From: Candidatus Gottesmanbacteria bacterium GW2011_GWC1_43_10
Lineage (GTDB): Bacteria; Patescibacteriota; Microgenomatia; UBA10105
Direction: 5' to 3'
Length of the DNA: 64,000 bases
NCBI GenBank assembly: GCA_000995415.1
Contig: LCEX01000002.1
Coordinates: 19,232-83,231, forward strand
Numbering within the stretch: the first letter of the stretch is position 1; every line of letters starts with the position of its first letter. The position numbers were made by a program, and so were the translations under genes. The notes beneath the pieces were generated by a model that did no database searches, had not been told where the DNA came from, and saw nothing but the letters and a program-made list of their open reading frames with translations. Positions 1-64,000 of this stretch are shown in pieces.

Positions 1-659
1 GCGCCGATAGTCCGGGACGAGCGGCGATCCCAGCCTGTATAGCGATAATTTTTTAGCAGACGCGAAACTTTCGGTAAGGGGAAAAGTTTAAGCAGCAATT
101 TTCCGGCCAAAGTCGAATCAAAAAATTCAACAAGCGGTGTTGGATAATCAGTCCCGGTCATCTCAATTTGGCCGTCGGGTTTTTTTTGCAAACATCCGGC
201 AATCCCCACCTGGGGATGGGTATCCATAAACCTCACTATTTTTGGCAAAGTGTTTTTAGGGATCAAAGTATCATCATTTACGACTAAAAAATACCGACCG
301 CGCGCTTTTTTTAAGTTTTGATTATGTGCTTTTGTAAATAACAAGTTTGATTTATTTCGTGTGACAGCGACCCGAGGAAAGCGTTGTCTGACCAGTTTTG
401 CGGTTTGGTCGGTTGAGCCATTGTCCACCAACAAAACTTGGAGATTTAAGCCTTTTTGTTTATAAATCGAATCCAAACACCGCAAAATCAAATCTACGGA
501 ATTGCGGGTGATGAGGGAGATTGTAAGGTCGATCCCAGCCCCAATCCCGCCATCATTAAAAGTTGGGAAGGCTTGGCGGAATGGAACGGGATGTTCGCCC
601 CAACGGGGCGTATCCTTGGTACCATTGGCTTGCCCGTGGGGCTCCATTGGATTTTTCAT
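1..659 (-). CDS. GT2 family glycosyltransferase, 3' end truncated by window edge
   Basis: Reverse-strand translation from ATG at 659-657 gives MKNPMEPHG...IDLTISLITRNSVDLILRCLDSIYKQ...LLVDNGSTDQT...VVNDDT, which has GT2 N-terminal, DxGS-TD and DxD-like motifs. No stop before position 1, so it is absent from the complete-ORF track. The true start may be an internal or alternative codon. Confidence 0.7.
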   Translation of the reverse strand, partial: MKNPMEPHGQANGTKDTPRWGEHPVPFRQAFPTFNDGGIGAGIDLTISLITRNSVDLILRCLDSIYKQKGLNLQVLLVDNGSTDQTAKLVRQRFPRVAVTRNKSNLLFTKAHNQNLKKARGRYFLVVNDDTLIPKNTLPKIVRFMDTHPQVGIAGCLQKKPDGQIEMTGTDYPTPLVEFFDSTLAGKLLLKLFPLPKVSRLLKNYRYTGWDRRSSRTIG

Positions 660-706
660 CGTTTGTAGTCTAACATAGGTAGAAAACTTAAATCTAATCA
701 TTTATT

Positions 707-2176
707 ATGGATGACTCAGATGTTCCTTATCAACGTTTCAAGAAACAGGTGGCCCAAAGCATTCTAGTATTAGGGGTCAGACGGATTTTATACCAAGTCA
801 TACTAACTTCAGCTAATATCGTTTTAGCCCGAGTCTTAAATCCTGAAATCTTTGGTACATTTGCGATCATTTCGTTTTTTGTTTTAAACCTAGGTATATT
901 TACCAATTTAGGATTACAACAAGCACTTATCCAGAGTAAAGATGAACCGGATGCTAAAGATATTCAAGTATTTTTTACTGTACTTGTAAGTACTTCTATA
1001 TTATTTGTTCTGGCGATGTATTTTTTGGCTCCGATCATCGCGAATTTTTATGGAGGGAAACTAGGTCCGGAGAGTATTTTTTGGTTACGGGTATACGCAG
1101 TATATATCTTATTTGGCAACATAGCTTCAGTCTCGATGACCTTACTGGATAAAAGCCTAAACTATGTCAAACTTACCATGGCGGAACTTGCGACTCTCGG
1201 GATAACACAAGTCTTGATAATTATTTTGGCAATAAATGGTTATGGTTTAGCAAGTTTGATACTGGGAAATTTGATCGGTAGCATCTCGGGAATAATCATC
1301 TATTATGGGTTGTCGCCGTGGTCCTTCGGCATACATTTTTCTTTTTCCCGACTTAAACGATTTTTGGCTTTTGGACTTAACTACCAATTTGGAACTTTGA
1401 CTGGAGCTTTTAATGCAGCGGTCATTCCTTTATTTGTGGGTACTGTTTCTGGGCCGGCCGCGGTAGGGTTTATCAACATGGCCGGCGGTATCAGGCAAGC
1501 AGGACTCGCGCCTACGGAAATGATAAGTAAATTGGCATTTACCGCCGGGGCCCGAATCCAAAATCAAACACAAACCCTAAAAAAGCTAACCGAACGAATG
1601 TTTCAGTTTGCCGCAATTTTTAGTTTTCCAATACTTGCTTTAACTGGCGCCCTAGTTCCTCAATTTATTCAAATAGTGCTTTCAAAAACTTGGTTGCCGA
1701 TGATCATAACTTTATATCTATCTTTATTCCAAGGTGTATTTATTTTGTATAGCACTATTTTGATTCAAGTGTTGTTGGCATTGGGTCTTGCCAAAGAAGT
1801 CCGGAATATTTCGCTCTTGTGGTCTTTTATGCAATGGATACTGACAGTACCTTTGGTAGTCTTTTTTGGATTTAACGGAGCTGTCATGGCCGGACTCATC
1901 GTTTCGGCGACTTTTTTTATTCCACTTTCTGTACTTCATAACAAGGTAAAAATAAATATTTGGTCACCGACTTTACCGTATTTGTTTTTTGCGATCGTCG
2001 CTGCCAGTATCGTCTACGGGCTGGGAAAATTATTTGAAATTCATTTCTTTTGGGAGTTGTTGCTTATGGGGTTTGTTGGACTATTTGTTTACGCATCATT
2101 ATTATATCTATTCCGTGGACAATATCTGTTAAATGAATTCAAAATTTATAAAGAAAATTTTTTTTCAAAAACGTGA
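707..2176 (+). CDS. Polysaccharide/oligosaccharide flippase, Wzx-like (MOP/PST family)
   Basis: 489 aa with about 12-14 hydrophobic segments and the typical PST-family N-terminus (RILYQVILTSANIVLARVL); it sits at the head of the glycosyltransferase cluster. TGA stop overlaps the GTG of the next gene. Confidence 0.75.
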   Translation: MDDSDVPYQRFKKQVAQSILVLGVRRILYQVILTSANIVLARVLNPEIFGTFAIISFFVLNLGIFTNLGLQQALIQSKDEPDAKDIQVFFTVLVSTSILFVLAMYFLAPIIANFYGGKLGPESIFWLRVYAVYILFGNIASVSMTLLDKSLNYVKLTMAELATLGITQVLIIILAINGYGLASLILGNLIGSISGIIIYYGLSPWSFGIHFSFSRLKRFLAFGLNYQFGTLTGAFNAAVIPLFVGTVSGPAAVGFINMAGGIRQAGLAPTEMISKLAFTAGARIQNQTQTLKKLTERMFQFAAIFSFPILALTGALVPQFIQIVLSKTWLPMIITLYLSLFQGVFILYSTILIQVLLALGLAKEVRNISLLWSFMQWILTVPLVVFFGFNGAVMAGLIVSATFFIPLSVLHNKVKINIWSPTLPYLFFAIVAASIVYGLGKLFEIHFFWELLLMGFVGLFVYASLLYLFRGQYLLNEFKIYKENFFSKT

Positions 2177-2829
2177 ATTTTCTGCACCGCTTATTATCAA
2201 TAAATCCACTGACCGCGCCTTTAATGCGATATGGGTCGTACATCAAAAACTACAAATTGACTTTGCAGGTCGAAGATAGACTGATCCAAAAAATGCTTCC
2301 GAGTTGGCGGAAAATGCAAATTCTGGATGTCGGTTGCGGTCCGGGCGAGAGAGAAAAGGACCGGCGCTTCCAGGGAGCTGACATCCTCTGTTTTGATATT
2401 TATACGCCTTACTTGGAGGTTTGCAAACGTTTAGGTTTTCAAACTAAGAAAGGAGATGCCCGTTTTTTATCTCGCTATTTTCGACCTAAATCTTTTGATA
2501 TCGTGTTGGCACTTGATGTGATTGAGCATATGACCAGAAGTGAAGGCAGACGATTTTTAAAGCAACTGGAAATAATTGCCCGGAAACAAATAATTATTTT
2601 GACGCCATTGGGTTGGTTCCCCCAAGACCATGAGTGTGTGGGTGACGGAACCAATAAACATCAGCAACATAAGTCAGCCTGGTACAGAAAAGATTTCGAG
2701 CTACTCGGATATGAGTGCGAAGTTTTATACCATAATTTGCGAGATATCCGAAACGGAGCTAAAGCACTGATACACAAAAAAACTCCGATCCCGGCGAGCC
2801 AAATGTGGGTAGTAAAGCTTATTGTTTAA
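2173..2829 (+). CDS. Class I SAM-dependent methyltransferase
   Basis: Motif I ILDVGCGPGE and motif-II-like LALDVIEHM. Start codon uncertain (GTG at 2173 in track). Confidence 0.65.
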   Translation: MNFLHRLLSINPLTAPLMRYGSYIKNYKLTLQVEDRLIQKMLPSWRKMQILDVGCGPGEREKDRRFQGADILCFDIYTPYLEVCKRLGFQTKKGDARFLSRYFRPKSFDIVLALDVIEHMTRSEGRRFLKQLEIIARKQIIILTPLGWFPQDHECVGDGTNKHQQHKSAWYRKDFELLGYECEVLYHNLRDIRNGAKALIHKKTPIPASQMWVVKLIV

Positions 2830-2833
2830 CCTT

Positions 2834-3664
2834 ATGAAAAAGCCTCTTATCTCAGTTTTATTACCAATATACAACGAGGAGAAACATATTCGCCAGTGCT
2901 TGGATTCGTTGTTGATACAAACATATAAACCAGTCGAAATATTGATAGCTGACGATGGATCTACGGATGCGACAGTTAAAATGGTCAAAACATTTCCGGT
3001 TAAATTATTTATAAATTCTCACCGCGGACCGGCAGTGCAAACAAATTTTCTAGCATCCAAAGCACGAGGTAAAATATTGATCCGAGCAGATGGGGATATG
3101 GTGCATGACCGAAATTACCTTACAAAACTAGTTGAACCGATTTTGAAAGGCGAGACTTTCGCGACTTTTAATAATGAGGCATATTTAGCCAACCCGCAAA
3201 ATACATGGGCTGTTTGTTGGTCCCTTAATCGGGGAATTGCCGATAACCTGATTGTTCCCAAAGGTGCATCTAGTCATTCCTGGGTTTTTAGAGCCATCGT
3301 CAAACAGAAGTTTATGCAAGTAGGGGGTTATGATGATGTCGGATATGAAGATGATCAAACTGTTCTTACCAAATTGGGAATGCCGGCGGCTATAAACGCA
3401 CCGGGGGCAATTTCGTACTGTTATAATCCGGAAAGCGGTCTTGATGTATTTAACTCGAGCAGATGGATAGGCAGAGGTGTTTGGTATAGAGACCATTTTT
3501 TATTTGGTTTACTAAAACACAATTTGGTTTTTTCTTTGATCATGGGGATTTATCACGGACTGCGTACTCGAAAAATAACATTTATACCGTTTAGACTATT
3601 GTACGATGCCGGAATCTCTCTAGGTTTGGTAGAGAGAAAGTTAAGAGGAAGGCACATCAAGTAA
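2834..3664 (+). CDS. GT2 family glycosyltransferase
   Basis: MKKPLISVLLPIYNEEKHI...ILIADDGSTDAT...RADGDM (DxD). ATG at 2834 preferred over TTG at 2822. Confidence 0.85.
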   Translation: MKKPLISVLLPIYNEEKHIRQCLDSLLIQTYKPVEILIADDGSTDATVKMVKTFPVKLFINSHRGPAVQTNFLASKARGKILIRADGDMVHDRNYLTKLVEPILKGETFATFNNEAYLANPQNTWAVCWSLNRGIADNLIVPKGASSHSWVFRAIVKQKFMQVGGYDDVGYEDDQTVLTKLGMPAAINAPGAISYCYNPESGLDVFNSSRWIGRGVWYRDHFLFGLLKHNLVFSLIMGIYHGLRTRKITFIPFRLLYDAGISLGLVERKLRGRHIK

Positions 3665-3678
3665 ACTGCATCAGAAAA

Positions 3679-4443
3679 ATGAATCAACGAAAAACTGATC
3701 CGGAATTTTCTGAAGAAAGAGTTGTGCCAGATTTTAAAGAGCAGCACAATTTGTTTCAGGAACACTTTGCCCGCTATAAGTTTGCAGCTAAGTATGTTTT
3801 GGGGAAACAAGTACTTGATGCGGCTTGTGGATGCGGATATGGAGGGAAATTGTTTGCAGACAGCGGTGCCCAAAAAGTGACCGGCATAGATATCTCAAAA
3901 GCCGCAATTAAGTATAGCACTACGCACTATCGTAGTTCTGGTTTGACGTTTAAATTGATGGATTGTCAAAAATTGTTATTTAAAGACCAGGCGTTTGACG
4001 TGGTGACGGCGTTTGAATTCATCGAGCACTTGAGCTTACCAGGGCGGTTTTTACGAGAAGTGGATCGGGTATTGAAAACACAGGGAGTGTTTGTTATTTC
4101 TACACCAAATAATCTGAGAAATTCTCCCATTGAAAATAAATACCATTTCCGAGAATACAATGCTGTATCCCTTCGGTCATTGTTGAAGCCTTTTTTTTCC
4201 AAAATAGATCTTTATGGGCAGCGATATAAACCCTCAATTACTAGGCGGACAAAGCATCGGCAAAAATTAGTCAACTCAGTCCCAAAATTTGTTACTCGTT
4301 ATCTACCGTCAGGTCTAAAAGATTACTTATTCTCCCGCTTGATAAACCATTATTTACTGAACCTCAAAAATGAGGCGGATTTCAATATTGACCAAAATGA
4401 AATTGGAACAGCAACCCATCTGATAGGAGTTTGTTACAAGTGA
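3679..4443 (+). CDS. Class I SAM-dependent methyltransferase
   Basis: VLDAACGCGYGG motif I and AFEFIEHL motif II. Confidence 0.8.
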   Translation: MNQRKTDPEFSEERVVPDFKEQHNLFQEHFARYKFAAKYVLGKQVLDAACGCGYGGKLFADSGAQKVTGIDISKAAIKYSTTHYRSSGLTFKLMDCQKLLFKDQAFDVVTAFEFIEHLSLPGRFLREVDRVLKTQGVFVISTPNNLRNSPIENKYHFREYNAVSLRSLLKPFFSKIDLYGQRYKPSITRRTKHRQKLVNSVPKFVTRYLPSGLKDYLFSRLINHYLLNLKNEADFNIDQNEIGTATHLIGVCYK

Positions 4444-5579
4444 ATAAATATAGAATCCATATTCTTTGCCCGCGACTTGGGATAACCGACAGAGGTGCAG
4501 AAGTATTTGTCTATGAGTTGGCTAAATATTTACAGCGCGACTTTGCAGTGACAGTTTGGGTAAGAAAAACCAAAGGTCAATCATCAATGCTTGCTGATCT
4601 AAAAAAATATGAGGTCCAGGTAAGGTATGCTACTTGTATCGACGAGTCTCACCCCATTGCCTCGACGCTCTATAAAATTCATCCCCTTAGAAAAGTCCTT
4701 GAAAAACTGCGCCTTGATCCGATGGGGATAGAAATGCTGTCGTTTAGCTTGGTTTGCTTGCCAGGATTATTCCGATCGGGTGCGGATGTCCTGTTTCCCG
4801 TAAACGGTATCTGGGGAGTTTTGGCTTGTCAAATTGTGCGTATCTTTACCGGCATCCCATTTATATATTCATCTCAAGGTGGGATTGAACCACCGGTAGC
4901 ATTTTTACAGCCAAATGTTTATATAGCAATTCACAGGTATACAAAGTCTTGGTTGCTTAAACATTTTCCAAAACTGAAAGTCGTACATATTTCAAATGGA
5001 ATTGATTTGAAACGATTTACACCCCATGGAGAAAAGATTGTATTGGATTTGCCCCAGCCAATCTTTATCACCGTCAGCGCCTTGATACCTACAAAACGCA
5101 TTGATCTGACCATCAAAGCTATGGCCAAACTAAAATCTGGAAGTTTATTGGTATTGGGAAACGGACCGCTTAAGGAGGAACTCACCCAGTTAGGTGTACG
5201 CCTATTAGGGAGTGGCCGTTTTAAAATCCTGGCCGTCCCCAATACCCAAATACCCAAGTACTATCGGAGTGCATCTGTGTTTGCTTTTGCCGCGCCTGAA
5301 GAAAAAGGCTGGGGACTCGTACATTTGGAGGCTTTAGCATGTGGATTGCCGGCAGTTGTAAACGATGAAGAAAATTTGCGGTCTTTGATTGGTAAGGCTG
5401 CATTTTATTGTGATGTTTATGATGCCAACGCGTATTCTCGGTGTCTCTTTAAAGCCAATCAGAAACATTTTAATAGTGAAGGTAGACGTATCGCCCAAAC
5501 AGTAGCGTGGGAAACTGTGGGAAAAAAATACAGCCAACTCTTATATCAAATAGCAGCCAAAAATGAAAAAAGTAACTAA
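4440..5579 (+). CDS. GT4 (group 1) glycosyltransferase
   Basis: C-terminal E-x7-E region GWGLVHLEALACGLPAVVNDEE. GTG at 4440 overlaps the upstream TGA; TTG at 4431 is an alternative start. Confidence 0.8.
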   Translation: MNKYRIHILCPRLGITDRGAEVFVYELAKYLQRDFAVTVWVRKTKGQSSMLADLKKYEVQVRYATCIDESHPIASTLYKIHPLRKVLEKLRLDPMGIEMLSFSLVCLPGLFRSGADVLFPVNGIWGVLACQIVRIFTGIPFIYSSQGGIEPPVAFLQPNVYIAIHRYTKSWLLKHFPKLKVVHISNGIDLKRFTPHGEKIVLDLPQPIFITVSALIPTKRIDLTIKAMAKLKSGSLLVLGNGPLKEELTQLGVRLLGSGRFKILAVPNTQIPKYYRSASVFAFAAPEEKGWGLVHLEALACGLPAVVNDEENLRSLIGKAAFYCDVYDANAYSRCLFKANQKHFNSEGRRIAQTVAWETVGKKYSQLLYQIAAKNEKSN

Positions 5580-7293
5580 TTCACAGATTTGCTTAGGACT
5601 CATTTTGCTTTTAGCTTTTTTAGTAAGGGTTTGGGGGGTGGGATTTGGTTTACCCGCAAAACATTTCATTGACGAAGAAGGACAAATATACGGTGCGCTT
5701 TATGCTGCATATTCTCGGCTACAACCGGTTCGATTTATGTATGCCTCGTTTGTTCCTTATTTATTGTTGGCTGAATATGGAACAGTTTTTATAATCGGAA
5801 AAATCAGCGGCATATATCTGGCACCGTTTGACTTTTTGGTGGCTTATATTCGTGATCCCAGCAACCTGTTTTTGCTCGGGAGACTGACTATGGTTGTGGC
5901 TGGGACTTTAAGTGTCTGGCTGATATGGAAAATAGGCAAGAAATTTTATTCGAAAACCAGCGGTTTGGTAGCAGCTGGATTTTTGGCGATCATTTTTCTC
6001 CATGTAAAAGAATCTCACTATGTCAAACAAGATGTAATTTCTACTTTATTTATCCTCATGAGTTTTTATTTGGCTTTACTCAGTGTAGAAACCAAGAGGT
6101 TGCAACAGTATTTATTTACCGGAGTGACTTTGGCCTTGGCAGTGAGTGCTAAATACCAAACATTACTTATAGCGCCCGTCTTGTTTATCCACTATTACCT
6201 GACGCGCAAAAAGCCGTCGCTATCCCAATCGGTTGTGCTCGGAGTAGGTTTTGTATTGACCATGCTACTCTTAAATCCTTATTTTGTTTTGGCGCCAAAA
6301 AAAGTAATAGATGGGACTTTGGCAGAGTTTGCAATTGCCAAAACCGCTTATCCAGAGTTATTGCAAGGTCATCCAGTGTGGTGGTGGTTTGTATTTCAAC
6401 ATTTACCGCAAGGGTTGGGGACGGTTTTATTCGGAGCTAGCATTTGGGGTAGTCTGGTTTGTGTAGGACGAGGAATAAAAAATAGAAAATATTTGCTGAT
6501 TCCCTTACTGCCTGTAGTTTTTTTGTTGACCGTAGATCAATGGTCCCAATTCCCGAGTGCCAGATACGCGGTCATGTTGCTACCCTTTTTAGCCCTGGCC
6601 GCGGCTATTGGCCTCGAGTTTATTTTTTCTTTTCTGCCTCGTCACAAAGCAAGATCACTTTTCATGTTTGGGGCAATCCTCTTAGTGAGTATGGAATCGG
6701 GGATACGAGATGTAAAATTTGACTATTTGCTGACGCGGCCAGATACGCGTTATTTGAGTCAACAATGGATTGAGTCGCATATTCCGCTCGGCACGAAGAT
6801 TTTGGTAGAATCGACGGTCAGGCCTGAATACGGAGCCAATGTAAATACGCCGCTGACTTTATCCACCAGTGCAAATGACAAGCGGCTTAACGAGGCTCAA
6901 TCACGGGGCGAGTCTGGTTTATATTTGCAAGCTCTCAAAAAAGCCAATTTAGGCAAAGTTGGTTATGACATCGTAGCCACAGGTCGAGTCGACGTGCTGC
7001 TTGATGTTTTTACCAGTGAAAAAACGCTTATGGAAAATGCCGATTATTACGTCAGTTCCGAAGTGGATTATTTAGTTTTATCTAGTTGGTCAGTGAAACC
7101 GGATATGAAGCCGGAATTTATGCAATCAGTTGGTCGCCATTATGATTTGATAGCAAAATTTCGGCCGACTTATGAATTTCCCGACGACCCTCATTTGGTA
7201 AAAATGGATTATGCGGTTCTTGATCGCGTCTCTTTTTGGGGAAAGCCGGTCATTTTCGGGCCGGTGATTGATATTTACAAAAAACGAACATGA
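5563..7293 (+). CDS. Polytopic membrane protein, GT-C-fold glycosyltransferase-like (ArnT/PMT-type)
   Basis: 576 aa with many TM segments. Signal-anchor LLLAFLVRVWGVGFGLP is followed by an acidic loop HFIDEEG (DE-type motif after TM1), as in lipid-linked-sugar GT-C enzymes. Confidence 0.5.
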   Translation: MKKVTNSQICLGLILLLAFLVRVWGVGFGLPAKHFIDEEGQIYGALYAAYSRLQPVRFMYASFVPYLLLAEYGTVFIIGKISGIYLAPFDFLVAYIRDPSNLFLLGRLTMVVAGTLSVWLIWKIGKKFYSKTSGLVAAGFLAIIFLHVKESHYVKQDVISTLFILMSFYLALLSVETKRLQQYLFTGVTLALAVSAKYQTLLIAPVLFIHYYLTRKKPSLSQSVVLGVGFVLTMLLLNPYFVLAPKKVIDGTLAEFAIAKTAYPELLQGHPVWWWFVFQHLPQGLGTVLFGASIWGSLVCVGRGIKNRKYLLIPLLPVVFLLTVDQWSQFPSARYAVMLLPFLALAAAIGLEFIFSFLPRHKARSLFMFGAILLVSMESGIRDVKFDYLLTRPDTRYLSQQWIESHIPLGTKILVESTVRPEYGANVNTPLTLSTSANDKRLNEAQSRGESGLYLQALKKANLGKVGYDIVATGRVDVLLDVFTSEKTLMENADYYVSSEVDYLVLSSWSVKPDMKPEFMQSVGRHYDLIAKFRPTYEFPDDPHLVKMDYAVLDRVSFWGKPVIFGPVIDIYKKRT

Positions 7294-8252
7294 AACAAAA
7301 CACGCCCCAGTACCAGAAAGCTCATGACTTCAGCAAGAGAATAAATAGCCTTTTGGGCTTTCGGTACGGGATTTCGCCTCCGGTGTCGGACGAGAAGCCG
7401 CGGACTTTAGTCCGCGGAGGCTCACTTACCGCTCATTGTTTGGTGAAAAACGAACAGAATTGGGTGTGGTTTGCTATCAATTCGGTATTGGACTTTGTAG
7501 ACAAAATTATCGTTTTTGATACCGGTTCCACGGACGACACAGTTCCCATCATCAAGACAATACGAAGTCCTAAAATCAAATTTTCACAAAAAGGCCCAGT
7601 TGATAAAAAACAACTTACCCGACTCCGGCAGGAGATGCTGGATCAAACCAAAACTTCCTGGTTTATGGTGCTAGACGGGGATGAGATTTGGCCAAGAACC
7701 ACGATTGCCGAACTGACCGCGGCTATCCGCCAAGCCAGCTCTAAACAACAGGCAATTGTTGTCGGCCAATGGATGTGGCAGGGAGACGTGTATCACTACT
7801 CGCCAGTAGTTGAAGCCTTGGTTGATCCACTCGCACCAAAGAACTTGACCGGATACAGGTTGCCGCGAGCTATCAAAATGCTGCCAGGAATTCAGACAAT
7901 CGGAGAATATGGATGGGAAAGTTACGCCGACCAAAAAAATCTCAACGTTTCCGACTGGAATAAAGAACGACTGATATACATAAAAAACAAATTTTTCCAC
8001 GCTTCATTTTTACCGCGTTCTAGTACGAGGGAAAAAGACAGAGAGGTGATGATGCGCGGCCCCAAAACCAGATTTACTAAAGGCGCGTTATTTCCCAAAA
8101 ACGTCATTTTGCCCGAAATCCTATCTGCCAAACGGCCACAGCAAGTTCCTTCTCCCTGGCAGCATCTGACCCTAAAGCAAGCAGCAGTGGGTTTTTATTA
8201 TAGAGCGCAAAATTTAGTCGAGCGATTTGGGAGGCAGGTCGGAAATTTATGA
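7290..8252 (+). CDS. GT2-like glycosyltransferase
   Basis: CLVKNEQNWV...VFDTGSTDDT...VLDGDEIW (DxD); ATGA overlap with the upstream gene. Confidence 0.6.
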   Translation: MKQNTPQYQKAHDFSKRINSLLGFRYGISPPVSDEKPRTLVRGGSLTAHCLVKNEQNWVWFAINSVLDFVDKIIVFDTGSTDDTVPIIKTIRSPKIKFSQKGPVDKKQLTRLRQEMLDQTKTSWFMVLDGDEIWPRTTIAELTAAIRQASSKQQAIVVGQWMWQGDVYHYSPVVEALVDPLAPKNLTGYRLPRAIKMLPGIQTIGEYGWESYADQKNLNVSDWNKERLIYIKNKFFHASFLPRSSTREKDREVMMRGPKTRFTKGALFPKNVILPEILSAKRPQQVPSPWQHLTLKQAAVGFYYRAQNLVERFGRQVGNL

Positions 8253-9268
8253 CGACTCTCGGACTCATCGGTTTTGGATATTGGGGGCCAAATTATGCCC
8301 GAATTCTATCTCGACTTCAAGGAGTCAGACTCAAGTGGATTTGCGACATAAACGAAGATTTGTTGAAAATCGCTCAGACCGACTTTCCCAAGATCAATGT
8401 TTCCACCAATTATCTCGAAGTTTTAAAAGATAAAACTGTGGATGCGGTGGTGATCGCCACTCCGGTAACGACCCACGCAGCACTGGTTAAATCTGCTTTA
8501 GAATACGGTAAGCATGTTCTGGTCGAAAAACCTTTGACCACCTCAAGTAAGCTTGCCGAACAACTATTTGCTACCGCATCTCGACACAAACTCCGACTCT
8601 TTGTCGGCCACACTTATTTGTTTCATCCGGCAGTGATTAAATTAAAATCACTTCTTAAAAAGCAGCTTTTGGGTAAACCGCTGTTTTTTATTTGTCAGCG
8701 GACCAATTTTGGGCCAATCAGAAAAGATGTCAATGTACTGTGGGATCTGGCTTCACACGATATTTCTACTCTATTATTCTTAACCGGAAGTGAGGTCGTT
8801 AGTATCAGCGCGAGTGGGACAAATTACATCGACCCAGATATTGCAGATTTGGCAAACATCAATTTGATTTTTGCAAATGGGACATTTGCCAGTATTCTGG
8901 TCAGTTGGTTAGCTCCGGTAAAAGTGCGGCAAGTGACAGTAGTGGGGGAACAAAAAATGGCGGTATTTGATGATACGAGCATTAGTAAATCTTTGCAAGT
9001 TGTTGATAAAGCAGCTATTACTTTTAAACCGGGACAACCTGTAGATTTTATAAATTTTAAAAAGAATTTTGCTTACGTCAGCAAAAGACAAGTTATTCGG
9101 ATGGAAAAACGTGAACCTTTGGGGATGCAAATAAAAGCATTTATTAAATCCCTCCAAAAACCGAATAGTTTTTTCGTTTCATCCCGACACGTCTGCGATG
9201 TAATTAAAGTTTTAGAAAAAGCCGATCAAGCATTGCTATCTGGTAAAACTGTTGAGATGCGGGTTTAA
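8249..9268 (+). CDS. Gfo/Idh/MocA-family NAD-dependent sugar-nucleotide oxidoreductase (WbpB-like)
   Basis: N-terminal Rossmann LGLIGFGYWGPNYARIL and EKP motif (VLVEKPLTTS). Confidence 0.85.
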   Translation: MTTLGLIGFGYWGPNYARILSRLQGVRLKWICDINEDLLKIAQTDFPKINVSTNYLEVLKDKTVDAVVIATPVTTHAALVKSALEYGKHVLVEKPLTTSSKLAEQLFATASRHKLRLFVGHTYLFHPAVIKLKSLLKKQLLGKPLFFICQRTNFGPIRKDVNVLWDLASHDISTLLFLTGSEVVSISASGTNYIDPDIADLANINLIFANGTFASILVSWLAPVKVRQVTVVGEQKMAVFDDTSISKSLQVVDKAAITFKPGQPVDFINFKKNFAYVSKRQVIRMEKREPLGMQIKAFIKSLQKPNSFFVSSRHVCDVIKVLEKADQALLSGKTVEMRV

Positions 9269-9310
9269 TCCGCCTTCGCGAAATTCCCCGATCGTAAGGT
9301 CGTGGGAGCC

Positions 9311-10723
9311 TCAATGCTTCCAAAGTTTTTCTGCAAAAGGTCTAATTTTCAACCGGTACATCCCGACGCCGCACATATATAATAATCGCAGACCATGGGA
9401 AATAGCGTGCATTTTGGATTCGCCGGTCTGCCGTTTTTTGTAATGTACCGGATACTCTTTGATCCGAAGTTGCAAATTGGCAGCGCCAAACAAAAGGTCA
9501 AAATCGCCCCAGGGTTCATTACCCAAGATTATCTTACGGGCATCTTTTTTAAACAAGGCTTTGGTACCACACAAAGTATCGGTAACTCTTTGATTTAAAA
9601 GCCAACTAAAAAATGAACTAAAAAATTTATTTCCCAATAAGTGAAAATACCGCATTGCTTGTTTTTCCATGGGGTAGACCATCCGAGTGCCGTTGACGAA
9701 ATCCGCTCTATTTTCTGCCAGCAATTCGTAAAAACAGGTGAGTTCCTGGGGAGGTACTGTCATATCAGCGTCCAAAATGAGTAGAATCTGTCCCCGAGCT
9801 CGGGCAAATCCGGCGGCCACAGCTCTAGCTTTGCCTTGATTTTTTGGAAATGTTATTAGCGTGATAGCCTTATTCTTCTTAGCAATTTTGCGCACGATTT
9901 GGTTCGTTTTATCGGTTGATCCATCATCGACGACAATAATTTCAGTTTTTTTTCCTAGACGGGGAACCTGCTTGATGCAGGGGGTTATGTTGTCAGCTTC
10001 GTTAAAGACTGGAATAATGATCGAAGTAGAATACGTCTTTGATTTTACTTTAGGTGCTTTTTTACTAACTAAATATTCGACAAAGGCCAAATGTTTCAAA
10101 GCGCCAAGTTGGGAAATATGTCTATTAACCAAATTCGATAAACCCAGGATATGTTTAGGAATCAGTGCGGCGTATCCTGACTGTTCTATGGTAAAACCAC
10201 AGATTTCAAATATGTTGATTAAGTCCGGAAGCGGTACCCAGTTGTGTGGTCCTTCCGGCATCTTCATACCGATTTTTTCAGTGAGATGTAAGACCGGTTC
10301 CCAAATAGGATTGATAGTCGAGACCACTACCTTGGTTTGTGGAGTACAGACTTGCCTGATTTGGTGTAGTGCTTGATAAATGTCTGGTAAATGATCAATC
10401 AGATCACACAGAATGACCGCGTCGTATGTTTGCCGAAGACGAAGTTGGTAAACATTTTGTTGCCAAAATGACAAATCTTGGTGTTTGGCTCGGGCCAATT
10501 TTATCATCTCGCCGCTGATATCTATTCCGTGACCAGTACGTGGAGCAACGGAAGCTAAAATGTCTCCAGTGCCACAACCGACCTCAAGTACTTTTTGGCC
10601 AGGAGAGATATGGGCAGCAAACAATTGCTTGAGTTGCAGATAATAGTACCATGACTTTTTCTTCCAGTTGTCATAGTCCTTGGCCAGCGTGTCAAAATGA
10701 TTTTTGACTGATGAAGCATCCAT
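9311..10723 (-). CDS. Fusion protein: N-terminal class I SAM-methyltransferase plus C-terminal GT2 (polyprenyl-phosphate sugar synthase / DPM1-like)
   Basis: VLEVGCGTGDI motif I in the N-terminal half. The C-terminal half has IIIPVFNEADNI...IIVVDDGSTDKT...ILDADMT and a QxxRW-like region. Confidence 0.8.
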   Translation of the reverse strand: MDASSVKNHFDTLAKDYDNWKKKSWYYYLQLKQLFAAHISPGQKVLEVGCGTGDILASVAPRTGHGIDISGEMIKLARAKHQDLSFWQQNVYQLRLRQTYDAVILCDLIDHLPDIYQALHQIRQVCTPQTKVVVSTINPIWEPVLHLTEKIGMKMPEGPHNWVPLPDLINIFEICGFTIEQSGYAALIPKHILGLSNLVNRHISQLGALKHLAFVEYLVSKKAPKVKSKTYSTSIIIPVFNEADNITPCIKQVPRLGKKTEIIVVDDGSTDKTNQIVRKIAKKNKAITLITFPKNQGKARAVAAGFARARGQILLILDADMTVPPQELTCFYELLAENRADFVNGTRMVYPMEKQAMRYFHLLGNKFFSSFFSWLLNQRVTDTLCGTKALFKKDARKIILGNEPWGDFDLLFGAANLQLRIKEYPVHYKKRQTGESKMHAISHGLRLLYMCGVGMYRLKIRPFAEKLWKH

Positions 10724-10766
10724 AATTTTTATCAGCGCGTTTTATGCTATTATACGTTACAAAAAT

Positions 10767-12758
10767 ATGCCAAAATTTTGGCACTGGTTAGTCATAATTG
10801 TCTTGTATTTTATTGTTCCGGTTTTAGAAATCAGACTGTTCATCATCTTACTAACCGTGGGTTTTGGTCTGCAAAAAACTTGGGAACTCCCAAAATGGTC
10901 AACCTATCTTTTTCTGTGGTGTATTTTTTCCTTGGGCTTCATTTTGGCACCTTATTGGCAGGTGTTTAGTTGGTGGCCGCTTAAGTACTCTTTACTATTG
11001 ATACTTGTCGGTTTAGGCAGCATATGGGCCATGATAACGGCTAAAAAAATCACTTGGAAGGGCGGGAATTTTGATATTTGGCATATTGGTTTATTGACGT
11101 TTCTGATTTATTTGACTCATTTTGGTTTGGTTGCAGCTGATATTCCTTGGCAGGGTGATGAGGAATATCATGTGAATCGATTACTCGATATCTTCTCATA
11201 CTTTGCCTTTTATGGGCAAGATTGGCACTTTTACCTATTGCGTAATCCTTTTCTTGGGATTTTATTAACCGAAGCGTTGGTTATCAGTAGCATTTTATTT
11301 TTTAAAAAAATCCGCTTGTTCCAAAAAATTTCTCGTGCCAAAAATTATTGGATAGTAGTTGCGACATTGGTATTTCCAACTTTGGCTACCACGATATTTC
11401 CATCGACAGTTTTTAGTGATCAGACTGGCATTTTTAAATTGGCTGACATTATCCGCTATCCCTACTTACAACGCTGGTGGCAGTTTGTGTTGGTCTGGCC
11501 TTTTCCAGGGAAGATTCAGCTGTATCGGGCCTTGCCGTTTTTATCGCTACTGCTTATAGCCTGGATACTCTATTTCTGGTTTGCCAAAAAACTACCACAC
11601 AAACTTTTGGCGGTCGGATATGCCTATGCATTTACAACCATCCCGCTAATGACATTTTACGGAAGTTTATTGTACTTGGAGTTGCCGATAGTATTTATCA
11701 TGTTGATTTGTTTGTTTCAAATAAAAAATATTATTAGTCAACCGTACTCGATTCTCACCAAACAGCCAGTATGGTTGTGTTTAGTTATCCTGCCTTTTTT
11801 AAAAGAGACGACCATCATGTTTTTATTACTTGTAGTTGGAGTCCGGACAATTTTTCAGCAGTTTGTACTTTCCAAAAATCTGCGCCCCAAACGTTTTTTA
11901 CTAAGCGAGTTCTTGTTTGCAGTAAGCATCTTAAGCCCAGCTATTTTATATCTATTATTTAGAAAATATTTTTCCGGATTTCGTCCTTATGGCTGGCAAT
12001 TAGTAAATATTGTGACGTTGACCAACTATCTAGTATTGGGAAAAGCACTATTTTTGCAGTTCGGATTTCTGATGATATTTGGTGCAATCGGCGTGGTTTA
12101 TCTTGTCAAAAAAGACCCGTTTGGGTTAAAGCTCCAACTTCTATTTTTAGTCGGAAGTATAATTTTTTTCTTGGGAGATGAATGGGAATTTGTAGGTTAC
12201 TCGCGCTGGAATTTATTTCTGGTTCCGGGTATATTTTACTTCGTTTACCGTTTCGTGATTTCACAAAAGAAGCCGGCGCAGATTCTTTTACTTCTGATAC
12301 TGCTTATCTCAAACTCCTATTTCAGTCCGATCTGGAGAAACAGACTGCGGAAACCAAACTGGGGTTCACCAAACACTGGTAAAGCTGAATATATATTTCC
12401 ATATGACGAGACGCTAGGGTGGTTGAGCCAGGAGAACAAAACGAAACAAATGCTTTCTACCGGTTACTTTGATGACGTGGCTTACTTTGGATTTGATTTT
12501 TACTTTCGCAAATACCAATGGTTTCCACTTCTGACACAGATTCCTTTGGCTGATACACCATATACTGCTTACGAAGAGCCGGTTTTGTTTGAACAATTAT
12601 TAGAGCATTTGCAAACGCAAAATCTGGATATTGATACGATTGTTTACCAGTCTATCTACAATATAAAGCTTGATCCAAACAAAAGATATGGGACAAAATA
12701 TACGGTAATCAAAAAGTTTTCTAACGGCTTGCACACGATCTATGTCTTAAGGTCGTGA
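10767..12758 (+). CDS. Large polytopic membrane protein, GT-C-like (DE motif)
   Basis: About 660 aa and highly hydrophobic, with DIPWQGDEEYHVNR after an early TM. The ATG at 10767 is preferred because the TTG at 10704 would overlap the divergent gene's start. TGA stop at 12756-12758. Confidence 0.5.
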   Translation: MPKFWHWLVIIVLYFIVPVLEIRLFIILLTVGFGLQKTWELPKWSTYLFLWCIFSLGFILAPYWQVFSWWPLKYSLLLILVGLGSIWAMITAKKITWKGGNFDIWHIGLLTFLIYLTHFGLVAADIPWQGDEEYHVNRLLDIFSYFAFYGQDWHFYLLRNPFLGILLTEALVISSILFFKKIRLFQKISRAKNYWIVVATLVFPTLATTIFPSTVFSDQTGIFKLADIIRYPYLQRWWQFVLVWPFPGKIQLYRALPFLSLLLIAWILYFWFAKKLPHKLLAVGYAYAFTTIPLMTFYGSLLYLELPIVFIMLICLFQIKNIISQPYSILTKQPVWLCLVILPFLKETTIMFLLLVVGVRTIFQQFVLSKNLRPKRFLLSEFLFAVSILSPAILYLLFRKYFSGFRPYGWQLVNIVTLTNYLVLGKALFLQFGFLMIFGAIGVVYLVKKDPFGLKLQLLFLVGSIIFFLGDEWEFVGYSRWNLFLVPGIFYFVYRFVISQKKPAQILLLLILLISNSYFSPIWRNRLRKPNWGSPNTGKAEYIFPYDETLGWLSQENKTKQMLSTGYFDDVAYFGFDFYFRKYQWFPLLTQIPLADTPYTAYEEPVLFEQLLEHLQTQNLDIDTIVYQSIYNIKLDPNKRYGTKYTVIKKFSNGLHTIYVLRS

Positions 12759-13868
12759 CGATTTTTTTAGCCTAAAAAACTCATGAATAGTTGCCGCAAT
12801 ATATTTGATTTCAGTCTGTTTTAATTCAGGAAACATCGGTAAGGAAAGAAGGCGCTTACTCGTTCCTTCGGCTATCGGAAAATCTCCGCGTTTATGACCT
12901 TGGGCTAAAAATGGCCGGGTGAGATGTAAGGGAACTGGATAGTGGATGCCGGTGGCGATACCACGCGAGCGCAAAAATTTCTGCAATTGGTGGCGATGGG
13001 GCGTAGTTATGGCAAAGATGTGGTAAACATGGGTAGTAAAGTCAGCAGGTTTCGGAAGTTGTAACTGAGTGAGTTGTTGCAAAAGTTCAATATAGAAAAG
13101 ACTATGTTTTTGGCGTAATCGGTTCCAATTCACGAGGTGTTTCAATTTAAAGTTGAGGATAGCCGCTTGGAGCGTGTCCAAACGGCTGTTAAACCCAAAA
13201 ACTTCATGAGTATATTTTTGACTGGCGCCGTGGTTTCGGAAACGACGGACTTTTGCTGCAATCAGAGCGTTATCAGTCACCACTATGCCGCCATCGCCAA
13301 ACCCACCCAGATTTTTGCTAGGGTAAAAACTGAAAGCGCCGGTTTCAGAGTAGGGAACCAGCTTACCTTTGTAGCGGGCGCCATGTGCTTGACAGCAGTC
13401 TTCAATGATTTTTAAGTGATATTTCTGAGCCAGTAGAAGTAGCGGATCCATGTCAGTCGGTTGGCCGAATAAGTGTATCGGGATAATAGCCCGTGTGCGG
13501 GAAGTGACTTTTTTAGCTACTTGTTGCGGATTGAGGGTGTAAGTAGCCGGATCAATATCAGCAAAAATGACTTTGGCGCCGGTGGCGTGGATGGCTTCAA
13601 CTGTAGCAAAGAAAGTGTTGGGGGCGGTGATCACTTCATCGCCACGACCGATGCCGTAGGCTATAAGTGATAAAAGTAAAGCATCGGTGCCGGAGTTGAC
13701 ACCAACCGCGTATTTTTTGCCACAAAAAGCAGCAAAGGTAGATTCAAAAACATTTACCTCACTACCGGCAATAAAATTAGCTTCTTTTACGACTCCAGCA
13801 ATTATCTTTGAATAATTGCGAAAAAGTAATTTATTTTGTCTTGCCAGATCGACGAACTCGATTTGCAT
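12747..13868 (-). CDS. DegT/DnrJ/EryC1/StrS-family PLP-dependent sugar aminotransferase (WbpE-like)
   Basis: N-terminus IEFVDLARQ, SGTDALLLSL, and the PLP-lysine region SFYPSKNLGGFGDGG. Confidence 0.9.
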   Translation of the reverse strand: MQIEFVDLARQNKLLFRNYSKIIAGVVKEANFIAGSEVNVFESTFAAFCGKKYAVGVNSGTDALLLSLIAYGIGRGDEVITAPNTFFATVEAIHATGAKVIFADIDPATYTLNPQQVAKKVTSRTRAIIPIHLFGQPTDMDPLLLLAQKYHLKIIEDCCQAHGARYKGKLVPYSETGAFSFYPSKNLGGFGDGGIVVTDNALIAAKVRRFRNHGASQKYTHEVFGFNSRLDTLQAAILNFKLKHLVNWNRLRQKHSLFYIELLQQLTQLQLPKPADFTTHVYHIFAITTPHRHQLQKFLRSRGIATGIHYPVPLHLTRPFLAQGHKRGDFPIAEGTSKRLLSLPMFPELKQTEIKYIAATIHEFFRLKKSSRP

Positions 13869-14370
13869 ATTCGACTGGAAAATTTTTTTGGTATTTTTTG
13901 TCGTTGACGCGACCTATGATCCTTGCCGGGTTTCCGGCAACTATAGCATAAGGGGCGACACTTTTTACAACCACCGCTCCCATACCAATCACCGCATGAT
14001 GGCCTAGTTTTATATCCGGACCAATGATGGCTCCGCCGCCGATAGTGACATGGTGGGCGATTCGTGCGGGTTGAGGGACATATTTATTTTGGAATATTTT
14101 GGCTGTGGTCGGATATTTATCGTTCAAAATTAGGACATGGGGTCCGATAAATACGTCATCACTAATTTCCGTCATTTCGGAAATGAAGATAAAAGACTGT
14201 AATCGGCAGCGGCGGCCGATAGTTACACCGGGTTTGACTTCGCAAAAACTGCCGACTTGAGTGTCATCGCCGATTTGCACTGGATACTTGCGAGTTCCAT
14301 AAATATTTGAGTGATGCCAGATTTTAACGTTTCCCCCGAGGTGTACAAATTTATTTCTTATGATATTCAT
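13831..14370 (-). CDS. Hexapeptide-repeat (left-handed beta-helix) sugar N-acetyltransferase (WbpD/PglD-like)
   Basis: Repeating [LIV]G-x4 hexapeptides (IGDDTQVGSFCEVKPGVTIGRRCRL...IGGGAIIGPDIKLGHHAVIGMGAVV). Confidence 0.85.
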   Translation of the reverse strand: MNIIRNKFVHLGGNVKIWHHSNIYGTRKYPVQIGDDTQVGSFCEVKPGVTIGRRCRLQSFIFISEMTEISDDVFIGPHVLILNDKYPTTAKIFQNKYVPQPARIAHHVTIGGGAIIGPDIKLGHHAVIGMGAVVVKSVAPYAIVAGNPARIIGRVNDKKYQKNFPVEYANRVRRSGKTK

Positions 14371-14392
14371 GTAAAGTATTATAATACACGAG

Positions 14393-15763
14393 ATGAAAAA
14401 AAGACTCCCCAGTTCTTACAAAGACCCAAGCGGTTTCGTTTTTAAATATAAACACCGGCTTTACCGTGAAGTAAATAAAAGTTACAAACGCGATTACGAT
14501 TTTTTAATGCAAAGCGGTTTGTATAAAGCTTTAGTTGAGAAGGAGTTACTTATTTCTCATGTTGAAGTTCATTCAAAAAAACTGATGTCCGGCCAAACTT
14601 ACAAAATACTTCAGCCGGAGACGATACCATTTATTTCTTATCCTTATGAATGGTGTTTTGGTCAGTTAAAGTCTGCGGCTCTGGCGACATTAGAAATAGA
14701 ACGACTGGCTTTAACCCACGGGATGACTCTCAAAGATGCTTCAGCTTTCAATTTGCAATTTAAAGCCAACCGTCCGGTTTTGATTGATACACTGTCTTTT
14801 GAAATTTATACCCCAGGGAAACCTTGGGTAGCTTACAAACAATTTTGTGAACAGTTTTTGTTGCCGCTGGCATTGGCAGCTTATGTCGATGTGCGTTTAA
14901 TTAAGTTACTTCAGTTGTATCTTTTGGGGATTCCGTTTGACATGGCAGTGCCTTTATTGCCGCTTAGCTCGCGTCTAAATCCTGGGTTACTCCTGCACAT
15001 CTATTTCCACGGACAAAATTACACAAAAAGGGTACCCAAAAACTTATCTCCCAAACTCAAATTTTCTCAAACTGCACTTTTGGGGTTAGTCGAAAGTTTG
15101 GAATCAACAGTCAAAAGTTTGACTGTCAAAAAACGGTCTTCAAATTGGGAAAATTATTACCACAAATTCTCCTATACTTCCCGGGCTTTTGCTGCAAAAA
15201 AACAAATAATCAAAAAAATTATCCAAAAATATAAGCCCCAGACAGTTTGGGATATGGGTGCCAACACTGGTGAATTCAGTCAGTTGATAGCCGAAGACGT
15301 GGATTTTATCTTGGCGCTAGATAATGATGGTCGGGCAACGGAGAAACATTATGACAGATGTTTGGTTACTGGAAGCACTCGCGTTTTGCCCCTGATCGTG
15401 GATATCACCAACCCTACAGCTGCAATCGGATGGGCGAATCAGGAGCGTTTGTCACTAGTTGAGCGGGGGTCGGCAGAGATGGTTTTGGCTTTGGCTTTAG
15501 TGCATCATCTGGCTATCAGTTACAATCTGCCTTTTTCAGATATAGCCCGTTATTTCAGGGATTTGGGAAGGATGCTGGTAATTGAATTTGTTCCTAGGCC
15601 GGATCCTGAGATTTCGGAAATGTTGAAATTCAGAAAAGATATATTTAAAGATTATTCAAAAGAAAACTTTTCCGCTGCGTTTAAACAGTATTTTTCTATT
15701 GTTAGTATTCATCCAATTTTGGAGTCAGATCGGGTTATTTATTTAATGCGCCGAAAAAAGTGA
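14393..15763 (+). CDS. Two-domain protein with C-terminal class I SAM-methyltransferase domain
   Basis: C-terminal half VWDMGANTGEFS...ILALDND and LALALVHHL. The N-terminal ~230 aa are of unknown fold. Confidence 0.55.
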   Translation: MKKRLPSSYKDPSGFVFKYKHRLYREVNKSYKRDYDFLMQSGLYKALVEKELLISHVEVHSKKLMSGQTYKILQPETIPFISYPYEWCFGQLKSAALATLEIERLALTHGMTLKDASAFNLQFKANRPVLIDTLSFEIYTPGKPWVAYKQFCEQFLLPLALAAYVDVRLIKLLQLYLLGIPFDMAVPLLPLSSRLNPGLLLHIYFHGQNYTKRVPKNLSPKLKFSQTALLGLVESLESTVKSLTVKKRSSNWENYYHKFSYTSRAFAAKKQIIKKIIQKYKPQTVWDMGANTGEFSQLIAEDVDFILALDNDGRATEKHYDRCLVTGSTRVLPLIVDITNPTAAIGWANQERLSLVERGSAEMVLALALVHHLAISYNLPFSDIARYFRDLGRMLVIEFVPRPDPEISEMLKFRKDIFKDYSKENFSAAFKQYFSIVSIHPILESDRVIYLMRRKK

Positions 15764-17313
15764 AAAAAATACATATCTGGCACCCGTTTTTGTTTGCGAT
15801 ATTTCCGGTGGTGTTTTTATATGCACGAAATGTCAAAGAAGTGCCTATGGATCAGGTTTTTTTGCCACTCGTAGTAGTCACGGGAGCCACGCTGGTTCTA
15901 AATTGGTTGGGCAAGATTTTTGTCAAATCGACAGCCAAGCGGGCGCTCGTATTGTCGCTGTTTCTGTTGCTTTTCTTTTCTTACGGTAGCGTTTTAGATA
16001 TGGTTCGCGGTCGGAACTTAGACAATTGGTGGGTCAGCGGTTATGTGGTTTTCCCGGTGATGAGCGGATTATATCTCTTGGCTTGTTGGTGGTTGTGGCG
16101 GACGAGAAGCAAATTAAGTCAACTAACCAGATTTATGAATTTGATGGGGATGACTTTGGTTTTAATTTCACTATTGCAAATAGGCTGGTTTTGGTGGCGT
16201 TTTATAGTCAAGAGCCCGGAAACTTTAAAAAAGGCGCAATCAACCTCGATCGCTCCTTCTTCCCAAGTCAGCCCGGATATTTATTATCTGATTTTTGATC
16301 GTTATGGCCGAGACGATATTTTGCGTGAAGTTTACGATTTTGATAATCAGGAATTTACTAATTGGCTAGAGCAGCAAGGATTTTACATCGCTAGAAAGAG
16401 CTTAGCTAATTACCTGAAAACCGGACATTCCTTAGCGTCTTCATTAAACATGAAATACTTAAATTTTTTAGAAGGACAATTTGGGCGGGAGTCCCAATTT
16501 TTTTTACCACTTTACGATTTGCTGCAAAATCACCAAGTTGGCCAGTTCTTAAAAGCGCGGGGCTATACATACGTCCATCTGGGTTCTTTTTGGGCGCATA
16601 CGGCTCATAATAACTTTGCCGATATCAATTACAATAAATATCCGTTGCCTGAATTTACCATATTGCTTTATAAGACCACCGTTTTGTATCCACTGGCCTC
16701 ACGTTTAAATATTTTTGACGATCATAAACTGGAATGGGAACGAGTTCAGTTTAGTTTGCAAAAACTGGAAGACTTGGCGTCTATACCTGGGCCAAAATTT
16801 GTTTTTGCCCATATTTTGGTGCCGCACGATCCGTTTGTCTTTGCCCCTGATGGACGTTACCAAACACCAGCAGAGATTTCCAGTAAATCTTACCGTGACG
16901 GTTATGTCGGGCAGATCCAATTTATTAATTCCCAAATCAAGTCAGTAGTAAATACATTACTTAACAAATCTAAGACGGCGCCGATCATCGTCATCCAAAG
17001 CGATGAAGGTATTTTCCCGAAGAGGTATTTGGAAAGACAACTGGCCGGGAGTGACGATTTTAGTTGGGAAACTGCAAACCGTGAAGAATTGATCCAAAAA
17101 ATGGCGATCCTAAATGCTTATTACGTGCCTTATTTAGATATAAAAGATAAATTGTATCCGACCATCACACCAGTAAATTCATTCAGGCTGATTTTAAGTG
17201 AATTGTTTGCGGCTGATTTACCGCTTTTGCCTGATAAGCAATATATTTTCCGCGACGATTTGCATCCTTACACGTTTAGTGAAGTTACTAACTTAGTTCT
17301 TCAATCCAACTAA
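15760..17313 (+). CDS. Membrane-anchored alkaline-phosphatase-superfamily (sulfatase/LtaS/phosphotransferase-like) enzyme
   Basis: N-terminal ~5 TM helices, then an extracytoplasmic domain with IYYLIFDRYGRDD and HILVPHDPFVFAPDG (H-x-P-H sulfatase-type metal site). Confidence 0.5.
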   Translation: MKKIHIWHPFLFAIFPVVFLYARNVKEVPMDQVFLPLVVVTGATLVLNWLGKIFVKSTAKRALVLSLFLLLFFSYGSVLDMVRGRNLDNWWVSGYVVFPVMSGLYLLACWWLWRTRSKLSQLTRFMNLMGMTLVLISLLQIGWFWWRFIVKSPETLKKAQSTSIAPSSQVSPDIYYLIFDRYGRDDILREVYDFDNQEFTNWLEQQGFYIARKSLANYLKTGHSLASSLNMKYLNFLEGQFGRESQFFLPLYDLLQNHQVGQFLKARGYTYVHLGSFWAHTAHNNFADINYNKYPLPEFTILLYKTTVLYPLASRLNIFDDHKLEWERVQFSLQKLEDLASIPGPKFVFAHILVPHDPFVFAPDGRYQTPAEISSKSYRDGYVGQIQFINSQIKSVVNTLLNKSKTAPIIVIQSDEGIFPKRYLERQLAGSDDFSWETANREELIQKMAILNAYYVPYLDIKDKLYPTITPVNSFRLILSELFAADLPLLPDKQYIFRDDLHPYTFSEVTNLVLQSN

Positions 17314-17364
17314 AAGGTGAGGGAGTTTACCAACGAGGCGGATTCATAGTACTATATATAAGGC

Positions 17365-20229
17365 ATGAAGTTCTTATTTAGAATCGGTTCACTACTATTA
17401 CACATAGTTGCTTTAGTTTTGGTAGGTATTTCCTTCTGGCCAGTAGCAACTTGGTATTTCAACCATCGGCCTATCCTGGGAGTAGATTTTTATAATACAG
17501 TGACTTTTGTCAGGTTCCTCAAGGAAAACTTGGAAATTTTGCCCCGGGGATATTTATATTTTTGGTTTGCTGGTTCACCCATCGATACGGTTCAAGTTTT
17601 GAGCTGGTTTTATCCGATGGCATTTGTCGCCAAGTTTTATCCACTGATTGAAACGGTGAAATTTTTTGCGCTCGCTGGTTTTGGCGGGTTACTTTTTTTC
17701 CTGTATCTTACGGCTTATCGGTTGAGTCGCAATCATTTACTGTCGGCATTGATTACGGCTATGGTTGCTATGAGCGCCAATATGTACGGTTCCCTTACCT
17801 GGGGTGGGAGTTTACCTTACTTTTTAAATCAATTGTATTTTCCACTCATGTTGTGGCTGATGGCCAGTTATTTAGCTTCTGGTAACTCACGGTGGTACTG
17901 GGCGGGGGTACTGGTTTTGGGCTTGGCTTATTTAGGTCATTTGGCCAATGCCGGGGCCTTTGTGTTTCCGGCCGCCGCCGCGCCCCTTTTCTTCGGGATG
18001 CGGGCAAGGAGGGTAAAAATCGGCCAAAGAATCGGCGAAGTCATAGTGCTTTTTCTTGGTGGTTATTTGCTGGCTTATCGGGTGACACAGGGTTTCTTAA
18101 GCGGTCTTATCGTGCATTTTTTGGAGGGCAAAATCTTAAATCCCTATGGCTTGGGTGCAACCGTGGGTAAAATCGGTATTAGTAAAGAAGGCATTTCAGT
18201 CAGCGGAGATCAGACCCTGATTACTGTAGAACGCAGCCATTTCGCGGTTTTATTCAGTGATACAAATAAGTTGTTGTTTTGGTTGATAGCAGTGGCAGTG
18301 GGAGCATTGGTCTTGGGTTTTTTGTTGGATCGACACAAAAAAAGGATTTTTTCAATACTGCCCTGGGTGATTTTGGCAGGTTATTCAGTGGTGCATGTAC
18401 TGGCTAATGCCTACGGGTTTCCGATTTTGCCACAGGCTTGGTATCGGGCTTTTTGGCATTTTCCGATTTCCCTGGGAGTGGCGATTGCAGCAAGCGCGGG
18501 TTATTTACACAGCGCATTTACTTCGCGGAGCAAATTTGGTGGACAAATAGCCTTCTCAATTATTACGCTTGCCGCAATTGGCGGACTTATTATGCTCCAA
18601 AGTGGAGGAGTTGCCCAAAATACAATCAGCCTGCTTGAACAAAAATCATCGCCTGCGAGCGCTCATCCAGAAGCAATTAATTTGGTCAGAAACCAAGCCG
18701 AACTAGATGAGTTAAAATCGAAACTTATCCCAACTTGGCTGGATATAACTAATAAAAACTACCGTTTGTATACCTCGGATGCTCAGGTAAACGTGTGGTG
18801 GAATGCCCTCTTTGATTTGCCGTTGGTTCGGGGATATTTGGATCCGCCGGTGGGCACCGGGTTCCAAGGAAACCACTTTTTACTTGATCAAGCCATAGCC
18901 GGGGATGGATTGGTGACCAACTTTAAATATAGTGAAAGTGCAGCCAGACAAATGGCTCTTTACTATATAGATTGGTATGGAGTCAGATATGCCGAAGGCG
19001 GGCATTTATCCAAATCTCCCAACAAAGGCCCATCAAGTTATTTAACTGATTTGCTGGTGCAAACGGAAGATGTCGAAATCCCTGGGGCGTATCTTTTGTA
19101 TGAAACCAAGTCAGGTAAACCAGAAGTCAGGGAAGATGTGGGACAATTTTTGAAGTATTATAAATTTACCGACCAGATAGTTTCGCCTATATTATCCGGA
19201 TCAAATGCTCCAGTCGTCGTGTGTATGTGTGATTGGGCAGCTTATGAAAGTTTGACCAAAATTTTGTCACTGCACAATCTAAATTCTAGATTTTTGGTGA
19301 CTTTGTTTGCTGATAAAAACATTGATGATTTTACTAGAGATGAACTACGTCAATTTGACGGATTGATCTTATCCAACTATCGTTACAAACAAAAAAATCG
19401 GGTCTTTACTTTGCTTACAGATTATGTCGAGGCTGGAGGCAAACTATTCATAGATACGGGAGGTGAAACCCCCGAGGGACAAAGCAATAATATTCCAGAA
19501 CTTCTGCCATTTCGCTCCACCGAGCGCCGGGGGTTAGGAAAAGAATGGGATTTGACACCAACAGCCGCAGACATATTTTCCGGCATTGATCTGACGGCAC
19601 TAGCACCCCCGGTGTTTAGTGAAGCCGAGTGGAAATTTTCCTATCCGACAAGTGATGTAAAATCTGACGCCAAAATATTACTTCGGCAAAAGGGTAAACC
19701 GATTTTGATTTCTACCAAATTTGGTCAGGGAATCGTTTTGTGGAGCGGAATGAATTTGGCTTATCACGTACAGTATTATACCAATCAAGTTGAAAGCCAA
19801 CTTTACATAAATTTGCTAAAGCAAATGTTGTCATTATCCGAACGCCCGCCGGTTTTGGGGTCAGCGCAGTTTAAAAACGCCCGACAAGTCAATTTTTCAC
19901 CCGAAGGTACTACGCGGGGAATTTTATTTAAGGAGGAGTTTTTTGACAACTGGCAAGTAAAAATAGATGGGCGTCGGGTCAAGGCCTATGCTGCTGGTCC
20001 ATCTTTCCCAGGATTTATATATGTGCCTTCGACCCAAGCTGGTCAGGTGAGTTTTACCTACAATGGCAATAGTCGCGATTATATGATTTGGTTTATGTCG
20101 AGCTTGATGATAATCATTCTTTTAGATCTATCATTTTTTCATGGAGTACTTATTGGTGTTCACATATCACACTTGGCCCAAAAGTCTCAAAAATGGATGG
20201 GTAAGTGGTGGGAAAAAGAAGAAGAATAA
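17365..20229 (+). CDS. Large (~950 aa) polytopic membrane protein, paralog 1 of an uncharacterised GT-C-like family
   Basis: N-terminal half has about 13 TM helices and the C-terminal ~480 aa are soluble. Conserved block YRLYTSDAQVNVWWNALFDLPLVRGYLDPPV lies just after the last TM. Ends in a W-rich acidic tail (WMGKWWEKEEE). Confidence 0.6.
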   Translation: MKFLFRIGSLLLHIVALVLVGISFWPVATWYFNHRPILGVDFYNTVTFVRFLKENLEILPRGYLYFWFAGSPIDTVQVLSWFYPMAFVAKFYPLIETVKFFALAGFGGLLFFLYLTAYRLSRNHLLSALITAMVAMSANMYGSLTWGGSLPYFLNQLYFPLMLWLMASYLASGNSRWYWAGVLVLGLAYLGHLANAGAFVFPAAAAPLFFGMRARRVKIGQRIGEVIVLFLGGYLLAYRVTQGFLSGLIVHFLEGKILNPYGLGATVGKIGISKEGISVSGDQTLITVERSHFAVLFSDTNKLLFWLIAVAVGALVLGFLLDRHKKRIFSILPWVILAGYSVVHVLANAYGFPILPQAWYRAFWHFPISLGVAIAASAGYLHSAFTSRSKFGGQIAFSIITLAAIGGLIMLQSGGVAQNTISLLEQKSSPASAHPEAINLVRNQAELDELKSKLIPTWLDITNKNYRLYTSDAQVNVWWNALFDLPLVRGYLDPPVGTGFQGNHFLLDQAIAGDGLVTNFKYSESAARQMALYYIDWYGVRYAEGGHLSKSPNKGPSSYLTDLLVQTEDVEIPGAYLLYETKSGKPEVREDVGQFLKYYKFTDQIVSPILSGSNAPVVVCMCDWAAYESLTKILSLHNLNSRFLVTLFADKNIDDFTRDELRQFDGLILSNYRYKQKNRVFTLLTDYVEAGGKLFIDTGGETPEGQSNNIPELLPFRSTERRGLGKEWDLTPTAADIFSGIDLTALAPPVFSEAEWKFSYPTSDVKSDAKILLRQKGKPILISTKFGQGIVLWSGMNLAYHVQYYTNQVESQLYINLLKQMLSLSERPPVLGSAQFKNARQVNFSPEGTTRGILFKEEFFDNWQVKIDGRRVKAYAAGPSFPGFIYVPSTQAGQVSFTYNGNSRDYMIWFMSSLMIIILLDLSFFHGVLIGVHISHLAQKSQKWMGKWWEKEEE

Positions 20230-20232
20230 AAG

Positions 20233-20264
20233 TAGCTTAGTTGCTTAGTTACTTAGAAGTTTAG
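20233..20264 (+). repeat. 8-nt periodic CTTAG repeat in the spacer between the tandem paralogs
   Basis: AGCTTAGT-TGCTTAGT-TACTTAGA-AGTTTAGA. Confidence 0.5.
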
Positions 20265-20277
20265 AATTTTGAAGTTA

Positions 20278-23127
20278 ATGAAAAAACTACTATTAGCCTT
20301 TTTGTTATTCGTTTTGCACCTTAGCGCCGTAAGTATCATTATTGGCGCTTTCTGGCCGATAGGCAAATGGTACTTTGATGCCAAACCCTTATGGGGGGTT
20401 GATTTTTATTACACGGCCTCCCTGGTCAATTCTCTTAAACAAAATTTCATATTTCCGGCAGCCGGTTGGTTTTCTGCCTGGTTTAGCGGTTGGCCCTGGA
20501 TCACCGGGTTTCCGATTTTGCACGCATATTTGATTGTACCATTGACTTATTTTTTCGAAGTCAATCAAGCAATCAAAATCTGGATGTTGGTAAGTTTGAT
20601 TTTATACTTTTTGGGTGCCTATGCTCTATTTTATGTTTTATCCCGCAATTGGGTAATTGCCGTATTACTTAGCCTTGGGGCCATATTTTCCGTCGGAGTA
20701 TATGGATCTCTCATGTGGGGAGGAAGTTTACCCAGTCACGCTACACAAATGTTTTTTCCGTGGGTAATCTTATTCGTCGTGCTATTTTTAACCACCAGAA
20801 AAAGAGCCGCCTTGTGGTTGGCAATTTTACTTACTGGTCTTTCGATTTGGGGGCATCCGCAGATAGCGATTGCTTATATCTATCCGACTGCAGGCTTATT
20901 GTTTCTATTTTTGGCACAAGGGTTGAAAATTTGGCACAGGCTGAAGTCTCTGATCGTTTTTGTTTTAGTTTCTTTTGTTTTTGGTCTGCCGCTGTTTTAT
21001 TTTACGCTTGGCGACGCTCTAAAAACTTTGATCGTGACCAATTCGACAGAGGTAGCTACATCTACGGCGAAAGTTGATGCAACTGCCTCTGCCGAAATTG
21101 CCGCGTTTCACGGGGCTCAACCCTGGCGAATCATTCAGGATACCAATTTGACCTTTTACTATTTATTGGCAGGGGCAACAGTTTTTTTTGTTCTGGTACT
21201 TATACTACGTCGGCAACCGAAAATGTTATTTGAATCGTTGCCGTTTCTGGTGGTAGCAATTTTTTATGTAGTGTATGTATGGATATTTGCTTATGGAATA
21301 TCAATTTATCATGGAGGTTGGTACCGGTTGTTTTGGGCTACACCAATATGGCTGGGTATGGTAGTGGCGAGCTTGTGGGGAACGGCCCAAAAACATCTTT
21401 ACGAGAAAGCAACTGGGTTTTGGAAGATTTTTCATATCTTAATTCCAGTTGCCAGCTTGGTTATTTTAGGAGCTGGTGCAATCAGCTTAAACACGACCTC
21501 GCAGGGTCTGAAAGAAAAAATCGTGGCACGGAGTAACACCTCTTCGGCTTTTCCAGATGTCTTGAATTTACGTACCGGCAGCGGGTTTACGGCGTTGACT
21601 TACGATTTGGTACCAACTTGGTTAGACGGAAACCGACGCGACTATCGCCTCTATTCTGCTGATCAAACGGTGAACATCTGGTGGAGCGCGGTTTTTGCAA
21701 TGCCTCTGGCGCGAGGTTACTTTGATCCGCCGGTAAACGCCCAAAACCGAGGTTACTTTTTCTGGCTGGACGCGGCTCTAAATAAAGCTACTAACGGTGA
21801 TGATGAACTAGTGGGAGCATTTCATTATCCGCCTGAAACAGCTTTAAATAATACCCTGTTTTTGGTGGATTGGTATGGGGTGAAGTTTTTTGAAGCCGGG
21901 CATGCCGGACCCACAGCTTACGCACCACTACCCACCAGTTTTTCGCAAAAAACCTATATGGCAAATGAGGTAGACTTGCCTTTCAACACTGAAAAATACA
22001 ATCAAGGAAATCAGGCACTTCACTTTTACGAACTTAAAGATGAGAAGGTGAGTCCGTTGCTTATTGGTACTAATGCCGTGACTTTGGGGATAGTAGCCAC
22101 GGACCAAGGGTATGAAACTGTAGTTCGGGCTCTCGCCGACAGTAATTTGGGAGTCAGCCAACTTATTCCGGTGAAATTAGGCAGCGATTTAAACCAGTTG
22201 TCAGAAAAAACACTGGCGGCGATGGACGGACTGCTACTATATGATTATCATTATTCCAACCAACAAAGTGCATTCAGACAAATAGTCGAATACGTCAAGG
22301 GCGGCAAGCAGCTATTTATAGATTCAGGGACTGAAACCAGAGAAGCCAATTCACAAAACTTGCCGGAAGTATTTCCAATTGAAACGAGTATCCGAAAGCA
22401 GCTGGGTGAGGCCTGGGATTTTACAGAGGTGGATGATGGCTTGACCCGGGGCATCGATTTGACGAGTTTTGATCCCCCGCTTTTTGACCAAACAGCCTGG
22501 AATTTTTCTTATCCGCCTGATTCGAGCGCAGTCAGAACCGGATCCAAGGTTTTATTAAAAAACCATGGGCAACCGGTTTTAATGTCGCTGCCTCTGGGGT
22601 CAGGAGAGGTGATTTGGAGCGGAATGAATCTGTCTTATCATGTCATCCGTTTCCACAACCGGCAGGAAGTAGCTTTTTACAAAAACATCATTACCAAAAT
22701 AGTTAAGCTAGGTAGTCAGGACAAGATTGAATCTGATGCTGAATTTATAAATCCCGAAACTAGGCGGATCCGAATCTCGCAAAGTAAGGGCGTTTTACTT
22801 AAGGAAGAAGCGTATCCGGGTTGGCGGGCGACTATTCGTACCGATAAAGCCAAAGAATCGGCAAAAATTTATCCTGTCGGCCCCAGTTACCCGGGGTTTA
22901 TGTATATTCGTATCCCGACCCGTTTTCAAAACATTCCCAGCGAAGTCACATTTCACTATTCTGGGTCAACCACTACCTGGGGTTTGGTAGGTGTCACGTT
23001 ATTAATTGGTATCACCATTCTTGACGAAGTAGTTCTAAAAGGAGCGATTTTGGGTCGTCTATGTAGGAAAGTTTGGCAAACAATAAATTTCGAAACTAAA
23101 AAATGGTGGGGAAAGGAAGATGAGTAA
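20278..23127 (+). CDS. Large polytopic membrane protein, paralog 2 (tandem duplicate)
   Basis: Same architecture and motifs as paralog 1 (GSLMWGGSLPS; YRLYSADQTVNIWWSAVFAMPLARGYFDPPV; tail KKWWGKEDE). Start is the ATG at 20278 (TTG at 20269 in track). Confidence 0.6.
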   Translation: MKKLLLAFLLFVLHLSAVSIIIGAFWPIGKWYFDAKPLWGVDFYYTASLVNSLKQNFIFPAAGWFSAWFSGWPWITGFPILHAYLIVPLTYFFEVNQAIKIWMLVSLILYFLGAYALFYVLSRNWVIAVLLSLGAIFSVGVYGSLMWGGSLPSHATQMFFPWVILFVVLFLTTRKRAALWLAILLTGLSIWGHPQIAIAYIYPTAGLLFLFLAQGLKIWHRLKSLIVFVLVSFVFGLPLFYFTLGDALKTLIVTNSTEVATSTAKVDATASAEIAAFHGAQPWRIIQDTNLTFYYLLAGATVFFVLVLILRRQPKMLFESLPFLVVAIFYVVYVWIFAYGISIYHGGWYRLFWATPIWLGMVVASLWGTAQKHLYEKATGFWKIFHILIPVASLVILGAGAISLNTTSQGLKEKIVARSNTSSAFPDVLNLRTGSGFTALTYDLVPTWLDGNRRDYRLYSADQTVNIWWSAVFAMPLARGYFDPPVNAQNRGYFFWLDAALNKATNGDDELVGAFHYPPETALNNTLFLVDWYGVKFFEAGHAGPTAYAPLPTSFSQKTYMANEVDLPFNTEKYNQGNQALHFYELKDEKVSPLLIGTNAVTLGIVATDQGYETVVRALADSNLGVSQLIPVKLGSDLNQLSEKTLAAMDGLLLYDYHYSNQQSAFRQIVEYVKGGKQLFIDSGTETREANSQNLPEVFPIETSIRKQLGEAWDFTEVDDGLTRGIDLTSFDPPLFDQTAWNFSYPPDSSAVRTGSKVLLKNHGQPVLMSLPLGSGEVIWSGMNLSYHVIRFHNRQEVAFYKNIITKIVKLGSQDKIESDAEFINPETRRIRISQSKGVLLKEEAYPGWRATIRTDKAKESAKIYPVGPSYPGFMYIRIPTRFQNIPSEVTFHYSGSTTTWGLVGVTLLIGITILDEVVLKGAILGRLCRKVWQTINFETKKWWGKEDE

Positions 23128-23128
23128 A

Positions 23129-25486
23129 TTAGGTAAATTTGGTTATTTTACACACCTCTATTTCAAATTTTCTACCTATCTTTTGCCAATCAAATCGGTA
23201 GGATTCGGTCAAAGCGGTCTTGGCCAATCTCTGTCGGATTGATTCTTGGGTTAATAAATTTATTACCTTCTTGGCTACCAAATCTGGTTGTTTGAGAGGA
23301 AGAGCCATAAAACCTTGTTTATATACCGAACCAAATATAGACAAATCATAACAGATGACCGGGAGTCCGGCCGCCATCGCTTCTGCAACTACCAAGCCAA
23401 ATCCTGCCTCATGATCCAGGAATAGCAACAATTTTGATGCTTTGATATATTGGTAGAGGTTGATTTGGCTCTTTAGATAACCTGTAAAAAACACATTTTT
23501 TTCTAAACCCGTGAGTTTTACTTGCCGTTGGACTTGAGTTTGGATTTCGCGAGTAGCATAACCAACAATAACTAGACGTGCTTGCGGGAGAACTCGCGTG
23601 ACTTTTTGCCAGACATCGAGGGCATCAAATATACCTTTATGCGGCTGCAATCTACCGATGACTATGGCATCAGAGCTTAACTTCCGGTAGATAGGGGTAG
23701 CCTTGATTTGATCTAAATCAACTCCGCCAAAAGCCAATCGGATGTTTTTTCGGGAGAACCCTTTTTTTGTTAGTTTCGGGATAAGTGTAGGATTGTCTAC
23801 CAACAAAAGATCAGCTTGTTTCAAAAGAAGAAGACTGAGCTGTTGCAAAAAATATGATCCAGTGTTTATCCACCACTGACCTTCACGTTGAAATGGCGTC
23901 TGGATGAAATGAAAGAACCGCGCTGTCCAGGGTTGGATATTCGTTTGATGATAAAGGAAAGCCGGGAGTGTATCCGATATCATGTCCGTACTGGTATGGA
24001 GGATGTCAAAAGACGGTAACTTTAGTAAATAAAAATAGGCGAGAAAACTGCGGATTAAATACGCTATAAATAGACGAAACGGTCGGTCTTGATTGTCAAA
24101 CCAAGTTGTGGGGAGGATGACGAAGCGCAAGTAAGGACTTGCGATATGGACTTTTTGCCAATGGTATAGTCCATGTTGCGGTAGAATTACGGTTATCCTA
24201 ACCTTAGCTGATAAATGTTTTATAGTCTGCATGAGTACTTGGTCTCCGCCGCCGATGGCTTGGGTTGAGACGAAAGCGTTGGCTAAACATACAATTTTCG
24301 TTTGTGTTAAATATACCGAAATAGATTTCAAAACAGTTTGAGCGTGGGTTTCCCATGAATATTTGCGGGCTGTGGCAGCAGCTTTTTTTCCCATAGTAAG
24401 GGCTTCAGTTGGATGTTGATACAAATACTTGATGTATTTAACAAATTGATTAGTTTTCCCATCGTCAGGGAAAAACCCTTCCCGGCCGTGAGTAAACAAT
24501 TCGGTCACTCCAGATCCTCGGGGAATGATGATGGGCAATCCATAAGCGGCCATTTCCAAGCCGGACATGCCGAAAGCTTCAAAGTTGGGATGGACCCAGA
24601 CAAAGCTTTTTTGAGCAATTTCCTGTAAGTCAGTTTCCGCCTGTGCGGAAAGCAACGAAATTCTTTTTGCCAAACCTTGTGCTTTTACTTGTGCTAAAAA
24701 ATCCGCGCGGTCCTCAATATTTGTCCAACTGCCGGCTAAAAGGATTTTCAACCGGGGGATTTTTCGGGCGAGGGTCATAAATAAAAAAGGATTTTTGGCC
24801 GATTCCCACCTGGTAAAACCCAAGATATATCGGGATTGCTTGCGGGGCGCAATATCTAAAATGGCGCATCCGGGATAAATGATTAAGGGATCAATCTGGT
24901 AATGAGTTTTTATAAATTTTTGATGGACCCGGGATGAGGTAGCTACCAAAGCTGCGGTAAGTAAAAAATCGCGTTCGTATTTTTTGATCAGAGATTTGAT
25001 AAATGGAGATAACCAGCGTATTGGACTTGAACCATAAACTTTTTCCCAGATATAAAGCATCGGGTCCCAAATAAAAGCTAAGTAAGGGATCTTGAGTCGT
25101 AAGCTGACCGCCCGTGCAGTGATACACGTGGTCGTCCCGTGGCTCACAATAAAATCCAGATTTTTAAGTATTTGATATCGCCCGGCAAAAAATGGGTTTA
25201 ACAGATGGAGGGTAGTCAAAAAAGAAAAGTAAGGGATGCGCCAAGCTCTTTTGAAGGGCCAGGGATTGAAGTCAGATAGGTAAATTACTTCCAAGCCCGT
25301 TGATAAATCCTGATACTGATAACTTATGTCCAGCTTGACCAGAACGAATAGTCTGACGTCATGCCCCAGCTTTTTCAGGTATTGAGCTTCTTGGATGGCT
25401 GATTTTTGGACTCCACCGGGTACAAGCTGGTCGACCAAAATGCCAATTTTATATTTTTTCATAGTTTGGCATAAATATCTCCCCAC
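23129..25486 (-). CDS. Tandem double-GT4 glycosyltransferase (two GT-B modules in one 785-aa polypeptide)
   Basis: Module 1 N-terminus KIGILVDQLVPGGVQK. Module 2 runs from about residue 395 (KIVCLANAFVSTQAIGGGDQ) to the C-terminal E-x7-E GFGLVVAEAMAAGLPVICYD. Confidence 0.7.
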   Translation of the reverse strand: MGRYLCQTMKKYKIGILVDQLVPGGVQKSAIQEAQYLKKLGHDVRLFVLVKLDISYQYQDLSTGLEVIYLSDFNPWPFKRAWRIPYFSFLTTLHLLNPFFAGRYQILKNLDFIVSHGTTTCITARAVSLRLKIPYLAFIWDPMLYIWEKVYGSSPIRWLSPFIKSLIKKYERDFLLTAALVATSSRVHQKFIKTHYQIDPLIIYPGCAILDIAPRKQSRYILGFTRWESAKNPFLFMTLARKIPRLKILLAGSWTNIEDRADFLAQVKAQGLAKRISLLSAQAETDLQEIAQKSFVWVHPNFEAFGMSGLEMAAYGLPIIIPRGSGVTELFTHGREGFFPDDGKTNQFVKYIKYLYQHPTEALTMGKKAAATARKYSWETHAQTVLKSISVYLTQTKIVCLANAFVSTQAIGGGDQVLMQTIKHLSAKVRITVILPQHGLYHWQKVHIASPYLRFVILPTTWFDNQDRPFRLFIAYLIRSFLAYFYLLKLPSFDILHTSTDMISDTLPAFLYHQTNIQPWTARFFHFIQTPFQREGQWWINTGSYFLQQLSLLLLKQADLLLVDNPTLIPKLTKKGFSRKNIRLAFGGVDLDQIKATPIYRKLSSDAIVIGRLQPHKGIFDALDVWQKVTRVLPQARLVIVGYATREIQTQVQRQVKLTGLEKNVFFTGYLKSQINLYQYIKASKLLLFLDHEAGFGLVVAEAMAAGLPVICYDLSIFGSVYKQGFMALPLKQPDLVAKKVINLLTQESIRQRLAKTALTESYRFDWQKIGRKFEIEVCKITKFT

Positions 25487-26241
25487 AAGTATCGGTCAGT
25501 TTGTGCGGATAAGTGTTTGGACAGTGATCGATAGTCAAGCCACCGAGGTAAAAGAAAATGCATCGAATCATAAGCGGTATAGTTGAAGTGGACTTGGCCC
25601 AGGGAATCAAGATACCGAAGACTTTTGAAAGTGTTATTCAGTAGTTCTCGATGAAATTCAAAAGAAATTAAAGGTAAAGAAGTTGTCAGTCCATGTAGCA
25701 CATTAGTTTCATACCCTTCGACATCGATTTTGCAAAATGCGGGTTGGCCATATTTTTGGATCAGAGTGTTCAGGGTGACGAGCGGAATCTTTTGCACCCG
25801 GGTCCAGCGAAAATCTTTGGCGAAGCGGCTATGGGTCACCCAACTTTTACTCATGGTGGTGATAGCCGGTTCTTGTTCACAAATAGCTAAAGAACCCCAG
25901 CCGTTTTTTGCTGAAGCAGCATAGGGGATGATGGCGACACGGGGATCATTGGCAAATTTGTGTCGCAATTCGGCAAGGGAAGCTGTTGCTGGTTCAATAG
26001 CTACTACTCTTGCGCCTAGTTTTAGGAATATGCTGGTTTTTTCGCCAAAACAAGCGCCCACATCAAAAACTAGGTCATTAGGACGGACAAATTGCCCGAA
26101 AAAATTTTGTTCCCGGCGGCGGCGCAAAAAATGCAATTTATCAAAGGTACGCCAGCCCCATCGTACAACCGGGTAAAAGCGAGTAGCTTGAATTGTTTTT
26201 ATAAACCACCATTTCATATTCATTTTTGGCCTAAAATCCAA
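25459..26241 (-). CDS. FkbM-family methyltransferase
   Basis: VFDVGACFGEKT...VVAIEP and KIDVEGYE motifs. Confidence 0.75.
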   Translation of the reverse strand: MDFRPKMNMKWWFIKTIQATRFYPVVRWGWRTFDKLHFLRRRREQNFFGQFVRPNDLVFDVGACFGEKTSIFLKLGARVVAIEPATASLAELRHKFANDPRVAIIPYAASAKNGWGSLAICEQEPAITTMSKSWVTHSRFAKDFRWTRVQKIPLVTLNTLIQKYGQPAFCKIDVEGYETNVLHGLTTSLPLISFEFHRELLNNTFKSLRYLDSLGQVHFNYTAYDSMHFLLPRWLDYRSLSKHLSAQTDRYLWGDIYAKL

Positions 26242-26942
26242 AAACTGTCGCGCCAGGTCGAAAGAGGCGAAGAAATCATCAGATAATTCAAAAGGTTTTT
26301 CAACGGCATGGGAAGTTTACGGAAAAAGACCGGTAGATACCAATCAAAAGGCACGTTATAGGCAGTCGGTAATCTGCAGGTGACAGATCCAAACCCGTTG
26401 AGTTTAAGTAAGTTTGCTAGGGAACTTGGAGTAAAAAACTGGATATGCGAGGGATCACTGTATCCAAACCAGCGCTTTCCCAGGATTAAGCGTAGCGGAG
26501 AAACAAAGTTCGGGGTAATTAAAAAGATATAACCGCGCGGTTTTAAAATACGCCAACTTGCAGAAATGAACTGTTGTGATTGGTAGGGCGTGAGATGTTC
26601 AATCACCGAAATCGAGGTGATCAAATCAAAAGTGGATTTTATAAACGGCAGGCGACTGGCTGAGGCACGAACGATATTTTTCGGTGGGTTTATTTTGCGC
26701 GCGAGTTTTAGAGCTGCAGTTTGATTGTCACAACCTTGGGCTCGGAAACCTGATAGATTCAAAAAACGGACCAGGCGGCCGGTGCCGCAACCGACATCCA
26801 AAACAGACTTGAGTCGGTGTTTGCGCATCAGAAGTTTAACCGATTCGGCAATATGTAGATCAAGGTGGTCGCGTTCATGGAAGTATTGCGGATCGTATAG
26901 AGCTGGTTTTTTTTTCATAATATTATTCAAATTAGGTAGCAT
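26220..26942 (-). CDS. Class I SAM-dependent methyltransferase
   Basis: VLDVGCGTGRLVRFL motif I and LKPRGYIFLITPN. Confidence 0.75.
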   Translation of the reverse strand: MLPNLNNIMKKKPALYDPQYFHERDHLDLHIAESVKLLMRKHRLKSVLDVGCGTGRLVRFLNLSGFRAQGCDNQTAALKLARKINPPKNIVRASASRLPFIKSTFDLITSISVIEHLTPYQSQQFISASWRILKPRGYIFLITPNFVSPLRLILGKRWFGYSDPSHIQFFTPSSLANLLKLNGFGSVTCRLPTAYNVPFDWYLPVFFRKLPMPLKNLLNYLMISSPLSTWRDSFWILGQK

Positions 26943-26996
26943 CCGTTAATAACATGATTACTATAATATTGAAAAATGTGGCACAAAGGGCCGTAA

Positions 26997-28121
26997 TCAT
27001 CCGCCCTGGGCGGACGAACGAGCCTTTAGCTTCCTGTATCCATAAAAAGCTGCTCCCAAGGCGTTGGATTCATCTCCGGGGTTAGGAGCTATGTGCATAT
27101 CCTTCACTGATTGTAGTTTAGCGATTTTTTGATTGGCCCGAGTATTTAAGAAGACACCTCCAGCTAACGCTAATTCATGAATTTTAGTTTGGGTTACTGC
27201 ATTTTTGACCCAAGTCGTCAAACTATCTTCTAATATTTTTTGGGCAGCACAAGCTACGATATCTGGATTTAATCCAGCCAACTTCTCGCGTAAATAAAAA
27301 TCAAAATGACGCGAGGGGATTTGAGATTTAAACTGTAGCCCTTCTACCCAGATTAATTTTTGCAAAAGCTTAATGATTTTTTGGAAGTTGTGGCGAGCTG
27401 TAGCACGGGCCAGTTGCATGACTCGGGCTTCTTCTTTGTGCGGAATAAATCCTAAAAAAGCAGTGATACTGGCATAGAAAAGACCCAAAGAATGAGTATG
27501 TGAAGTCTGACTAAGGCAGTGAAATTGCCCATTTTCCACTATATAAACTGCAGCCGAAGTGCCATCCCCGGCACCGTCACATGTTAAAACCAAAGTTGGG
27601 TTGGAAGAGAGGTGGGGACGGGAAAAATAAGCAGTATAGGCGTGACACAAATGATGGTCGAGGCGGATGATTTTTTTTGGGTCAAGTTTGAGACTGGTTG
27701 CGATATCCCGTATTTGTTGCTCTTGGTTTTGTGGTTGAAAGGCGGCATAGTACAACCTGCGTCCGGTATCGGTGACATAATTAAACCAGGAAAACTGGTA
27801 TTCCCAGCGAGGCGCTAAGTCACGCCATTTGCGTAAGAGCTTGGGTGTCGTGTCCGGTAGTTCCACGCTTTGGGCAGTCGTAAAATGCGGATAAGGATCG
27901 ATGTAAGACAGACAGATCAGATTAAGTTCATGAATAGCGATCCCGGCAATCCGGCAGCAATAATGGATCGCGTTTTTGGGGAAGCCGGATTGATTTTTGA
28001 TTTTGGTAAAGTGGTCTTCACGTGCCTTGGCTACGATTTTTCCGTTTTTAAGCAAGGCGGCTCCCGCACCCAACGCTTCGTTGAGACCCAAGACATAAAT
28101 AGGTTTAGATTTTTTCCACAT
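26997..28121 (-). CDS. Carbamoyltransferase N-terminal-domain protein (NodU/CmcH family; C-terminal domain absent)
   Basis: MWKKSKPIYVLGLNEALGAGAALLKNGKIVAKAREDHFTKIKNQSGFP matches the family N-terminus and the HHLCHAYTAYF His motif. Only ~375 aa, against 573 aa for the full-length paralog at 43054. Internal ATG at 28121 chosen, because the track start would overlap the upstream GT4. Confidence 0.65.
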   Translation of the reverse strand: MWKKSKPIYVLGLNEALGAGAALLKNGKIVAKAREDHFTKIKNQSGFPKNAIHYCCRIAGIAIHELNLICLSYIDPYPHFTTAQSVELPDTTPKLLRKWRDLAPRWEYQFSWFNYVTDTGRRLYYAAFQPQNQEQQIRDIATSLKLDPKKIIRLDHHLCHAYTAYFSRPHLSSNPTLVLTCDGAGDGTSAAVYIVENGQFHCLSQTSHTHSLGLFYASITAFLGFIPHKEEARVMQLARATARHNFQKIIKLLQKLIWVEGLQFKSQIPSRHFDFYLREKLAGLNPDIVACAAQKILEDSLTTWVKNAVTQTKIHELALAGGVFLNTRANQKIAKLQSVKDMHIAPNPGDESNALGAAFYGYRKLKARSSAQGG

Positions 28122-29244
28122 GTTTTTTGATAACTTGGGTAAAAATGTCAATATACTTATCGGCAATTTTGGACCAATCAAAGATGTGTTGGGCACGTTG
28201 GTAAGCTCGGATCCCCATTCTACGGCGCAAGTCGGGTTTGTCAATCAGGCGTTTAGTAAAAAATAACAACTCGGAAAAATCGCTGGCCACATATCCGGTT
28301 TGGCCGGAAATGATGACTTCCGCCGCCGCCGCAAAATTTAGAGCTACTGCAGATTTACTAAAGCTCGCGGCTTCAATGATAGGTAACCCCAAAAACAGGT
28401 ATTTATCAGCAGTGATATAAATATCTGTTTGTTGATACAGCTTAATTAGTTTTGCATCACCAGGCGAAACGATTATTTGTACTTTAGGATCAAGGGTTTT
28501 CAGGTACTTATAATATTGTGATTGTGGCGCAGAGCCTACCAAAGTCAATTTCAAGCCGGGATAAACTATTACCAATTTTTTATACATACCAATCAACAGT
28601 TCAAACTGCTTATAAGGAGTAATGCGACTCACCGATAACAGATTAACAGTTGATTTATTTTTCCGATAATCAGATTTGGATAAGTTCACTGCCTGCAAAT
28701 CAGTTCCCAAATAAATATACGGACACTTCAAGTGGTAGAGACGAAAAGCTTCGAGACTTGCAAAGCGGGAAATCGCAATTATTTGATGAGGTAGATGAAT
28801 TATTAACCATGTTTTTAGATAAATTAAGAAATTTAAGAATGGTTCTAACAGCCACAATACACGTCGTAAATTCATAAAATGCTCGCCCAGGACATTAAAC
28901 TGTGTACCATAATATGTTTCAATAAGGGGTATACGAGTTGACCAAGCAGCGATGATAAATGTCAAGATAGTATGGGCGCTAATCACATCGGGTTGATATT
29001 TCATCAGCTGTTGTCTGACTTTAACTAAATCTATGAATTTTCCTACGATTGGAAATGGGGTTTGGAAAGTCAGTCTGACGTCGACTCCGGCAGTTTTAAG
29101 AAGTTTAATCGTGTTTTGGTCTTGGTTAGTTGAATAACTTATAAAAACGACGGAATGCTTTTTGGCTAGCGCTCGCGCCAAGTCAATTGGAGCCCGCGCC
29201 CCGGATTTGAGGTTGCAAATAAGACCGAGAACTGCGATTTTCAT
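28105..29244 (-). CDS. GT4 (group 1) glycosyltransferase
   Basis: MKIAVLGLI N-terminus and E-x7-E region LGLPIIEAASFSKSAVALNFAAAAE. Confidence 0.75.
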   Translation of the reverse strand: MKIAVLGLICNLKSGARAPIDLARALAKKHSVVFISYSTNQDQNTIKLLKTAGVDVRLTFQTPFPIVGKFIDLVKVRQQLMKYQPDVISAHTILTFIIAAWSTRIPLIETYYGTQFNVLGEHFMNLRRVLWLLEPFLNFLIYLKTWLIIHLPHQIIAISRFASLEAFRLYHLKCPYIYLGTDLQAVNLSKSDYRKNKSTVNLLSVSRITPYKQFELLIGMYKKLVIVYPGLKLTLVGSAPQSQYYKYLKTLDPKVQIIVSPGDAKLIKLYQQTDIYITADKYLFLGLPIIEAASFSKSAVALNFAAAAEVIISGQTGYVASDFSELLFFTKRLIDKPDLRRRMGIRAYQRAQHIFDWSKIADKYIDIFTQVIKKHVEKI

Positions 29245-30653
29245 TTTTGGATCAAATATAAAATTTTTAAGTTTCCAATGTGCCAACTTTGACTTGTTTT
29301 ATAGTCTGCAAAGATTTTGGTTAGTGCCAATTCTTTTTGTGATGCAATGGTCCATTTTTCAGTATCTACTAACCACAAACTTTTCTCCCGCGGCGGAAAC
29401 AAATATTGCCCGCCAATAAATTTACGCGTTGCAAAAGACAAAGGATTGGGAGTGATTAAATAATTGGCCAGCCGGTTTTGAGTATAAAAGTCAAATGAAT
29501 AATACGTCGAAACCGAAGTATGTACCACAACCGCAGGTTGCTTGTCGATCAGTGACTTCACGAGTTGTAATTTTTCTCCAGCGAAAAAGGGATCAAAAAT
29601 TTGGATTAAGGTCACTACTATAAGAAGCAATAAAAAGACTTTGGTATAAAACGGATTCGCTAAGTCCAGACCGCGGGCGATGATCAGGAAATACAGTGGA
29701 CTAAAAATTGCAAAAGCTTTTGGCGAAAAAGCCGGGACAAAAAGTGAACCAGCTGTTAAAAGAAATAACGGAAAAACTAAGATTAACATCGGTTTGTGGG
29801 AATAGAAAAAACCTTTGACAAAAAAGACACCCGCAAAGAACACGGCGGCTACAAAAATAAGTTGGATAGATGTTGGTAGATTTGGAAACGCGCGTAATGT
29901 AACCTCGCCGATACCGCCCAAAATAGGTGACACCAAACTTGCTGGGAGCGATAGCCAAGTGGGCGGACAGGCACAAGGACTGTGCGGCGTGATTAGGGCC
30001 GCAGCCAGCCACGGAGACCAGATAAGAAAAATCAGAGATAAAAGCTGTGTCCATTTAATTGGAGTTAGTTTTTTGGGTTCGGTGAAAACCAGGATCGTTA
30101 ACGGCAAGAATACTAGTAAGATATAATATTGGGTATACAAACCCAGGATTGACCAGAGGACAAAAAAAACTAGATTTTTTCGGTTGACGGTGGTAGTCAG
30201 ATCAAAAAACGAGTGGATGATTCCGACTAAAAACAGTCCGGCCAGAGCATGGAGACGAGCTTCAGTCGCTAGATAAATTTGCAGCGGAGAAATCGCGAGC
30301 AGGATGGTAGTGACCACGGCAACTCGGTTCGGAAATAATTTTTTGCCAATCAAAAAGGTCAACCAAATAGTAGCCAGGTTAAAAACCAGAGATGGCAAAC
30401 GCAAAACCAACGGATTTTTGCTCAAAAATAGCAAAAAATGAATTAATAAATAATATAGTGGCGGATTGCTATCGGTTAAGACCGCCGGCCAGATTTGGAC
30501 AAAAGGCAATTTAGCGATTTCGTAGGTAAAAGCCTCATCAAACCAAAATGCTCGCACAGGTAAATAAAGCAGACGTAATCCCAAAGCTAGTCCTAAAATT
30601 AGAAATATAGTTATTGTTGGGAGCGAAAGTGATTTGGATAGGCGAGTTTTCAT
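29241..30653 (-). CDS. GT-C glycosyltransferase, ArnT/PMT (GT39/GT83)-like
   Basis: 470 aa and highly hydrophobic, with a classic first-loop motif RAFWFDEAFTYEIAK. Confidence 0.7.
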   Translation of the reverse strand: MKTRLSKSLSLPTITIFLILGLALGLRLLYLPVRAFWFDEAFTYEIAKLPFVQIWPAVLTDSNPPLYYLLIHFLLFLSKNPLVLRLPSLVFNLATIWLTFLIGKKLFPNRVAVVTTILLAISPLQIYLATEARLHALAGLFLVGIIHSFFDLTTTVNRKNLVFFVLWSILGLYTQYYILLVFLPLTILVFTEPKKLTPIKWTQLLSLIFLIWSPWLAAALITPHSPCACPPTWLSLPASLVSPILGGIGEVTLRAFPNLPTSIQLIFVAAVFFAGVFFVKGFFYSHKPMLILVFPLFLLTAGSLFVPAFSPKAFAIFSPLYFLIIARGLDLANPFYTKVFLLLLIVVTLIQIFDPFFAGEKLQLVKSLIDKQPAVVVHTSVSTYYSFDFYTQNRLANYLITPNPLSFATRKFIGGQYLFPPREKSLWLVDTEKWTIASQKELALTKIFADYKTSQSWHIGNLKILYLIQK

Positions 30654-31414
30654 TTTTTGGTAATCACAAAATGACAGCTGGGTAGATTTTTTAATTCTGG
30701 TAAAAATTTAACAACTCGTCCATAATTAACCGGCAAAGTCCATACTCCTTTAAAAATGATTTTAAGTTGGGCTTGGATCAGTAGGTTTTCCAATCTTTTC
30801 CAGGTCAGCGGTTGTTCGATTGGCTGCTGTTGTAAACTAATGATGTGGGTGAGTAGGTTGTAAACGATTTGAATAGCGGGAAAAGAGGGCAGTTTGTGAA
30901 CTGTTAATATTTGGATTTTTGACACGCGGGCCATTTCCGATATCGCGAGTTCTGGATCGGCAAAATGTTCCAGACTACCGGCACAAATTGCTAGATCAAA
31001 AGCATCGTCAACAAATGGTAGATGCGCCGCGTCTGCCTGGACTAAAAACTTGGCGCCGCGGTTTTTACTTTTACGTAAAGCATTATAAGCAAATTCGACG
31101 CCGACTGTTTCCGAAACCCGACTCTCCAATTCGCCGTCGCCGGAAGCCACGTCGATGGTAGTGTTGCCGCGTGCAAAACAGGCTAAGACCTCATAAACCC
31201 CATCCGTCGGCACAGCGAATTTCCGGCGGTGTAACTTTTCGTAAAGTCGGCGTGAGGTTTCGGAAACAGGATGGGGATTGTAAAGCAACTTCCAGACACC
31301 TTGTTTGCAACTAAACCCAAAGTCGCAGACAGCACAGTGTTTACGAGTAAGTTTCAGTTTGGTTTTACATCTAGGGCAAGCAAGGGAATCCAGAAATTGA
31401 GTTTGCGTCAGCAT
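30650..31414 (-). CDS. SAM-methyltransferase with N-terminal Trm112-like zinc ribbon
   Basis: CPRCKTKL...CAVCDF ribbon, then IDVASGDGEL and a methyltransferase-type-11 core. Confidence 0.7.
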   Translation of the reverse strand: MLTQTQFLDSLACPRCKTKLKLTRKHCAVCDFGFSCKQGVWKLLYNPHPVSETSRRLYEKLHRRKFAVPTDGVYEVLACFARGNTTIDVASGDGELESRVSETVGVEFAYNALRKSKNRGAKFLVQADAAHLPFVDDAFDLAICAGSLEHFADPELAISEMARVSKIQILTVHKLPSFPAIQIVYNLLTHIISLQQQPIEQPLTWKRLENLLIQAQLKIIFKGVWTLPVNYGRVVKFLPELKNLPSCHFVITKK

Positions 31415-32292
31415 AAGTGTTTGCGGGCGATAAAAGTCTCATCAAGATGTTGTAAGTTCCACCAGGCACCTTTAAGCAGTGGAATAAATCTGCCATCGCC
31501 TAAAAAAAGTCGCAGCGGTACGATGAGTAAAAATTGGATTAAAAAGATACTTAAGACATTTACCCACGGTAAATTTTTTAAGACAAAACGAAACTTGTTT
31601 TTGTACCATTGATAATATTTTTCCGGTAAATTTTTGTTCATTGTTTTGGTGACTCCGTGCCAAAAGATGGCTTGAGGTAGATAGACGATTTGTAAACCGC
31701 TTTTTTTGATTCTTAATGCTAAGTCATAATCTTCAAAATAAATCAGCGAAAACCCCGGATCCAACAAACCTGCTTGCGTCAAAGCCTTTCGCGAAGTCAG
31801 TAAAGCACAACCTTGTAACCAGTCCGGCGATTTGACAAGCTCCGGGTTTGGAGCCGAATAAATATGTCCGGTCCAACGGTTCATCATAAACCCGGCGGTC
31901 GAAAGTTTTGCGTGTTGATCCTTACTAAAAATCTTACCCCCAATCAACCCCACTCGCGGATGGTTGACTAGATAGCGCACCAATATTTGAAGTGAGTTGT
32001 TTTCAAACATCAAGTCATCGTTGCCGATGAAAATATATTCACCTTTGGCTTGAGCGATACCCAAATTGACAGCTTTAGCAAAACCTAAATTGACTGAATT
32101 TAAAATCAGTTTTACGTGGGGATATTTGCGTTTGATCAAAAGAGGTGAACCATCTGCAGAATGATTATCTACGACAATAACTTCCAATTTTGTTTTGGGA
32201 TAGTTAAGCCGAGCAATCGAAGATAGGCAAGCTAATGGTTCATTGCCACCATTAGCATTGGGAAAAATGATAGAAATAGTTGGTTCGCTCAT
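31408..32292 (-). CDS. GT2 family glycosyltransferase
   Basis: ISIIFPNANGG...VIVVDNHSADGS...IGNDD. Confidence 0.8.
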   Translation of the reverse strand: MSEPTISIIFPNANGGNEPLACLSSIARLNYPKTKLEVIVVDNHSADGSPLLIKRKYPHVKLILNSVNLGFAKAVNLGIAQAKGEYIFIGNDDLMFENNSLQILVRYLVNHPRVGLIGGKIFSKDQHAKLSTAGFMMNRWTGHIYSAPNPELVKSPDWLQGCALLTSRKALTQAGLLDPGFSLIYFEDYDLALRIKKSGLQIVYLPQAIFWHGVTKTMNKNLPEKYYQWYKNKFRFVLKNLPWVNVLSIFLIQFLLIVPLRLFLGDGRFIPLLKGAWWNLQHLDETFIARKHLC

Positions 32293-32307
32293 TTATCATC
32301 TATTAAG

Positions 32308-33126
32308 TTATGTCAGTTTATCATTTAATCTGATAAGTTGAAAAAAAGCAAACTCAATAAACTTGGTTATGATCAATACTGCTGCTGCCAGCGGATCAGC
32401 CAGCAACATTGGAAATTTTCTAGCCATGAGTTTCAGTCGAAACCAACCGCTTTGGTGTAAAAACTGTTGCGGATGGTATCTGGCATACACCTGAATATGT
32501 TTGGCATAATAAAATTTGTGTTTAAGCTCGCGCCAGAATGAAGTTTCGTAGTGATAAAGCGAAGTACGAGTTCGGCCAATGTTGCCGATTCGACTTACCC
32601 GTTGGGATAAATCCCAATCTTCACCCGCGACTAGATTTTCTCTAAACCCGCCGACTTTGAGAAAGACAGACTTTTTAATAAATCTGGCTGCTTCAATAAC
32701 TGGCTCGTTTAGATAAAGTTGTTTCTCGAGTTTTTTGACTCTAGTAAACCAGCCTTTTCCTTTGACAGTTTCTGGGATGATCACCGCGTCAGCGAGGTTG
32801 GTTTGAATAGCTTTAACGCAGTCAGCGATGACTGTTGATGGTAGTTCCATGTCAGCATCCAAGAGCAAAAGATGGCGACCTCGGGATTTAAGTACACCAA
32901 AATTTCTTTGTTTACTGCGTTCGCCGGAGTAAGAAAAAACCTGCACCGGAAATTTTTTGACTATTTCCAATGTGGTGTCGGTGGAATAATTGTCGACAAT
33001 AATGATCTCCAAACTGGTAAAAGTTTGCTTAAGCAAACTTTTGAGTAGACGTTGGATATTCATTGCTTCATTTTTGGTTGCAATCACGACTGACACCAGC
33101 GGAGATGAAACACTTTTCTTAACCAT
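32308..33126 (-). CDS. GT2 family glycosyltransferase (polyprenyl-phosphate sugar synthase-like)
   Basis: VSVVIATKNEAMNI...IIIVDNYSTDTT...LDADME. Confidence 0.85.
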   Translation of the reverse strand: MVKKSVSSPLVSVVIATKNEAMNIQRLLKSLLKQTFTSLEIIIVDNYSTDTTLEIVKKFPVQVFSYSGERSKQRNFGVLKSRGRHLLLLDADMELPSTVIADCVKAIQTNLADAVIIPETVKGKGWFTRVKKLEKQLYLNEPVIEAARFIKKSVFLKVGGFRENLVAGEDWDLSQRVSRIGNIGRTRTSLYHYETSFWRELKHKFYYAKHIQVYARYHPQQFLHQSGWFRLKLMARKFPMLLADPLAAAVLIITKFIEFAFFQLIRLNDKLT

Positions 33127-34138
33127 ACAATTTTCGATTTAAGTCCTTTGTCAAAAGTTGCCAGATCCCGTTAGTCTGCATATAACTGTTTTGACAAATG
33201 AGACAAGTGAGTCGGCGATTTATCTTGGTTAATTTGCTGTGACAATTTGGACATTGGAATATCCTTTTTGGTTCGGTTTTTTGAACTCCCGAATTTTTAC
33301 GAAGTAGACCACTGATACCACCGCCAAACAGAGTTAAGCTAAATTTGCTGGTAAAAGGAAGTTCCAACTTCGATTTAAACTGAGCATTGGTTAAATGCAG
33401 ATGGCGGCCTACTAAAAATGGACTAATGGTGATTGTGCCATCAACAAATTCCCGAGTCAATTTTTGCCATAAGTTTAAACTGAATGCTTCTTCAGCGATG
33501 CCATAGTCGACTTCGCTTTTGCCGATTTCGGAGATAAATGGTAAAAGTAAGGAATATTTGAGCAACTTATTCCATCCGCTGGCCTTTGTAGGTCGGCGAA
33601 ACAGCCTCAGGTTAAATGTCTGTCTTACCGGTTCTTCGCTAAAAAAGAACCAGCCACCGGGTTTTAATACGCGCCAGATCTCTTTAACCACTGGTAAGGG
33701 ATCTGGAAAATGATGTAGAGTTTGATAACAAAAAACAAAAGCAAATGTTTGGTTGGAGAATGGGAGTTCATGGGCATCGGCCACAATCCGGATGGGGAAT
33801 TTAGTAAAACCAAATTGTTTGGCGAAATGCGGCATTGCTTCCAAAGGTGCCCGGGCCAAATCCAAAGCAAAACCCCGCCCGTCAAAAGCTGTTTCCAAAA
33901 GACAGGAACGCAATCCGTATTCCGCACCTATTTCCAGATATGGCTGTAAATTTATATTCTGATTTCGCAACTTACGAAAATCAGTTCGCGTCGATTTGAT
34001 GCGCTTTTTAAGCTCCGCTAGCATTTCTGTGGGCGTATACTCCTCCCGAAAGTGTTTTTCTAGACCCAGATGTTGTTGAGTGATTAAATGACGAAAGTTG
34101 ACTTCGCCCAGTTTTTGGATCAAGGTTTGTTTGGTCAT
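33119..34138 (-). CDS. SAM-methyltransferase with C-terminal zinc ribbon
   Basis: Methyltransferase-type-11 core (RVLKPGGWFFFSE) plus C-terminal CPNCHSKL...CLICQNSY. Confidence 0.7.
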   Translation of the reverse strand: MTKQTLIQKLGEVNFRHLITQQHLGLEKHFREEYTPTEMLAELKKRIKSTRTDFRKLRNQNINLQPYLEIGAEYGLRSCLLETAFDGRGFALDLARAPLEAMPHFAKQFGFTKFPIRIVADAHELPFSNQTFAFVFCYQTLHHFPDPLPVVKEIWRVLKPGGWFFFSEEPVRQTFNLRLFRRPTKASGWNKLLKYSLLLPFISEIGKSEVDYGIAEEAFSLNLWQKLTREFVDGTITISPFLVGRHLHLTNAQFKSKLELPFTSKFSLTLFGGGISGLLRKNSGVQKTEPKRIFQCPNCHSKLTKINRRLTCLICQNSYMQTNGIWQLLTKDLNRKLYG

Positions 34139-34139
34139 A

Positions 34140-36869
34140 TTAATAATTTAAATGCTCGTCGGTTTGTAAAGTTGAGATGCGCTTAGATGCCAATTTGGAT
34201 AAAGGTAAAGAGATGAAACTAGATAAATTATGCGTTAGTTTTGGAAAAAGAATCAGCACAGAAATAACTACCAAAGACAGCAAATTTATATAAAACCAAA
34301 TCCAGTTCCCGAATCCTCCGGTAAATTCCAATTGCAAGTGTATCTGATTTGGAGTTTGGGGAATAGGGATATACATGAAATTTAAACCGGCCTCAAACAC
34401 TGGTGCTGCCGTATCATTTATTTTAGCTTGCCATCCTGGATGGAAATTTTCTTTAAAGTAAACTCCATTGAATTTTTTTCCTGTTATTTCGATCTTTTCA
34501 CTATTGTAGCGGATGACTTGGGCTTGAGGATACAAATTGGGAATGATCACGAGAGTTTCTAAAATGTTTGCAAACAGACTGGTTTCCTCTTGATTTAAAT
34601 ACTCTACAAGATGAAACGGTAAATTCAATCCACTCACAAATAGTCGACCCTTTTCAATTGGCGCATCCACCAAGACCGGTTCCTCATCCTGCCTAAGCAG
34701 TACTGTAGTGTTGGCATTCGACTTGCTTGGATCGAAAGTAGAATATTTCCAGGGCTGGTTTTGGTAAAGGAGCGGCGAAAATTGCTGGGGATCAATTTGC
34801 TTGACTAATTTGGAGTCAGGGTCAATTTGGAGATTCCAGGCAGAAGCACTTTTTTCTTTAACTCGAGCTAATGGCAAGTCGCTTGGGAACTTGTGTGATA
34901 AATTTGGGTTGGACCCGAGTTCAAGAAAAACCTTACCGCCACTTTTAAGATAAGGGACCAATAGTTTTAAATCGCCTTGAAAACGATATAAAAATAAAGA
35001 GGGGAATGTGGCAAGTATGGTTGGCGATAGTTTGCTAAGAGAAGTCGGGCCCTTTACAGGAATAAGTTTACTGGAATTCAGGTTTGTCAATGCCAGCGCC
35101 CGGATAAAAGTCGAGTAACCAGAATCATCACCAATAAACAAGATCGGCAAAGCTGTGGTCGGTTCGATGATAGGTGAAGTAAACTGCGGTTTTAGTTGAC
35201 TGATACGATTAGAATATTTTGCATAAAGCTCTTCCTTCTGCAAGTCAGTATGGTATTTATCGTTCACTACAAAACCTATGCCAAAAGCATCGAATAAAAA
35301 CCGGGCCCGGTTTTCGATGAGTTGGGGTGGGACATTTTGGTTGGCATCAACACTTAAGGCGGTTTGCAAATAATAAGTCCAGTCACTTGATTTGGCGTTG
35401 AAGCCACTGGTATATCCCCGTGTGACTGGGATATCACTTATCAGGTTCCACCAGTGGGTGAGAGTGGCGTCATTTGAGTCAAGTCGGTATTGCGGGTTTT
35501 CTGGTGTCAACCAGGCTGGTAATTGCTCGTTTTTATAACTTATATCCCGATATTCGGGCAAGATAATTTTATGGATATAATTAGGAGCAGCATTGGGTGG
35601 ATCTGTCAAAAATTTAGGTATCAGGCTGGCGCTGGTTAGGGAGTTGACTTGCCAGGGCAAAACAAACGGCAAGATAGAAATAAAAGCTGTAGACATCAGC
35701 CACCCGAAGTAGCGATTGGCCCGGGTAAGGAGTTTGAAATTCTGAGCTGCAAGTGTTAGTAGTAGCACCAAAACTGCCCAGAACATCCGGCGGGGAAACA
35801 AGGAATTTGCCAGCGAATTTAAAAGATGTAAATAAGCCCCAAACGGATAAAGTAAAAGCACAACGGATGCAAATAAAAGTGGCATGGTGGAACGAATGCT
35901 TAATGATCGTTTGAAGATACGATAAACTAATTTTGCTCCCAAAACAAAAAGCAAACTAAGTCCTGAGACAATAAACGGTAACCAACCTAGCCACCGCTCC
36001 AAATGGAAAGGATATATGCCCCAACACTGCGAATTATCACATGTTGTAGCAATTTCACTAAAGGACATCTGATTAAAAAATGGCCAGAGACCTAAAGTTC
36101 CGCTGGCGCTGGTAGTAAAAATGAAGATTAATATTTCGGATACCCGATGGGCGATTCGACTGGTAGAAACAATCAAACTTCTGGTAACTAAAACTACGCT
36201 TACCGGTAGTATCACAAATAATAAACTCATTGCCGGATGGTGAATCAGACTTAGACCGCAAATTACTGAGGAAATAAGTAAGTTACGGTATGATTTTGGC
36301 AGGTCAAAATGGCGATATAAAAATAAAAGTGACAGTGGTAAATAAAACTGCATGGATGAGCCGGTGATCATCCCGCCGGAAGTAAGTTGGTAATACACTG
36401 CTTGTGATGTCAAGCCAATGAGCGTCAGTCCGAGCGCAACAAAATAATTTTTACTGATTTGTAAGTAGAGTAAATATGAAAAAAGATGGAACAGTAAAAT
36501 AGCAATTACCGAATACCAATTCAGCGCTTGAAGTGGAGTCGCGAAAAAAAGCAATGGTGCCATGAGATAAAAAGTCAGCCACTGATAGCCCCCGATGAGG
36601 GGACCGCCCCCGTTCCAAAAAGCCAGCCAGCCTGAAGGAGGTAGTGGCAGGTGCTGGGCAAAATACTTAGCATAGGTAAGTCCGGTATAGTAATCACCCC
36701 CGATGGGTGAAGGTAAATGTAAGTACCAATTTGCCAAAATTTGCCACCACAAATAAGTAATCAAACCGAGTGAAATAAATAGTATAATTAGAGACAGAAA
36801 TGGCAACAGAATTTTTTTTAAGTTGAGATTTGACAGATCCATAACCTTGGCAGCCAAAGAACTAATCAC
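34140..36869 (-). CDS. Large polytopic membrane protein, paralog 3 of the ~950-aa family
   Basis: 909 aa with the same architecture. The conserved post-TM block YRLDSNDATLTHWWNLISDIPVTRGY matches the 17365 and 20278 paralogs, and there is a C-terminal TM. Confidence 0.55.
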   Translation of the reverse strand: MISSLAAKVMDLSNLNLKKILLPFLSLIILFISLGLITYLWWQILANWYLHLPSPIGGDYYTGLTYAKYFAQHLPLPPSGWLAFWNGGGPLIGGYQWLTFYLMAPLLFFATPLQALNWYSVIAILLFHLFSYLLYLQISKNYFVALGLTLIGLTSQAVYYQLTSGGMITGSSMQFYLPLSLLFLYRHFDLPKSYRNLLISSVICGLSLIHHPAMSLLFVILPVSVVLVTRSLIVSTSRIAHRVSEILIFIFTTSASGTLGLWPFFNQMSFSEIATTCDNSQCWGIYPFHLERWLGWLPFIVSGLSLLFVLGAKLVYRIFKRSLSIRSTMPLLFASVVLLLYPFGAYLHLLNSLANSLFPRRMFWAVLVLLLTLAAQNFKLLTRANRYFGWLMSTAFISILPFVLPWQVNSLTSASLIPKFLTDPPNAAPNYIHKIILPEYRDISYKNEQLPAWLTPENPQYRLDSNDATLTHWWNLISDIPVTRGYTSGFNAKSSDWTYYLQTALSVDANQNVPPQLIENRARFLFDAFGIGFVVNDKYHTDLQKEELYAKYSNRISQLKPQFTSPIIEPTTALPILFIGDDSGYSTFIRALALTNLNSSKLIPVKGPTSLSKLSPTILATFPSLFLYRFQGDLKLLVPYLKSGGKVFLELGSNPNLSHKFPSDLPLARVKEKSASAWNLQIDPDSKLVKQIDPQQFSPLLYQNQPWKYSTFDPSKSNANTTVLLRQDEEPVLVDAPIEKGRLFVSGLNLPFHLVEYLNQEETSLFANILETLVIIPNLYPQAQVIRYNSEKIEITGKKFNGVYFKENFHPGWQAKINDTAAPVFEAGLNFMYIPIPQTPNQIHLQLEFTGGFGNWIWFYINLLSLVVISVLILFPKLTHNLSSFISLPLSKLASKRISTLQTDEHLNY

Positions 36870-37791
36870 TGCTTAAAGGGTGATTAACCATATGTCGTAA
36901 ATCGGTAATTAAGCTGGTTGGAGTAAATCTTAACATCTGTTTGACTTTCCCCGTAGACAAAGTCGTATCCAGCGGACGCGGAAAGAAATTTTTGAAGTAG
37001 TTACCGGTAACAGGGACCAGAATGGGAGGATTTTTGATGTCAAAAGCTGAAATCAAATTTTGGACGAAAGAATAGCGACTGACGCGATCCTGGCCTCCGA
37101 CGTGAAAGATACAGGAAGTTTTCATTTTTATTACTTTATCAATTATCTGAGCCGCTCTTAAGGCATATATCGGATTGTAAAAGCGGTCGTTAACCAGATA
37201 TATTTTTTTTGTGTTTTGTAACCTTTGCAGGTAAAAAATAGCGTCATTTTCTCTAGCGCCGTCAGGTGGCCAGCCAAACATAGTTGCAAATCTGATGATG
37301 GTGGCTGATAGTGATTTAGTTTTGAGAATGATTTTTTCCGCTGACAACTTGGTTTTGCCATAAATACTTACAGGGTGGGGTAAAGATGTTTCCCGATAGG
37401 GTGCGTTTTGACCGGAGAAGACCTGTGAAGAAGAGGTAAAAATGAGTTGAGTCGGCGAATGACTCAAAATCTGACATAGATGAGATGTAGCATCAATATT
37501 GATGATTCTGGTTTCTTTGGGATGAGTTTGACAGTACTCGATATTGGATACTGCTGCAAGATGAATGACGACGTCAGGACAGGTATCAGATATTGTTTTT
37601 TCGACTTGGGAAAGATTTGTGACGTCGAGGCTTAAATAACGGATTTGCGGGTGTGATGAAATCACCGGTTGAGGAACTCGGTGGAAGGCAAGAAAAAGTT
37701 GAAAACGGTCTGACAATTGTTGTATCAGGTATCGGCCCAAAAGTGAAACAGCTCCGGTGATCAAAATCTTGGTATGAGTTGGCTTACGCAT
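36862..37791 (-). CDS. NAD(P)-dependent sugar reductase/epimerase, RmlD-like (dTDP-4-dehydrorhamnose reductase family)
   Basis: ILITGAVSLLGRYL Rossmann fold and catalytic YGKTK (YxxxK); length 309 aa. Confidence 0.7.
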   Translation of the reverse strand: MRKPTHTKILITGAVSLLGRYLIQQLSDRFQLFLAFHRVPQPVISSHPQIRYLSLDVTNLSQVEKTISDTCPDVVIHLAAVSNIEYCQTHPKETRIINIDATSHLCQILSHSPTQLIFTSSSQVFSGQNAPYRETSLPHPVSIYGKTKLSAEKIILKTKSLSATIIRFATMFGWPPDGARENDAIFYLQRLQNTKKIYLVNDRFYNPIYALRAAQIIDKVIKMKTSCIFHVGGQDRVSRYSFVQNLISAFDIKNPPILVPVTGNYFKNFFPRPLDTTLSTGKVKQMLRFTPTSLITDLRHMVNHPLSSD

Positions 37792-37878
37792 GCTGGCCTA
37801 TTCTAATCTTTTTTGTAATATTTCGCACGAGGCGTTTGTCACATTAAGCCGAAAAAATGTATATAATGCGGTTCTATT

Positions 37879-39003
37879 ATGAAACTTCAGGTGTTGTTGA
37901 TTTCGCCTACCGATCCCAACCATCCGGTTGAATACAAATATCTTACCGGGGGCGAAAATACTTATACTCAAACTTTACTTCACTTTCCGCCAGACGGCAT
38001 CGAATTTACCTATTTTACTCAAGCGTTGAAACTGGGTTGGATCAGTTATCATCCGTTGTACCATTTCCTATTATTTTTGCAAAAAATTAAGCTGTTACCT
38101 CCCGGGCCACGAACATATGTGTTTAAAGTCCGTAAACATTTTGACCTGGTTTATGCCCACGCGCACCCAATAAAAATTGTGGGGGAAAAAGTACCGGTAG
38201 TGGTTTCTGATAGTTCTTCAAATATCATTTTCCTAACCGAGTATCTCAAACTTTCTTCTTTGGTGATTAAACTCTGGTATATATGCAAAAGATTTGTCTT
38301 TGGAGGTTTCGGTATCATTGATTGCGAAGTAAATTTACGGGGGGCACAAGGATTTTTTGTTTTTTCAAAATGGGCTCGCCACATCAAAAAAGAAAAATTT
38401 GATCTGTCAAATGTTGAAGTCATTTATCCAGGATTGGCGCAGCCAAGAAAAAAACCAGCGGGCCATAAAAGAAAAATAGACATAAAGTTTTTATTTGTCG
38501 GAGTCTGGTTTGAACGAAAAGGCGGACGCATATTGCTTAAAGTTTTTCGAAACTTAAGTAAAACCTATACCAATATATCCCTGACCATTTTAGGCGAGTT
38601 ACCACCGGATATAAAGATAGGAAAGACAGAACCAATCACACACAAAGATTTTGTTTCTCACTCCAAATTACAGTACTATTTTGCAACTCATGATGTTTTG
38701 GTACACGTGCCGATAGAGGTTGAAGGATACGGCATGACAGTGGTCGAAGCAATGGCAAATAGTATGTGTGTGGTGGTCTCTGATGTTTGCGCTTTACCGG
38801 AGTTGGTAGAAGACGGTGACAGCGGTTTGGTAGTCAAAGCCAATTCAGAGGTAGATTTGGAAAAAAAATTAATGAGGCTTATTAAGTCTAGTCAACTGCG
38901 GTTAAATTTAGGTCGAACTGCCAGAAGAAGGTTTCAAGCAAAATTTGCCTTACGAGTGTTCCAACAGGAGTTGAGAAGTATATTTGTGAAAGCTATTAAA
39001 TAA
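37879..39003 (+). CDS. GT4 (group 1) glycosyltransferase
   Basis: E-x7-E region GYGMTVVEAMANSMCVVVSDVCALPELVEDG. Confidence 0.8.
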   Translation: MKLQVLLISPTDPNHPVEYKYLTGGENTYTQTLLHFPPDGIEFTYFTQALKLGWISYHPLYHFLLFLQKIKLLPPGPRTYVFKVRKHFDLVYAHAHPIKIVGEKVPVVVSDSSSNIIFLTEYLKLSSLVIKLWYICKRFVFGGFGIIDCEVNLRGAQGFFVFSKWARHIKKEKFDLSNVEVIYPGLAQPRKKPAGHKRKIDIKFLFVGVWFERKGGRILLKVFRNLSKTYTNISLTILGELPPDIKIGKTEPITHKDFVSHSKLQYYFATHDVLVHVPIEVEGYGMTVVEAMANSMCVVVSDVCALPELVEDGDSGLVVKANSEVDLEKKLMRLIKSSQLRLNLGRTARRRFQAKFALRVFQQELRSIFVKAIK

Positions 39004-40096
39004 TTTTGTTTAGCAGCTGCTCCAGTTTTCGCGTTTGCGTAAGCCAGGAGGGAAATTTATTCACCATGATTTGAGCTCTGTTTCCCAATTTTAACCTGAG
39101 TCGGCGATGTTGCAACAGACTGGTTAACTCATGAGCCAAAGCGTTGGCAGTTTCCTCTGCCACAACAATTCCGGTAGTTTTATCTTTGACGAGTTCTTTA
39201 AGACCATTGACCCGAAAACATACGGTGGGAGTTTGTTGGCTGGCAGCTTCAAGCACGGTTAAGCCAAAACCTTCTTTGAGAGAGGGGTGAACCAAGATCC
39301 ACGCATATCTCAGTAATTTAAATTTTCCTTTCTCGGACACTTGATGGAGAAATCTGACTCTATTTATCAGACCAAGTTTTCTAGTTAATTGATTTAAGTG
39401 GTTGATATAGTGGGTTTTACCCCGGCCGACAATAATAACTTTGAGGCTACGAAACTGTGTTTTGAGTATTTGACATACCTCGAGCAATAATTCCAAGCGT
39501 TTTATCGGTGCCAATCGACCTACATATATAAGTGTTGGCTGTTGGGATTTGGGTAGGCGAACTAATGTCGGTGGGTTGATCGTCAAAGGTAAGATAGAAA
39601 TATTGATTTCCGGTATGCCTTTTTTGATAAGTTCTGAAGCGGTTGAATTGGCATCGGTCAAAAAATGGAGATGACGATAAAAATAAAAATAGATTTTTTC
39701 GCTCATGTATCCGATTGTAGCCAAAGGAAAAGAAAAATCAGCAAACCAGATTTCACCGGCAACTTCGTGGATAAAAGCCAGAATTGGTTTTTGGATATAA
39801 AGCGGAGTAAAAAAAGGCAGGCCGTGGATCTCATCAATCACAATATCAACTTGATCGCGTAAATGAGACAAGTAAAAAATACAGGCATGTAGTTGGATCG
39901 TATATAGATTTCCCAGGCGGATCACTTTTACGCCCGCGATGGTTTCGCGTTTAGCTAAACCGGGGGAGAGACTTGAAATTTGGAAAACCTGATGCCCCAG
40001 TTTGACTAAATGCTTGGCATATTCATGAGTAGCAATTTCCGCTCCACCTGCTAATGGATGTCGTAGGTCTTTCCAATTTAGGATAAGAATCCGCAT
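38996..40096 (-). CDS. GT4 (group 1) glycosyltransferase
   Basis: MRILILNWKDLRHPLAGGAE N-terminus and GFGLTVLEAASQQTPTVCF. Internal ATG at 40096 chosen because the track extension overlaps the upstream GT2. Confidence 0.8.
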   Translation of the reverse strand: MRILILNWKDLRHPLAGGAEIATHEYAKHLVKLGHQVFQISSLSPGLAKRETIAGVKVIRLGNLYTIQLHACIFYLSHLRDQVDIVIDEIHGLPFFTPLYIQKPILAFIHEVAGEIWFADFSFPLATIGYMSEKIYFYFYRHLHFLTDANSTASELIKKGIPEINISILPLTINPPTLVRLPKSQQPTLIYVGRLAPIKRLELLLEVCQILKTQFRSLKVIIVGRGKTHYINHLNQLTRKLGLINRVRFLHQVSEKGKFKLLRYAWILVHPSLKEGFGLTVLEAASQQTPTVCFRVNGLKELVKDKTTGIVVAEETANALAHELTSLLQHRRLRLKLGNRAQIMVNKFPSWLTQTRKLEQLLNKII

Positions 40097-40121
40097 GCCC
40101 AAGATTATAGCAGAAGATTTA

Positions 40122-40916
40122 TTAGAGAGATTGCAACAGCGGTTTAAATGCCAGCGCTTTGTCTGTGTTTTCGTGAGTATAAAACTTGAGGATATTTTTA
40201 CGGTAATAAATAGCCGCAACATCCTGTAGAAAATTTTTGACCGCCCGGATATCAATCGTACTTTGGTTAGCAGGAGAATGATGAATGACTACCGGAACTT
40301 CGGTGATATCACTAAATCCCATGATTTGGGCCACTACCAATAGTTCCAAATCAGTGGCGAAACGCTTGATCACCAGTCGTGGAAAAACCTGATTGAGGAC
40401 ATTGCGCCGAAATATCTTTAAACCCACCTGGGTATCTGAAACATTTAGATGGAATAAAACTCGGATGACTACTTTTAGAATCAAGCTGTAGAAAACCCTA
40501 TTCCAGGGATAATAAATGCGCGAAGCGGGATGGTACTTGGAGGCAATCAGCATATCAGACGAATTATGCAAAAATTGCCGAAGCTTGTTGACAACTTGCC
40601 GCGGTCGGATATCCAAATCCCCGTCCAAAAAAACTACCGGGTCACCAATCGACCGGGTAAAGCCAGTCTGCAAGGCAAATCCTTTGCCGAAATTTTGCGA
40701 GTAATGCAAGATTTGTATCTTCTTTCGAACAGGGTAAGCGTTTCTGAAATTTAACGCCGATTTTAGGGAGGTGTCAGTAGAACCATCGTCGACTAAAATG
40801 ATTTCGTAATCCCGTAAACCCTGTCGAGAAAGTTCCTGTGTCAATAAAAATAGAGCCTTAGCGAGAATTTTACCTTTATTATAAACGGGAATGATAAAAG
40901 AAATCATTAATTTCAC
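40122..40916 (-). CDS. GT2, dolichyl/polyprenyl-phosphate sugar synthase-like
   Basis: MISFIIPVYNKG...IILVDDGSTDTS...LDGDLD. GTG at 40916 or ATG at 40907, possibly leaderless (see the repeat/promoter feature at 40878-40947). Confidence 0.85.
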   Translation of the reverse strand: MKLMISFIIPVYNKGKILAKALFLLTQELSRQGLRDYEIILVDDGSTDTSLKSALNFRNAYPVRKKIQILHYSQNFGKGFALQTGFTRSIGDPVVFLDGDLDIRPRQVVNKLRQFLHNSSDMLIASKYHPASRIYYPWNRVFYSLILKVVIRVLFHLNVSDTQVGLKIFRRNVLNQVFPRLVIKRFATDLELLVVAQIMGFSDITEVPVVIHHSPANQSTIDIRAVKNFLQDVAAIYYRKNILKFYTHENTDKALAFKPLLQSL

Positions 40917-40947
40917 TATGCCATTTGTGTCCCTTGGCTGTCAAGAG
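40878..40947 (-). promoter_or_regulatory. About 70-bp repeat copy 1: promoter (perfect TTGACA -35) plus the first codons of the GT2 gene
   Basis: Minus strand TTGACA, a 17-18-nt spacer, CATAGT, then an ATG about 7 nt later, which would make the mRNA leaderless. It is 65/70 identical to 42606-42675. Confidence 0.45.
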
Positions 40948-41047
40948 TAAAATGTAATTGTGCCACCGAATTTGTGCAATATTGAGTCGGTCAAATGTTG
41001 CGGATCTGAGATAGTTGGGTATAAATCTTCTTATTAACACTATCTGT

Positions 41048-42592
41048 TTATTGGCTTTGACTATCAGGAGACCTGAATGTCTGTTGGGAATTATCAAGAA
41101 CTAAAGCTTCTAGATCCAAATAAGTGCTCTTTGAAAGCTCGATGTTTACTCCCGGCCAATTGTCGGATCTATTTTTGATAACGACTACTCGTTTTGGGTC
41201 GGTGTCCTCTATAGGAGTTGGAAAAAGACTGTATGCCCGATATATCCAGTCCCAATTCCGGTAATGGTAGCTTTTGACCGCCGGACGGAAATACAATGTA
41301 TATAGCTCGGTCCAACCTCCTCCATGGATATAAGGGTCGTTTGAGGCGTACAGAGAAAATTTCTCATTACCGATAGCATCAGTAGTGTTTTTGATGAGGT
41401 TTATCTTTTGATAAAGCGGATATTTCACTTGAGAGTTAACTAGGGTATAAAGATTCACGCTAAAATAAAAAATTAACCATGCCGCCATTAACCACTTAGC
41501 TCGTTGTTCAATCCAAACTAATACCTGAGCTACCAAAACGATGAAAATCGGGTAAAATACCATAAAATAATGTTGGAAGAAGTTGCCCCTGAAGACGATA
41601 TTGTAAAAATAAAGACTGATAACAAAGGCAAACACCATGATCCACAACAATCGCATTTTCCAGACTGGGGGTTTTTTGGAAAAAAGCCAGTATAAACTTA
41701 TGCCAAGCATGATCACAACCATCAGTTGTGTTACCGGTGTAAACAGTGCAAGTGGAACATCGCAGTAACAAAAATTTTGCTCAATAAATTTGCTGGGAGC
41801 TGTAAAAAGGACCCGGGTTAACACTCCGATCACTTCTGCCGGTGGATAAAGCTTGCCGTCGGTGGGTAACATATCAGGCCTTATGGGGCGAGCCAAAGAT
41901 CGCACAATCGCTTTCGAAACTACTCCGTGATAACGCACTTCGGCCATTAAAAAAGGCATTATAAATATTCCCAGTATCACCAAACCTGCTGCTGTGTATT
42001 TATTTTTGAGTGAGACTTTAAAAAATGCTAAAGTGATCAAGATCGCTACTACCAACGCTATGAGTGATGCGTCTTCGTGAAAGGCAAAGCCAATTGGGAA
42101 AGCCAAAAGCGGAAGAAATCGATAGTCCTTTTTGATCACTTTCATCAAACTCCACAATGTCAACGCCGACAAAACCGGATTTAAGGTCAGATGCACCAAG
42201 CGGCGGTCGAATAATGAAATAAAGAATGAAGTTGCATACAAAAAACTTGCCACCAAACCAAGTTTTTTGTCTCCGATCTCGGATCCGGCTTTATAAACCA
42301 AAAAAGTGGTGATCACTCCTAAGACTGAAGCAATTGTTTGAAGATTTACCAAGTCAAACTTGGTCAAGTAATAGAAAGGGGTCAAAAAATAGTGATAAAA
42401 AGGTCCTAGCCCAAACCCCAAACTGGCATTTTGTACTAAAAGTGTGGGTGAACGATCCCAAATGATATGTCGAATGGTAGCAGTGAGCACTTCTTCATCC
42501 CCACTCCAATACTGAAAATCGTAAAAGTTATAAAAACGGAAAAATATTGCCAGTGCAATAATAAAAACTAGAAGTCGATGCTTAATGGCCAA
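41048..42592 (-). CDS. GT-C glycosyltransferase-like polytopic membrane protein
   Basis: 514 aa and hydrophobic, with first-loop YWSGDEEVLTATIRH (DE motif). TTG start, with GGGAGGA immediately upstream. Confidence 0.6.
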   Translation of the reverse strand: MAIKHRLLVFIIALAIFFRFYNFYDFQYWSGDEEVLTATIRHIIWDRSPTLLVQNASLGFGLGPFYHYFLTPFYYLTKFDLVNLQTIASVLGVITTFLVYKAGSEIGDKKLGLVASFLYATSFFISLFDRRLVHLTLNPVLSALTLWSLMKVIKKDYRFLPLLAFPIGFAFHEDASLIALVVAILITLAFFKVSLKNKYTAAGLVILGIFIMPFLMAEVRYHGVVSKAIVRSLARPIRPDMLPTDGKLYPPAEVIGVLTRVLFTAPSKFIEQNFCYCDVPLALFTPVTQLMVVIMLGISLYWLFSKKPPVWKMRLLWIMVFAFVISLYFYNIVFRGNFFQHYFMVFYPIFIVLVAQVLVWIEQRAKWLMAAWLIFYFSVNLYTLVNSQVKYPLYQKINLIKNTTDAIGNEKFSLYASNDPYIHGGGWTELYTLYFRPAVKSYHYRNWDWIYRAYSLFPTPIEDTDPKRVVVIKNRSDNWPGVNIELSKSTYLDLEALVLDNSQQTFRSPDSQSQ

Positions 42593-42605
42593 TCCTCCCT
42601 ACCAT

Positions 42606-42675
42606 ATTATAAACAAGAATGATAAAGGAAATCATTAATCTCACTATGCCATTTGTGTCCCTGGGCTGTCAAGAA
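42606..42675 (-). repeat. About 70-bp repeat copy 2 upstream of the GT-C gene, carrying the same TTGACA promoter and a pseudo-N-terminus (MISFIILVYNMVGRIGH) as a 17-codon uORF
   Basis: Direct repeat of 40878-40947. The uORF ATG is at 42635 and its stop (42584-42582) lies 6 nt inside the GT-C TTG start region. Confidence 0.45.
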
Positions 42676-42824
42676 AAAAAAGCTGATTGAGGTACTAGAT
42701 TTGAGCTGAAATTGGTGAAAAATCTAACTGCTAGGTTTTATTACAATTGAGTTTTCCAGAATTGCAAGGCAGGAACAGATATTATATGATCGGGAGATCA
42801 AAATTTGACCGAGAGAATAATTTT

Positions 42825-43052
42825 ATGAAACTCGTCCAAAAAGCTTGGGTGAATTGGAAAAGACTGACGACCAAAATTGCAGTTTGGCAAGCGCGTACTT
42901 TATTGACTGTATTTTATTTCTCCATTTTACTTCCTGTTGGATTAATAGCGCGTTCATTTGATCTACTCCAAAATAAGTCAAAGGTAAAGAACACTTGGCA
43001 AATGAGAACGAAGATGCAAGATACACTAGTGACACTTCAAGACCAAGCTTAA
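42825..43052 (+). CDS. Small single-TM protein immediately upstream of carbamoyltransferase
   Basis: MKLVQKAWVNWKRLTTKIAVWQARTLLTVFYFSILLPVGLIARSF; its stop lies 1 nt before the carbamoyltransferase ATG. Start uncertain (track 42747). Confidence 0.4.
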   Translation: MKLVQKAWVNWKRLTTKIAVWQARTLLTVFYFSILLPVGLIARSFDLLQNKSKVKNTWQMRTKMQDTLVTLQDQA

Positions 43053-43053
43053 T

Positions 43054-44775
43054 ATGTATATCTTAGGAATTTCCTGTTATTTCCATGATGCTGCGGCGGT
43101 TCTACTCAAAGACGGCAAAATCATCGCCGCCATTGAAGAAGAGCGGCTAAGCCGTCACAAGCACGATGCCGGATTTCCAAGTCGTGCTATTGACTTCGTT
43201 TTAGAACAAACAGGGATTAAGCCGCAAAACCTGGATTATGTCGTGTTCTATGAAAAACCGTTTCGCAAGTTGCAGCGAATTTTTTATTCGACTATTGTTA
43301 ATTATCCTAAATCCGCCGCTGCCTTTGCCGAAGCAATGCGCGTTTGGTTGACCCAAAAACTTTGGATCAAACAGGAAATTGCCACTCATTTGGGGATCGC
43401 TACCCAAAAAATTCTTTTCACCCAACACCATTTAGCTCATGCAGCGAGTTGTTTTTACCCGTCGCCGTTTGTTGAGGCGGCCATTTTGACTGTAGATGGC
43501 GTTGGTGAATGGACAACTACATCAACTGGAATTGGTATCGGTAATCATATTGAATTAACCAAAGAAATCAGATTTCCCCAATCTCTGGGACTTTTATATT
43601 CAGCATTTACTGCCTGGTTGGGTTTTGAAGTCAACGAAGGTGAGTGGAAGGTGATGGGGCTGGCTCCATACGGACGACCCCGTTATGTGAATAAAATTTG
43701 GAAAATGGTGAAACTAAATCCGGATGGCAGTTTCTTTCTTGATTTAGACTATTTTGCGTTTCAGTATTCGGATACCCAATCATTCTCAGACAAGTTTGTG
43801 AGTTTGTTTGGTAAACCCATTGAAAGGAATCAGGCGCATTTGATTTCCGAAAAAGGGGCGGATGTGGCTGCCAGTATTCAGGTGGTGACTGAAGAGATTT
43901 TATTGAATATGGCAAAAAAATTACAGCAGGAAACGCAGTCAAAAAATTTATGCCTGGCCGGTGGAGTGGCTTTAAATTCAGTTGCTAACTACAGACTGCT
44001 AAAAGAGAGTGGATTTAGTCATATTTTCGTACAGCCGGCAGCAGGTGATTCAGGCGCAGCTTTGGGAGCAGCCCTTTATGTGTATCATCAAGTCACTCGC
44101 GATAAAAGCCGTTTTTTACAAAGTCATAGTTATCTGGGAATTGAATTTGCAAATCCGGAGATTAAACGGTTTTTGAGAACTCAAGCCATTGATTATCACT
44201 TTTTTCCGACACCAAAATTGCTGGATTATATCGCAGGGCAAATCGCCCGGGGCCGCGTCGTGGGTTGGATGCAAGGAAAATGCGAATGGGGACCGCGGGC
44301 TTTGGGGGCAAGGAGTATTTTAGCTGATGCCCGAAATCCCAAAATGAAAGATATTATAAATAGCAAGGTCAAGTTTCGTGAAGCTTTTCGTCCGTTTGCT
44401 CCATCAGTGCTGGCTGAAAAGGCGCATTTGGTTTTTGATCTACCCCAAAACACCAGAGACTGGTGGCCACTTAGATACATGCTGTATGTAGTACCGGTAA
44501 GGACAACTTGGCGGAAAAAAGTTCCGGCGATCACCCATATTGATCACACGGCCAGACCACAGCTGGTTGACCGCAAAATAAATCCCCTATATCACAAGCT
44601 GATCCGCAAGTTTTATCAAAAAACCGGGGTACCTCTGGTTTTAAATACTTCATTTAACCTCAAAGGCGAACCCATCGTAGCGACTCCGACGGACGCCTAT
44701 TCCACATTTTTACGTTCCGGGATTGATATTTTGGTGATGGGAAATTACGTCTGCGAAAAAGAAAGAAATAAATAA
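43054..44775 (+). CDS. Carbamoyltransferase (NodU/CmcH/NovN family), full length
   Basis: MYILGISCYFHDAAAVLLKDGKIIAAIEEERLSRHKHDAGFP family N-terminus; HHLAHAASCFY; C-terminal domain present (573 aa). Confidence 0.9.
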   Translation: MYILGISCYFHDAAAVLLKDGKIIAAIEEERLSRHKHDAGFPSRAIDFVLEQTGIKPQNLDYVVFYEKPFRKLQRIFYSTIVNYPKSAAAFAEAMRVWLTQKLWIKQEIATHLGIATQKILFTQHHLAHAASCFYPSPFVEAAILTVDGVGEWTTTSTGIGIGNHIELTKEIRFPQSLGLLYSAFTAWLGFEVNEGEWKVMGLAPYGRPRYVNKIWKMVKLNPDGSFFLDLDYFAFQYSDTQSFSDKFVSLFGKPIERNQAHLISEKGADVAASIQVVTEEILLNMAKKLQQETQSKNLCLAGGVALNSVANYRLLKESGFSHIFVQPAAGDSGAALGAALYVYHQVTRDKSRFLQSHSYLGIEFANPEIKRFLRTQAIDYHFFPTPKLLDYIAGQIARGRVVGWMQGKCEWGPRALGARSILADARNPKMKDIINSKVKFREAFRPFAPSVLAEKAHLVFDLPQNTRDWWPLRYMLYVVPVRTTWRKKVPAITHIDHTARPQLVDRKINPLYHKLIRKFYQKTGVPLVLNTSFNLKGEPIVATPTDAYSTFLRSGIDILVMGNYVCEKERNK

Positions 44776-44987
44776 TCTTCAAATTTTCTAAAAGCCTGTT
44801 TAGAAACCCGCAAAATTAGTCTAATTTTATACTTGCGTTTAAAGCAAAAAATCCCGATGTGTCAAGCCAGTACACTTTCGATGTGTTCGCCTATGCAATT
44901 TATCCTCATCTATCACTTGGTAACTGGATAAAAACTCCGGATTTGATATACACTAATGTTATACCCATGTCAAAAGGGGATTTTCGT

Positions 44988-47900
44988 ATGGTTAGAAACT
45001 TATTTATAAAACATATTTCCCCTCATACAGAAAAACTGACTGTATTGTTTCTTTTTATGTGTAGTATTCTTCTGGGAAGCTTTTTAACCAGGTCGTGGCC
45101 ATTTCGAAATGATGTCAAAATAGTTATAGGTTCTGGTTCAGGTACCGATGCTCCTACACAACTAGCGCAGTATAAGTCTGACGGATCAACTAATATCAGT
45201 ACCGGTGGAACCACTGATGAAACAACTGTTGTTCTATCTATGAGTATGACTGATCCCGATAATCCAGCCAGTGTCCGTCCGCAGATTGAGATACGAGCGA
45301 TCGGCACTGATTTTACGGGATCACCCACCGATCAAGGCGGTGTCGTTTCGTATACGGGTACACCTCTCACAGGCTCTGTGACTGTATCAAGTTTATCAAG
45401 CGGAACAAGTTATCACTGGCAAGCACGCGTTTGCGATAGTGCAAGTACTTGTTCTTCATGGGTTACCTTCGGCGGTAATTCTGAATCCGAGTCTGATTTC
45501 CAAGTTGTAGGGGGAAACTCTATACCGAACACTCCCTCAAGTCTGGGGCCAGCAGACAAAGTCTCCGGTCAAACTACTACCAATACTACACCTACACTAG
45601 AATTTTCCCTCTCTGATCCAGATACTGCCGATCAGCTTCGTTACTGGATCCAGATTGATGATTCAAGTGATTTTAGCTCATTACTCGTTAGTTATAGATC
45701 TGCGACGCAAGCACAAGGCTCACGCAATTTTATTGTCGGTCAAAGTGTGAGCGGAGGAACATATGTGGTTGGTAGTCAAGGACAAACACTTGTCAACGGA
45801 TCATATTATTGGCGAGTAAAAGCTGTCGATGCCAGTGGAGCTGAAAGCGGGTTTGTTACTGCCAATAGTGGTGCGGTGGCCTTTATCGTTGATACAAGTG
45901 GTGGTAGTGGTACTTTGGCGTTTAGTCTGACGTCTCCGGTTGATAACAGTTATGTTAACGATGAACGACCTGATTTTGCTTGGAGTCCCACGAGTGATGA
46001 CGGTTCGGGAACTTCGCAATATAAAATGTCTGTCGCAAATACGTCAGCTCAAGACGATTTTTCTATCGATAGCATTGCTCCTGCTGGATCGAGTAGCGTC
46101 GTCACCGGGAGATACACTGTCAGCTATCAGGGGTTTTATGACGGAAGTACCGGCAATAATAATATTTCAGTAGTCACTTCTTCAAGTTCGGAGTGGCCAA
46201 CTACGCAAAATGACGGCAAGATAAAAGAAGGCAAACGCACTTGGACTATTAATGGCAAAAAAAGCGATGGGACATCCTTGTCTCATTCAAGCACTGTAAA
46301 CGTTGACTTGACCAAGCCTACCGTCACGGTCTCAAAACTGACATATTCGACTAGTTCAGTCACGGTGGAAGGAAATGTTACTGATACCAAAAATGGCAGT
46401 CTAGCAGATCAATCTGACTATATCCGGAGCGACCCAAAACAAGCAGTCATTTCTATAACCCAAGGAACAAGTATAATTTCCCAATCCACAATTGATTTAC
46501 AACAGACATGTAATTATTCAGATACGACCAGTACCAGTCTCATCTGCTCATTTTCGCAGACCTTTAACCAGACCTTTGATCCAAGCACGTATACATTTTC
46601 GGTTACAGGCACTGACAAGGCAGGAAATCAGTCAACATACCAACAGACGCTCGCGATAATAAATGCTTCACCCACGACACAAACGCAGGCAAGTCCTGCA
46701 ACCGGAACACCGTCTCCAAGTCCTATTTTGGAACCGACCCTGATTACAAATATCAAAATCAGCAGTATTGGACTCACTACGGCGCAAATCACCTGGAACA
46801 CCAATCATCCCGCCACCAGTAAAGTCAATTATGGTCTTTCTCCAGAATTTGAACACAGTGTCTATGACGGAACACTTGTCATTGAACACAAGATGCAACT
46901 AAAAGATCTTTTGCCTGATACTAATATTTATTTTGAAGTCATCTCTCAAGGCAACACGACTGTTTATGATGCCTTCCGTATATTTCGCACGAAAAAGGAA
47001 TTATCAGAGCTTACTCCCATACAAGCGGTCAGTGAAGTTCAGACTCAACTCCAATCCAATCCCACGATCAAACAAGCAGCTGAAACGACTTCTACAGTTG
47101 TGGGTGTTGGAGCAGGTACTGCAGCTCTCGGTAGTTTCATCCAGCTGATTTTTGGAACAGGTGGGCTCACAAGTGTTGGGTTGAGTCAGGGAATTGCGAA
47201 CTTGGTCAGCTCTCTGCTTCTGTCTTTGGGAATTATCAAAAGACAGCGAAAAAAGACGCATGGAGTAGTCTTTAATGCTTTAACCGGAGATGGAATCCCT
47301 GGGGCTTATCTTATCTTTCACTCAAAATCTGGTAATTTACGCTCTACGATCACCAACCGGGATGGCCGGTATACGGTCACACTGGTTCCTGACCTTTATA
47401 CTGTAAAAATTATCAAAGAAGGTTTTCGTATCGCACCTGAACCTAATAAAAGTGCTTATGCCTATGGATATGCAAATTTGTTTAATCCGACACAAGGTAT
47501 TACAGTAGCGAATGAGCCATTTACTAATATGGCGATTGCTGTTGAACCAACGGTTATTGCCAATACATTGAGGCGTTATTGGCGAACTATTCAAACAAAT
47601 ATAACTGGTCTGGTCTATAAAAACTTTTATGTATTTATTTTTATAGGACTTCTTCTATCAGGATTTGCCACGTTTATTAAACCGTCAATTATTAACGGCA
47701 TTTCGTTTTCGCTTCTCTTTATGGGATTGTTTATTCAAGTTCTTGCGTCATTTAATAAAACCAGAAATTATGGTGTTGTCGTCAACGCACGAGGAAAACC
47801 GAGCCCATATCTTTCTCTAGACCTCTACCGTTGGAATGGGCGGGCCTGGGATATTTATACTCATCAGACAACTGATGCCCAAGGAAGATATATCCTAACG

Positions 47901-48023
47901 CCGGAAGATGGGTATTATTTTATGAGGTTACTTTCGTCTGCCAAACAAATTCTCGCGCAAAAACAATTTATGGTTAACAATGTTTTTCCAGCGATCAGGG
48001 AAAAATTTGTTATTCCACTTTAG
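44988..48023 (+). CDS. Large S/T-rich cell-surface protein with FN3-like repeats and a C-terminal membrane/CarboxypepD_reg-like region
   Basis: Signal/anchor LTVLFLFMCSILLGSFL. Repeats carry YHWQARVCDSASTC, YYWRVKAVDASGAESGF and TAQITWNTNHPATSKVNYG (FN3/PAP-N-like). Long Ser/Thr tracts. C-terminal TM helices and a DGRYTV beta-sandwich motif. ATG at 44988 has a GGGGA SD; the track ORF begins at 44859. Confidence 0.6.
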   Translation: MVRNLFIKHISPHTEKLTVLFLFMCSILLGSFLTRSWPFRNDVKIVIGSGSGTDAPTQLAQYKSDGSTNISTGGTTDETTVVLSMSMTDPDNPASVRPQIEIRAIGTDFTGSPTDQGGVVSYTGTPLTGSVTVSSLSSGTSYHWQARVCDSASTCSSWVTFGGNSESESDFQVVGGNSIPNTPSSLGPADKVSGQTTTNTTPTLEFSLSDPDTADQLRYWIQIDDSSDFSSLLVSYRSATQAQGSRNFIVGQSVSGGTYVVGSQGQTLVNGSYYWRVKAVDASGAESGFVTANSGAVAFIVDTSGGSGTLAFSLTSPVDNSYVNDERPDFAWSPTSDDGSGTSQYKMSVANTSAQDDFSIDSIAPAGSSSVVTGRYTVSYQGFYDGSTGNNNISVVTSSSSEWPTTQNDGKIKEGKRTWTINGKKSDGTSLSHSSTVNVDLTKPTVTVSKLTYSTSSVTVEGNVTDTKNGSLADQSDYIRSDPKQAVISITQGTSIISQSTIDLQQTCNYSDTTSTSLICSFSQTFNQTFDPSTYTFSVTGTDKAGNQSTYQQTLAIINASPTTQTQASPATGTPSPSPILEPTLITNIKISSIGLTTAQITWNTNHPATSKVNYGLSPEFEHSVYDGTLVIEHKMQLKDLLPDTNIYFEVISQGNTTVYDAFRIFRTKKELSELTPIQAVSEVQTQLQSNPTIKQAAETTSTVVGVGAGTAALGSFIQLIFGTGGLTSVGLSQGIANLVSSLLLSLGIIKRQRKKTHGVVFNALTGDGIPGAYLIFHSKSGNLRSTITNRDGRYTVTLVPDLYTVKIIKEGFRIAPEPNKSAYAYGYANLFNPTQGITVANEPFTNMAIAVEPTVIANTLRRYWRTIQTNITGLVYKNFYVFIFIGLLLSGFATFIKPSIINGISFSLLFMGLFIQVLASFNKTRNYGVVVNARGKPSPYLSLDLYRWNGRAWDIYTHQTTDAQGRYILTPEDGYYFMRLLSSAKQILAQKQFMVNNVFPAIREKFVIPL

Positions 48024-48090
48024 AGCCAGTCGAAGTGCAGGGCCGTGTCTGATGTTCGCACCTTTTACGCACAAAATCAACAAAATTTGT

Positions 48091-49386
48091 TTATTTTTCA
48101 GGCTTAAAAAGCAACCACTCATAAAGAGGAATTACTTGAATTTTAAAGCCCTCAGATTCTATTAACTCCTTATCACTTTCGGTAATGATTAGCAGTTGAC
48201 TCGGATTTTTTTGTTCTTGCGCCGCTGTCACTAAAGCATTCACTTCTCTATTTTTCGTCTCATCCGTCAACTGTTTTGTTACTTGAATAAACAGTTGGTC
48301 TTTGGGAATAAAAAAATCAACTTCTTGTTCTTGACCGGTTTTGTAATAATATACGTTCTTTTGTCTTCTTAGCAGTTCCAAATATACCACGTTTTCCATA
48401 AACTTACCCGAGTTTGGCGAAAAACTAAAACCCACTGATTTGGTCAGTCCAGTATCAATACTGTAAATTTTTTTAGCAGCTATCTGCTGTTCTTTAACTG
48501 AGTATGCATATTTGTTAACTACAAAAAACAACCAACTGCTTTCTAAATAATTTATATAATTTTTGACCGTGTTGACACTCCCTAATCGTAACAAGTCTTT
48601 AATTTTGTTAAAGGAAATCAAGGCCGAGGTATTGCTGATCAGATATAGGGATAATTCCTGTAGACTTTTAACGTTGTCCAACTTGTACCTTGTGGCAATA
48701 TCACGATACAAAACGTCGTCGTACAAAGTCTTATGAACTTCCAATTCCGGATATTTAAGTGCATCTGGGATACCACCTAGGGCAATATAGTCATTAACCA
48801 ATTTGAGTAATTTGCCTTTTTGAGCGGTCGTAAATATACTCGAGTTGTCCAATGTAACTTCTTTAAAGCGCAAATATTCACGAAAAGAAAACGGAAAGAC
48901 TTCCATACGAAATGATCGGCCGGTTAAGCGAGTACCTAATTCCTGGGACAATAAAGAAGCATTAGAACCGGTTATTATAAACTTATACCCTTGGTCATAC
49001 AGCCTTCTGATAAACCGTTCCCATTGAGGTACATTTTGGATTTCGTCAAAGATAAATATTTTTTTTTCACCATACAGGCTGATTAAACCTTCATAAAGAA
49101 GATCAAAATCTTTGACACTAAAATTTAGTAGTCGCTCATCCTCAAAATTGACAAAATAATAGTCCTTTTTGAAGTAAGTATCAGCTATTTGTGATAGAAG
49201 CGTTGATTTTCCCACTCGCCGCAGTCCAGTAATCACGGTAATTTGAGGTGAGTCCATAACTGGTTTTAAACTACCTAATATCTCTCTTGGGACTCCCCGG
49301 TCCTTGACCAAAAAGGCCTCATATTGTTCTTTCAGAACTGAGGCTAATAATTCCTTGGTAAGAGTGGTCGGTTGTCCAATTGGCAT
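48091..49386 (-). CDS. AAA+ ATPase, AAA_14 plus DUF4143 family
   Basis: Walker A ITGLRRVGKST and Walker B IFIFDEIQ; the C-terminal region is typical of DUF4143. Internal ATG at 49386 (MPIGQP). Confidence 0.8.
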   Translation of the reverse strand: MPIGQPTTLTKELLASVLKEQYEAFLVKDRGVPREILGSLKPVMDSPQITVITGLRRVGKSTLLSQIADTYFKKDYYFVNFEDERLLNFSVKDFDLLYEGLISLYGEKKIFIFDEIQNVPQWERFIRRLYDQGYKFIITGSNASLLSQELGTRLTGRSFRMEVFPFSFREYLRFKEVTLDNSSIFTTAQKGKLLKLVNDYIALGGIPDALKYPELEVHKTLYDDVLYRDIATRYKLDNVKSLQELSLYLISNTSALISFNKIKDLLRLGSVNTVKNYINYLESSWLFFVVNKYAYSVKEQQIAAKKIYSIDTGLTKSVGFSFSPNSGKFMENVVYLELLRRQKNVYYYKTGQEQEVDFFIPKDQLFIQVTKQLTDETKNREVNALVTAAQEQKNPSQLLIITESDKELIESEGFKIQVIPLYEWLLFKPEK

Positions 49387-49488
49387 GCATGTACTATAAT
49401 ACCATTTGTTTTCATTGTCAATGAAAACTTTAGGTAGGTAGTTTTCAGTATCGTTGAAAGCTTTTAAAGCAATAAAAATACTGTAATT

Positions 49489-51705
49489 ATGATTACAATC
49501 ATTCCTGAACAAATAGCTTTGTATCGCTCCTTTTTTAATACCCGCACAGATGTATTTGCTAAATATTGGGTAGATTTGTCAGGTAAAAAGTCCGGGTATT
49601 CACCAGTTTACCGTTTGAACCAGTCACCACAAGCATTAACTGATATGGTTATTATCTCCCATTTGCAAGGTAACCAAACCATCGGTGTATACCCTCTGTT
49701 TCCAGATAATACAACAGCCTTTTTGGCAATTGATTTTGATGGCAGTGAGTGGTTAAAAACAATCCAACATGTAGTAACTGTTACCCAAGATGACAAAATA
49801 CCCATAGCAATTGAACGCTCCAGGTCAGGCAATGGAGCTCATATCTGGTTTTTCTTTACTAATCCGATTCCAGCCTATCTTGCCCGGCAGTTTGGTAGAT
49901 TTATTCTTAACCAATCAGGCATCACCACTCGCAAAACCTTTGACCGGCTGTTTCCCAGCCAAGACGAACATACCGGAAAAGGTTATGGAAACCTTATCTG
50001 TTTACCGCTCCAGGGAAAACTAGCCAGCGAAGATAAAACTGTATTTATCACTCCTAACGGTAACACTATTCCTGACCAGTGGCACTATTTAGCCCAAATC
50101 AGGAAAATATCGGTAACTGAGATCCAACAATACATCAGTAATTCCAATAAGCCGGTTATCTTTAACAAAGAGCAAATATCTGCACCGCAATCAAATCAAG
50201 CTACTCATCAAACCATCGAAGAGTCTAACGAAACTCAAGTAGTTACTACCCAAGGCCAACAAACCAAGTTGATACTTGGTTCGCAGATATTTATCCCAAA
50301 TATTTACTTACCCGATAAACTACATCGCTTCCTCAAAAGCGAACTCAATTTCCCCAACCCTGAATACTTTACCAAAGAACGGTTTGGTTATTCTACCTGG
50401 CAAACACCACGGTTTATCAAAACTATTGAAGTGCATCCCGATGGCATAACTATTCCGTTGGGATTATTGGATCAAGTGATGAAATTTATTAACCAAGAAC
50501 AATTGCAGGTGGAAATTACCGATAAACGAATTACTACAAAACCAGTGAGTTTCCCCTCAACTATCAAATTACGAAAAGACCAACAACAGATTTTACATGA
50601 ATTGCTCACCTTTGACCGTTCAATTCTTCAAGCTCATCCAGGATTTGGAAAAACTATGGTGGCTTTGTATCTGATGAAGAAACGCCGGCAAAAAACCCTG
50701 ATTATTGTCCATACAAATACTCTCCTTTATCAATGGCACAAGCGCATTACTGAATATTTTTCGCTTAAGAAAGATGAAGTCGGAATAATTGGTGATAACA
50801 AATGGAATATTGGTAAAAAGGTAACCATTGCTTCCTATATGACTTTGAGCCGGCGCGGAGTGAAAGAGATTAAGGATAATTTCGGATTCGTAATTGTTGA
50901 TGAGTGCCACCATGTGCCGGCTAACACGTTTAGTACTGTAGTCAAACAATTTCCGGCTAATTATATGCTTGGATTGACAGCTACCACCTATCGTAAAGAC
51001 AAGCTGGAAAAATTGATGTTTTTGTATATTAGCAACCATACAGTACCAGCTAAAGAGCAAACCCCATCAAAACAACCGGAATTATCCTCAACAGTCGAAA
51101 CACAACTACTTACCCGCAAAACTGAGTTTGAGATACATAGTAAAGTGGATGATTTTCAGGAAATCAGCCGCTTTACTATTGTTGATGATAAGCGGAACAA
51201 CCAAATCACGAGAGATATTGCTGAGGTTTTGGCAACCGGTGCTAAATGTCTCGTCCTGACCGAAAGGCTTGAACATTCGGAAAAACTATTGGAATTGGTT
51301 CGTACTAAAACAAAAGGCATTCATGCTGCAGTAGCCACCGGTGTCATGACTAAAAAACAGCGCGAACGGATCACGAAGCGGATGAGCCAGGAACGGTTCC
51401 AACTCCTCATTGCTACCGGAAAGCTCATCGGAGAAGGCTTTGACTGGCCGGCTGTTTCCCACCTGTTCCTGGCTTTTCCGTTTTCCTGGAAAGGTAGATT
51501 GATACAATATGTGGGTAGAGTGCAGCGAAATTCTGAGGGGAAAATTCTAGCCGTAGTTCATGATTATTTTGATGACAAAGTCCCTATGCTCAAACTAATG
51601 TATTTCAAACGTCTACGTACCTACCGTAGTTTAGGACTAACCAAAATCGGCAATCCTCAAAAACATACCAGCCTACCCGAAAACCAGCTGAGTCTGTTCG
51701 GATGA
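49489..51705 (+). CDS. Fusion of AEP-type primase-polymerase-like N-terminal domain with SF2 (DExH/ResIII-like) helicase
   Basis: N-terminal motifs LAIDFDG (hhhDhD), RSRSGNGAHIWFFF (sGxGxHxW) and LICLPLQG. C-terminal Walker A GFGKTMVAL, VIVDECHHV, LGLTATTYRKD and motif V/VI ATGKLIGEGFDWP...YVGRVQR. Confidence 0.6.
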   Translation: MITIIPEQIALYRSFFNTRTDVFAKYWVDLSGKKSGYSPVYRLNQSPQALTDMVIISHLQGNQTIGVYPLFPDNTTAFLAIDFDGSEWLKTIQHVVTVTQDDKIPIAIERSRSGNGAHIWFFFTNPIPAYLARQFGRFILNQSGITTRKTFDRLFPSQDEHTGKGYGNLICLPLQGKLASEDKTVFITPNGNTIPDQWHYLAQIRKISVTEIQQYISNSNKPVIFNKEQISAPQSNQATHQTIEESNETQVVTTQGQQTKLILGSQIFIPNIYLPDKLHRFLKSELNFPNPEYFTKERFGYSTWQTPRFIKTIEVHPDGITIPLGLLDQVMKFINQEQLQVEITDKRITTKPVSFPSTIKLRKDQQQILHELLTFDRSILQAHPGFGKTMVALYLMKKRRQKTLIIVHTNTLLYQWHKRITEYFSLKKDEVGIIGDNKWNIGKKVTIASYMTLSRRGVKEIKDNFGFVIVDECHHVPANTFSTVVKQFPANYMLGLTATTYRKDKLEKLMFLYISNHTVPAKEQTPSKQPELSSTVETQLLTRKTEFEIHSKVDDFQEISRFTIVDDKRNNQITRDIAEVLATGAKCLVLTERLEHSEKLLELVRTKTKGIHAAVATGVMTKKQRERITKRMSQERFQLLIATGKLIGEGFDWPAVSHLFLAFPFSWKGRLIQYVGRVQRNSEGKILAVVHDYFDDKVPMLKLMYFKRLRTYRSLGLTKIGNPQKHTSLPENQLSLFG

Positions 51706-51749
51706 TACTTTTTTACTAAAAATGTCTGTGCATAGGTTAAAATACCAGT

Positions 51750-52472
51750 ATGGTTAAAATTAAAAGGCAAAAGCATTTAACTAGGTCTCCAATTATATAT
51801 GGTGGTGACTTACCAATTTCACCTGATACTAACTCGGAATATATCTCTTACCATAATGAAGTAAATCTTAATGACTACGACTATCAAAAGGTAATCACCG
51901 AAAGTGAACGTACACTCTTTGAGCTCAATACGCCAAGGGAAATTAAGAAAAAACTGCTGTTTCTGCTTGGAGGTTTTGCAACAGTAGAATGCTATAAACT
52001 ACTCAAGAAATTTTTTGAAAATGGAAATAGCGAGCTTAAACCATGGGCAACGCTTGCGATGCAGGATCTGCGCTTCAAAATTGAAAATGAAATACGTGAA
52101 GAAGAGATGGATATGATTATGACAGGACTTGGAGGAATGAATAACAAACTCCGTTTTATGGTAGTTGTAAGTTCCAAAGCTGGAAAACCTTTAACGGTCA
52201 CTCATAAACGAATTATTGAGAAGGAATTATATAAAACAGCTAAACAACATGATTCTGAAGTTGAGCAAATTGAATTTGGGAGAAATTATGCTTTAATAAC
52301 CATCTTAATTTCTTTTGAAGTTGCGCCGCAAACGCCGATGGATGCGTTACTAGATGTAGTAAGTACAAAAAGACATATACTTCGGTATCATTTCATGATA
52401 GTCAATACACATAAGATTACAAAAAAGGAAATTGAGGAATATTTGAATCTGGATGAAGTAAGAAAATTATGA
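51750..52472 (+). CDS. Hypothetical protein (ORFan), island-associated
   Basis: 240-aa ORF directly downstream of the helicase; no recognisable motif. Confidence 0.4.
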   Translation: MVKIKRQKHLTRSPIIYGGDLPISPDTNSEYISYHNEVNLNDYDYQKVITESERTLFELNTPREIKKKLLFLLGGFATVECYKLLKKFFENGNSELKPWATLAMQDLRFKIENEIREEEMDMIMTGLGGMNNKLRFMVVVSSKAGKPLTVTHKRIIEKELYKTAKQHDSEVEQIEFGRNYALITILISFEVAPQTPMDALLDVVSTKRHILRYHFMIVNTHKITKKEIEEYLNLDEVRKL

Positions 52473-52855
52473 ACCTGAAACAGCATTTGAAATCTTTATC
52501 GAAAGACCAACTTATTAAGGAAATTCAAACGCTTTCCACTAAATTTCTTCAAGTTAAACAATATTATGAACTAAGGATTAAAGAAAACACAAGTAATGAA
52601 ATACTTGCAGTATACAAAAAACGGATCAAGGAGGAATTTTTCCCAACTCATGGATTTGGAGATGGCAGACTTTCAGTTGCGAGAAAACCGATCCAAGAAT
52701 ACAAAAAAATCGCTACCGATCAATTAGAAATTATTGATTTGATGCTCTATTACGTTGAGATCGGCGTGAAATACACTCGCGCCTATGGTGATATTAATGA
52801 GCAGTTTTATAACAGCATGGAAAATATGTACGAAAATGCTTTGGGACTTATTTAA
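52469..52855 (+). CDS. Hypothetical protein (ORFan), translationally coupled to the upstream ORF
   Basis: ATGA overlap with the 51750 ORF; 128 aa, charged with a coiled-coil-like composition. Confidence 0.4.
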   Translation: MNLKQHLKSLSKDQLIKEIQTLSTKFLQVKQYYELRIKENTSNEILAVYKKRIKEEFFPTHGFGDGRLSVARKPIQEYKKIATDQLEIIDLMLYYVEIGVKYTRAYGDINEQFYNSMENMYENALGLI

Positions 52856-53353
52856 CAAACGAACATGCATAATGACTTTTACAATCGTTGTAAAAAGATT
52901 GTTACTGATACTGAAGGTATAGGGTGGGGATTTTATGACAACCTTTCTGCTTTATTCAAAACATATTTCAAAAAATTCGAATCCTAGTCAGAGTCACGAG
53001 TTTCGCACCTGATGTAGTTTGATGTACACTTAAAGGATGGCTAAATCATTGTGTACAAAAGAGCTGTACTCTACTTTTCTTCGGGTAACCAGTTTCATTG
53101 CCAGGCTCGCACGAGCCGAGCTCAGAGAAATCATATTGTCCTCTCGGTACTTACCTGGATCAAACAAGCTGCCCTACGAAAGCAATACAATATTTCCTTT
53201 TATCAACAACAGTGGAACACCATAAAAGATACTATTGCCCTGCAACTGAAGTATGAATTAATTCCTACCTAAGTGCGAAACTCGTGTCCTCAAGCGCTTT
53301 TAGCATCAATTGTTTATTTGAGTACATCATGTATGGTTATTATTGGGTAGTCT

Positions 53354-54280
53354 TTATACCTGATCGAATACTATTCGATTGAGTTCTGATTGCGGTGCTA
53401 ACTTTTTAACCGTTTGTTCCACCTGTCTTTTGTCCACATGAGCGGCAATAACCACAGCTCCATAGAGGGCGAAATGCAGCTTTTTCAAACCTAATTTACG
53501 GTATTCTTTTTTGTACGTTTTTGCTTCCAAAAGACCACGGTGATAAAAGTAGATTGGTAAATACAATGCAGGTTTTTTATGGATAAGATCCTCAAGTTCG
53601 TCACGATACATATCTAAGTTTTTTGCAGATTGTAGATAAAACTTGATTTGGGCAATCTGTTTATCTTCTTTGGTAACTGATTTCGTAAAAGGCAGTGAAG
53701 TTATCAAGCCATAGGTAAGTTCTGCCTGCTGACAAGTTTCATAGATGTCCCGACTTATGTTTCGACCAAAATATATAGTAGAAGCATAGTAAAGCCCGCA
53801 CGTTGTAATTACCCCCTCAAATGGTAAAAGGACAGTCTCAACTAAAAATGGCAGCGTTTGTCTTGGCCACATCTCTTCAAAAGCGCTTACAAGTCCTTTT
53901 ATCAAATACGCTTTTTCATCATGGCCATACGTTAAGAATACCGCTCCATCTTTGAGATATTTCACAATATAGAATTTGTCTTTGTAATGATACTGCTTCC
54001 ATGAACGAATAATTTCGGATTCGTGCTTGTCCAGATTTCTCGTTACGAGGAATTCATCAAATACGTTCGGATGAGTCCATATGAATTTAGCTATTTTGCC
54101 TGCATCTTCAGTTTTAATACCTTGATGAAAATCTTTGCCGAGCATAGTTGGAGCGAGTTTATATTTCTCATTTGTATTTTGAAGCAATCCAAACCATAGG
54201 TGATAAAAACGCGTTATTTGATCAGGCGTAAGTTGTGAAGATTGATTTACCATATTTAAATTTATCCCCTGTTTTCCCAT
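53354..54280 (-). CDS. Hypothetical protein (ORFan) adjacent to tRNA locus
   Basis: 308-aa ORF with no recognisable motif. Confidence 0.4.
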   Translation of the reverse strand: MGKQGINLNMVNQSSQLTPDQITRFYHLWFGLLQNTNEKYKLAPTMLGKDFHQGIKTEDAGKIAKFIWTHPNVFDEFLVTRNLDKHESEIIRSWKQYHYKDKFYIVKYLKDGAVFLTYGHDEKAYLIKGLVSAFEEMWPRQTLPFLVETVLLPFEGVITTCGLYYASTIYFGRNISRDIYETCQQAELTYGLITSLPFTKSVTKEDKQIAQIKFYLQSAKNLDMYRDELEDLIHKKPALYLPIYFYHRGLLEAKTYKKEYRKLGLKKLHFALYGAVVIAAHVDKRQVEQTVKKLAPQSELNRIVFDQV

Positions 54281-54368
54281 TGAATTGGATGGTCAAAAAT
54301 CAGAGAAAAATTCGAATCTCAGCCTGAGAGATTATTTTTAGATTGTTATGACAAGCCAAATTTGATGT

Positions 54369-54416
54369 GCTGAGGCTAGGATTCGCACCTAGGTAGCCCG
54401 TTAGGGCGATCCCGCC
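54369..54416 (-). other. tRNA-like 3' half (variable arm, T arm and acceptor 3' strand) of a split tRNA-like gene
   Basis: Minus-strand sequence GGCGGGAT-CGCCCTAACGGGC-TACCTAGGTGCGAATCCTAG-CCTCAGC. A 35-nt block (54374-54408) is identical to tRNA-Tyr 54435-54469. Confidence 0.5.
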
Positions 54417-54429
54417 TTCATTTAAAGTG

Positions 54430-54514
54430 TGCCAGGGCTAGGATTCGCACCTAGGTAGCCCGTTAGGGCGACAGTTTTACAGACTGTTGCGATTGACTGC
54501 TCCGCCACCCTGGC
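54430..54514 (-). tRNA. tRNA-Tyr (anticodon GUA), type II with long variable arm; non-canonical D and T loops
   Basis: Acceptor GCCAGGG/CCCTGGC plus discriminator A; anticodon stem ACAGT/ACTGT with loop CTGTAAA (U33, GUA, A37); variable arm CGCCCTAACGGGC; T stem CTAGG/CCTAG. The D-loop lacks GG and the T-loop reads TGCGAAT (G at position 55). Confidence 0.6.
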
Positions 54515-54527
54515 ACTATCAGTGATT

Positions 54528-54562
54528 GGCGGGATTGCGATTGACTGCTCCGCCACCTCAGC
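54528..54562 (-). other. tRNA-like 5' half (acceptor 5' strand, D arm, anticodon-stem 5' strand) of a split tRNA-like gene
   Basis: Minus-strand GCTGAGG-TG-GCGGAGCAGTCAATCGCA-ATCCCGCC. Its D arm is identical to that of tRNA-Tyr (22-nt identity, 54535-54556 vs 54487-54508). Its acceptor strand pairs with the 3' half at 54369-54375. Confidence 0.5.
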
Positions 54563-54624
54563 TTACCCTTATTTTAACAAATACGGTACTAATTAACCAC
54601 TCTAAACGGGTTAAAATCACCCGA

Positions 54625-54653
54625 TTGCAAATATTGAGTCAATACGATATATT
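54625..54653 (+). promoter_or_regulatory. Sigma70-like promoter candidate for the cyclophilin gene
   Basis: TTGCAA, a 17-nt spacer, then TATATT; about 20 nt upstream of the ATG at 54674. Confidence 0.4.
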
Positions 54654-54673
54654 TGTCTTTTCAGTATGATGCT

Positions 54674-55315
54674 ATGAAAAAATGGCTTGGGTTAATCTTT
54701 ACGGCAATACTAGTATTTGCATTTGTATTTTTGGTCGGGACGAAACCGGCAGAGGAGGTCAAAGTGGATACTGAACCCGTTAATTACAAACAATGGGGTA
54801 GCCCGCCGGAAATGAAAATTGACATAGCCAAACAGTATTGGGCTATTATCGATACTTCCAAAGGCACCATTAAAGCTGAACTGTTGGCAAAAGATACCCC
54901 GCAAACAGTAAACAACTTTGTCTTTTTGGCCAGGGAACATTTTTATGATGGCGTCCAATTTCACCGGATCATCAAAGACTTCATGGTCCAAACAGGCGAT
55001 CCCAAAGGCGATGGAACCGGCGGACCGGGATACGAATTTGCGGATGAAAAAGTCACTCGGGATTATAAACGGGGAACGCTGGCTATGGCCAATAGCGGAC
55101 CAAATACCAACGGCAGCCAGTTTTTTTTCATGCACCAAGACTACAATTTACCCAAACAATACACTATTTTTGGTCAGATCGATCTGACCGATGCGGAAAG
55201 CTTGAAGACATTGGATGCGATCGCAGAAACGCCGGTTGAAGCTGGCGCGGGTGGAGAAAACTCCAAACCCAAAGAGATAGTTGCAATTAAAAGTGTAACG
55301 ATTGAAGAAAAGTAA
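54674..55315 (+). CDS. Cyclophilin-type peptidyl-prolyl cis-trans isomerase with N-terminal signal/anchor
   Basis: HRIIKDFMVQTGDPKGDGTGGPGYEFADE and MANSGPNTNGSQFFF. Confidence 0.85.
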   Translation: MKKWLGLIFTAILVFAFVFLVGTKPAEEVKVDTEPVNYKQWGSPPEMKIDIAKQYWAIIDTSKGTIKAELLAKDTPQTVNNFVFLAREHFYDGVQFHRIIKDFMVQTGDPKGDGTGGPGYEFADEKVTRDYKRGTLAMANSGPNTNGSQFFFMHQDYNLPKQYTIFGQIDLTDAESLKTLDAIAETPVEAGAGGENSKPKEIVAIKSVTIEEK

Positions 55316-55333
55316 ACAGGTAACTCCTCTTTA

Positions 55334-55354
55334 TCTCCTCTTGTGAAGAGGAGA
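55334..55354 (+). terminator. Hairpin (9-bp stem, GTG loop) downstream of the cyclophilin gene; member of a CTCTT-NNN-AAGAG hairpin family
   Basis: TCTCCTCTT-GTG-AAGAGGAGA. A second hairpin CCCCTCTT-CGC-AAGAGGGG lies at 55381-55399. Confidence 0.4.
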
Positions 55355-55415
55355 ACCTACAAGTATAGTTAGTAGTAATTCCCCTCTTCGCAAGAGGGGT
55401 TAGGGGAGTTTCCAA

Positions 55416-55787
55416 ATGCAACTGCCCATAAATGCTCCTTCACTAAAGGAGAATAGAATAAAGCTTCGTAAAAACCAAACTCATGTTGAATTTCTTCTTT
55501 GGTCAAAACTCCGAAATAAACAACTATTAGGGATCAAATTTTATCGTCAATATAGCATTGGTTATTACATTGTTGACTTTTATTGTCATCAATATAAGTT
55601 GGTTATTGAACTTGATGGAGGACAACATAACGAAAAGTCTCGAAAAGCTTATGATGATAAACGAACCCAGTTTCTTAACGGGCAAGGAATTGTAGTTCTG
55701 AGGTTTTGGGATAATGATGTCATTAATAATATTAAAGGTGTATTGGAAGTAATTAAACGACAAATTGAGGAAAGGAACTCACCCTGA
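55416..55787 (+). CDS. DUF559 (Vsr/restriction-endonuclease-fold) endonuclease-domain protein
   Basis: Characteristic block YIVDFYCHQYKLVIELDGGQHNEKSRKAYDDKRTQFLNGQGIVVLRFWDNDV. Confidence 0.8.
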   Translation: MQLPINAPSLKENRIKLRKNQTHVEFLLWSKLRNKQLLGIKFYRQYSIGYYIVDFYCHQYKLVIELDGGQHNEKSRKAYDDKRTQFLNGQGIVVLRFWDNDVINNIKGVLEVIKRQIEERNSP

Positions 55788-55790
55788 TCC

Positions 55791-55825
55791 CCTGCCTGTC
55801 GGCAGGCAGGTCTCTTGCCAAGAGA
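55791..55825. terminator. Bidirectional terminator region: GC palindrome CCTGCCTG-TCGG-CAGGCAGG followed by hairpin TCTCTT-GCC-AAGAGA
   Basis: Perfect inverted repeats lying between the convergent DUF559 and PGI/PMI genes. Confidence 0.5.
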
Positions 55826-55836
55826 GGAAATTACTT

Positions 55837-56925
55837 TTATTTACTCAGTTCTTTGAGGCGTTTTTTGAAATAATCCACCCAAGGGACCACGGAGGGATCC
55901 TGTTGGTAAAGCAGTGACAAATACATGGTCATAAATGAGCTAAACCCAATCAACTCCAAAGCCTGTTCAATTTTGTTTTGTCCTTGCAGTTTGTATTCCA
56001 ATGTTTGTAGACCATTTTTTTCCACCACCTCGCGGGTGATGTCAAAACGCACCTGGATACGTCGGTCATAAAGTGAGGACGTGAAGAATACAAATATGCC
56101 AATTTGCTTTAAAACTTCAGGAAACTTCAAGCCTTCCATCAGATGATGATTCAACTCCGGAATATAGCGGTATGAGGAAATGGCTTTGGCCGTTTCATTG
56201 GTTTGGTTTCCCATAGCATTGCCAATGCCTTGCAAATGTTCTGCTGTGACGTAATAAGGGTACTTACCGAACAAGTTTTGGGCCATATGTTTGGCCGGAT
56301 TTTGGATCGTCGGGATAGACTGATGAAAATTCACCAAGAGCTGTGGCAGCTTATTTAAAGCCTGGTCAACTTTTTGCGGCGAGATTTTCAAAAAGGAGCT
56401 GGCATAGAGTAAACCCATGTGTCCGGCAGTCATGTAGCCAACACCGATTCGCGGCTGCCCACTGGGATTGTGTTTAGCATCAAAAATATAGGCTGGCAAC
56501 CGATGGCTCTTGAAAAACTCGGCCAAAGGTCCACCGAGACAAAGACCGGTAATTTTGGCACCCATTTTCTGGGCTTCCTGACCGCAGTAAATGACTTCTT
56601 CGGTAGTCCCGGAATAAGAAGACAATATCACGAGCGTCTCGGACGAGACAAATTTGGGTAAGGTATAATTATCATTTATCACATAAGGTAAATCAATTTC
56701 TTCTTTAAACAATTCTTTGATGATGATCGGAGTAAAGCGTGAACCACCCATACCGCAAACTAAAATATTTTTTACTTGTTTATATTCGGCCGGGAATTTG
56801 AGCATTGAAGCTTCGGACCAAGCCTGTAGGCACTGATCCGGAAACGCGGTAATTGACTTGAGGACAATTTCACCGTTATGCGTATTTTTGACGACTTGAG
56901 AATCGTCGAGATTGACTTGTGTCAT
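55837..56925 (-). CDS. SIS-domain bifunctional phosphoglucose/phosphomannose isomerase-like protein
   Basis: ILVCGMGGSRFTPIIIKELF SIS motif; ~360 aa typical of the PGI/PMI family. Confidence 0.65.
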   Translation of the reverse strand: MTQVNLDDSQVVKNTHNGEIVLKSITAFPDQCLQAWSEASMLKFPAEYKQVKNILVCGMGGSRFTPIIIKELFKEEIDLPYVINDNYTLPKFVSSETLVILSSYSGTTEEVIYCGQEAQKMGAKITGLCLGGPLAEFFKSHRLPAYIFDAKHNPSGQPRIGVGYMTAGHMGLLYASSFLKISPQKVDQALNKLPQLLVNFHQSIPTIQNPAKHMAQNLFGKYPYYVTAEHLQGIGNAMGNQTNETAKAISSYRYIPELNHHLMEGLKFPEVLKQIGIFVFFTSSLYDRRIQVRFDITREVVEKNGLQTLEYKLQGQNKIEQALELIGFSSFMTMYLSLLYQQDPSVVPWVDYFKKRLKELSK

Positions 56926-56928
56926 AAT

Positions 56929-57213
56929 TTAACTTGGATTGGGCGGCGTTGCTGATGGTGTGGGTAAAGATGAAGGAGCTGCTGGAGTGGCAGAGGGGAC
57001 GAACAAGGGTGTAAGCGAAGATCGAGGTGGTACTACCGGAACTTTCAATTTTAGATTAGCATTGGGATACGGTGTTTTAGCCTTTTGGGTAGTGACGAAA
57101 GTAAAGGCAAATACCCCACCAGCTACAAGTAAACCAATCACTGCAAAAATCAGAATGCCATTTGATTTGTTTTTTTCACTTGGAAGCATACGTTGGTAAT
57201 AGCTTAATTGCAA
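56929..57213 (-). CDS. Small single-TM proline-rich protein
   Basis: TM GILIFAVIGLLVAGGVFAFTFV and a Pro/Ser/Thr-rich tail; the PGI/PMI start follows 3 nt after its stop. Confidence 0.35.
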   Translation of the reverse strand: MQLSYYQRMLPSEKNKSNGILIFAVIGLLVAGGVFAFTFVTTQKAKTPYPNANLKLKVPVVPPRSSLTPLFVPSATPAAPSSLPTPSATPPNPS

Positions 57214-57237
57214 TTAAGCTTCTTGTCAAGCCATTCT

Positions 57238-58221
57238 TTAAGTAGTGGGAAAAGACAAAGTAAATCTTGTCCCTTGATTGATCTGGCTTGCGACGGAAAT
57301 TTTCCCGTGGTGGGCATCCACGATTTTTTGTGCGATGGCCAGGCCTAAACCCGCGCCTTTGGTGGAAATTTCTTGCGGACGGAGCACGCGATAAAAACGC
57401 TCAAAAATATGTGGCAGATCGGATTCGGGGATCCCATAGCCGGTATCGTTGATAGTTACTTCCGCTTGGCGCTTTTTCGCTAAAACATTCAGTTTCACCT
57501 GCCCCTTTGGCGGCGTATATTTGAGGGCGTTATCCAGAAGGATCAAAACCACTTGTTTTAGTTCTTCAGGATTACCCAAAATTTGTACCGGTTTACCTTC
57601 TGACGTGAGTTCGATTTCTTTTTCTGTGGCAATTTTCTGCATCTGCCTTACACCATCTTGACTAACTGCCAATAGATCCACCGCAGAAAAAGTTTTTTGA
57701 GCATCTGATGACTCACCGCGAACCACTGTCAGCAGTCCATCAACGATTTGCTTCATGCGTGCGACTTCCGCTTGGACACTTTTAAAAACCTGAATATATC
57801 GCGAGGGCAGTTTTTTTTCCGTACGCTTGAGTGCTTCGATTTCCATAGCGATAGTAGTGAGAGGCGTCCGTAGTTCATGCGAAGCATCTGCTGCAAACTC
57901 TTCTTGTTTCTTGATCATCTCCTGGATCGGGTCAAGTGTGATACCGCTTAAAAAATAGCTGCCGATGCTGCCAAAAATAAAAAGAATGATGTCTAAGGCA
58001 AGGAGGCGCGTTTGAAATTTAAATTCAAATTCGGCGATGCGGGTTTCCAAAAGTTGGGTCAGTTTGGGCCGCTCGCGTGGATTGCCCAGGGCTTGTTGGA
58101 TGCGGTTAAACGCTTGACTTTCGGCATTCACTGCGGCCAAAGATGAAAGGGTCAGAAGTAGCGCAATGATCGCGATATACCACAGCGTGAGTTTGATTCT
58201 GGCAGTTTGAAAAGCTTTCAT
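57238..58221 (-). CDS. Sensor histidine kinase
   Basis: H-box ASHELRTPLT; N-box LDNALKYT; G-boxes DTGYGIPESDL and GAGLGLAIAQ; N-terminal TM segments. Confidence 0.85.
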   Translation of the reverse strand: MKAFQTARIKLTLWYIAIIALLLTLSSLAAVNAESQAFNRIQQALGNPRERPKLTQLLETRIAEFEFKFQTRLLALDIILFIFGSIGSYFLSGITLDPIQEMIKKQEEFAADASHELRTPLTTIAMEIEALKRTEKKLPSRYIQVFKSVQAEVARMKQIVDGLLTVVRGESSDAQKTFSAVDLLAVSQDGVRQMQKIATEKEIELTSEGKPVQILGNPEELKQVVLILLDNALKYTPPKGQVKLNVLAKKRQAEVTINDTGYGIPESDLPHIFERFYRVLRPQEISTKGAGLGLAIAQKIVDAHHGKISVASQINQGTRFTLSFPTT

Positions 58222-58895
58222 GGGTTTCCCAATTTATATCCTAAACCTTTGACCGTGTGAATTAAAGGTGGTTCTTTGGGGTATGCGCGGTCAATTTTAT
58301 TACGTAAATAACCGATATATACATCGACCACATTGGAAAACGGATCGGTGTCCATATCCCAGACATGCTCAAGGATTTGGGTTTTAGATAAAATTTGTTT
58401 GGGATGACGCATCAAATATTCTAAAAGAGCATATTCTTTGGCGCTCAAAGCGATGTCTCTATCTCCGCGCGTGACTGTGTGAGCTGCCGGGTCAAGTCGG
58501 AGTGAATCGATTTGTAACACAGGTTCTGGTTGTACCTGTTCGCGGCGCAGGAGTGCTCGGATCCGAGCCAGCAGTTCTTCAAAATCAAAAGGTTTCACCA
58601 GATAATCGTCAGCACCACTATCAAGACCTTGGATTTTATTGTGAGTGGCATCCCGGGCGGTCAGCATCAGGATCGGGGTAGTGATTTTTTCCTGGCGGAG
58701 TTTTTGGCAAACCGTAACCCCATCCATTTTCGGCAGTCCTAAGTCCAAGATGATCAGGTCGTAAGGTTCCACTGCAGCTGTCTCATATCCGGATTCACCA
58801 TCATTTACGATATCCACTGCATAACTCTCTGTAGTGAGCGCCTTTTTGAGGGAAGCGGCCAGTTTGGTTTCATCTTCGATCAGTAAAATACGCAT
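58218..58895 (-). CDS. OmpR-family response regulator
   Basis: MRILLIEDE receiver domain with a D-LGLP phospho-site region and a C-terminal winged helix (LSAKEYALLEYLMRHP...GYKLG). Confidence 0.9.
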   Translation of the reverse strand: MRILLIEDETKLAASLKKALTTESYAVDIVNDGESGYETAAVEPYDLIILDLGLPKMDGVTVCQKLRQEKITTPILMLTARDATHNKIQGLDSGADDYLVKPFDFEELLARIRALLRREQVQPEPVLQIDSLRLDPAAHTVTRGDRDIALSAKEYALLEYLMRHPKQILSKTQILEHVWDMDTDPFSNVVDVYIGYLRNKIDRAYPKEPPLIHTVKGLGYKLGNP

Positions 58896-58990
58896 ATGGG
58901 AAATGGTTTATCCCGATCGTATCGGGACGACCTACTGTTTATCCGTCTGCCTTAAGTTGGAGCCCTTCCGCAGAATTGGATTGCGATCAA

Positions 58991-59012
58991 CCCTGCCTGC
59001 CGGCAGGCAGGG
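58991..59012. terminator. GC-rich palindrome CCCTGCCTGC-CG-GCAGGCAGGG downstream of tRNA-Thr
   Basis: Perfect inverted repeat with the same core as the 55791 palindrome. Confidence 0.45.
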
Positions 59013-59045
59013 GTTTATCCCAGTAAATCTCGCCTCCTGATACTG

Positions 59046-59117
59046 AGCCGCCTGTCGGGATTGAACCGACGACCTACTGTTTACAAAACAGTAGCTCTAC
59101 CACTGAGCTAAGGCGGC
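59046..59117 (-). tRNA. tRNA-Thr (anticodon UGU)
   Basis: GCCGCCT acceptor; D loop AGTGGTA; anticodon stem ACTGT/ACAGT with loop TTTGTAA; T arm GTCGG-TTCAATC-CCGAC; acceptor 3' strand AGGCGGC. Confidence 0.8.
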
Positions 59118-59823
59118 ACAAAAATTTCTAATTAACCTAATTGATCTAATTTCTAAACAATTTGAAACTTAGCAAGTTGATTAAACACTAGAAATTAGGA
59201 ATTAGTCATTACTGGCTTTTAAATTATACCATCGTTTGGAAGTTTAGAAAAACTATACAAATAAGAAGAAACTGATTTTGAAGTACCAATGACCCAACCA
59301 AATGAGCAGTGGCGAAGAACGTTTTCCCCGATAGGTCAATTGGGAAGGCGCAGTCTTGTTGTTCTTACTTGATTCAGAAACGGACAAGACAATTTGCCTC
59401 ATCTCTCCCGATTTAGTCGGGAAATACCCCATCGAGTTTTATTTTGTGGAGGAAAATTGGTTCTCTGACTGACTCGATTCAGTTGGGCAAACAAAGTTTA
59501 TAAAAAAGCAAATTGGTTGTCAACTTGACAAGTTTTCGGGTAATTGTTCAGATTTCCGATAGAAAATCGTCATCGCGAGGCTACGAAGTAGCCGCGGCGA
59601 TCTCATGAGATTGCTTCGCTACGCTCGCAATGACAAAATGTTACGTTTTCGGGTATTATTTATCAGGAAAACTGAATTAACTATTATTTATTTGTAATTG
59701 CGAGCAATAAATATTACAATTCTCTTTATTTTCTGCCCAAAGCATGATTATGGCATCTCCTGATCGTGAAGGAATCTATAGTTAACGGAAACCATTTATG
59801 AAATTACGGCGGGAAACTAACTT

Positions 59824-60522
59824 ATGTTCGACTTTGGATTTGTGATTCCTTTATATGCAGAAGCGCGACCGTTGTTGGCAAAGCTAAAAAACAGACAAAT
59901 TAAAACCACAGCTTCCAGAAAGGTCTATACAGGTTTTTTTCAAAAAAGAGAGATTAGCCTGATTGTTTGTGGTTGCGGAAAAATCAAGTCTGCTTCGGCC
60001 ACTCAATATTTGATTGATAACTATTCGGCGAAAGTATATTGTCATTTCGGAACGGCGGGTGCTATCTCGGACAAACTCAGAATAGGAGACATCGTTATTG
60101 CTGATCGGGTGATTGAACATGATGTGATTGAATTATTTCCCAAAAAAGTTCCGCCTCCGACTCATAGAATTTCTACTTCAGGCTTGATGGCACATTTGAA
60201 GAATTATAATCATTCAACGCTCATCCGGGGATCAATTCTTTCAGGGGATGAAGACGTTATCACTACAGAAAGGAAAAGAGAACTTTATAGATCATACAAA
60301 AGCTTAGCTGTCGATTGGGAGTCAGCTGGATTTGCCTTGACGTGTCAGCTGAATAAGGTAAAGGGTTATATCTTACGGGGAATCAGCGACTATGCATACG
60401 AACATACAGCTTCGGAGTATAAAAAAAATCAGAAGCTGGTTATGAAAAATATGATGGAATTGCTTTCATGCATTTTCAATAAAAACTTTGGATTAAACCA
60501 AACTGCCGGAGCCGGGAAGTAG
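59824..60522 (+). CDS. MTA/SAH nucleosidase-family enzyme (PNP/UDP phosphorylase fold; Pfs/MtnN or futalosine-hydrolase-like)
   Basis: FGFVIPLYAEARPL...LIVCGCGKIKSA...HFGTAGAIS...RGISDYAYEH align with E. coli Pfs blocks. Confidence 0.7.
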   Translation: MFDFGFVIPLYAEARPLLAKLKNRQIKTTASRKVYTGFFQKREISLIVCGCGKIKSASATQYLIDNYSAKVYCHFGTAGAISDKLRIGDIVIADRVIEHDVIELFPKKVPPPTHRISTSGLMAHLKNYNHSTLIRGSILSGDEDVITTERKRELYRSYKSLAVDWESAGFALTCQLNKVKGYILRGISDYAYEHTASEYKKNQKLVMKNMMELLSCIFNKNFGLNQTAGAGK

Positions 60523-61215
60523 GAGATTTAGGAAAAAATTGACTACGGGATTTAGGATCAGGGAGATTGGGGCCGGGCCAAACCAGGGAAAAAGTAAAAA
60601 CAGCAGAAAAATCATCCCGTAACGTTCGAGCGAATACCACTCTTTGGCTTGTTGAGGCGACAAAAATCCACCCACGATTTTGAACCCGTCCAAGGGATGA
60701 ATCGGGATCAGATTAAATACCGCCAGCACTACATTCATCACAATCAGTATTTGTAAAAAGGCAATTATCGTCACCGAGCCCACTGCCACCGCAAACGGCG
60801 TATGCGATAGGACAGGCAACTGTAGCGGAGACAAAATCCGTAGAGCTATAGAGCAAACTGTAGCCAAAAGCAAATTTGCAGCTGGACCTGCCAGAGAGAT
60901 GAGCGCCGCGTCCCTCCGGGGATTTCTTAAATTAAACGGATCAAATTGCACCGGCTTGCCCCAGCCAAAATGAACTAAAAACAGGAGAATTGTTCCCAAT
61001 GGATCCAGATGTGCCAGAGGATTTAGTGTTAGCCTGCCCTGGAGCCTGGGTGTCGGATCTCCCAGATGGTCGGCCGACCAGGCATGTGAAAATTCATGGA
61101 TGGTGATAGCCACGATGAGTGCCGCCACATAAAACAAAAACGACACAGGACTATTTAAAATATTTTCCATATCAAATTCATTGTTTAGTATACGTGATGG
61201 GAGTTTAAACGACAA
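60493..61215 (-). CDS. Peptidase M50 / site-2-protease-family membrane metalloprotease
   Basis: HEFSHAWSA (HExxH), multiple TM helices and a downstream LDG motif (IHPLDGFK). Confidence 0.8.
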   Translation of the reverse strand: MSFKLPSRILNNEFDMENILNSPVSFLFYVAALIVAITIHEFSHAWSADHLGDPTPRLQGRLTLNPLAHLDPLGTILLFLVHFGWGKPVQFDPFNLRNPRRDAALISLAGPAANLLLATVCSIALRILSPLQLPVLSHTPFAVAVGSVTIIAFLQILIVMNVVLAVFNLIPIHPLDGFKIVGGFLSPQQAKEWYSLERYGMIFLLFLLFPWFGPAPISLILNPVVNFFLNLLLPGSGSLV

Positions 61216-61230
61216 GCGGAAATAAAAGTT

Positions 61231-61551
61231 TTACCTGACTTTTTTGGGAGCAATTGTGGCTTTGGGAGCTGGACTTGTACGACAAACCCAGACGCCGCAG
61301 TTATTTTGGTCTTTGACGAACTGGACACCATATGGACAGCGTTTGGACAACTCTTCAACCAGCCTAACCTGATCAGTGCTTTGCTGTGGACAAACAAGGA
61401 GGGCCCGAGTGTCAGTACTCGTCTTTTGCATTGCTGCAGCGACCACGACTACTAGTACCAGAGCTAAAATAAGAAAGATCACAAAGTGAAGTGAGGGATT
61501 GATAGGGGAAATAAAACTGTTGCTACTGGATCTGGATTTTCTGCGTGGCAT
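61231..61551 (-). CDS. Small single-pass membrane protein with Cys-rich ectodomain, co-directional and 16 nt upstream of the M50 protease
   Basis: Basic N-terminus, TM FVIFLILALVLVVVVAAA, then CPQQ...CPYGVQFVKDQNNCGVWVC. Confidence 0.4.
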   Translation of the reverse strand: MPRRKSRSSSNSFISPINPSLHFVIFLILALVLVVVVAAAMQKTSTDTRALLVCPQQSTDQVRLVEELSKRCPYGVQFVKDQNNCGVWVCRTSPAPKATIAPKKVR

Positions 61552-61711
61552 ATGTAACCAGCGTAAAAGGTTTTCAAACTGTTGTCAAGAGAGGAAAATT
61601 ATGATAAGATATGAGTGTAAATTCGAAGTTCGAAGCACGAAATTCGAGATAAGAAGGGCAGGACAATTTAAGTTTTCGAGTTTCGATATTCGGATTTCGG
61701 ATTTTTATTTT

Positions 61712-61972
61712 ATGGCTTATCGATGTTTTAATTGTCACAAAGGTAATAAGGCAAGTACTCGCAGCCAGCACCACAAAGGGGTGGCCGGAGGTTCGTGGAA
61801 ACACAAAGCCCAAAAGTCGGTGAAGTTATTCAAAGCCAACTTGAAAAACATGCGGATGTTGGTTGATGGCACGATCCGCCGCGTCAAACTGTGTACTGAC
61901 TGCATTTCAAAACTCAAAAAAGACGGCCATCTGGGCAGCTTGACCAAAGTCCCAGTCAGAATTGCCGCCTAA
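61712..61972 (+). CDS. rpmB: 50S ribosomal protein L28 (bL28), zinc-ribbon C+ form
   Basis: MAYRCFNCHKGNKASTRSQHH...KANLK...LVDGTIRRVKLCTDCISKL aligns with bL28 (MARKCxxxGK...RSH...NL...V.G), with CxxC...CxxC present. The track ORF extends upstream to 61499, but that part is repeat-rich non-coding. Confidence 0.6.
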   Translation: MAYRCFNCHKGNKASTRSQHHKGVAGGSWKHKAQKSVKLFKANLKNMRMLVDGTIRRVKLCTDCISKLKKDGHLGSLTKVPVRIAA

Positions 61973-62024
61973 CTTCCAAAATTCTTCTTTTCATTTCTTT
62001 ACTTCAAAATTACACTCCTCTACA

Positions 62025-64000
62025 ATGAGTATACATGAACTATTGGCGTAAATTGATTTTGCGATTGTTTTTGGTTGCCAGCTTTGTCATTCTAAGTGTC
62101 AGCTTTTTAGCCAAAAAAGCTCATGCACAATGCGCTTATTCTATGCCTCCACAAGAGGCTGGTGATGCTTATATCACGAGTCCGGATGGGCATGTGACGA
62201 TAGGAGTAAGTAAACGTTACGGTGGGGGTATCGTGTACCTAAAAGACGATCGTTTACCAGCAAATACGCCTGATTTTGGCAACATCATTGATTACGGACA
62301 AGGAGGAGCTTTATTTACCACCCCTATCTGGCATTTCCCATGGAATCTCACAGAACGGCAAATGTGTTGGTTAAATCAAGATGTGCGGAGTAAATCCGGC
62401 AACGCGCCGCTAAAAAATAACGAACTTTATAACCAGATGTATGTTTTAAAAATTCCAGAATGGCAAGATACCAGTTTGTCGTGTACGGCTGCAAATTTGG
62501 ATAACGACGACTCTTGTTACTGCGGCGGAAGTTTATCTGCTCACAATCCCACCCAGGGCGGGTTTGTGGCAGAAGGCTGCTTGGGAAATATCAACCCAAC
62601 TACTGTAGCTTTGAGCAATAATGTAATCAATGTTTCTTCTCGGGAAGTCAACTTTAATTTTGGCTTTAATCCATCTCCCGGTGATTACCTCACCAACCCG
62701 ACCTATGTGAACCAGTGGCAAACTGATTTTTGGCAAGATATTTCTATTTATTTTCATCCGGTTTTGCAAGACGTGGTAGTAGTCGATACCAAGACCACTT
62801 ACTGTAAAGATAATGGTGCCAGTTGTGCCGGTAAATTTGCGGTCACTCAGGATAATCAACTCTCAACTTTATTTGCTGCTGGCAGCCAAAATCCGAATCC
62901 CAACTTTCGAGGACCATTCGGTCGGGCAGCCTACCGTAATCCCAGCGGCAACCAAATCAAAACTTTTGATGTAGCCTTAAACTGGTATTTGGGGATCCCA
63001 CTTTATTACTCTGCCTACGCCAATCTACCCCAGCAATATAAAGATTTAGGCTACAACATCGAAAATTGGGGAGCATTGCTTTACAGCTCTTCTGACCAGG
63101 GGGTGGGAATAAGTGTCGATAAATATTTGGGTATTCCACCTGTGGAACCAATCACCACTGACGGCCGACCGGGAAGTTATCTTGCTTTTAGCTGGCCGTC
63201 GCTACAAGCCAACCAACCACAACTGGACCTTTTTTCGCAGTCAGGAATTACTCGTATCAACACCGGTGGTAGTTATGGTGCAGGGCCATTTTGGGGTAAC
63301 TGGATTCCTATCGGGACCAATGAAGGGATTGTGCGTTATAAGTTTGCTCCTGGCGCCTGGTATAGTTTTCGCACATTTGTAGCTACCGGTAATCTAAAAG
63401 ACAATGATCCACAAGGACAGGATTTAAGATGGAAATTGGTGCGAGCGCAAGATTCCAACTTTTGGTACCCGCAAACCCCAATCAGAAATGAAATTTTCGG
63501 TTATGTAGATAGTTTGAGTTGTACTTACAACGGAGGTTGGGTACACGATAGTCGTACTTCCGATCCTATTAATGTCCGTTTGGATATTTATCCTGACCAA
63601 GAACCACAATCTAAGTTTTCACTAACTACACCGGCCAATAATGTGCGATCGGACTTAGTCGGAGCTTGCCCGCCAAATGGGGCTTGTGCCTATGGATTGA
63701 CAATAGGAACGTTGCCTGGAAATTTTGCCGGAAAGATGTTACGAGCGGATATATACGGAGTGACTGCCGACGGCCAAAACCGGATTTATCATACACTTTC
63801 AAATGTGATCGGACCGTGTACAAACGTCGGCAATACTTCTCCCACTCCATCACCAACAGCCTTTCCTACTCCGACACCTTCACCATCATATTCTTCGCAA
63901 GATCTAAAGAACTTATTTTTTAATTATTTAACTTCTGCCGATAGGAGTTTTCGGCCGAAGGACGAAAAGGTTAACCTGCTGGATGGCGGATACGTGATAC
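62025..64000 (+). CDS. Secreted Cys-rich protein of unknown function, 3' end beyond window
   Basis: ATG at 62025 gives a signal peptide MNYWRKLILRLFLVASFVILSVSFLAKKAHA. The frame stays open to position 64000 with no stop, so it is absent from the complete-ORF track. Has a P/T/S linker near the end. Confidence 0.55.

Follow-up and report, generated by a model that had tools for sequence, protein, structure and literature searches.

A probable cell-envelope glycan locus with largely extracytoplasmic chemistry in Candidatus Gottesmanbacteria

The surface-glycan block described here is most likely a chromosomal cell-envelope glycan locus of Candidatus Gottesmanbacteria, a tiny groundwater bacterium of the Microgenomates (CPR). 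At least 54 kb are probably dense with genes for making and decorating a cell-surface sugar polymer, largely by extracytoplasmic reactions. A trio of large paralogous membrane proteins has the GT-C fold, which brings the GT-C enzymes to a total of seven, in three sequence families, so that extracytoplasmic chemistry dominates the locus. A hybrid pathway dominated by extracytoplasmic glycosyl transfer is, in our judgment, the best explanation and a fairly probable one.

The window, that is, the whole stretch of 64,000 nucleotides, was analyzed by Pfam scans, NCBIfam profiles, profile-profile comparison with hhalign, Foldseek and tblastn. The preliminary description had placed a glycan supercluster at positions 1 to 44,800. 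The locus is indeed there, but base 1 is not its start: window positions 1-12176 correspond to 9295-21470 of L011, in which the locus runs at least 9.3 kb further left and the full 341-aa GT2 gene is called. Overlaps at 20 of 33 junctions and about 97% coding content bear out the picture of a contiguous, mostly overlapping array, and the predicted inventory was confirmed almost item by item.

GT-C enzymes and the conserved core

The three proteins of about 950 aa that had been called polytopic membrane proteins are true paralogs (24-32% identity), but that generic label falls short, as they are GT-C glycosyltransferases. When hhalign matches them to PMT_2 (93.8%), their invariant aspartate, D41, falls on the DE motif of that profile, and their structural matches include AftA, AftB and AftD, with Pmt4 the best. 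Their motif is WWNALFD and their soluble domain is GATase1/GH42-like; in paralog A, the GH42-like domain is extracytoplasmic and is accompanied by a C-terminal TM helix. They differ from oligosaccharyltransferases of the STT3/AglB/PglB type: there is neither PF02516 nor any sequence match, the motif is not WWDYG, and the soluble domain is not of the STT3 C-terminal fold. The trio represents an unstudied family that is kept among the relatives of this bacterium.

Four further GT-C enzymes with a DE motif had been predicted, and all were recovered, three of them by Pfam as PMT_2 proteins. The fourth, a 663-aa protein without any Pfam match, was placed by comparing its family with the PMT_2 profile (hhalign 95.8%, E 7e-9). 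Among 304 family representatives, the motif WRGDEDxH has invariant G130 and D131 and a nearly invariant E132; judged from sequence, this is a new DE-motif family belonging to the GT-C superfamily. Candidate lipid-phosphate-sugar synthases number just two or three, against seven or eight GT-C enzymes.

Neighborhood comparison does not uphold the view of the locus as a singular oddity, since its core (at about 17.3-30.7 kb) is a synteny block kept across Microgenomates, with flanks that vary between loci. The core order of tandem paralogs, double-GT4, methyltransferase, carbamoyltransferase, GT4 and PMT_2 is found in other Microgenomates classes, and was seen in Gottesman-, Chisholm-, Levy-, Davies-, Curtiss- and Woesebacteria loci. 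At least two trio copies occur in 30 of 35 related loci, and the double-GT4 gene adjoins the A/B pair in 19 of the 35. The paralogs, arranged A>B>...C<, form three orthologous groups; the tandem order of A and B is kept in most related loci, and C, in a group of its own, lies on the opposite strand in many.

Gene inventory

The 12 GT2/GT4 domains expected from the sequence were all found by Pfam, along with a thirteenth domain, a minus-strand GT2 cut at the window start (Table 1). Two of the GT2s are putatively GtrB-like, an identity drawn from sub-threshold NCBIfam matches: AglJ, PgfS, ArnC and a Dol-P-hexose transferase lead the list for the one at 9311-10723, and PgfS, ArnC and PpgS for the one at 40122-40916, which a PMT_2 gene adjoins. 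The predicted Wzx flippase is likewise supported by Pfam. In the window and the 9.3 kb upstream, searches for an initiating phosphoglycosyltransferase, Wzy, Wzz, a ligase, a GtrA-type small flippase, an LCP ligase and a known acceptor gene found none.

Table 1. Features of the locus by window position, with supporting matches
Position	Strand	Assignment	Evidence
3..701	-	GT2, 5' part of gene, cut by window start	PF00535 1.1e-23
707..2176	+	MOP-superfamily (Wzx-like) flippase	Polysacc_synt_3 4.7e-50; ~12-16 hydrophobic segments
2173..2829	+	SAM methyltransferase	Methyltransf_11 5.8e-8
2822..3664	+	GT2	PF00535 1.3e-27
3679..4443	+	SAM methyltransferase	Methyltransf_31 3.2e-22
4431..5579	+	GT4	Glycos_transf_1 4.7e-19
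5563..7293	+	PMT_2 GT-C, DE motif	PMT_2 7.3e-15; D37-E38 invariant, alignment A4
7290..8252	+	GT2	PF00535 4.6e-10
8249..9268	+	GFO/IDH/MocA oxidoreductase, probable nucleotide-sugar 3-dehydrogenase	PF01408 1.2e-22
9311..10723	-	SAM methyltransferase-GT2 fusion	Methyltransf_23 1.2e-17; PF00535 5.9e-37
10767..12758	+	663-aa polytopic DE-motif GT-C	15 hydrophobic segments; hhalign to PMT_2
12747..13868	-	DegT-family sugar aminotransferase, C-3 type by similarity	PF01041 3.5e-109
13831..14370	-	Left-handed beta-helix (LbH) N-acetyltransferase	Hexapep 1.9e-18
14393..15763	+	456-aa protein; C-terminal half class I SAM-methyltransferase-like, N-terminal half unassigned	
15760..17313	+	Membrane-anchored alkaline-phosphatase-superfamily enzyme, EptA/LtaS-like architecture	
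17365..20229	+	Paralog A, 954-aa GT-C-fold transferase, PF10131-like	
20269..23127	+	Paralog B, 952-aa GT-C-fold transferase	32% identical to A, full length
23129..25486	-	Double-GT4 (two GT4 modules)	Glycos_transf_1 1.2e-45, two stretches
25459..26241	-	FkbM-type methyltransferase	Methyltransf_21 5e-11
26220..26942	-	SAM methyltransferase	Methyltransf_23 1.3e-18
26997..28244	-	Carbamoyltransferase, Kae1-like N domain only	Carbam_trans_N 2.2e-33
28105..29286	-	GT4	Glycos_transf_1 5.5e-17
29241..30653	-	PMT_2 GT-C, DE motif	PMT_2 4.8e-10; D-E invariant, A4
30650..31414	-	SAM methyltransferase	Methyltransf_11 3.5e-13
31408..32292	-	GT2	PF00535 5.3e-20
32308..33126	-	GT2	PF00535 1.1e-23
33119..34138	-	SAM methyltransferase	Methyltransf_11 5.6e-17
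34140..36869	-	Paralog C, 909-aa GT-C-fold transferase	24-26% identical to A, B
36862..37791	-	RmlD-like SDR reductase/epimerase	RmlD_sub_bind 1.5e-45
37879..39003	+	GT4	Glycos_transf_1 6.8e-25
38996..40255	-	GT4	Glycos_transf_1 2.2e-35
40122..40916	-	GT2, polyprenyl-phosphate sugar synthase-like (GtrB/ArnC/PgfS-like)	PF00535 1.3e-20
41048..42592	-	PMT_2 GT-C, DE motif	PMT_2 1.8e-10; D-E invariant, A4
43054..44775	+	O-carbamoyltransferase, complete (NodU/CmcH/TobZ type)	Carbam_trans_N 1.1e-84; Carbam_trans_C 2e-69
44859..48023	+	1054-aa Ser/Thr-rich membrane-anchored surface protein	

Eight methyltransferase domains had been counted; Pfam recognizes seven, and the C-terminal half of the 456-aa protein makes the eighth, with a motif I (VWDMGANTGEFS), the sequence ILALDND and weak matches to TlyA (1.1e-3) and FtsJ (0.05). 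The claim of two carbamoyltransferases stands for one complete enzyme, while the other is truncated and lacks its C-terminal domain: tblastn found no remnant of a YrdC-like C domain, the orthologs in L009 and L018 have 576-586 aa, and the true start is probably near 28100. Methylation and carbamoylation of the glycan, as predicted from these genes, are plausible.

The proposed oxidoreductase/aminotransferase/acetyltransferase triad is borne out by GFO, DegT and hexapeptide matches in Pfam together with NCBIfam profiles and PDB relatives, the NCBIfam scores all being under equivalog cutoffs. The top profile for the oxidoreductase is UDP-GlcNAc 3-dehydrogenase (1e-49, under the curated cutoff). 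The solved structures nearest to the aminotransferase are the C-3 aminotransferases QdtB, DesV and WbpE, with PDB entry 2oga among the best relatives, and those nearest to the acetyltransferase are 3-amino-sugar N-acetyltransferases (WxcM-like, WlbB, QdtC), with 3mqg, a lipopolysaccharide biosynthesis acetyltransferase, among the best. Since the nearest solved relatives of the triad act at sugar C-3, the predicted 3-acetamido sugar is reasonable. The RmlD-like reductase also holds up by its Pfam match, with a TIGR01214 score of 147.7 bits against a cutoff of 224.

The enzyme described earlier as sulfatase-like scores under the gathering score of the Sulfatase family (6.6e-4). Many of its homologs carry PF00884, and a model of its 517 residues (pLDDT 90.4) has EptC, choline sulfatase, EptA, MCR-1 and PbgA as top Foldseek matches, in keeping with that description. 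The 1054-aa protein, which may form the right edge of the locus, has an STP-rich linker and weak CarboxypepD_reg/Ig matches.

Proposed pathway and alternatives

How might these enzymes work together? The general idea of assembly on a lipid carrier and transfer outside the membrane survives, but the hallmarks of a Wzx-dependent repeat-unit pathway are missing within the window and the 9.3 kb to its left. In the hybrid pathway that we favor, the 3-dehydrogenase, C-3 aminotransferase and N-acetyltransferase would convert UDP-GlcNAc to a 2,3-diacetamido sugar in the cytoplasm, and the RmlD-like enzyme would provide a reduced or epimerized sugar. Leloir GT2 and GT4 enzymes, including the conserved double-GT4, would build a glycan on a polyprenyl carrier, to be decorated by the methyltransferases and the O-carbamoyltransferase, and the MOP flippase would bring lipid-linked material to the outer face. 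The two GtrB/ArnC-like GT2s would supply polyprenyl-phosphate sugars, with which the seven GT-C enzymes could extend or decorate a polymer or protein outside the membrane, and the EptA/LtaS-like enzyme would add a phospho-substituent. The domain identities, the GT-C fold of the trio, the shared synteny and the missing polymerase, initiating transferase and ligase in the region searched are shown directly; the donors, the acceptor, the order of steps and the number of products are what we infer, and the reading as one glycan is unproven. Several points weigh against the hybrid pathway: the genes not found in the window and the 9.3 kb upstream, the sub-threshold GtrB-like identity, the few candidate lipid-phosphate-sugar synthases for so many GT-C enzymes, the strand switches with variable flanks, and the truncated carbamoyltransferase.

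A classical Wzx-dependent heteropolysaccharide of the O-antigen or capsule type, in which a repeat unit on undecaprenyl diphosphate is tailored, flipped and polymerized, would account for the flippase and for the many Leloir transferases and tailoring enzymes tightly packed beside it. We nevertheless consider it very unlikely. A single Wzx/Wzy glycan is unsupported because the initiating phosphoglycosyltransferase, polymerase, chain-length regulator and ligase are absent from the region searched, the model gives the seven GT-C enzymes no role, and relatives retain the GT-C core even though a Wzx homolog lies within 10 kb in only 10 of 35 loci (in one, a Wzm/Wzt ABC exporter takes its place). 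General protein O-glycosylation, in which the PMT_2 and PF10131-like enzymes modify Ser/Thr-rich surface proteins (S-layer, pilins, the 1054-aa protein) and the other genes make donors, is likewise unlikely, if less so. PMT-type enzymes are protein O-mannosyltransferases, Pmt4 is the top structural match of the trio, the GT2 matches include PgfS from a protein-glycosylation system, and the protein directly downstream has 29-31% Ser+Thr over residues 91-700, against a background of 11.7%; that it is a glycosylation substrate is speculative. However, PF13231 extends to enzymes that act on lipids and glycans, ArnT among them, a homolog of the Ser/Thr-rich protein lies near the trio in just 1 of 35 loci, and twelve Leloir domains point to a glycan that is long or complex, beyond simple O-mannosylation.

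Perhaps the block is instead a glycosylation island, with independent pathways (for instance one for a conserved core polymer and others for accessory decorations and for protein glycosylation) that merely lie together. The coding strand changes at least nine times and the flanks vary between loci, a pattern that may reflect several products, and functions present more than once (two DegT genes, two methyltransferase-GT2 fusions, three PMT_2) point the same way; but the extreme packing, with overlaps of 4-8 nt tying genes of different functional classes, and the recurrence in distant relatives of the mix of classes around the trio leave this alternative possible but doubtful. An artefact, be it a chimeric contig or a decayed pseudogene array, is scarcely credible in spite of the metagenome source and the carbamoyltransferase without a C domain. 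The same sequence recurs at 99.9-100% identity in many independent assemblies and in two genome bins at NCBI, which argues against misassembly and pseudogenes, the one seeming variant (L006) is a scaffold gap of 100 Ns, and the reading frames are full length with strong family matches.

Relation to known systems

The hybrid pathway has its closest precedents in the three-component systems GtrA/GtrB/GtrC, CsbB/GtcA/YfhO and GT136 pentofuranose transfer (PMC8035078, PMC11127046), in which a polyprenyl-phosphate sugar is made by a cytoplasmic GT2, carried across by a flippase and used as donor by a GT-C enzyme outside the membrane; the combination of GT2, flippase and GT-C is described in PMC8035078. 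In one such system the lipid-phosphate-sugar donor is carried by a flippase of the MATE/MOP type, as found in the present locus, and polyprenyl-phosphate-sugar donors could equally be the cargo here (cf. PMC11127046). Some of those GT-C enzymes also bear a large extracytoplasmic domain; the soluble domain of the trio resembles GH42 C-terminal domains and not a known carbohydrate-binding module. The present locus also differs in its seven GT-C enzymes from three sequence families, its lack of a GtrA-type flippase and its sub-threshold GT2 assignment.

Rhamnose-rich wall-polysaccharide loci of lactococci and streptococci, with RmlABCD, an initiating transferase, an ABC exporter or Wzx/Wzy, and LCP ligases (PMC10821137, PMC9574508), are likewise large monoderm loci with cytoplasmic assembly, export, GT-C side chains and conserved and variable parts; of their set, only Wzx-like and RmlD-like genes are present here. 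The triad follows the sequence of oxidoreductase, C-3 aminotransferase and LbH N-acetyltransferase in the WbpB/WbpE/WbpD, GnnA/GnnB and QdtB/QdtC routes, but the locus has neither a UDP-GlcNAc 6-dehydrogenase (WbpA) nor a 3,4-ketoisomerase (QdtA).

Mycobacterial arabinogalactan and lipomannan/LAM are made by cytoplasmic GT4 steps, followed by Emb, Aft and Mpt GT-C enzymes that use decaprenyl-phosphate sugars. Shared features are a set of GT-C paralogs that carry large outer domains and lie side by side as in embCAB, and extension of the glycan outside the membrane after GT4 priming. There is no relationship at the sequence level, the soluble-domain fold and the phylum differ, and no DprE-type epimerase pair was identified in the locus. 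Tailoring by methyl and carbamoyl groups is much denser here than in the mycobacterial systems.

Gene content and extent of the locus

The preliminary description of this DNA was an inventory of nucleotides 1-44800 as a surface-glycan supercluster, and an ORF map combined with Pfam scans reproduced it almost exactly, with all family matches many orders of magnitude beyond chance. The genes are packed as tightly as had been proposed, with overlaps at 20 of 33 junctions and about 97% coding sequence. Pfam recovered one MOP/Wzx flippase (Polysacc_synt_3, 4.7e-50) and 12 GT2/GT4 domains, six of each type, with two GT4 modules on a single 785-aa protein. Seven of the eight SAM methyltransferase domains that had been counted are supported by Pfam, one of them fused to a GT2; the eighth, assigned with lower confidence, is the 456-aa protein, whose C-terminal half shows motif I of the class I methyltransferases, with weak matches to TlyA/FtsJ.

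Among the sugar-tailoring genes, a GFO/IDH/MocA oxidoreductase, a DegT aminotransferase, a hexapeptide acetyltransferase and an RmlD-like SDR were all confirmed by Pfam. For the first three, the best NCBIfam matches are the right kinds of enzyme for a UDP-GlcNAc 3-dehydrogenase/C-3 aminotransferase/N-acetyltransferase route, all at scores below cutoff (e.g. 169.7 vs 450). Among solved structures, the aminotransferase is closest to QdtB, DesV and WbpE, and the acetyltransferase to a WxcM-like protein, WlbB and QdtC.

Both proteins that had been attributed to the carbamoyltransferase family are present, but just one is complete, carrying the Kae1-like N-terminal (1.1e-84) and YrdC-like C-terminal (2e-69) domains of NodU/CmcH/TobZ enzymes. 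The other has the N-terminal domain only and so lacks the two-domain architecture; the YrdC-like domain present in its orthologs is absent, and no remnant of it was found. An FkbM methyltransferase gene lies two genes downstream of this truncation and is absent from a homologous locus (L009), and the loss of the C domain together with the extra FkbM gene may reflect a gene-replacement event.

The 517-aa protein belongs to a very large family, many members of which contain PF00884. Its model (pLDDT 90.4) has five N-terminal helices and an extracytoplasmic AP-fold domain, the architecture of EptA/LtaS-type enzymes, and Foldseek matches it to EptC (1e-7, TM-score 0.61 on the target), EptA, MCR-1, PbgA and sulfatases. 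The motifs 'IFDRYGRDD', 'HILVPHDPF' and 'QSDEG', read by eye, are candidates for the catalytic Thr/Ser nucleophile and the metal ligands.

Dozens of independent groundwater assemblies and two NCBI bins contain the same DNA (99.9-100% identity), and the contig is therefore not chimeric. The Gottesmanbacteria lineage falls within the Microgenomates group of the Patescibacteria group; a hypothetical protein from Candidatus Gottesmanbacteria bacterium GW2011_GWA2 matches paralog A, one of three ~950-aa proteins, at 100% identity, and the tRNA-Tyr has a long variable arm, as in bacteria. An apparent strain variant without one GT2 gene (L006) proved to have only a 100-N scaffold gap at that place.

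How far does the locus extend? To the right, the enzyme genes of the locus stop at 44775, in line with the described limit, and are followed by a Ser/Thr-rich surface protein of 1054 aa and then by unrelated genes. The left end, however, lies beyond the start of the window. Window positions 1-12176 equal 9295-21470 of L011, a contig with the same DNA, where glycan genes continue upstream, so that 54 kb is a lower bound for the locus, measured without reaching its left end.

Features of the glycan locus and its flanks (window positions unless L011 is named; upstream genes run outward from the window)
Feature	Position	Strand	Remarks
GT2, first 233 codons	3-701	-	cut by window start
GT4; methyltransferase	L011		upstream
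Second MTase-GT2 fusion; second DegT; another methyltransferase	L011		further upstream
702-aa polytopic protein; 376-aa 10-TM protein; partial 755-aa protein	L011		outermost
MOP/Wzx flippase	707-2176		
PMT_2 proteins	5563-7293; 29241-30653; 41048-42592		
GT2	7290-8252		scaffold gap in L006
GFO/IDH/MocA oxidoreductase	8249-9268		triad
GT2	9311-10723		candidate donor enzyme
663-aa protein	10767-12758		
DegT aminotransferase	12747-13868		triad
Hexapeptide acetyltransferase	13831-14370		triad
456-aa protein	14393-15763		
517-aa protein	15760-17313		
Paralog A	17365-20229	+	
Paralog B	20269-23127	+	
FkbM methyltransferase	25459-26241		
Carbamoyltransferase-family protein	26997-28244		N domain only
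Paralog C	34140-36869	-	
GT2	40122-40916		candidate donor enzyme
88-aa ORF	42786-43052		directly upstream of the complete carbamoyltransferase; called as gene in other assemblies
Carbamoyltransferase	43054-44775		both domains
1054-aa protein	44859-48023		signal anchor, ~600 residues of Ser/Thr-rich (29-31%) Ig/FN3-like repeats
AAA_14/DUF4143 ATPase	within 48091-52855	-	
TOTE-conflict-system AEP primase fused to ResIII/DEAD helicase	49489-51705		PF22548, 4.9e-67
240-aa protein, no named family; DUF6155 protein	within 48091-52855		
tRNA-Tyr(GTA)	54429-54514		
DUF559 endonuclease-like gene	55416-55787		
tRNA-Thr(TGT)	59045-59117		
ORF of >657 codons	62029-63999		N-terminal signal peptide; runs past window end; no Pfam match

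GT-C enzymes

Seven enzymes of the GT-C superfamily are encoded in the window: three PMT_2 proteins, the 663-aa protein and the trio of paralogs A, B and C. The PMT_2 proteins, all three of which had been recognized before and are found by Pfam, score 56.0, 40.3 and 41.7 bits against PF13231 (cutoff 26.1), and the D37-E38 pair in loop 1 is invariant among 27 sequences, as befits DE-motif GT-C enzymes. A fourth enzyme of this kind had been claimed, and it is the 663-aa protein. Its GT-C status follows from an hhalign match to the PMT_2 profile (95.8%, E 7e-9, 309 columns) and from the family motif 'WRGDEDxH', in which G130 and D131 are invariant and E132 nearly so. The protein matches no Pfam family, its own family comprises 304 representative clusters, and a scan of 49 members yielded a single weak match, to ALG10.

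By sequence comparison, the three ~950-aa proteins are true paralogs. Each combines a polytopic N-terminal membrane domain of GT-C fold, nearest to those of PMT and STT3, with a GH42-like outer domain and a final TM helix as C-terminal anchor. The AlphaFold model of a protein of this family is confident (pLDDT 89.5), and structure matches relate the outer part (~500 residues) to the GATase1/ThuA-like and beta-sandwich domains at the C-terminus of GH42/GH164 enzymes. In an alignment of 35 sequences, G39 and D41 (G39-x-D41) are invariant, as are other residues, and hhalign against the PMT_2 profile pairs D41 with the D of its DE motif (93.8%); a conserved acidic residue thus stands in the first extracytoplasmic loop. 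By its fold and its acidic residue the trio is part of the GT-C superfamily, with predicted use of a donor linked to polyprenyl phosphate or polyprenyl diphosphate. PF10131 (PTPS_related) is a family of the GT-C clan CL0111 (PMC7801869). In the Pfam scan, paralog A matches it below threshold (22.7 bits, cutoff 26.4) and paralogs B and C do not match, while most homologs of paralog A have a precomputed PF10131 match.

An STT3/AglB/PglB-type oligosaccharyltransferase was considered for the trio and rejected, since PF02516 does not match, the outer domain is another one, and the conserved motif is 'WWNALFD' rather than the WWDYG of the STT3 type. Upstream of the window, the 702-aa polytopic protein is related to the trio (hhalign 94.6%). 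The 376-aa 10-TM protein (L011 165-1295), tried as a GT-C enzyme and as a possible WecA-like initiator, gave no Pfam match and an hhalign value of 6%. Sequence searches of the PDB with paralog A, the family profile, and the 663-, 517- and 456-aa proteins returned nothing useful.

Conservation, proposed pathway and alternatives

A genome scan with the trio alignment found 32 loci. Those with informative titles come from Gottesman-, Chisholm-, Levy-, Davies- or Curtissbacteria or from 'Patescibacteria group', and Woesebacteria are among the protein matches. About 15 genome bins (L016-L045) titled 'uncultured Gammaproteobacteria' or 'Pseudomonadales' carry a Microgenomates-type trio and synteny, and we suspect that these third-party labels are wrong.

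Synteny was followed across 35 loci, each ORF being labelled by its resemblance to proteins of the window. The core that recurs reads A> B> doubleGT4< MTase< (carbamoyltransferase<) GT4< PMT_2<, often with Wzx, GT2, DegT and RmlD-like genes nearby, and at least two trio genes occur in 30 of the 35 loci. Since A, B and C behave as three orthologous groups in conserved order, the triplication must be old and all three copies have been kept. Retention of the core across several Microgenomates classes argues that its product is central to the biology of the group; its role might lie in attachment, in protection or in recognition of hosts or phages. In one relative, a Wzm/Wzt-type ABC exporter (ABC2_membrane; ABC_tran plus Wzt_C) adjoins a tandem GT-C pair (L010 7802-9929), a hint that the route of export varies from one relative to another. 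The homologous locus of a Woesebacteria relative contains an inserted AbiEii/AbiEi toxin-antitoxin pair (L008 17059-18323).

What would such a locus make? Its general logic is familiar. The best-supported reading is an inferred hybrid pathway, which resembles the mycobacterial GT-C battery. The 3-dehydrogenase, C-3 aminotransferase and N-acetyltransferase would yield a 2,3-diacetamido sugar, GT2 and GT4 enzymes would assemble the glycan in the cytoplasm with methylation and carbamoylation, and the MOP protein would flip the product. Outside the membrane, the seven GT-C enzymes would extend or decorate it, and the EptA-like enzyme would add a phospho-substituent. GtrB/ArnC-like GT2s would feed the GT-C enzymes; the two candidates for such GtrB/CsbB-type polyprenyl-P-sugar synthases have their best NCBIfam scores with AglJ, PgfS, ArnC and PpgS, far below curated cutoffs. 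No small 4-TM ORF that could be a GtrA/GtcA-type flippase was found in the region examined. In one multi-component transmembrane glycosylation system, a MATE-type flippase carries the lipid-P-sugar donor (PMC11127046).

Some observations argue against this hybrid pathway, and other readings stand beside it. A Wzx flippase is present, but the window plus 9.3 kb upstream does not hold a complete Wzx/Wzy pathway: among all ORFs of at least 150 aa in 1-48 kb and that upstream stretch, there is no initiating phosphoglycosyltransferase, Wzy polymerase, chain-length regulator (Wzz) or WaaL-type/LCP ligase. Might the trio supply what is missing? It could be a Wzy- and WaaL-independent polymerase or ligase, perhaps hetero-oligomeric in the manner of Pmt1-Pmt2 or EmbA-EmbB, that polymerises the flipped methylated or carbamoylated oligosaccharide or transfers it en bloc to surface proteins, a lipid anchor or the cell wall in Microgenomates. 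We think this unlikely; if true, it would mean a new functional class of GT-C enzyme and a first mechanistic handle on the construction of the CPR surface used for host attachment.

The at least nine strand switches and the variable flanks allow for several products from the locus. A protein-glycosylation system, plausible but weakly supported, is favoured by the PMT-like enzymes and by the adjacent surface protein with 29-31% Ser+Thr. Just one of the 35 loci, however, has a homolog of this protein close to the trio, which also makes it a weak candidate for a dedicated substrate.

CPR bacteria are presumed to depend on other cells, and their genomes are very small. Bins of related Chisholmbacteria include single contigs of 0.77 and 0.89 Mb; on that scale, a locus of 54 kb or more would commit roughly 5% of the genome to surface glycan chemistry. 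Unusually, many GT-C enzymes are gathered here in a reduced-genome lineage, among them a family that is uncharacterised and was triplicated long ago. How CPR bacteria build their envelope has been called unclear (PMC5220378), and our literature searches on such loci in Microgenomates and the CPR turned up no account of this locus or its family context. Three uncharacterised GT-C families now have a defined genomic context and high-confidence models, which brings experiments on the PF10131-like family above all within reach. The locus as a whole should be useful and somewhat surprising to specialists in CPR biology or GT-C enzymology.

Small and flanking genes

The 88-aa ORF has one hydrophobic segment and no family match, and is the sole small ORF that the other assemblies call in the intergenic gaps. 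The 1054-aa protein is a possible surface glycoprotein; its further features are an STP linker ('ASPTTQTQASPATGTPSPSP'), CarboxypepD_reg-like domains and several TM segments. The glycan locus is immediately followed by the unrelated genes of 48091-52855, which look like a defence or conflict module. Housekeeping genes follow downstream, around both tRNAs and the DUF559 gene, and include cyclophilin, a bacterial-type PGI, a two-component system, an M50 peptidase and L28.

Follow-up and report, generated by a model that had tools for sequence, protein, structure and literature searches.

The closest described systems are the three- and multi-component transmembrane glycosylation systems, namely GtrA-GtrB-Gtr* in Shigella and Salmonella, CsbB-GtcA-YfhO and GtlA-GtcA-GtlB in Firmicutes, and GacI/J-GacK-GacL in S. 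pyogenes. B. subtilis has three GT2/GT-C pairs, and soluble GT-A enzymes that act together with a distinct membrane protein also exist (GacI/GacJ; PMC8035078). Within GT-C enzymes, a DxD, DD or DE motif shortly after TM1, i.e., in the first extracytoplasmic loop, is a general trait (PMC6801728).

We studied a window of 64,000 nt (the whole stretch of DNA analysed) from Candidatus Gottesmanbacteria GW2011_GWC1_43_10 (contig LCEX01000002.1, positions 19,232-83,231; GCA_000995415.1), an uncultured groundwater bacterium (CPR/Microgenomates). Its interval 5563-42592 holds seven GT-C-fold genes and two clear lipid-sugar synthase-like GT2s (ORFs 9311 and 40122; Table 1, where each ORF is named by its first position). 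We read this interval, with a probability of roughly 0.7, as the core of a cell-surface glycan locus of ~47 kb with several parallel multi-component transmembrane glycosylation systems. The reading is based on family and fold membership, on conserved motifs that the positive-inside rule places outside, and on gene pairs that recur in other genomes.

As in the described systems, a synthase-like GT2 (GT-A) gene stands beside a multi-span GT-C whose acidic motif follows TM1, the locus includes a MOP/Wzx-type flippase candidate, and there are several pairs per genome. In contrast to them, the locus is without GtrA-type flippase, GT2 membrane anchors or visible GacJ-like partner, one of its GT2s is fused to a methyltransferase, seven GT-C genes face two clear synthase-like GT2s, and the host is a CPR bacterium.

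Table 1. Features of the glycan locus, given as window positions
Feature	Position	Strand	Evidence and remarks
Wzx/MOP-type flippase candidate	707..2176	+	PF13440 Polysacc_synt_3 4.7e-50; sole flippase-like gene of the locus
GT2, 280 aa	2822..3664	+	PF00535; PDB relatives are generic GT2s
GT-C, PMT_2/ArnT-like, 576 aa	5563..7293	+	PF13231 56.0 bits, PF02366 29.5 bits; D37-E38-E39 (nt 5671-5679) right after TM1
GT2, 320 aa, not ArnC/DPMS-like	7290..8252	+	PF00535 4.6e-10; conserved downstream neighbour of 5563-type GT-C
GFO/IDH/MocA sugar oxidoreductase, amino-sugar pathway	8249..9268	+	PF01408, PF22725
SAM methyltransferase (N-terminal) and GT2 (C-terminal) fusion, 470 aa, no TM helix	9311..10723	-	PF00535 6e-37 and methyltransferase domains
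GT-C-fold membrane protein, 663 aa	10767..12758	+	W128-x-G130-D131-E132 (nt 11148-11165) after 4-5 helices
DegT-type sugar aminotransferase	12747..13868	-	PF01041 3.5e-109; beside ORF 10767
Hexapeptide acyltransferase	13831..14370	-	PF00132; beside ORF 10767
GT-C-fold protein, 954 aa	17365..20229	+	Tandem paralog of 20269; Asp in GVDFY after TM1; weak PF10131 match
GT-C-fold protein, 952 aa	20269..23127	+	N-terminal multi-TM domain, ~500-aa outer domain, C-terminal TM
GT-C, PMT_2-like, 470 aa	29241..30653	-	PF13231 40.3 bits; D39-E40 (nt 30534-30539) after TM1
Generic GT2, 272 aa	32308..33126	-	Best PDB matches heparosan/chondroitin synthases, TarS-like enzymes
GT-C-fold paralog (third), 909 aa	34140..36869	-	GGDYY after TM1; aligned with 20269 family
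GT2, 264 aa, no TM helix	40122..40916	-	PDB: PfDPMS 4.7e-14 (aa 3-229), GtrB 1.3e-12, ArnC 2e-10
GT-C, PMT_2-like, 514 aa	41048..42592	-	PF13231 41.7 bits; D32-E33-E34 (nt 42491-42499) after TM1
Ser/Thr-rich membrane protein, 1054 aa	44859..48023		Just downstream of the interval

The GT-C proteins fall into three kinds: 5563, 29241 and 41048 are PMT_2/ArnT-like, 10767 represents a family that the searched libraries do not model, and 17365, 20269 and 34140 are ~950-aa PF10131-related paralogs. A preliminary description of the locus had counted four, which is an undercount because the ~950-aa proteins lie inside the same coordinates. It had also called four such enzymes in one locus unusual; there are seven here, and three PMT_2 genes within 13.5 kb are routine in related Microgenomates-type loci.

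For the first kind, the Pfam PMT and PMT_2 models stood in for GT39/GT83 assignment. Given gathering cutoffs of 26.1 bits (PF13231, PMT_2) and 22.7 bits (PF02366, PMT), all three proteins score above the former and ORF 5563 also above the latter. The four acidic motif strings first reported are all present in the translations (HFIDEEG, aa 34-40 of ORF 5563; WQGDEEYH, aa 128-135 of ORF 10767; FWFDEAFTY, aa 36-44 of ORF 29241; YWSGDEEV, aa 28-35 of ORF 41048). In ORFs 5563, 29241 and 41048 the motif stands directly C-terminal to TM1, after a short K/R-bearing N-terminal tail, which agrees with the proposed first extracytoplasmic loop. The extracytoplasmic prediction for the four motifs comes from the positive-inside rule alone; the result of a crude hydropathy predictor was ambiguous. 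Their D-E(E) core had been taken for an ArnT/PMT signature but is the general GT-C feature (PMC6801728). The one homolog of ORF 5563 (in locus L019, 43% identical) has GDEG at this place, three 29241-like proteins (L005, L013, L014) have LWLDE after TM1, and for ORF 41048 all 23 homologs keep D32 and E34, which remain at least 90% conserved across 34 sequences.

The match of ORF 5563 to the PMT model would also fit a rather improbable alternative, namely that some or all PMT_2-type enzymes are protein O-glycosyltransferases, which transfer a lipid-phosphate sugar to Ser/Thr of secreted or surface proteins, e.g., the product of ORF 44859. Ser and Thr make up 24% of that protein (30-40% over aa 75-650) compared to 12.6% on average, and a single PMT-type glycosyltransferase reportedly accounts for protein glycosylation in Caldicellulosiruptor bescii (PMC6151902). 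However, compared to the PMTs (GT39; yeast Pmt1/2/4, actinobacterial Pmt), the locus proteins match PMT_2 better than PMT, and PMT_2 also includes ArnT and glycosyltransferases for teichoic acids, e.g., Listeria GtlB (PMC8035078). Furthermore, none of the proteins 5563, 10767, 29241 and 41048 contains a domain of the MIR family (Pfam, E<=0.01), which PMTs carry in their large luminal loop, and polysaccharide-type genes dominate the locus (Wzx, six GT4 modules, sugar-modifying enzymes). Protein O-glycosylation, likened to that by actinobacterial and fungal PMTs, would alter the acceptor and not the mechanism.

ORF 10767 has no GT-C HMM match in Pfam or NCBIfam, and 51 homologs have no PMT_2/PMT match in Pfam either. 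The HMM check upheld three of the four initially proposed GT-Cs, while the fourth is a GT-C by its modelled fold. The rule suggested earlier, to discard proteins without GT-C HMM match, would reject ORF 10767, yet its predicted structure is that of a GT-C. Here, the motif is outside the first loop because extra N-terminal helices precede it (4-5 in ORF 10767; about 3 TM segments in homologs), though it is still placed on the outer side. The GDE begins a loop helix following H104-122 that is predicted outside, and the loops on either side (AKKITWKGG preceding; K-IRLF-QKISR-AK beyond the next TM) give the same orientation. In 52 homologs, neither G130 nor D131 varies, and conservation is at least 90% for W128 and E132.

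The ~950-aa proteins are full-length paralogs (17365 vs. 20269, 32% identity; 34140 vs. 20269, BLASTP 8.6e-73). Several members of the 20269 family match PF10131, which belongs to the GT-C clan of Pfam (PMC7801869). In the family alignment (34 sequences, including 17365 and 34140), G43 and D45 are invariant; the ~950-aa proteins keep a single invariant Asp, within GVDFY or GGDYY. The AF2 model of ORF 20269 (pLDDT 88) finds STT3, AglB, PglB, AftD, AftA and DPY19 as top Foldseek matches, all with prob 1.00.

The oligosaccharyltransferases STT3, AglB and PglB are the best of these matches and are also several top fold matches of ORF 10767. This favours a further alternative, which we consider unlikely: the three ~950-aa GT-Cs, possibly also ORF 10767, would transfer or polymerise lipid-diphosphate oligosaccharides en bloc (as oligosaccharyltransferase, ligase or polymerase-like enzymes) instead of using lipid-phospho-monosaccharides. 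Such an activity would account for the smaller number of synthase-like GT2s compared to GT-Cs, given that just two DPMS-like GT2s are found at the locus. It would also fit the Wzx-type flippase, a typical mover of lipid-PP-linked repeat units, and the many cytoplasmic GT4 and GT2 enzymes that could build an oligosaccharide. Unlike in oligosaccharyltransferases, where it lies in the C-terminal outer domain, no WWDYG-type motif is present (W[WY]D[YW]G is absent from the translations of 17365, 20269, 34140 and 10767), profile searches gave no match to oligosaccharyltransferase sequences in the PDB, and TM-scores are just 0.3-0.5.

Acidic dipeptides are short and common, and ORF 10767 is without glycosyltransferase HMM match, such that the D-E motifs might be chance occurrences within generic membrane proteins that are no glycosyltransferases. 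However, same-composition samples would have a D[DE] at most 25 residues past the preceding helix in only 1.6-6% of cases per protein (jointly ~1e-6), all sequences in the alignments of 10767, 41048 and the 950-aa proteins share the Asp, the few homologs seen for 29241 and 5563 keep it as well, and HMM or fold support exists for 7/7 proteins. We consider a chance origin extremely improbable; the conservation and fold data already contradict it.

With regard to the GT2s, three (9311, 32308, 40122) had been described as polyprenyl-phosphate sugar synthase-like. All three have a GT2 domain, while the synthase-like character holds for 9311 and 40122, which their sequences mark as the clearest candidates. 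The GT2 half of ORF 9311 has ArnC as its top PDB match (1e-16, aa 233-448), followed by PfDPMS and GtrB, with the whole catalytic domain covered; E. coli ArnC itself matches with 5e-20. R-x-x-G-E-S-K, a motif common to ArnC and PfDPMS in PDB alignments, is aligned in ORF 9311 (KRQTGESKM, aa 434), replaced by GKSK and GTTN in its L019 and L016 orthologs, and absent from ORFs 40122 and 32308. The best NCBIfam matches of ORF 40122 (PgfS, ArnC, PpgS) are all under cutoff, and no NCBIfam equivalog cutoff (ArnC, PgfS, PpgS, AglJ, Dol-P-hexose transferase) is reached (best 94 bits vs. 325 for AglJ, 72 vs. 500 for PgfS). GtrB and ArnC have two C-terminal TM helices and PfDPMS has four; ORF 9311 shows no hydrophobic segment, and ORF 40122 only weak ones inside its catalytic domain. 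Since soluble GacI-type GT-As are known, the missing anchor makes family membership less likely without affecting the mechanism.

ORF 32308 was rejected as a synthase given its heparosan/chondroitin/TarS-like relatives and no match with E. coli ArnC; its PDB match to DPMS is only 3e-6 over the N-terminal part, and its best NCBIfam match (TIGR04283) is under cutoff. The GT2s 7290, with only weak PDB matches to SunS, and 2822 are possible further candidates. With two clear synthase-like GT2s for seven GT-Cs, several GT-Cs are without an identified donor synthase here.

The view that GT2s and GT-Cs form functional pairs is supported by gene neighbourhoods in other genomes. Homologs of 9311 adjoin those of 10767 in L015, L016 and L019, as in the window, while in L002, L017 and L018 the flanks of the 10767 homologs contain no 9311 homolog. 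In L007 and L012, a 41048 homolog has a 40122-like GT2 next to it. L019 repeats the 5563-7290 order of GT-C then GT2 (7290-like GT2, 4e-101), and L012 has a 7290-like GT2 (2e-43) beside a PMT_2 gene. Thus, linkage is conserved for 9311-10767, 40122-41048 and 7290-5563, in small samples. The pairing first proposed is borne out by these linkages, but the conserved partner of ORF 5563 is a GT2 that had not been listed. In addition, 2822-like GT2s stand directly beside 29241-like and 41048-like GT-C genes in L005 and L014 (2e-57, 1e-60). Overall, the earlier observation is partly confirmed and its interpretation partly supported.

The aminotransferase, acetyltransferase and oxidoreductase adjoining ORF 10767 point to a sugar of the amino or acetamido type; in L019, a DegT homolog also adjoins the 10767 and 9311 homologs. 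No intergenic gap of the locus is large enough for a GtrA-type ORF, and there is no room for a small GacJ-like membrane partner. Among the locus ORFs scanned, there is neither a priming phosphoglycosyltransferase nor a Wzy/ligase. The Wzx/MOP protein may act as dedicated flippase or may instead flip a lipid-PP repeat unit.

Other known systems were compared with the locus. For ArnC-ArnT (Und-P L-Ara4FN synthase and lipid A Ara4N transferase; PDB 9hwj, 5f15), no window ORF is significantly similar to E. coli ArnT, and ORF 9311 lacks the two TM helices of ArnC while having an extra methyltransferase domain. To our knowledge, lipid A is not expected in a CPR bacterium. In the mycobacterial wall systems (PpgS and Rv3779; EmbA/B/C and AftA-D with decaprenyl-phosphate sugars), several clustered GT-Cs likewise act outside the membrane, where they assemble or decorate a wall polysaccharide. 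The folds of 20269 and 10767 match AftD, AftA and AftB, the 950-aa proteins carry extracellular domains like the large mycobacterial GT-Cs, and PpgS is among the NCBIfam matches of 9311 and 40122. In contrast, identity is 8-12%, all matches are under family cutoffs, and no DPPR synthase or DprE genes were seen.

The type of system at the locus is already well known; the 10767 family is absent from the model libraries searched. For the multi-component glycosylation systems that we favour, we infer lipid carrier, sugars, flippase and acceptors as follows. In the cytoplasm, GT2s (most clearly 9311 and 40122, possibly 7290 and 2822) would move a sugar from a nucleotide sugar to polyprenyl phosphate. 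A flippase, perhaps the Wzx/MOP protein, perhaps another, would next carry the lipid-linked sugar across the membrane. Outside, the GT-Cs would pass it to a surface glycan or protein via the conserved Asp that starts the loop helix after the core TM1.

All four D-E motif strings named in the preliminary description are found in the translations of ORFs 5563, 10767, 29241 and 41048 (ORFs are named by start coordinate). Its placement of the motif in the first extracytoplasmic loop holds for 5563, 29241 and 41048, where a short K/R-containing N-terminal tail and TM1 are directly followed by the motif, but not for 10767, where further helices precede. The same split is seen for the GT-C HMMs. That is, the three former ORFs match Pfam PMT_2 (56, 40 and 42 bits, respectively; cutoff 26.1), with 5563 also above the Pfam PMT cutoff, while 10767 matches no Pfam or NCBIfam model and its homologs none from Pfam. 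Based on composition-matched samples, the chance of a D[DE] dipeptide at most 25 residues past the preceding helix is 1.6-6% per protein. In GT-C enzymes, a loop helix outside the membrane begins with an acidic motif (PMC6801728). Among 23 homologs of 41048, D32 and E34 are invariant; the motif reads L-W-L-D-E in three 29241-like proteins and G-D-E-G in a 5563 homolog of 43% identity. Single-sequence phmmer searches of the three PMT_2-type ORFs against PDB sequences gave nothing meaningful, and E. coli ArnT, compared pairwise with every window ORF by phmmer, matched none significantly; the ArnT sequence was used only for reading its own DE motif.

The 10767 family is undescribed in Pfam and NCBIfam. 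An exhaustive profile search yields 392 representatives (E<=1e-3) on contigs of 37-63% G+C, and its alignment profile (A3) has no relatives among PDB sequences. Since such searches also gave nothing for the ~950-aa proteins discussed below, fold comparison was needed for both families; AF2 models compared by Foldseek gave a GT-C fold for 10767 and 20269. G130 and D131 are invariant among 52 homologs of 10767. Because four or five helices precede the motif in the window protein (about three TM segments in homologs), it lies beyond the first loop. Our home-made predictor, based on hydropathy and the positive-inside rule, did not orient proteins consistently; for 10767, sidedness was instead assessed from AF2-derived helices and the K/R count of the flanking loops. 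The loop preceding helix H104-122 (AKKITWKGGNFD) contains three Lys and the loop past the next TM is K/R-rich, which by the positive-inside rule places W-Q-G-D-E-E on the outer side, where a loop helix begins. Judging from this placement, its Asp may correspond to the GT-C catalytic Asp.

The earlier count of four GT-C enzymes is too low: it missed 17365, 20269 and 34140, mutual paralogs of ~950 aa, such that the interval holds seven GT-C-fold genes. Microgenomates commonly encode this family, some members of which match PF10131, which is part of the Pfam GT-C clan (PMC7801869). For 20269, the best Foldseek matches of the AF2 model (pLDDT 88) are STT3, AglB, PglB, AftD, AftA and DPY19 (prob 1.00 each), and neither G43 nor D45 ('WGVDFYY', right after TM1) varies among 34 sequences. 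In a less likely rival reading, these large GT-Cs could take lipid-PP-oligosaccharide donors. A WWDYG-type motif is absent from the ~950-aa proteins, and the family profile (A2) against PDB sequences gave nothing meaningful and no oligosaccharyltransferase (OST) match; OST identity is therefore rejected and the proteins are classed by their GT-C fold. Respective hhalign probabilities against A5, a GT-C alignment with GDEE, are 18% for A3 and 9% for A2; the latter sets GVDF opposite GDEE, which is not evidence. The family's C-terminus comprises a TM helix and a conserved W-W-x-K-E-[DE]-E tail, and its outer domain also gives Foldseek matches to GH42-type and STM1381-like domains. Several pairs of listed homologs are on contigs of equal length, so that members probably often occur as tandem paralogs.

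Three GT2s (9311, 32308, 40122) had been proposed as lipid-phosphate sugar synthase-like. For 9311 and 40122, relatives of ArnC, DPMS and GtrB, this stands. The C-terminal half of 9311, a SAM methyltransferase-GT2 fusion, is nearest to ArnC (1e-16, whole catalytic domain, R-x-x-GESK aligned), then PfDPMS and GtrB, and an E. coli ArnC query finds 9311 at 5e-20. ORF 40122, without the GESK motif, is nearest to PfDPMS (4.7e-14), then GtrB and ArnC. Best NCBIfam matches (PgfS, ArnC, PpgS for 40122, AglJ for 9311) agree with this but are all far under their cutoffs. Neither protein has TM helices; there are known soluble GT-A synthases that partner with a separate membrane protein (PMC8035078). By its relatives, 32308 is a generic GT2: heparosan and chondroitin synthases and TarS-like enzymes match best, and E. 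coli ArnC does not match. We dropped it as a lipid-sugar synthase because the GT2 following a 29241-like GT-C in one related locus (L005) is a close homolog of 2822 (2e-57) and not of 32308. ORF 2822 is likewise a generic GT2, and 7290 resembles only SunS, weakly. A metagenome scan with 40122 gave matches of just 27-29% identity and was left out of the analysis.

Next, we consider gene neighbourhoods in related loci. Within 9 kb, L019 contains homologs of 5563 (5e-163), 7290 (4e-101), 10767 (5e-99), the DegT gene (3e-45) and 9311 (6e-66), as well as a formyltransferase and epimerases. A 10767 homolog is directly followed by a 9311 homolog in L015, and in L016 a 493-aa methyltransferase-GT2 fusion (5e-104) is 3 kb from the 10767 homolog; the 10767 contexts of L002, L017 and L018 have no 9311-like neighbour within the flanks. 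Homologs of 41048 adjoin 40122/9311-like GT2s in L007 and L012, and GT-C genes adjoin 2822-like GT2s in L005 and L014. Four such enzymes in one locus had been called unusual, but L012, L013 and L014 each bear three PMT_2-type genes within 13.5 kb, i.e., multi-GT-C loci are normal in the lineage. The A5 profile search for related loci returned 5 genome loci only. The Gottesmanbacteria GT-C has homologs of 45% identity in MAGs labelled 'uncultured Gammaproteobacteria' (L004, L005, L006, L008), whose gene content is Microgenomates-like (G+C 36% in L005) and whose label looks doubtful.

Pfam scans of the window (G+C ~41%) reveal a very large glycan locus, with tight gene packing from 707 to ~48000, in Candidatus Gottesmanbacteria, which belongs to CPR/Microgenomates. 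Its further features and surroundings are listed in the table.

Features of the glycan locus and its surroundings (window coordinates)
Feature	Position	Basis	Details
Wzx-type flippase	707	Pfam scan	
GT2 domains (6)	2822, 7290, 9311, 31408, 32308, 40122	Pfam scan	
GT4 genes (5; six modules)	4431, 23129 (double GT4), 28105, 37879, 38996	Pfam scan	
Double GT4	23129-25486		one 785-aa ORF, head-to-tail fusion of two modules
SAM methyltransferases (at least 7)	glycan locus	Pfam scan	
Methyltransferase	30650-31414		N-terminal zinc-ribbon-like CxxC...CxxC
Methyltransferase	33119-34138		C-terminal zinc-ribbon-like CxxC...CxxC
DegT aminotransferase, hexapeptide acyltransferase, GFO oxidoreductase	glycan locus	Pfam scan	
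RmlD-like reductase, two carbamoyltransferases	glycan locus	Pfam scan	
Carbamoyltransferase paralog	26997-28244		N-terminal domain only (415 aa)
Carbamoyltransferase paralog	43054-44775		full length (N + C domains)
Two genes downstream of amino-sugar genes	14393-17313		ORFs 14393 (456 aa), 15760 (517 aa)
Candidate surface glycoprotein	44859-48023		1054 aa
AAA_14/DUF4143 ATPase	48091-49512		
AEP-TOTE primase fused to SF2 helicase	49489-51705		PF22548, 5e-67
Protein without family	51750-52472		240 aa
tRNA-Tyr(GTA)	54429-54514	Rfam/ARAGORN	minus strand
tRNA-Thr(TGT)	59045-59117	Rfam/ARAGORN	minus strand

The CxxC...CxxC segments of the two methyltransferases resemble each other (BLASTP 7e-4). ORF 14393 has no Pfam match; 15760 combines five N-terminal TM helices with a weak domain of the sulfatase/alkaline-phosphatase type, resembling LtaS or EptA in architecture. 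Directly past the glycan locus, the primase-helicase and its two neighbours (48091-52472) resemble a small defence or conflict island. The two tRNAs are the sole Rfam/ARAGORN matches in the window.

For this locus we observe to which folds or families the proteins belong, the conservation of their motifs, their predicted sidedness and the synteny; donors, acceptors and flipping are what we infer. The data are best read as several multi-component transmembrane glycosylation systems (PMC8035078, PMC11127046). A cytoplasmic GT2 would put a sugar on polyprenyl phosphate, a flippase would carry the lipid-linked sugar over the membrane, and GT-C enzymes would pass it on at the outer side. The Wzx/MOP protein 707 is the sole flippase candidate, and no GtrA-type ORF fits the gaps between genes. 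An amino sugar is suggested for the 9311-10767 pair: an aminotransferase, an acyltransferase and an oxidoreductase are encoded next to 10767, and L019 has arn-like content. Two carbamoyltransferases and at least seven methyltransferases suggest that the sugars are heavily O-methylated or carbamoylated. In a less likely rival reading, the acceptor would be a protein modified by O-glycosylation, with the Ser/Thr-rich protein at 44859 as candidate acceptor. This candidate surface glycoprotein has 24% Ser+Thr overall and 30-40% over aa 75-650 (average 12.6%), an N-terminal TM segment, C-terminal TM segments and a CarboxypepD_reg-like domain.

Beyond these glycosylation systems, a more specific reading is rather unlikely, at roughly one chance in four. 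Here, 10767 would represent a new GT-C family with extra N-terminal TM helices and an invariant W-x-G-D-E, whose conserved pairing with an anchor-less methyltransferase-GT2 fusion delivers a modified sugar (amino, methylated or both) to the outer side of the membrane. With the three PMT_2-type and three ~950-aa GT-Cs, it would make up an extracytoplasmic assembly line, which uses lipid-phosphate sugars to build a large part of the surface glycan and does not just decorate it, much like mycobacterial arabinan synthesis.

GT-A/GT-C pairs, several pairs per genome and newly founded GT-C families are already established, GT136 being an example of the latter (PMC11127046). For general glycobiology, the locus thus extends a well-known theme and adds no new principle. 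Of most interest in it is the 10767 family, so far undescribed, with its conserved methyltransferase-GT2 partner, a gene pair directly testable in vitro; along with the ~950-aa PF10131-related family, two families without a characterised member are flagged. A literature search on CPR, Microgenomates or Gottesmanbacteria together with GT-C or oligosaccharyltransferase found no relevant earlier description.

CPR/Patescibacteria are uncultured and ultra-small, and many are thought to be attached to other cells; to our knowledge, their envelope chemistry is almost unknown. Here, ~47 kb of the window are devoted to surface glycans, and seven GT-C-fold enzymes (three per 13.5 kb in relatives) point to a heavy reliance of Microgenomates on extracytoplasmic, lipid-carrier-dependent glycosylation. 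If the assembly-line reading is true, a minimal-genome CPR bacterium would make much of its surface glycan outside the membrane from lipid-phosphate sugars.

Follow-up and report, generated by a model that had tools for sequence, protein, structure and literature searches.

What are the three large membrane proteins encoded within a glycan-biosynthesis cluster of Candidatus Gottesmanbacteria bacterium GW2011_GWC1_43_10, and what reaction might they perform? We have analyzed them in a window of 64,000 nucleotides of contig LCEX01000002.1, to which all positions given here refer. A first-pass annotation had suggested that they form an undescribed family with the architecture of the oligosaccharyltransferases (OSTs). 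Our analysis indicates, with a probability of roughly 0.7, that they are anciently diverged integral-membrane glycosyltransferases of the GT-C fold, forming a peripheral, Microgenomates-rich branch of the uncharacterized family PF10131. They are plausible surface-glycosylation enzymes lying at the edge of a catalogued family, and not a new kind of protein. Neither a new fold nor a new principle is involved, and what we say of their function is prediction.

Three Paralogs with a Conserved Gene Order

Paralog A (17365-20229, forward strand) is an open reading frame of 954 amino acids with an ATG start, and is a 100% match to the database entry 'hypothetical protein UV04_C0002G0033' from a Candidatus Gottesmanbacteria MAG. 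Paralog B (20269-23127) starts 39 nt 3′ of A on the same strand, encoding 952 amino acids from a TTG codon or 949 from the ATG at 20278. Paralog C (34140-36869) is on the reverse strand, with 909 amino acids from a GTG codon or 900 from the ATG at 36842; the database version is the 900-residue form, beginning MDLSNL. The three frames lie exactly where the first-pass annotation had placed them, and the paralogy that it claimed is borne out. A and B align over their full lengths with 32% identity (E = 3e-160). A and C align over 505 residues in the C-terminal part with 24% identity (E = 3e-39), and over 231 residues in the N-terminal part with 26% identity (E = 1e-15). By sequence comparison the similarity is far above chance, and A, B and C are true paralogs.

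Each protein has its own orthologs at 45%-54% identity. Those of B are P0041 (54%) and P0031 (46%), and C is 44%-49% identical to P0182, P0183, P0106 and P0117; these alignments assign A, B and C to separate subfamilies of ancient origin. The family as a whole comprises 587 representatives of 50%-identity clusters at E ≤ 1e-30. The order A then B on the same strand is found at 16 distinct loci, spanning Woese-, Levy-, Davies-, Curtiss-, Chisholm- and Gottesmanbacteria, and nine of these 16 also have a C gene no more than 10 kb away, encoded on the other strand. The separate orthologs and the preserved gene order support selection for three distinct functions.

The Surrounding Gene Cluster

The gene content of the region confirms that A, B and C lie within a glycan cluster, of about 45 kb. 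It includes a Wzx-type flippase (707-2176), five GT4 genes and six GT2 domains, of which five are encoded by stand-alone genes and the sixth is fused to a methyltransferase. Methyltransferase domains number about nine, and there are two carbamoyltransferases together with enzymes of sugar modification. Three PMT_2 proteins of the GT-C type are also encoded. Two genes 5′ of A (14393-17313, forward strand) encode a 456-residue protein without an assigned family and a 517-residue membrane protein with a sulfatase/alkaline-phosphatase-like domain, the Pfam Sulfatase match found among the two (E = 6.6e-4) being below the cut-off. They overlap by 4 nt (15760-15763) and are separated from A by 51 nt, and apparently share one operon with A and B.

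It had been claimed that DPM1-like GT2 genes adjoin the paralogs, but the GT2 genes beside C (31408-33126) appear to be ordinary ones. The synthase-like sequences are a gene at 40122-40916 (reverse strand), matching Pfam GT2 and having PgfS, ArnC and PpgS as its best NCBIfam matches, and the GT2 half of the gene at 9311-10723; the NCBIfam matches of both are all far below cut-off. The best sub-threshold matches of the two are ArnC, PgfS, AglJ, PpgS and dolichyl-phosphate hexose transferase, making both candidate synthases of a polyprenyl-phosphate sugar donor. They are situated 3-7 kb from the nearest of A, B and C, and are kept in one to two of 34 related loci.

No Wzy, WaaL, LCP or STT3 protein was recognizable among the scanned open reading frames of at least 120 amino acids. 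A 684-residue polytopic protein (10704-12758) has just two distant homologs and an AF2 model of pLDDT 39; it is a possible polymerase or ligase. Beside the cluster is encoded a Ser/Thr-rich surface-type protein of 1054 residues, which was found in none of the 34 related loci.

The Proteins Border on the Family PF10131

Comparison with PTPS_related (PF10131), one of the families that the first-pass annotation had proposed to check, proved apt. This family was matched by 29 of 35 close relatives at E ≤ 0.01 (best E = 1.3e-15), and for this reason the proteins cannot be called an undescribed family. The score of A, 22.7 bits (E = 4e-5), falls short of the gathering cut-off of 26.4 bits, and more distant relatives either score 22-50 bits or give no match. 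In the Pfam scan of the three proteins this sub-threshold match of A was the only one, B and C having none, and the whole C subfamily is without a PF10131 match. A, B and C border on PF10131, which is the sole sequence family matched by A and its relatives. A distant relative of C from Patescibacteria bears the name '6-pyruvoyl-tetrahydropterin synthase-related protein'.

The alignments are collinear with the PF10131 architecture of a transmembrane (TM) module followed by a C-terminal α/β (GATase1-like) region. Residues 651-801 of A align with positions 479-621 of the profile, in its C-terminal part, while the N-terminal TM part is covered by P0084 (residues 74-373 on positions 4-302) and P0164 (70-219 on 3-149). 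PF10131 is filed in the GT-C clan CL0111 as a family of unknown function, and the HHpred ranges indicate that its model apparently begins past TM1 and the first extracytoplasmic loop (EL1) (PMC7801869), so that it would not cover the residue Asp41 discussed below. No member of PF10131 has been functionally characterized, and membership therefore explains little. AglS, an archaeal Dol-P-Man mannosyltransferase, might be a protein of the PF10131 type, a link that plays no part in our argument.

Other searches were negative. An NCBIfam scan of A, B and C gave no match, and when all PDB sequences were searched with a profile built from 35 sequences, no GT-C protein and no OST emerged, the sole matches being 2gk3 (E = 0.29) and a spurious one to HIG1. 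Our search of the literature on glycosylation in the candidate phyla (CPR) found nothing specific.

A Predicted GT-C Membrane Module

The AF2 model of A has a pLDDT of 89.4 and a pTM of 0.87. Searched with Foldseek, it gives Pmt4 as the top structural match, with STT3B, PglB and AglB among the best neighbors; AftD, yeast STT3 and AglB are matched at E about 1e-6. The proposal of a GT-C-like fold is thus upheld by structure prediction, and the polytopic module of the model has the conserved arrangement of GT-C helices. Since the PDB profile search was negative and profile alignment to PMT_2 proteins reached a probability of just 16% (see below), the GT-C assignment is based on the predicted structure together with the clan of the bordering family.

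When the helices of the model are read by the positive-inside rule, residues 1-413 of A (17365-18603, forward strand) contain about 11 TM helices, fewer than the 13 or so counted previously, and the N terminus is inside. This is the predicted catalytic module. The loops 211-218 (GMRARRVK), 322-327 (DRHKKR) and 387-390 (SRSK) are basic and are taken as cytoplasmic, which places D41, the sequence WGGSLP, H192 and R361 outside. R361 is located in an extracytoplasmic loop between predicted TM helices 9 and 10 (residues 350-364, 18412-18456, forward strand) of sequence W359-Y-R361-x-F-W364, where the confidence of the model is low (mean pLDDT 57 for residues 351-360). Its position is occupied by arginine in 114 and lysine in six of 130 family members, and W364 is conserved in 121/130. 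Other highly conserved positions of the module are G39 (128/130), G148 (126/130) and H192 (124/130). The conservation on the predicted outer face resembles that of an active site, in which the 350-364 loop may bind phosphate.

The first extracytoplasmic loop opens with Asp41, directly past TM1. Its codon lies at 17485-17487 in A and at 20401-20403 in B (both forward strand), and at 36693-36695 in C (reverse strand). It is invariant in the three proteins and in the alignment of 35 sequences, and among 130 full-length members of the family 123 have aspartate here. Moreover, if a conserved acidic position is taken as one with at least 75% Asp or Glu, it is the only one in residues 1-413 of A. The early-loop motif GVDFY that had been described is present in A and B, but reads GGDYY in C, so that only the glycine and the near-invariant aspartate hold throughout. 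The motif contains a single Asp and neither a DxD nor a DE pair. By analogy with GT-C enzymes, D41 is a candidate catalytic or donor-binding residue.

The Ectodomain and C-Terminal Anchor

The membrane module is followed by an extracytoplasmic, membrane-proximal subdomain (residues 414-560, 18604-19044, forward strand), which is mostly helical in the AF2 secondary structure. It contains R467 (129/130), W478-W479 (112/130 and 113/130), P486 (125/130), G490-Y491 (G490 in 123/130) and D536 (128/130). Most of these fall within the conserved block of the family, which is YRLYTSDAQVNVWWNALFDLPLVRGY in A (residues 466-491, 18760-18837, forward strand), YRLYSADQTVNIWWSAVFAMPLARGY in B (459-484, 21643-21720, forward strand) and YRLDSNDATLTHWWNLISDIPVTRGY in C (461-486, 35412-35489, reverse strand). 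After the WW pair all three proteins read N/S-x-hydrophobic (VWWNALFD, IWWSAVFA and HWWNLISD in A, B and C, respectively). The earlier placement of the block some 50 residues beyond the final TM helix is borne out: in the model of A it begins 53 residues past helix 390-413, the last of the N-terminal TM helices. It is less than strictly conserved, since B has Ala in place of the required Asp (FAMP) and is missed by the regular expression given for it.

Residues ~605-825 (19177-19839, forward strand) adopt a GATase1/ThuA/GIFT-like α/β fold. No conserved Cys nucleophile is present in this domain of A, and the Cys-His-Glu triad of the Class I glutamine amidotransferases is absent from it; for lack of the Cys we rejected an active amidotransferase. 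Next comes an all-β, sandwich-like domain (residues ~830-900, 19852-20064, forward strand; strands at 832-899 of the model) with conserved G852, K856, E857, W863, G878 and Y886. The protein finishes with a TM anchor and a cytoplasmic tail (residues 903-954, 20071-20226, forward strand) ending KWMGKWWEKEEE, modeled as helices 903-924 and 931-953. The first of these, the anchor, was absent from the first-pass annotation. The W-rich acidic tail ascribed to all three proteins is found in A (KWWEKEEE) and B (KKWWGKEDE), but C ends TDEHLNY. Of 130 family members, 85 fit a tail pattern, either [KR]-WW or WW with K/R and an acidic residue in the few positions after it.

Across the 130 members, most of the conserved positions fall in the ectodomain. 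This might be expected if the proteins were catalytically inactive scaffolds with a GT-C fold, as PIG-U/GAB1 is in the GPI transamidase, or accessory proteins for carbohydrate binding or export, whose ectodomain would organize assembly of the wall or S-layer; GIFT/GATase1-like domains are indeed known in the non-catalytic subunits OST48 and IFT52. We consider this very improbable. The EL1 Asp is near-invariant, and it and the outer-face His, Arg and Trp residues are kept through pairwise identities of about 20%, which is the pattern of an active site.

Comparison with Known GT-C Transferases

The OST-like character originally proposed for the proteins is not sustained. The STT3 HMM matched none of A, B and C at E ≤ 1, and none of the 35 homologs. 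The blocks of A, B and C retain the WW (112-113/130) but not the D-Y-G of WWDYG. OSTs coordinate a divalent cation at the diphosphate through several acidic residues, located in EL1, EL2 and EL5; in the A/B/C family D41 is the only acidic position conserved within residues 1-413. Compared with STT3, PglB and AglB (GT66), the A/B/C proteins have about 11 TM helices where the OSTs have 13, a different ectodomain fold (GATase1-like plus β-sandwich), and an additional C-terminal TM anchor.

A related idea is that one or more of the three acts en bloc on a flipped undecaprenyl-diphosphate-linked oligosaccharide, as a transferase, polymerase or ligase. The recipient of the oligosaccharide would be a wall polymer or, in OST-like N- or O-glycosylation, a surface or S-layer protein; alternatively, repeat units would be polymerized. 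Such an activity would fill the Wzy/WaaL/OST role for which no candidate was recognized among the scanned frames, and the Wzx-type flippase, like the numerous GT2 and GT4 enzymes of the cytoplasm, is typical of Und-PP-oligosaccharide assembly. The OSTs among the best structural neighbors, the highly conserved WW block in the membrane-proximal ectodomain some 50 residues past the last TM helix, and the Ser/Thr-rich protein beside the cluster are also consistent with this. Yet the STT3 model finds no match, the block is WW-[NS]-x-hydrophobic, and the membrane module has a single conserved acidic residue. Furthermore, the top structural match, Pmt4, uses a monophosphate donor, and the polytopic protein at 10704-12758 could instead be the polymerase or ligase. 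On balance, transfer en bloc appears rather unlikely.

The resemblance to Pmt4 raises a further possibility, that the proteins are PMT-type protein O-glycosyltransferases, which would use a polyprenyl-phosphate donor to add one sugar to Ser/Thr-rich secreted or surface proteins, with A and B forming a heterodimer like yeast Pmt1-Pmt2. It is a special case of our preferred explanation, in which the acceptor is a protein. PMTs have about 11 TM helices, as predicted for A, B and C; the A-B tandem is conserved, and a Ser/Thr-rich protein is encoded close by. Nevertheless, A, B and C have no PMT or PMT_2 match in Pfam, and the cluster already has its three separate PMT_2 proteins. Using hhalign, the family profile aligned with seven PMT_2 proteins of the same clusters at 16% probability and over TM4-6 only, so that the alignment cannot be used for the catalytic Asp. 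In loop 1 a D-E pair is invariant among the cluster PMT_2 proteins, and is replaced by one Asp in A, B and C. In contrast to Pmt1-Pmt2 and Pmt4 (GT39), the A/B/C proteins lack MIR domains, having the GATase1-like and β-sandwich ectodomain, and the Ser/Thr-rich protein is missing from all 34 related loci. We regard a PMT-type function as unlikely.

YfhO proteins are encoded in envelope-glycan loci and have a polytopic N-terminal GT-C module along with a large extracellular domain that presumably binds the acceptor polymer. The overall design of A, B and C resembles this layout, known from the CsbB/GtcA/YfhO glycosylation of teichoic acid in Firmicutes, and such a multi-component system is the working model that we adopt. 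YfhO uses a C55-P-monosaccharide donor within a multi-component system, and transmembrane glycosylation systems of this kind combine a GT-A synthase, a flippase and a GT-C transferase (PMC8035078). The likeness does not extend to sequence: the YfhO (PF09586) HMM, against which a check had also been proposed, matched none of A, B and C at E ≤ 1, nor the 35 homologs, and one distant family member gave a 40-residue C-terminal match (E = 5.8e-4) below the cut-off. No CsbB- or GtrB-like GT2 gene adjoins A, B or C, and no GtrA-type flippase was found among the scanned frames of at least 120 amino acids. The mycobacterial EmbC/EmbA/EmbB and AftD proteins (GT53 and relatives) have no sequence similarity to A, B and C, and differ in TM number and ectodomain folds.

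A Proposed Function and Its Significance

Most likely, A, B and C carry out extracytoplasmic glycosyl transfer from polyprenyl-phosphate-linked donors. From the conservation and the model we infer a mechanism, covering catalysis, the roles of residues, the chemistry of the donor and the acceptor. On the outer side of the cytoplasmic membrane, the module of about 11 TM helices would bind a polyprenyl-phosphate-linked sugar, the phosphate being contacted by His192, Arg361 of the flexible loop and Arg467, and Asp41 would function in catalysis. The sugar would pass to an acceptor outside the cytoplasm, be it a glycopolymer of the cell wall or a glycoprotein of the surface. This acceptor would be held by the C-terminal ectodomain, comprising the helical subdomain with R467, WW and D536, the GATase1/GIFT-like domain and the β-sandwich, which the C-terminal TM helix would tether to the membrane. 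A, B and C may perform different steps, or create different linkages, on the glycan that the surrounding cluster encodes, one rich in methyl and carbamoyl groups.

More speculatively, an A-B heterodimer and a C homodimer could form an Emb-like machine, the conserved core of a Microgenomates-specific pathway making or attaching a wall glycopolymer outside the membrane. We think this quite improbable. If true, the machine would replace Wzy, WaaL, LCP and OST functions that are not recognizable in the reduced Microgenomates genomes, and the fused GATase1/GIFT-like domain would play the role of the separate OST48 subunit beside eukaryotic STT3. Cytoplasmic partners would then dock at the conserved cytoplasmic tails, KWWEKEEE in proteins of the A and B types and DEHxxY in those of the C type; AcpM is reportedly bound to Emb and AftD.

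The Patescibacteria (candidate phyla) are tiny episymbionts, the biochemistry of whose envelope is, to our knowledge, essentially unknown. With its large size, conserved gene order and setting in a ~45-kb glycan cluster, the A/B/C family provides a concrete entry point to that envelope. D41, H192, R361, R467, W478/W479 and D536 are the candidate key residues, and a function established for one member would be the first for Pfam PF10131.

Three divergent paralogues

The glycan cluster contains genes for three paralogous membrane proteins of about 950 amino acids (A, B and C), which are putative GT-C glycosyltransferases. The first-pass annotation had recorded three open reading frames here; they lie where it placed them, and its other observations stand with small corrections. 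A (17365-20229, + strand) comprises 954 amino acids. B (20269-23127, + strand) has 952 amino acids if translated from a TTG codon, or 949 from the ATG at 20278, and C (34140-36869, − strand) has 909 from a GTG, or 900 from the ATG at 36842 chosen in the public annotation. A is 100% identical to 'hypothetical protein UV04_C0002G0033', which comes from a Candidatus Gottesmanbacteria MAG. A hypothetical protein from a sister MAG matches 99% of the length of C at 100% identity. Taxonomically, the sequence falls in the Microgenomates group of the Patescibacteria group.

A and B align over their whole length with 32% identity (E = 3e-160). Comparison of A with C gives 24% identity over the C-terminal 505 residues (E = 3e-39) and 26% over the N-terminal 231 residues (E = 1e-15). 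As judged from these alignments, the homology of the three proteins is far above chance.

Relationship to PF10131

Comparison with Pfam family PF10131 (PTPS_related) gave a score of 22.7 bits for A (cut-off 26.4), and no match of its HMM to B or C. However, 29 of the 35 aligned homologues match this model with E ≤ 0.01 (best 1.3e-15), so that the earlier suggestion of an undescribed family is not supported. Some members match the N-terminal TM part of the model and others its C-terminal part, and the architecture is therefore collinear. The matches place A, B and C at the edge of PF10131, and the conclusion that emerges is that they are a new, divergent group within a known but uncharacterised kind. 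PF10131 belongs to the GT-C clan CL0111, and its function is described as unknown (PMC7801869). No NCBIfam model matches A, B or C, no PDB sequence is detectably related, and comparing the family profile with that of PMT_2 proteins from the same clusters gave nothing significant (16% probability).

The large size of the family is evident from an exhaustive profile search: among 1.84 billion cluster representatives, 1528 relatives were found with E ≤ 1e-3, of which 587 reached E ≤ 1e-30. All named members are called 'hypothetical protein' with two exceptions, a Patescibacteria member named '6-pyruvoyl-tetrahydropterin synthase-related protein' and a Chloroflexota member named 'response regulator' because of a fused receiver domain. 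In the Chloroflexota pair (P0102 and P0105; MBI4318638.1 and MBI4318639.1, outside the window) the receiver domain lies at the N-terminus of one family member, and a relative of 2159 amino acids has the next accession number on the same contig. This suggests family variants controlled by phosphorylation outside the candidate phyla.

Predicted structure

An AlphaFold2 model of A was built from a 35-sequence alignment, and is confident (mean pLDDT 89.4, pTM 0.87). The layout was obtained by setting the model helices against the sequence, so that the number of TM helices is inferred from the model; a crude hydropathy scan gave a less clear picture. The membrane module (residues 1-413) has about 11 TM helices. 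The basic loops 211-218 (GMRARRVK), 322-327 (DRHKKR) and 387-390 (SRSK) should be cytoplasmic in this model, leading to an N-in layout. Next in the chain is an ectodomain of about 490 residues. It begins with a membrane-proximal subdomain that is mostly helical (414-560), continues with an alpha/beta domain (about 605-825) and closes with a beta-sandwich (about 830-900). A C-terminal TM anchor (903-924) follows, and the chain ends in a helical tail on the cytoplasmic side, about 30 residues long.

In fold comparison the model scored highest with Pmt4 (18.8), followed by STT3B (17.7), Pmt2 (16.2), AftD and PglB (14.8 each), DPY19 (13.6), AftA (13.0), ALG9 (12.8), AglB (12.7) and ArnT (11.1). 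Foldseek was in agreement, matching AftD, yeast STT3 and AglB with E values of about 1e-6. The predicted fold and these structural neighbours support the GT-C assignment proposed from the sequence.

Conserved residues and probable function

Conservation was assessed in an alignment of 130 full-length members with identities down to about 20%; residues are numbered as in A. In the membrane module the sole conserved acidic residue is D41 (123 of 130), directly after TM1 and close to the conserved G39 (128); G148 (126) and H192 (124) are also conserved. In the GT-C fold, the position just after TM1 is where the Asp for catalysis or donor binding is found. The GVDFY motif reported for this early loop occurs in A and B, but C reads GGDYY. 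R361 (114, plus K in 6) and W364 (121) lie on a loop of low confidence that is presumably mobile in the protein; PglB and ArnT, whose loops are gated by substrate, offer a possible analogy.

The first-pass annotation had also pointed to a conserved Y-R-L...WW...G-Y block after the N-terminal TM helices. This is present in A (466-491), B (459-484) and C (461-486), within the membrane-proximal subdomain, but a supposedly invariant Asp is Ala in B, so that the motif as written fails on that protein. Nor is the proposed analogy with the WWDYG motif of oligosaccharyltransferases (OST) supported, as the sequence of the block differs. R467 (129) and D536 (128) are better conserved than the WW pair (W478, 112; W479, 113), and from this pattern the membrane-proximal subdomain probably belongs to the active site or to the acceptor site. 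P486 (125), G490 (123) and Y491 (117) are conserved in the same block, and further conserved ectodomain positions are G691, W756, G795, N797, E810 and W863.

We consider it probable (about 0.7) that A, B and C are GT-C glycosyltransferases acting extracytoplasmically, transferring a polyprenyl-phosphate-linked sugar to a wall polymer or surface protein. The lipid-linked sugar would be bound by the membrane module, and the acceptor by the ectodomain. That the proteins are instead non-catalytic scaffolds is very unlikely.

Subfamilies, tails and gene order

A, B and C represent separate orthologous subfamilies. Among family members found in the searches, P0004 shares 54% identity with A; for B the values are 54% (P0041) and 46% (P0031), and for C they are 44-49% (P0182, P0183, P0106 and P0117). 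The ancient divergence of the three argues for three non-redundant activities. The short cytoplasmic tails after the TM anchor (A, 20137-20226; B, 23041-23124; C, 34143-34244, minus strand) are conserved subfamily by subfamily, and may be docking peptides. Of the three, A (KWMGKWWEKEEE) and B (KKWWGKEDE) have the W-rich acidic tail that had been ascribed to all, whereas C lacks it and ends in TDEHLNY. In 85 of the 130 members, the A and B types among them, the tail has either [KR]-WW or a WW with K/R and an acidic residue in the next few positions; C-type tails end in [DE]-E-H-x-x-Y.

A tblastn survey covered 34 distinct related loci, from lineages that include Woese-, Levy-, Davies-, Curtiss-, Chisholm- and Gottesmanbacteria. 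A is followed by B on one strand in 16 of these, and in nine of the 16 C is found no more than 10 kb away on the other strand; on a Woesebacteria contig, the A and B orthologues adjoin with a C-type gene nearby. Most of the remaining loci have two tandem copies from other subfamilies. The commonest neighbours are a double GT4 and a GT2 (14/34 each), a methyltransferase and a PMT_2 (12/34 each), Wzx (9/34), DegT (8/34) and carbamoyltransferases (7/34). The paralogues thus form a conserved core within otherwise variable surface-glycan clusters. Microgenomates-type copies at loci L006-L009, L012, L014, L017, L019, L021, L022, L025, L027 and L032-L035 come from MAG records whose titles read 'uncultured Gammaproteobacteria' or 'Pseudomonadales', although the A-B-C order is seen in several of them; these titles are probably placeholder or wrong taxonomic labels.

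The surrounding glycan cluster

The cluster spans approximately 700-44800. Of its six GT2 domains, five are encoded by genes of their own and the sixth is part of a methyltransferase fusion. There are also five genes of the GT4 type, of which one codes for a double GT4, and three GT-C proteins of the PMT_2 type. A Wzx-type flippase is present, methyltransferase domains number about nine, and the remaining enzymes are two carbamoyltransferases, a DegT, a hexapeptide acyltransferase, a GFO/IDH oxidoreductase and an RmlD-like reductase. A scan of the ORFs of at least 120 amino acids recognised no Wzy, WaaL, LCP, STT3, initiating phosphoglycosyltransferase or GtrA-like gene. A Wzx-containing cluster with no recognisable polymerase, ligase or OST keeps alive the alternative that A, B and C act as en-bloc transferases or polymerases, although we think this unlikely. 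For the extracytoplasmic transferases that we prefer, a monophosphate monosaccharide donor is somewhat favoured on two grounds: the membrane module conserves only one acidic residue, with no metal site of the OST kind, and Pmt4 is the top structural match. The more specific case of a PMT-like protein O-glycosyltransferase is improbable.

The best matches of the GT2 at 40122-40916, and of the GT2 half of a class I SAM methyltransferase fusion (9311-10723, − strand), are polyprenyl-phosphate sugar synthases (ArnC, PgfS, AglJ, PpgS and dolichyl-phosphate hexose transferase; for the fusion AglJ, PgfS, ArnC and dolichyl-phosphate hexose transferase), all far below cut-off. The fusion may produce a polyprenyl-phosphate sugar donor that is methylated or modified in some other way. 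A polytopic protein of 684 (probably 663) amino acids (10704-12758, + strand) carries in a loop the invariant motif G-D-E-x-x-H, which reads GDEEYH here. It matched nothing in Pfam or NCBIfam, only two distant homologues were found, and an AlphaFold2 model from three sequences had a pLDDT of 39; the protein may represent either another GT-C or the missing polymerase or ligase.

Upstream of A and B on the same strand are a gene of no assigned family (14393-15763) and one for a 517-amino-acid membrane protein (15760-17313, + strand), directly preceding A. Their overlap or short spacing suggests that all four genes form one operon. The latter product begins with TM helices, and its C-terminal region resembles sulfatases and alkaline phosphatases (Pfam Sulfatase, E = 6.6e-4, which is below cut-off; NCBIfam gave no match). 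It may be a transferase like LtaS or EptA. The double GT4 (23129-25486, − strand; 785 amino acids, two GT4 modules) is convergent with B, one base separating their stop codons. It is a probable functional partner of A, B and C since it is among the commonest neighbours.

At the cluster edge lies a gene (44859-48023, + strand) for a Ser/Thr/Gly-rich protein of 1054 amino acids with Ig-like and CarboxypepD_reg-like matches and hydrophobic segments. It is a candidate glycoprotein acceptor, although none of the 34 related loci has it among the genes found. The cluster adjoins a defence-like island (48091-52855) with an AAA_14/DUF4143 ATPase (48091-49512, − strand), a TOTE-type archaeo-eukaryotic primase fused to a ResIII/DEAD helicase (49489-51705; PF22548, E = 4.9e-67), a 240-amino-acid ORF of no assigned family and a DUF6155 protein.

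The conserved A-B pair with C recalls EmbA-EmbB and EmbC (PMC7341804), and the pair itself recalls Pmt1-Pmt2. The formation of heteromers would be a testable idea. The family offers an entry point to the envelope biology of the candidate phyla, and should be useful for giving PF10131 a first function.
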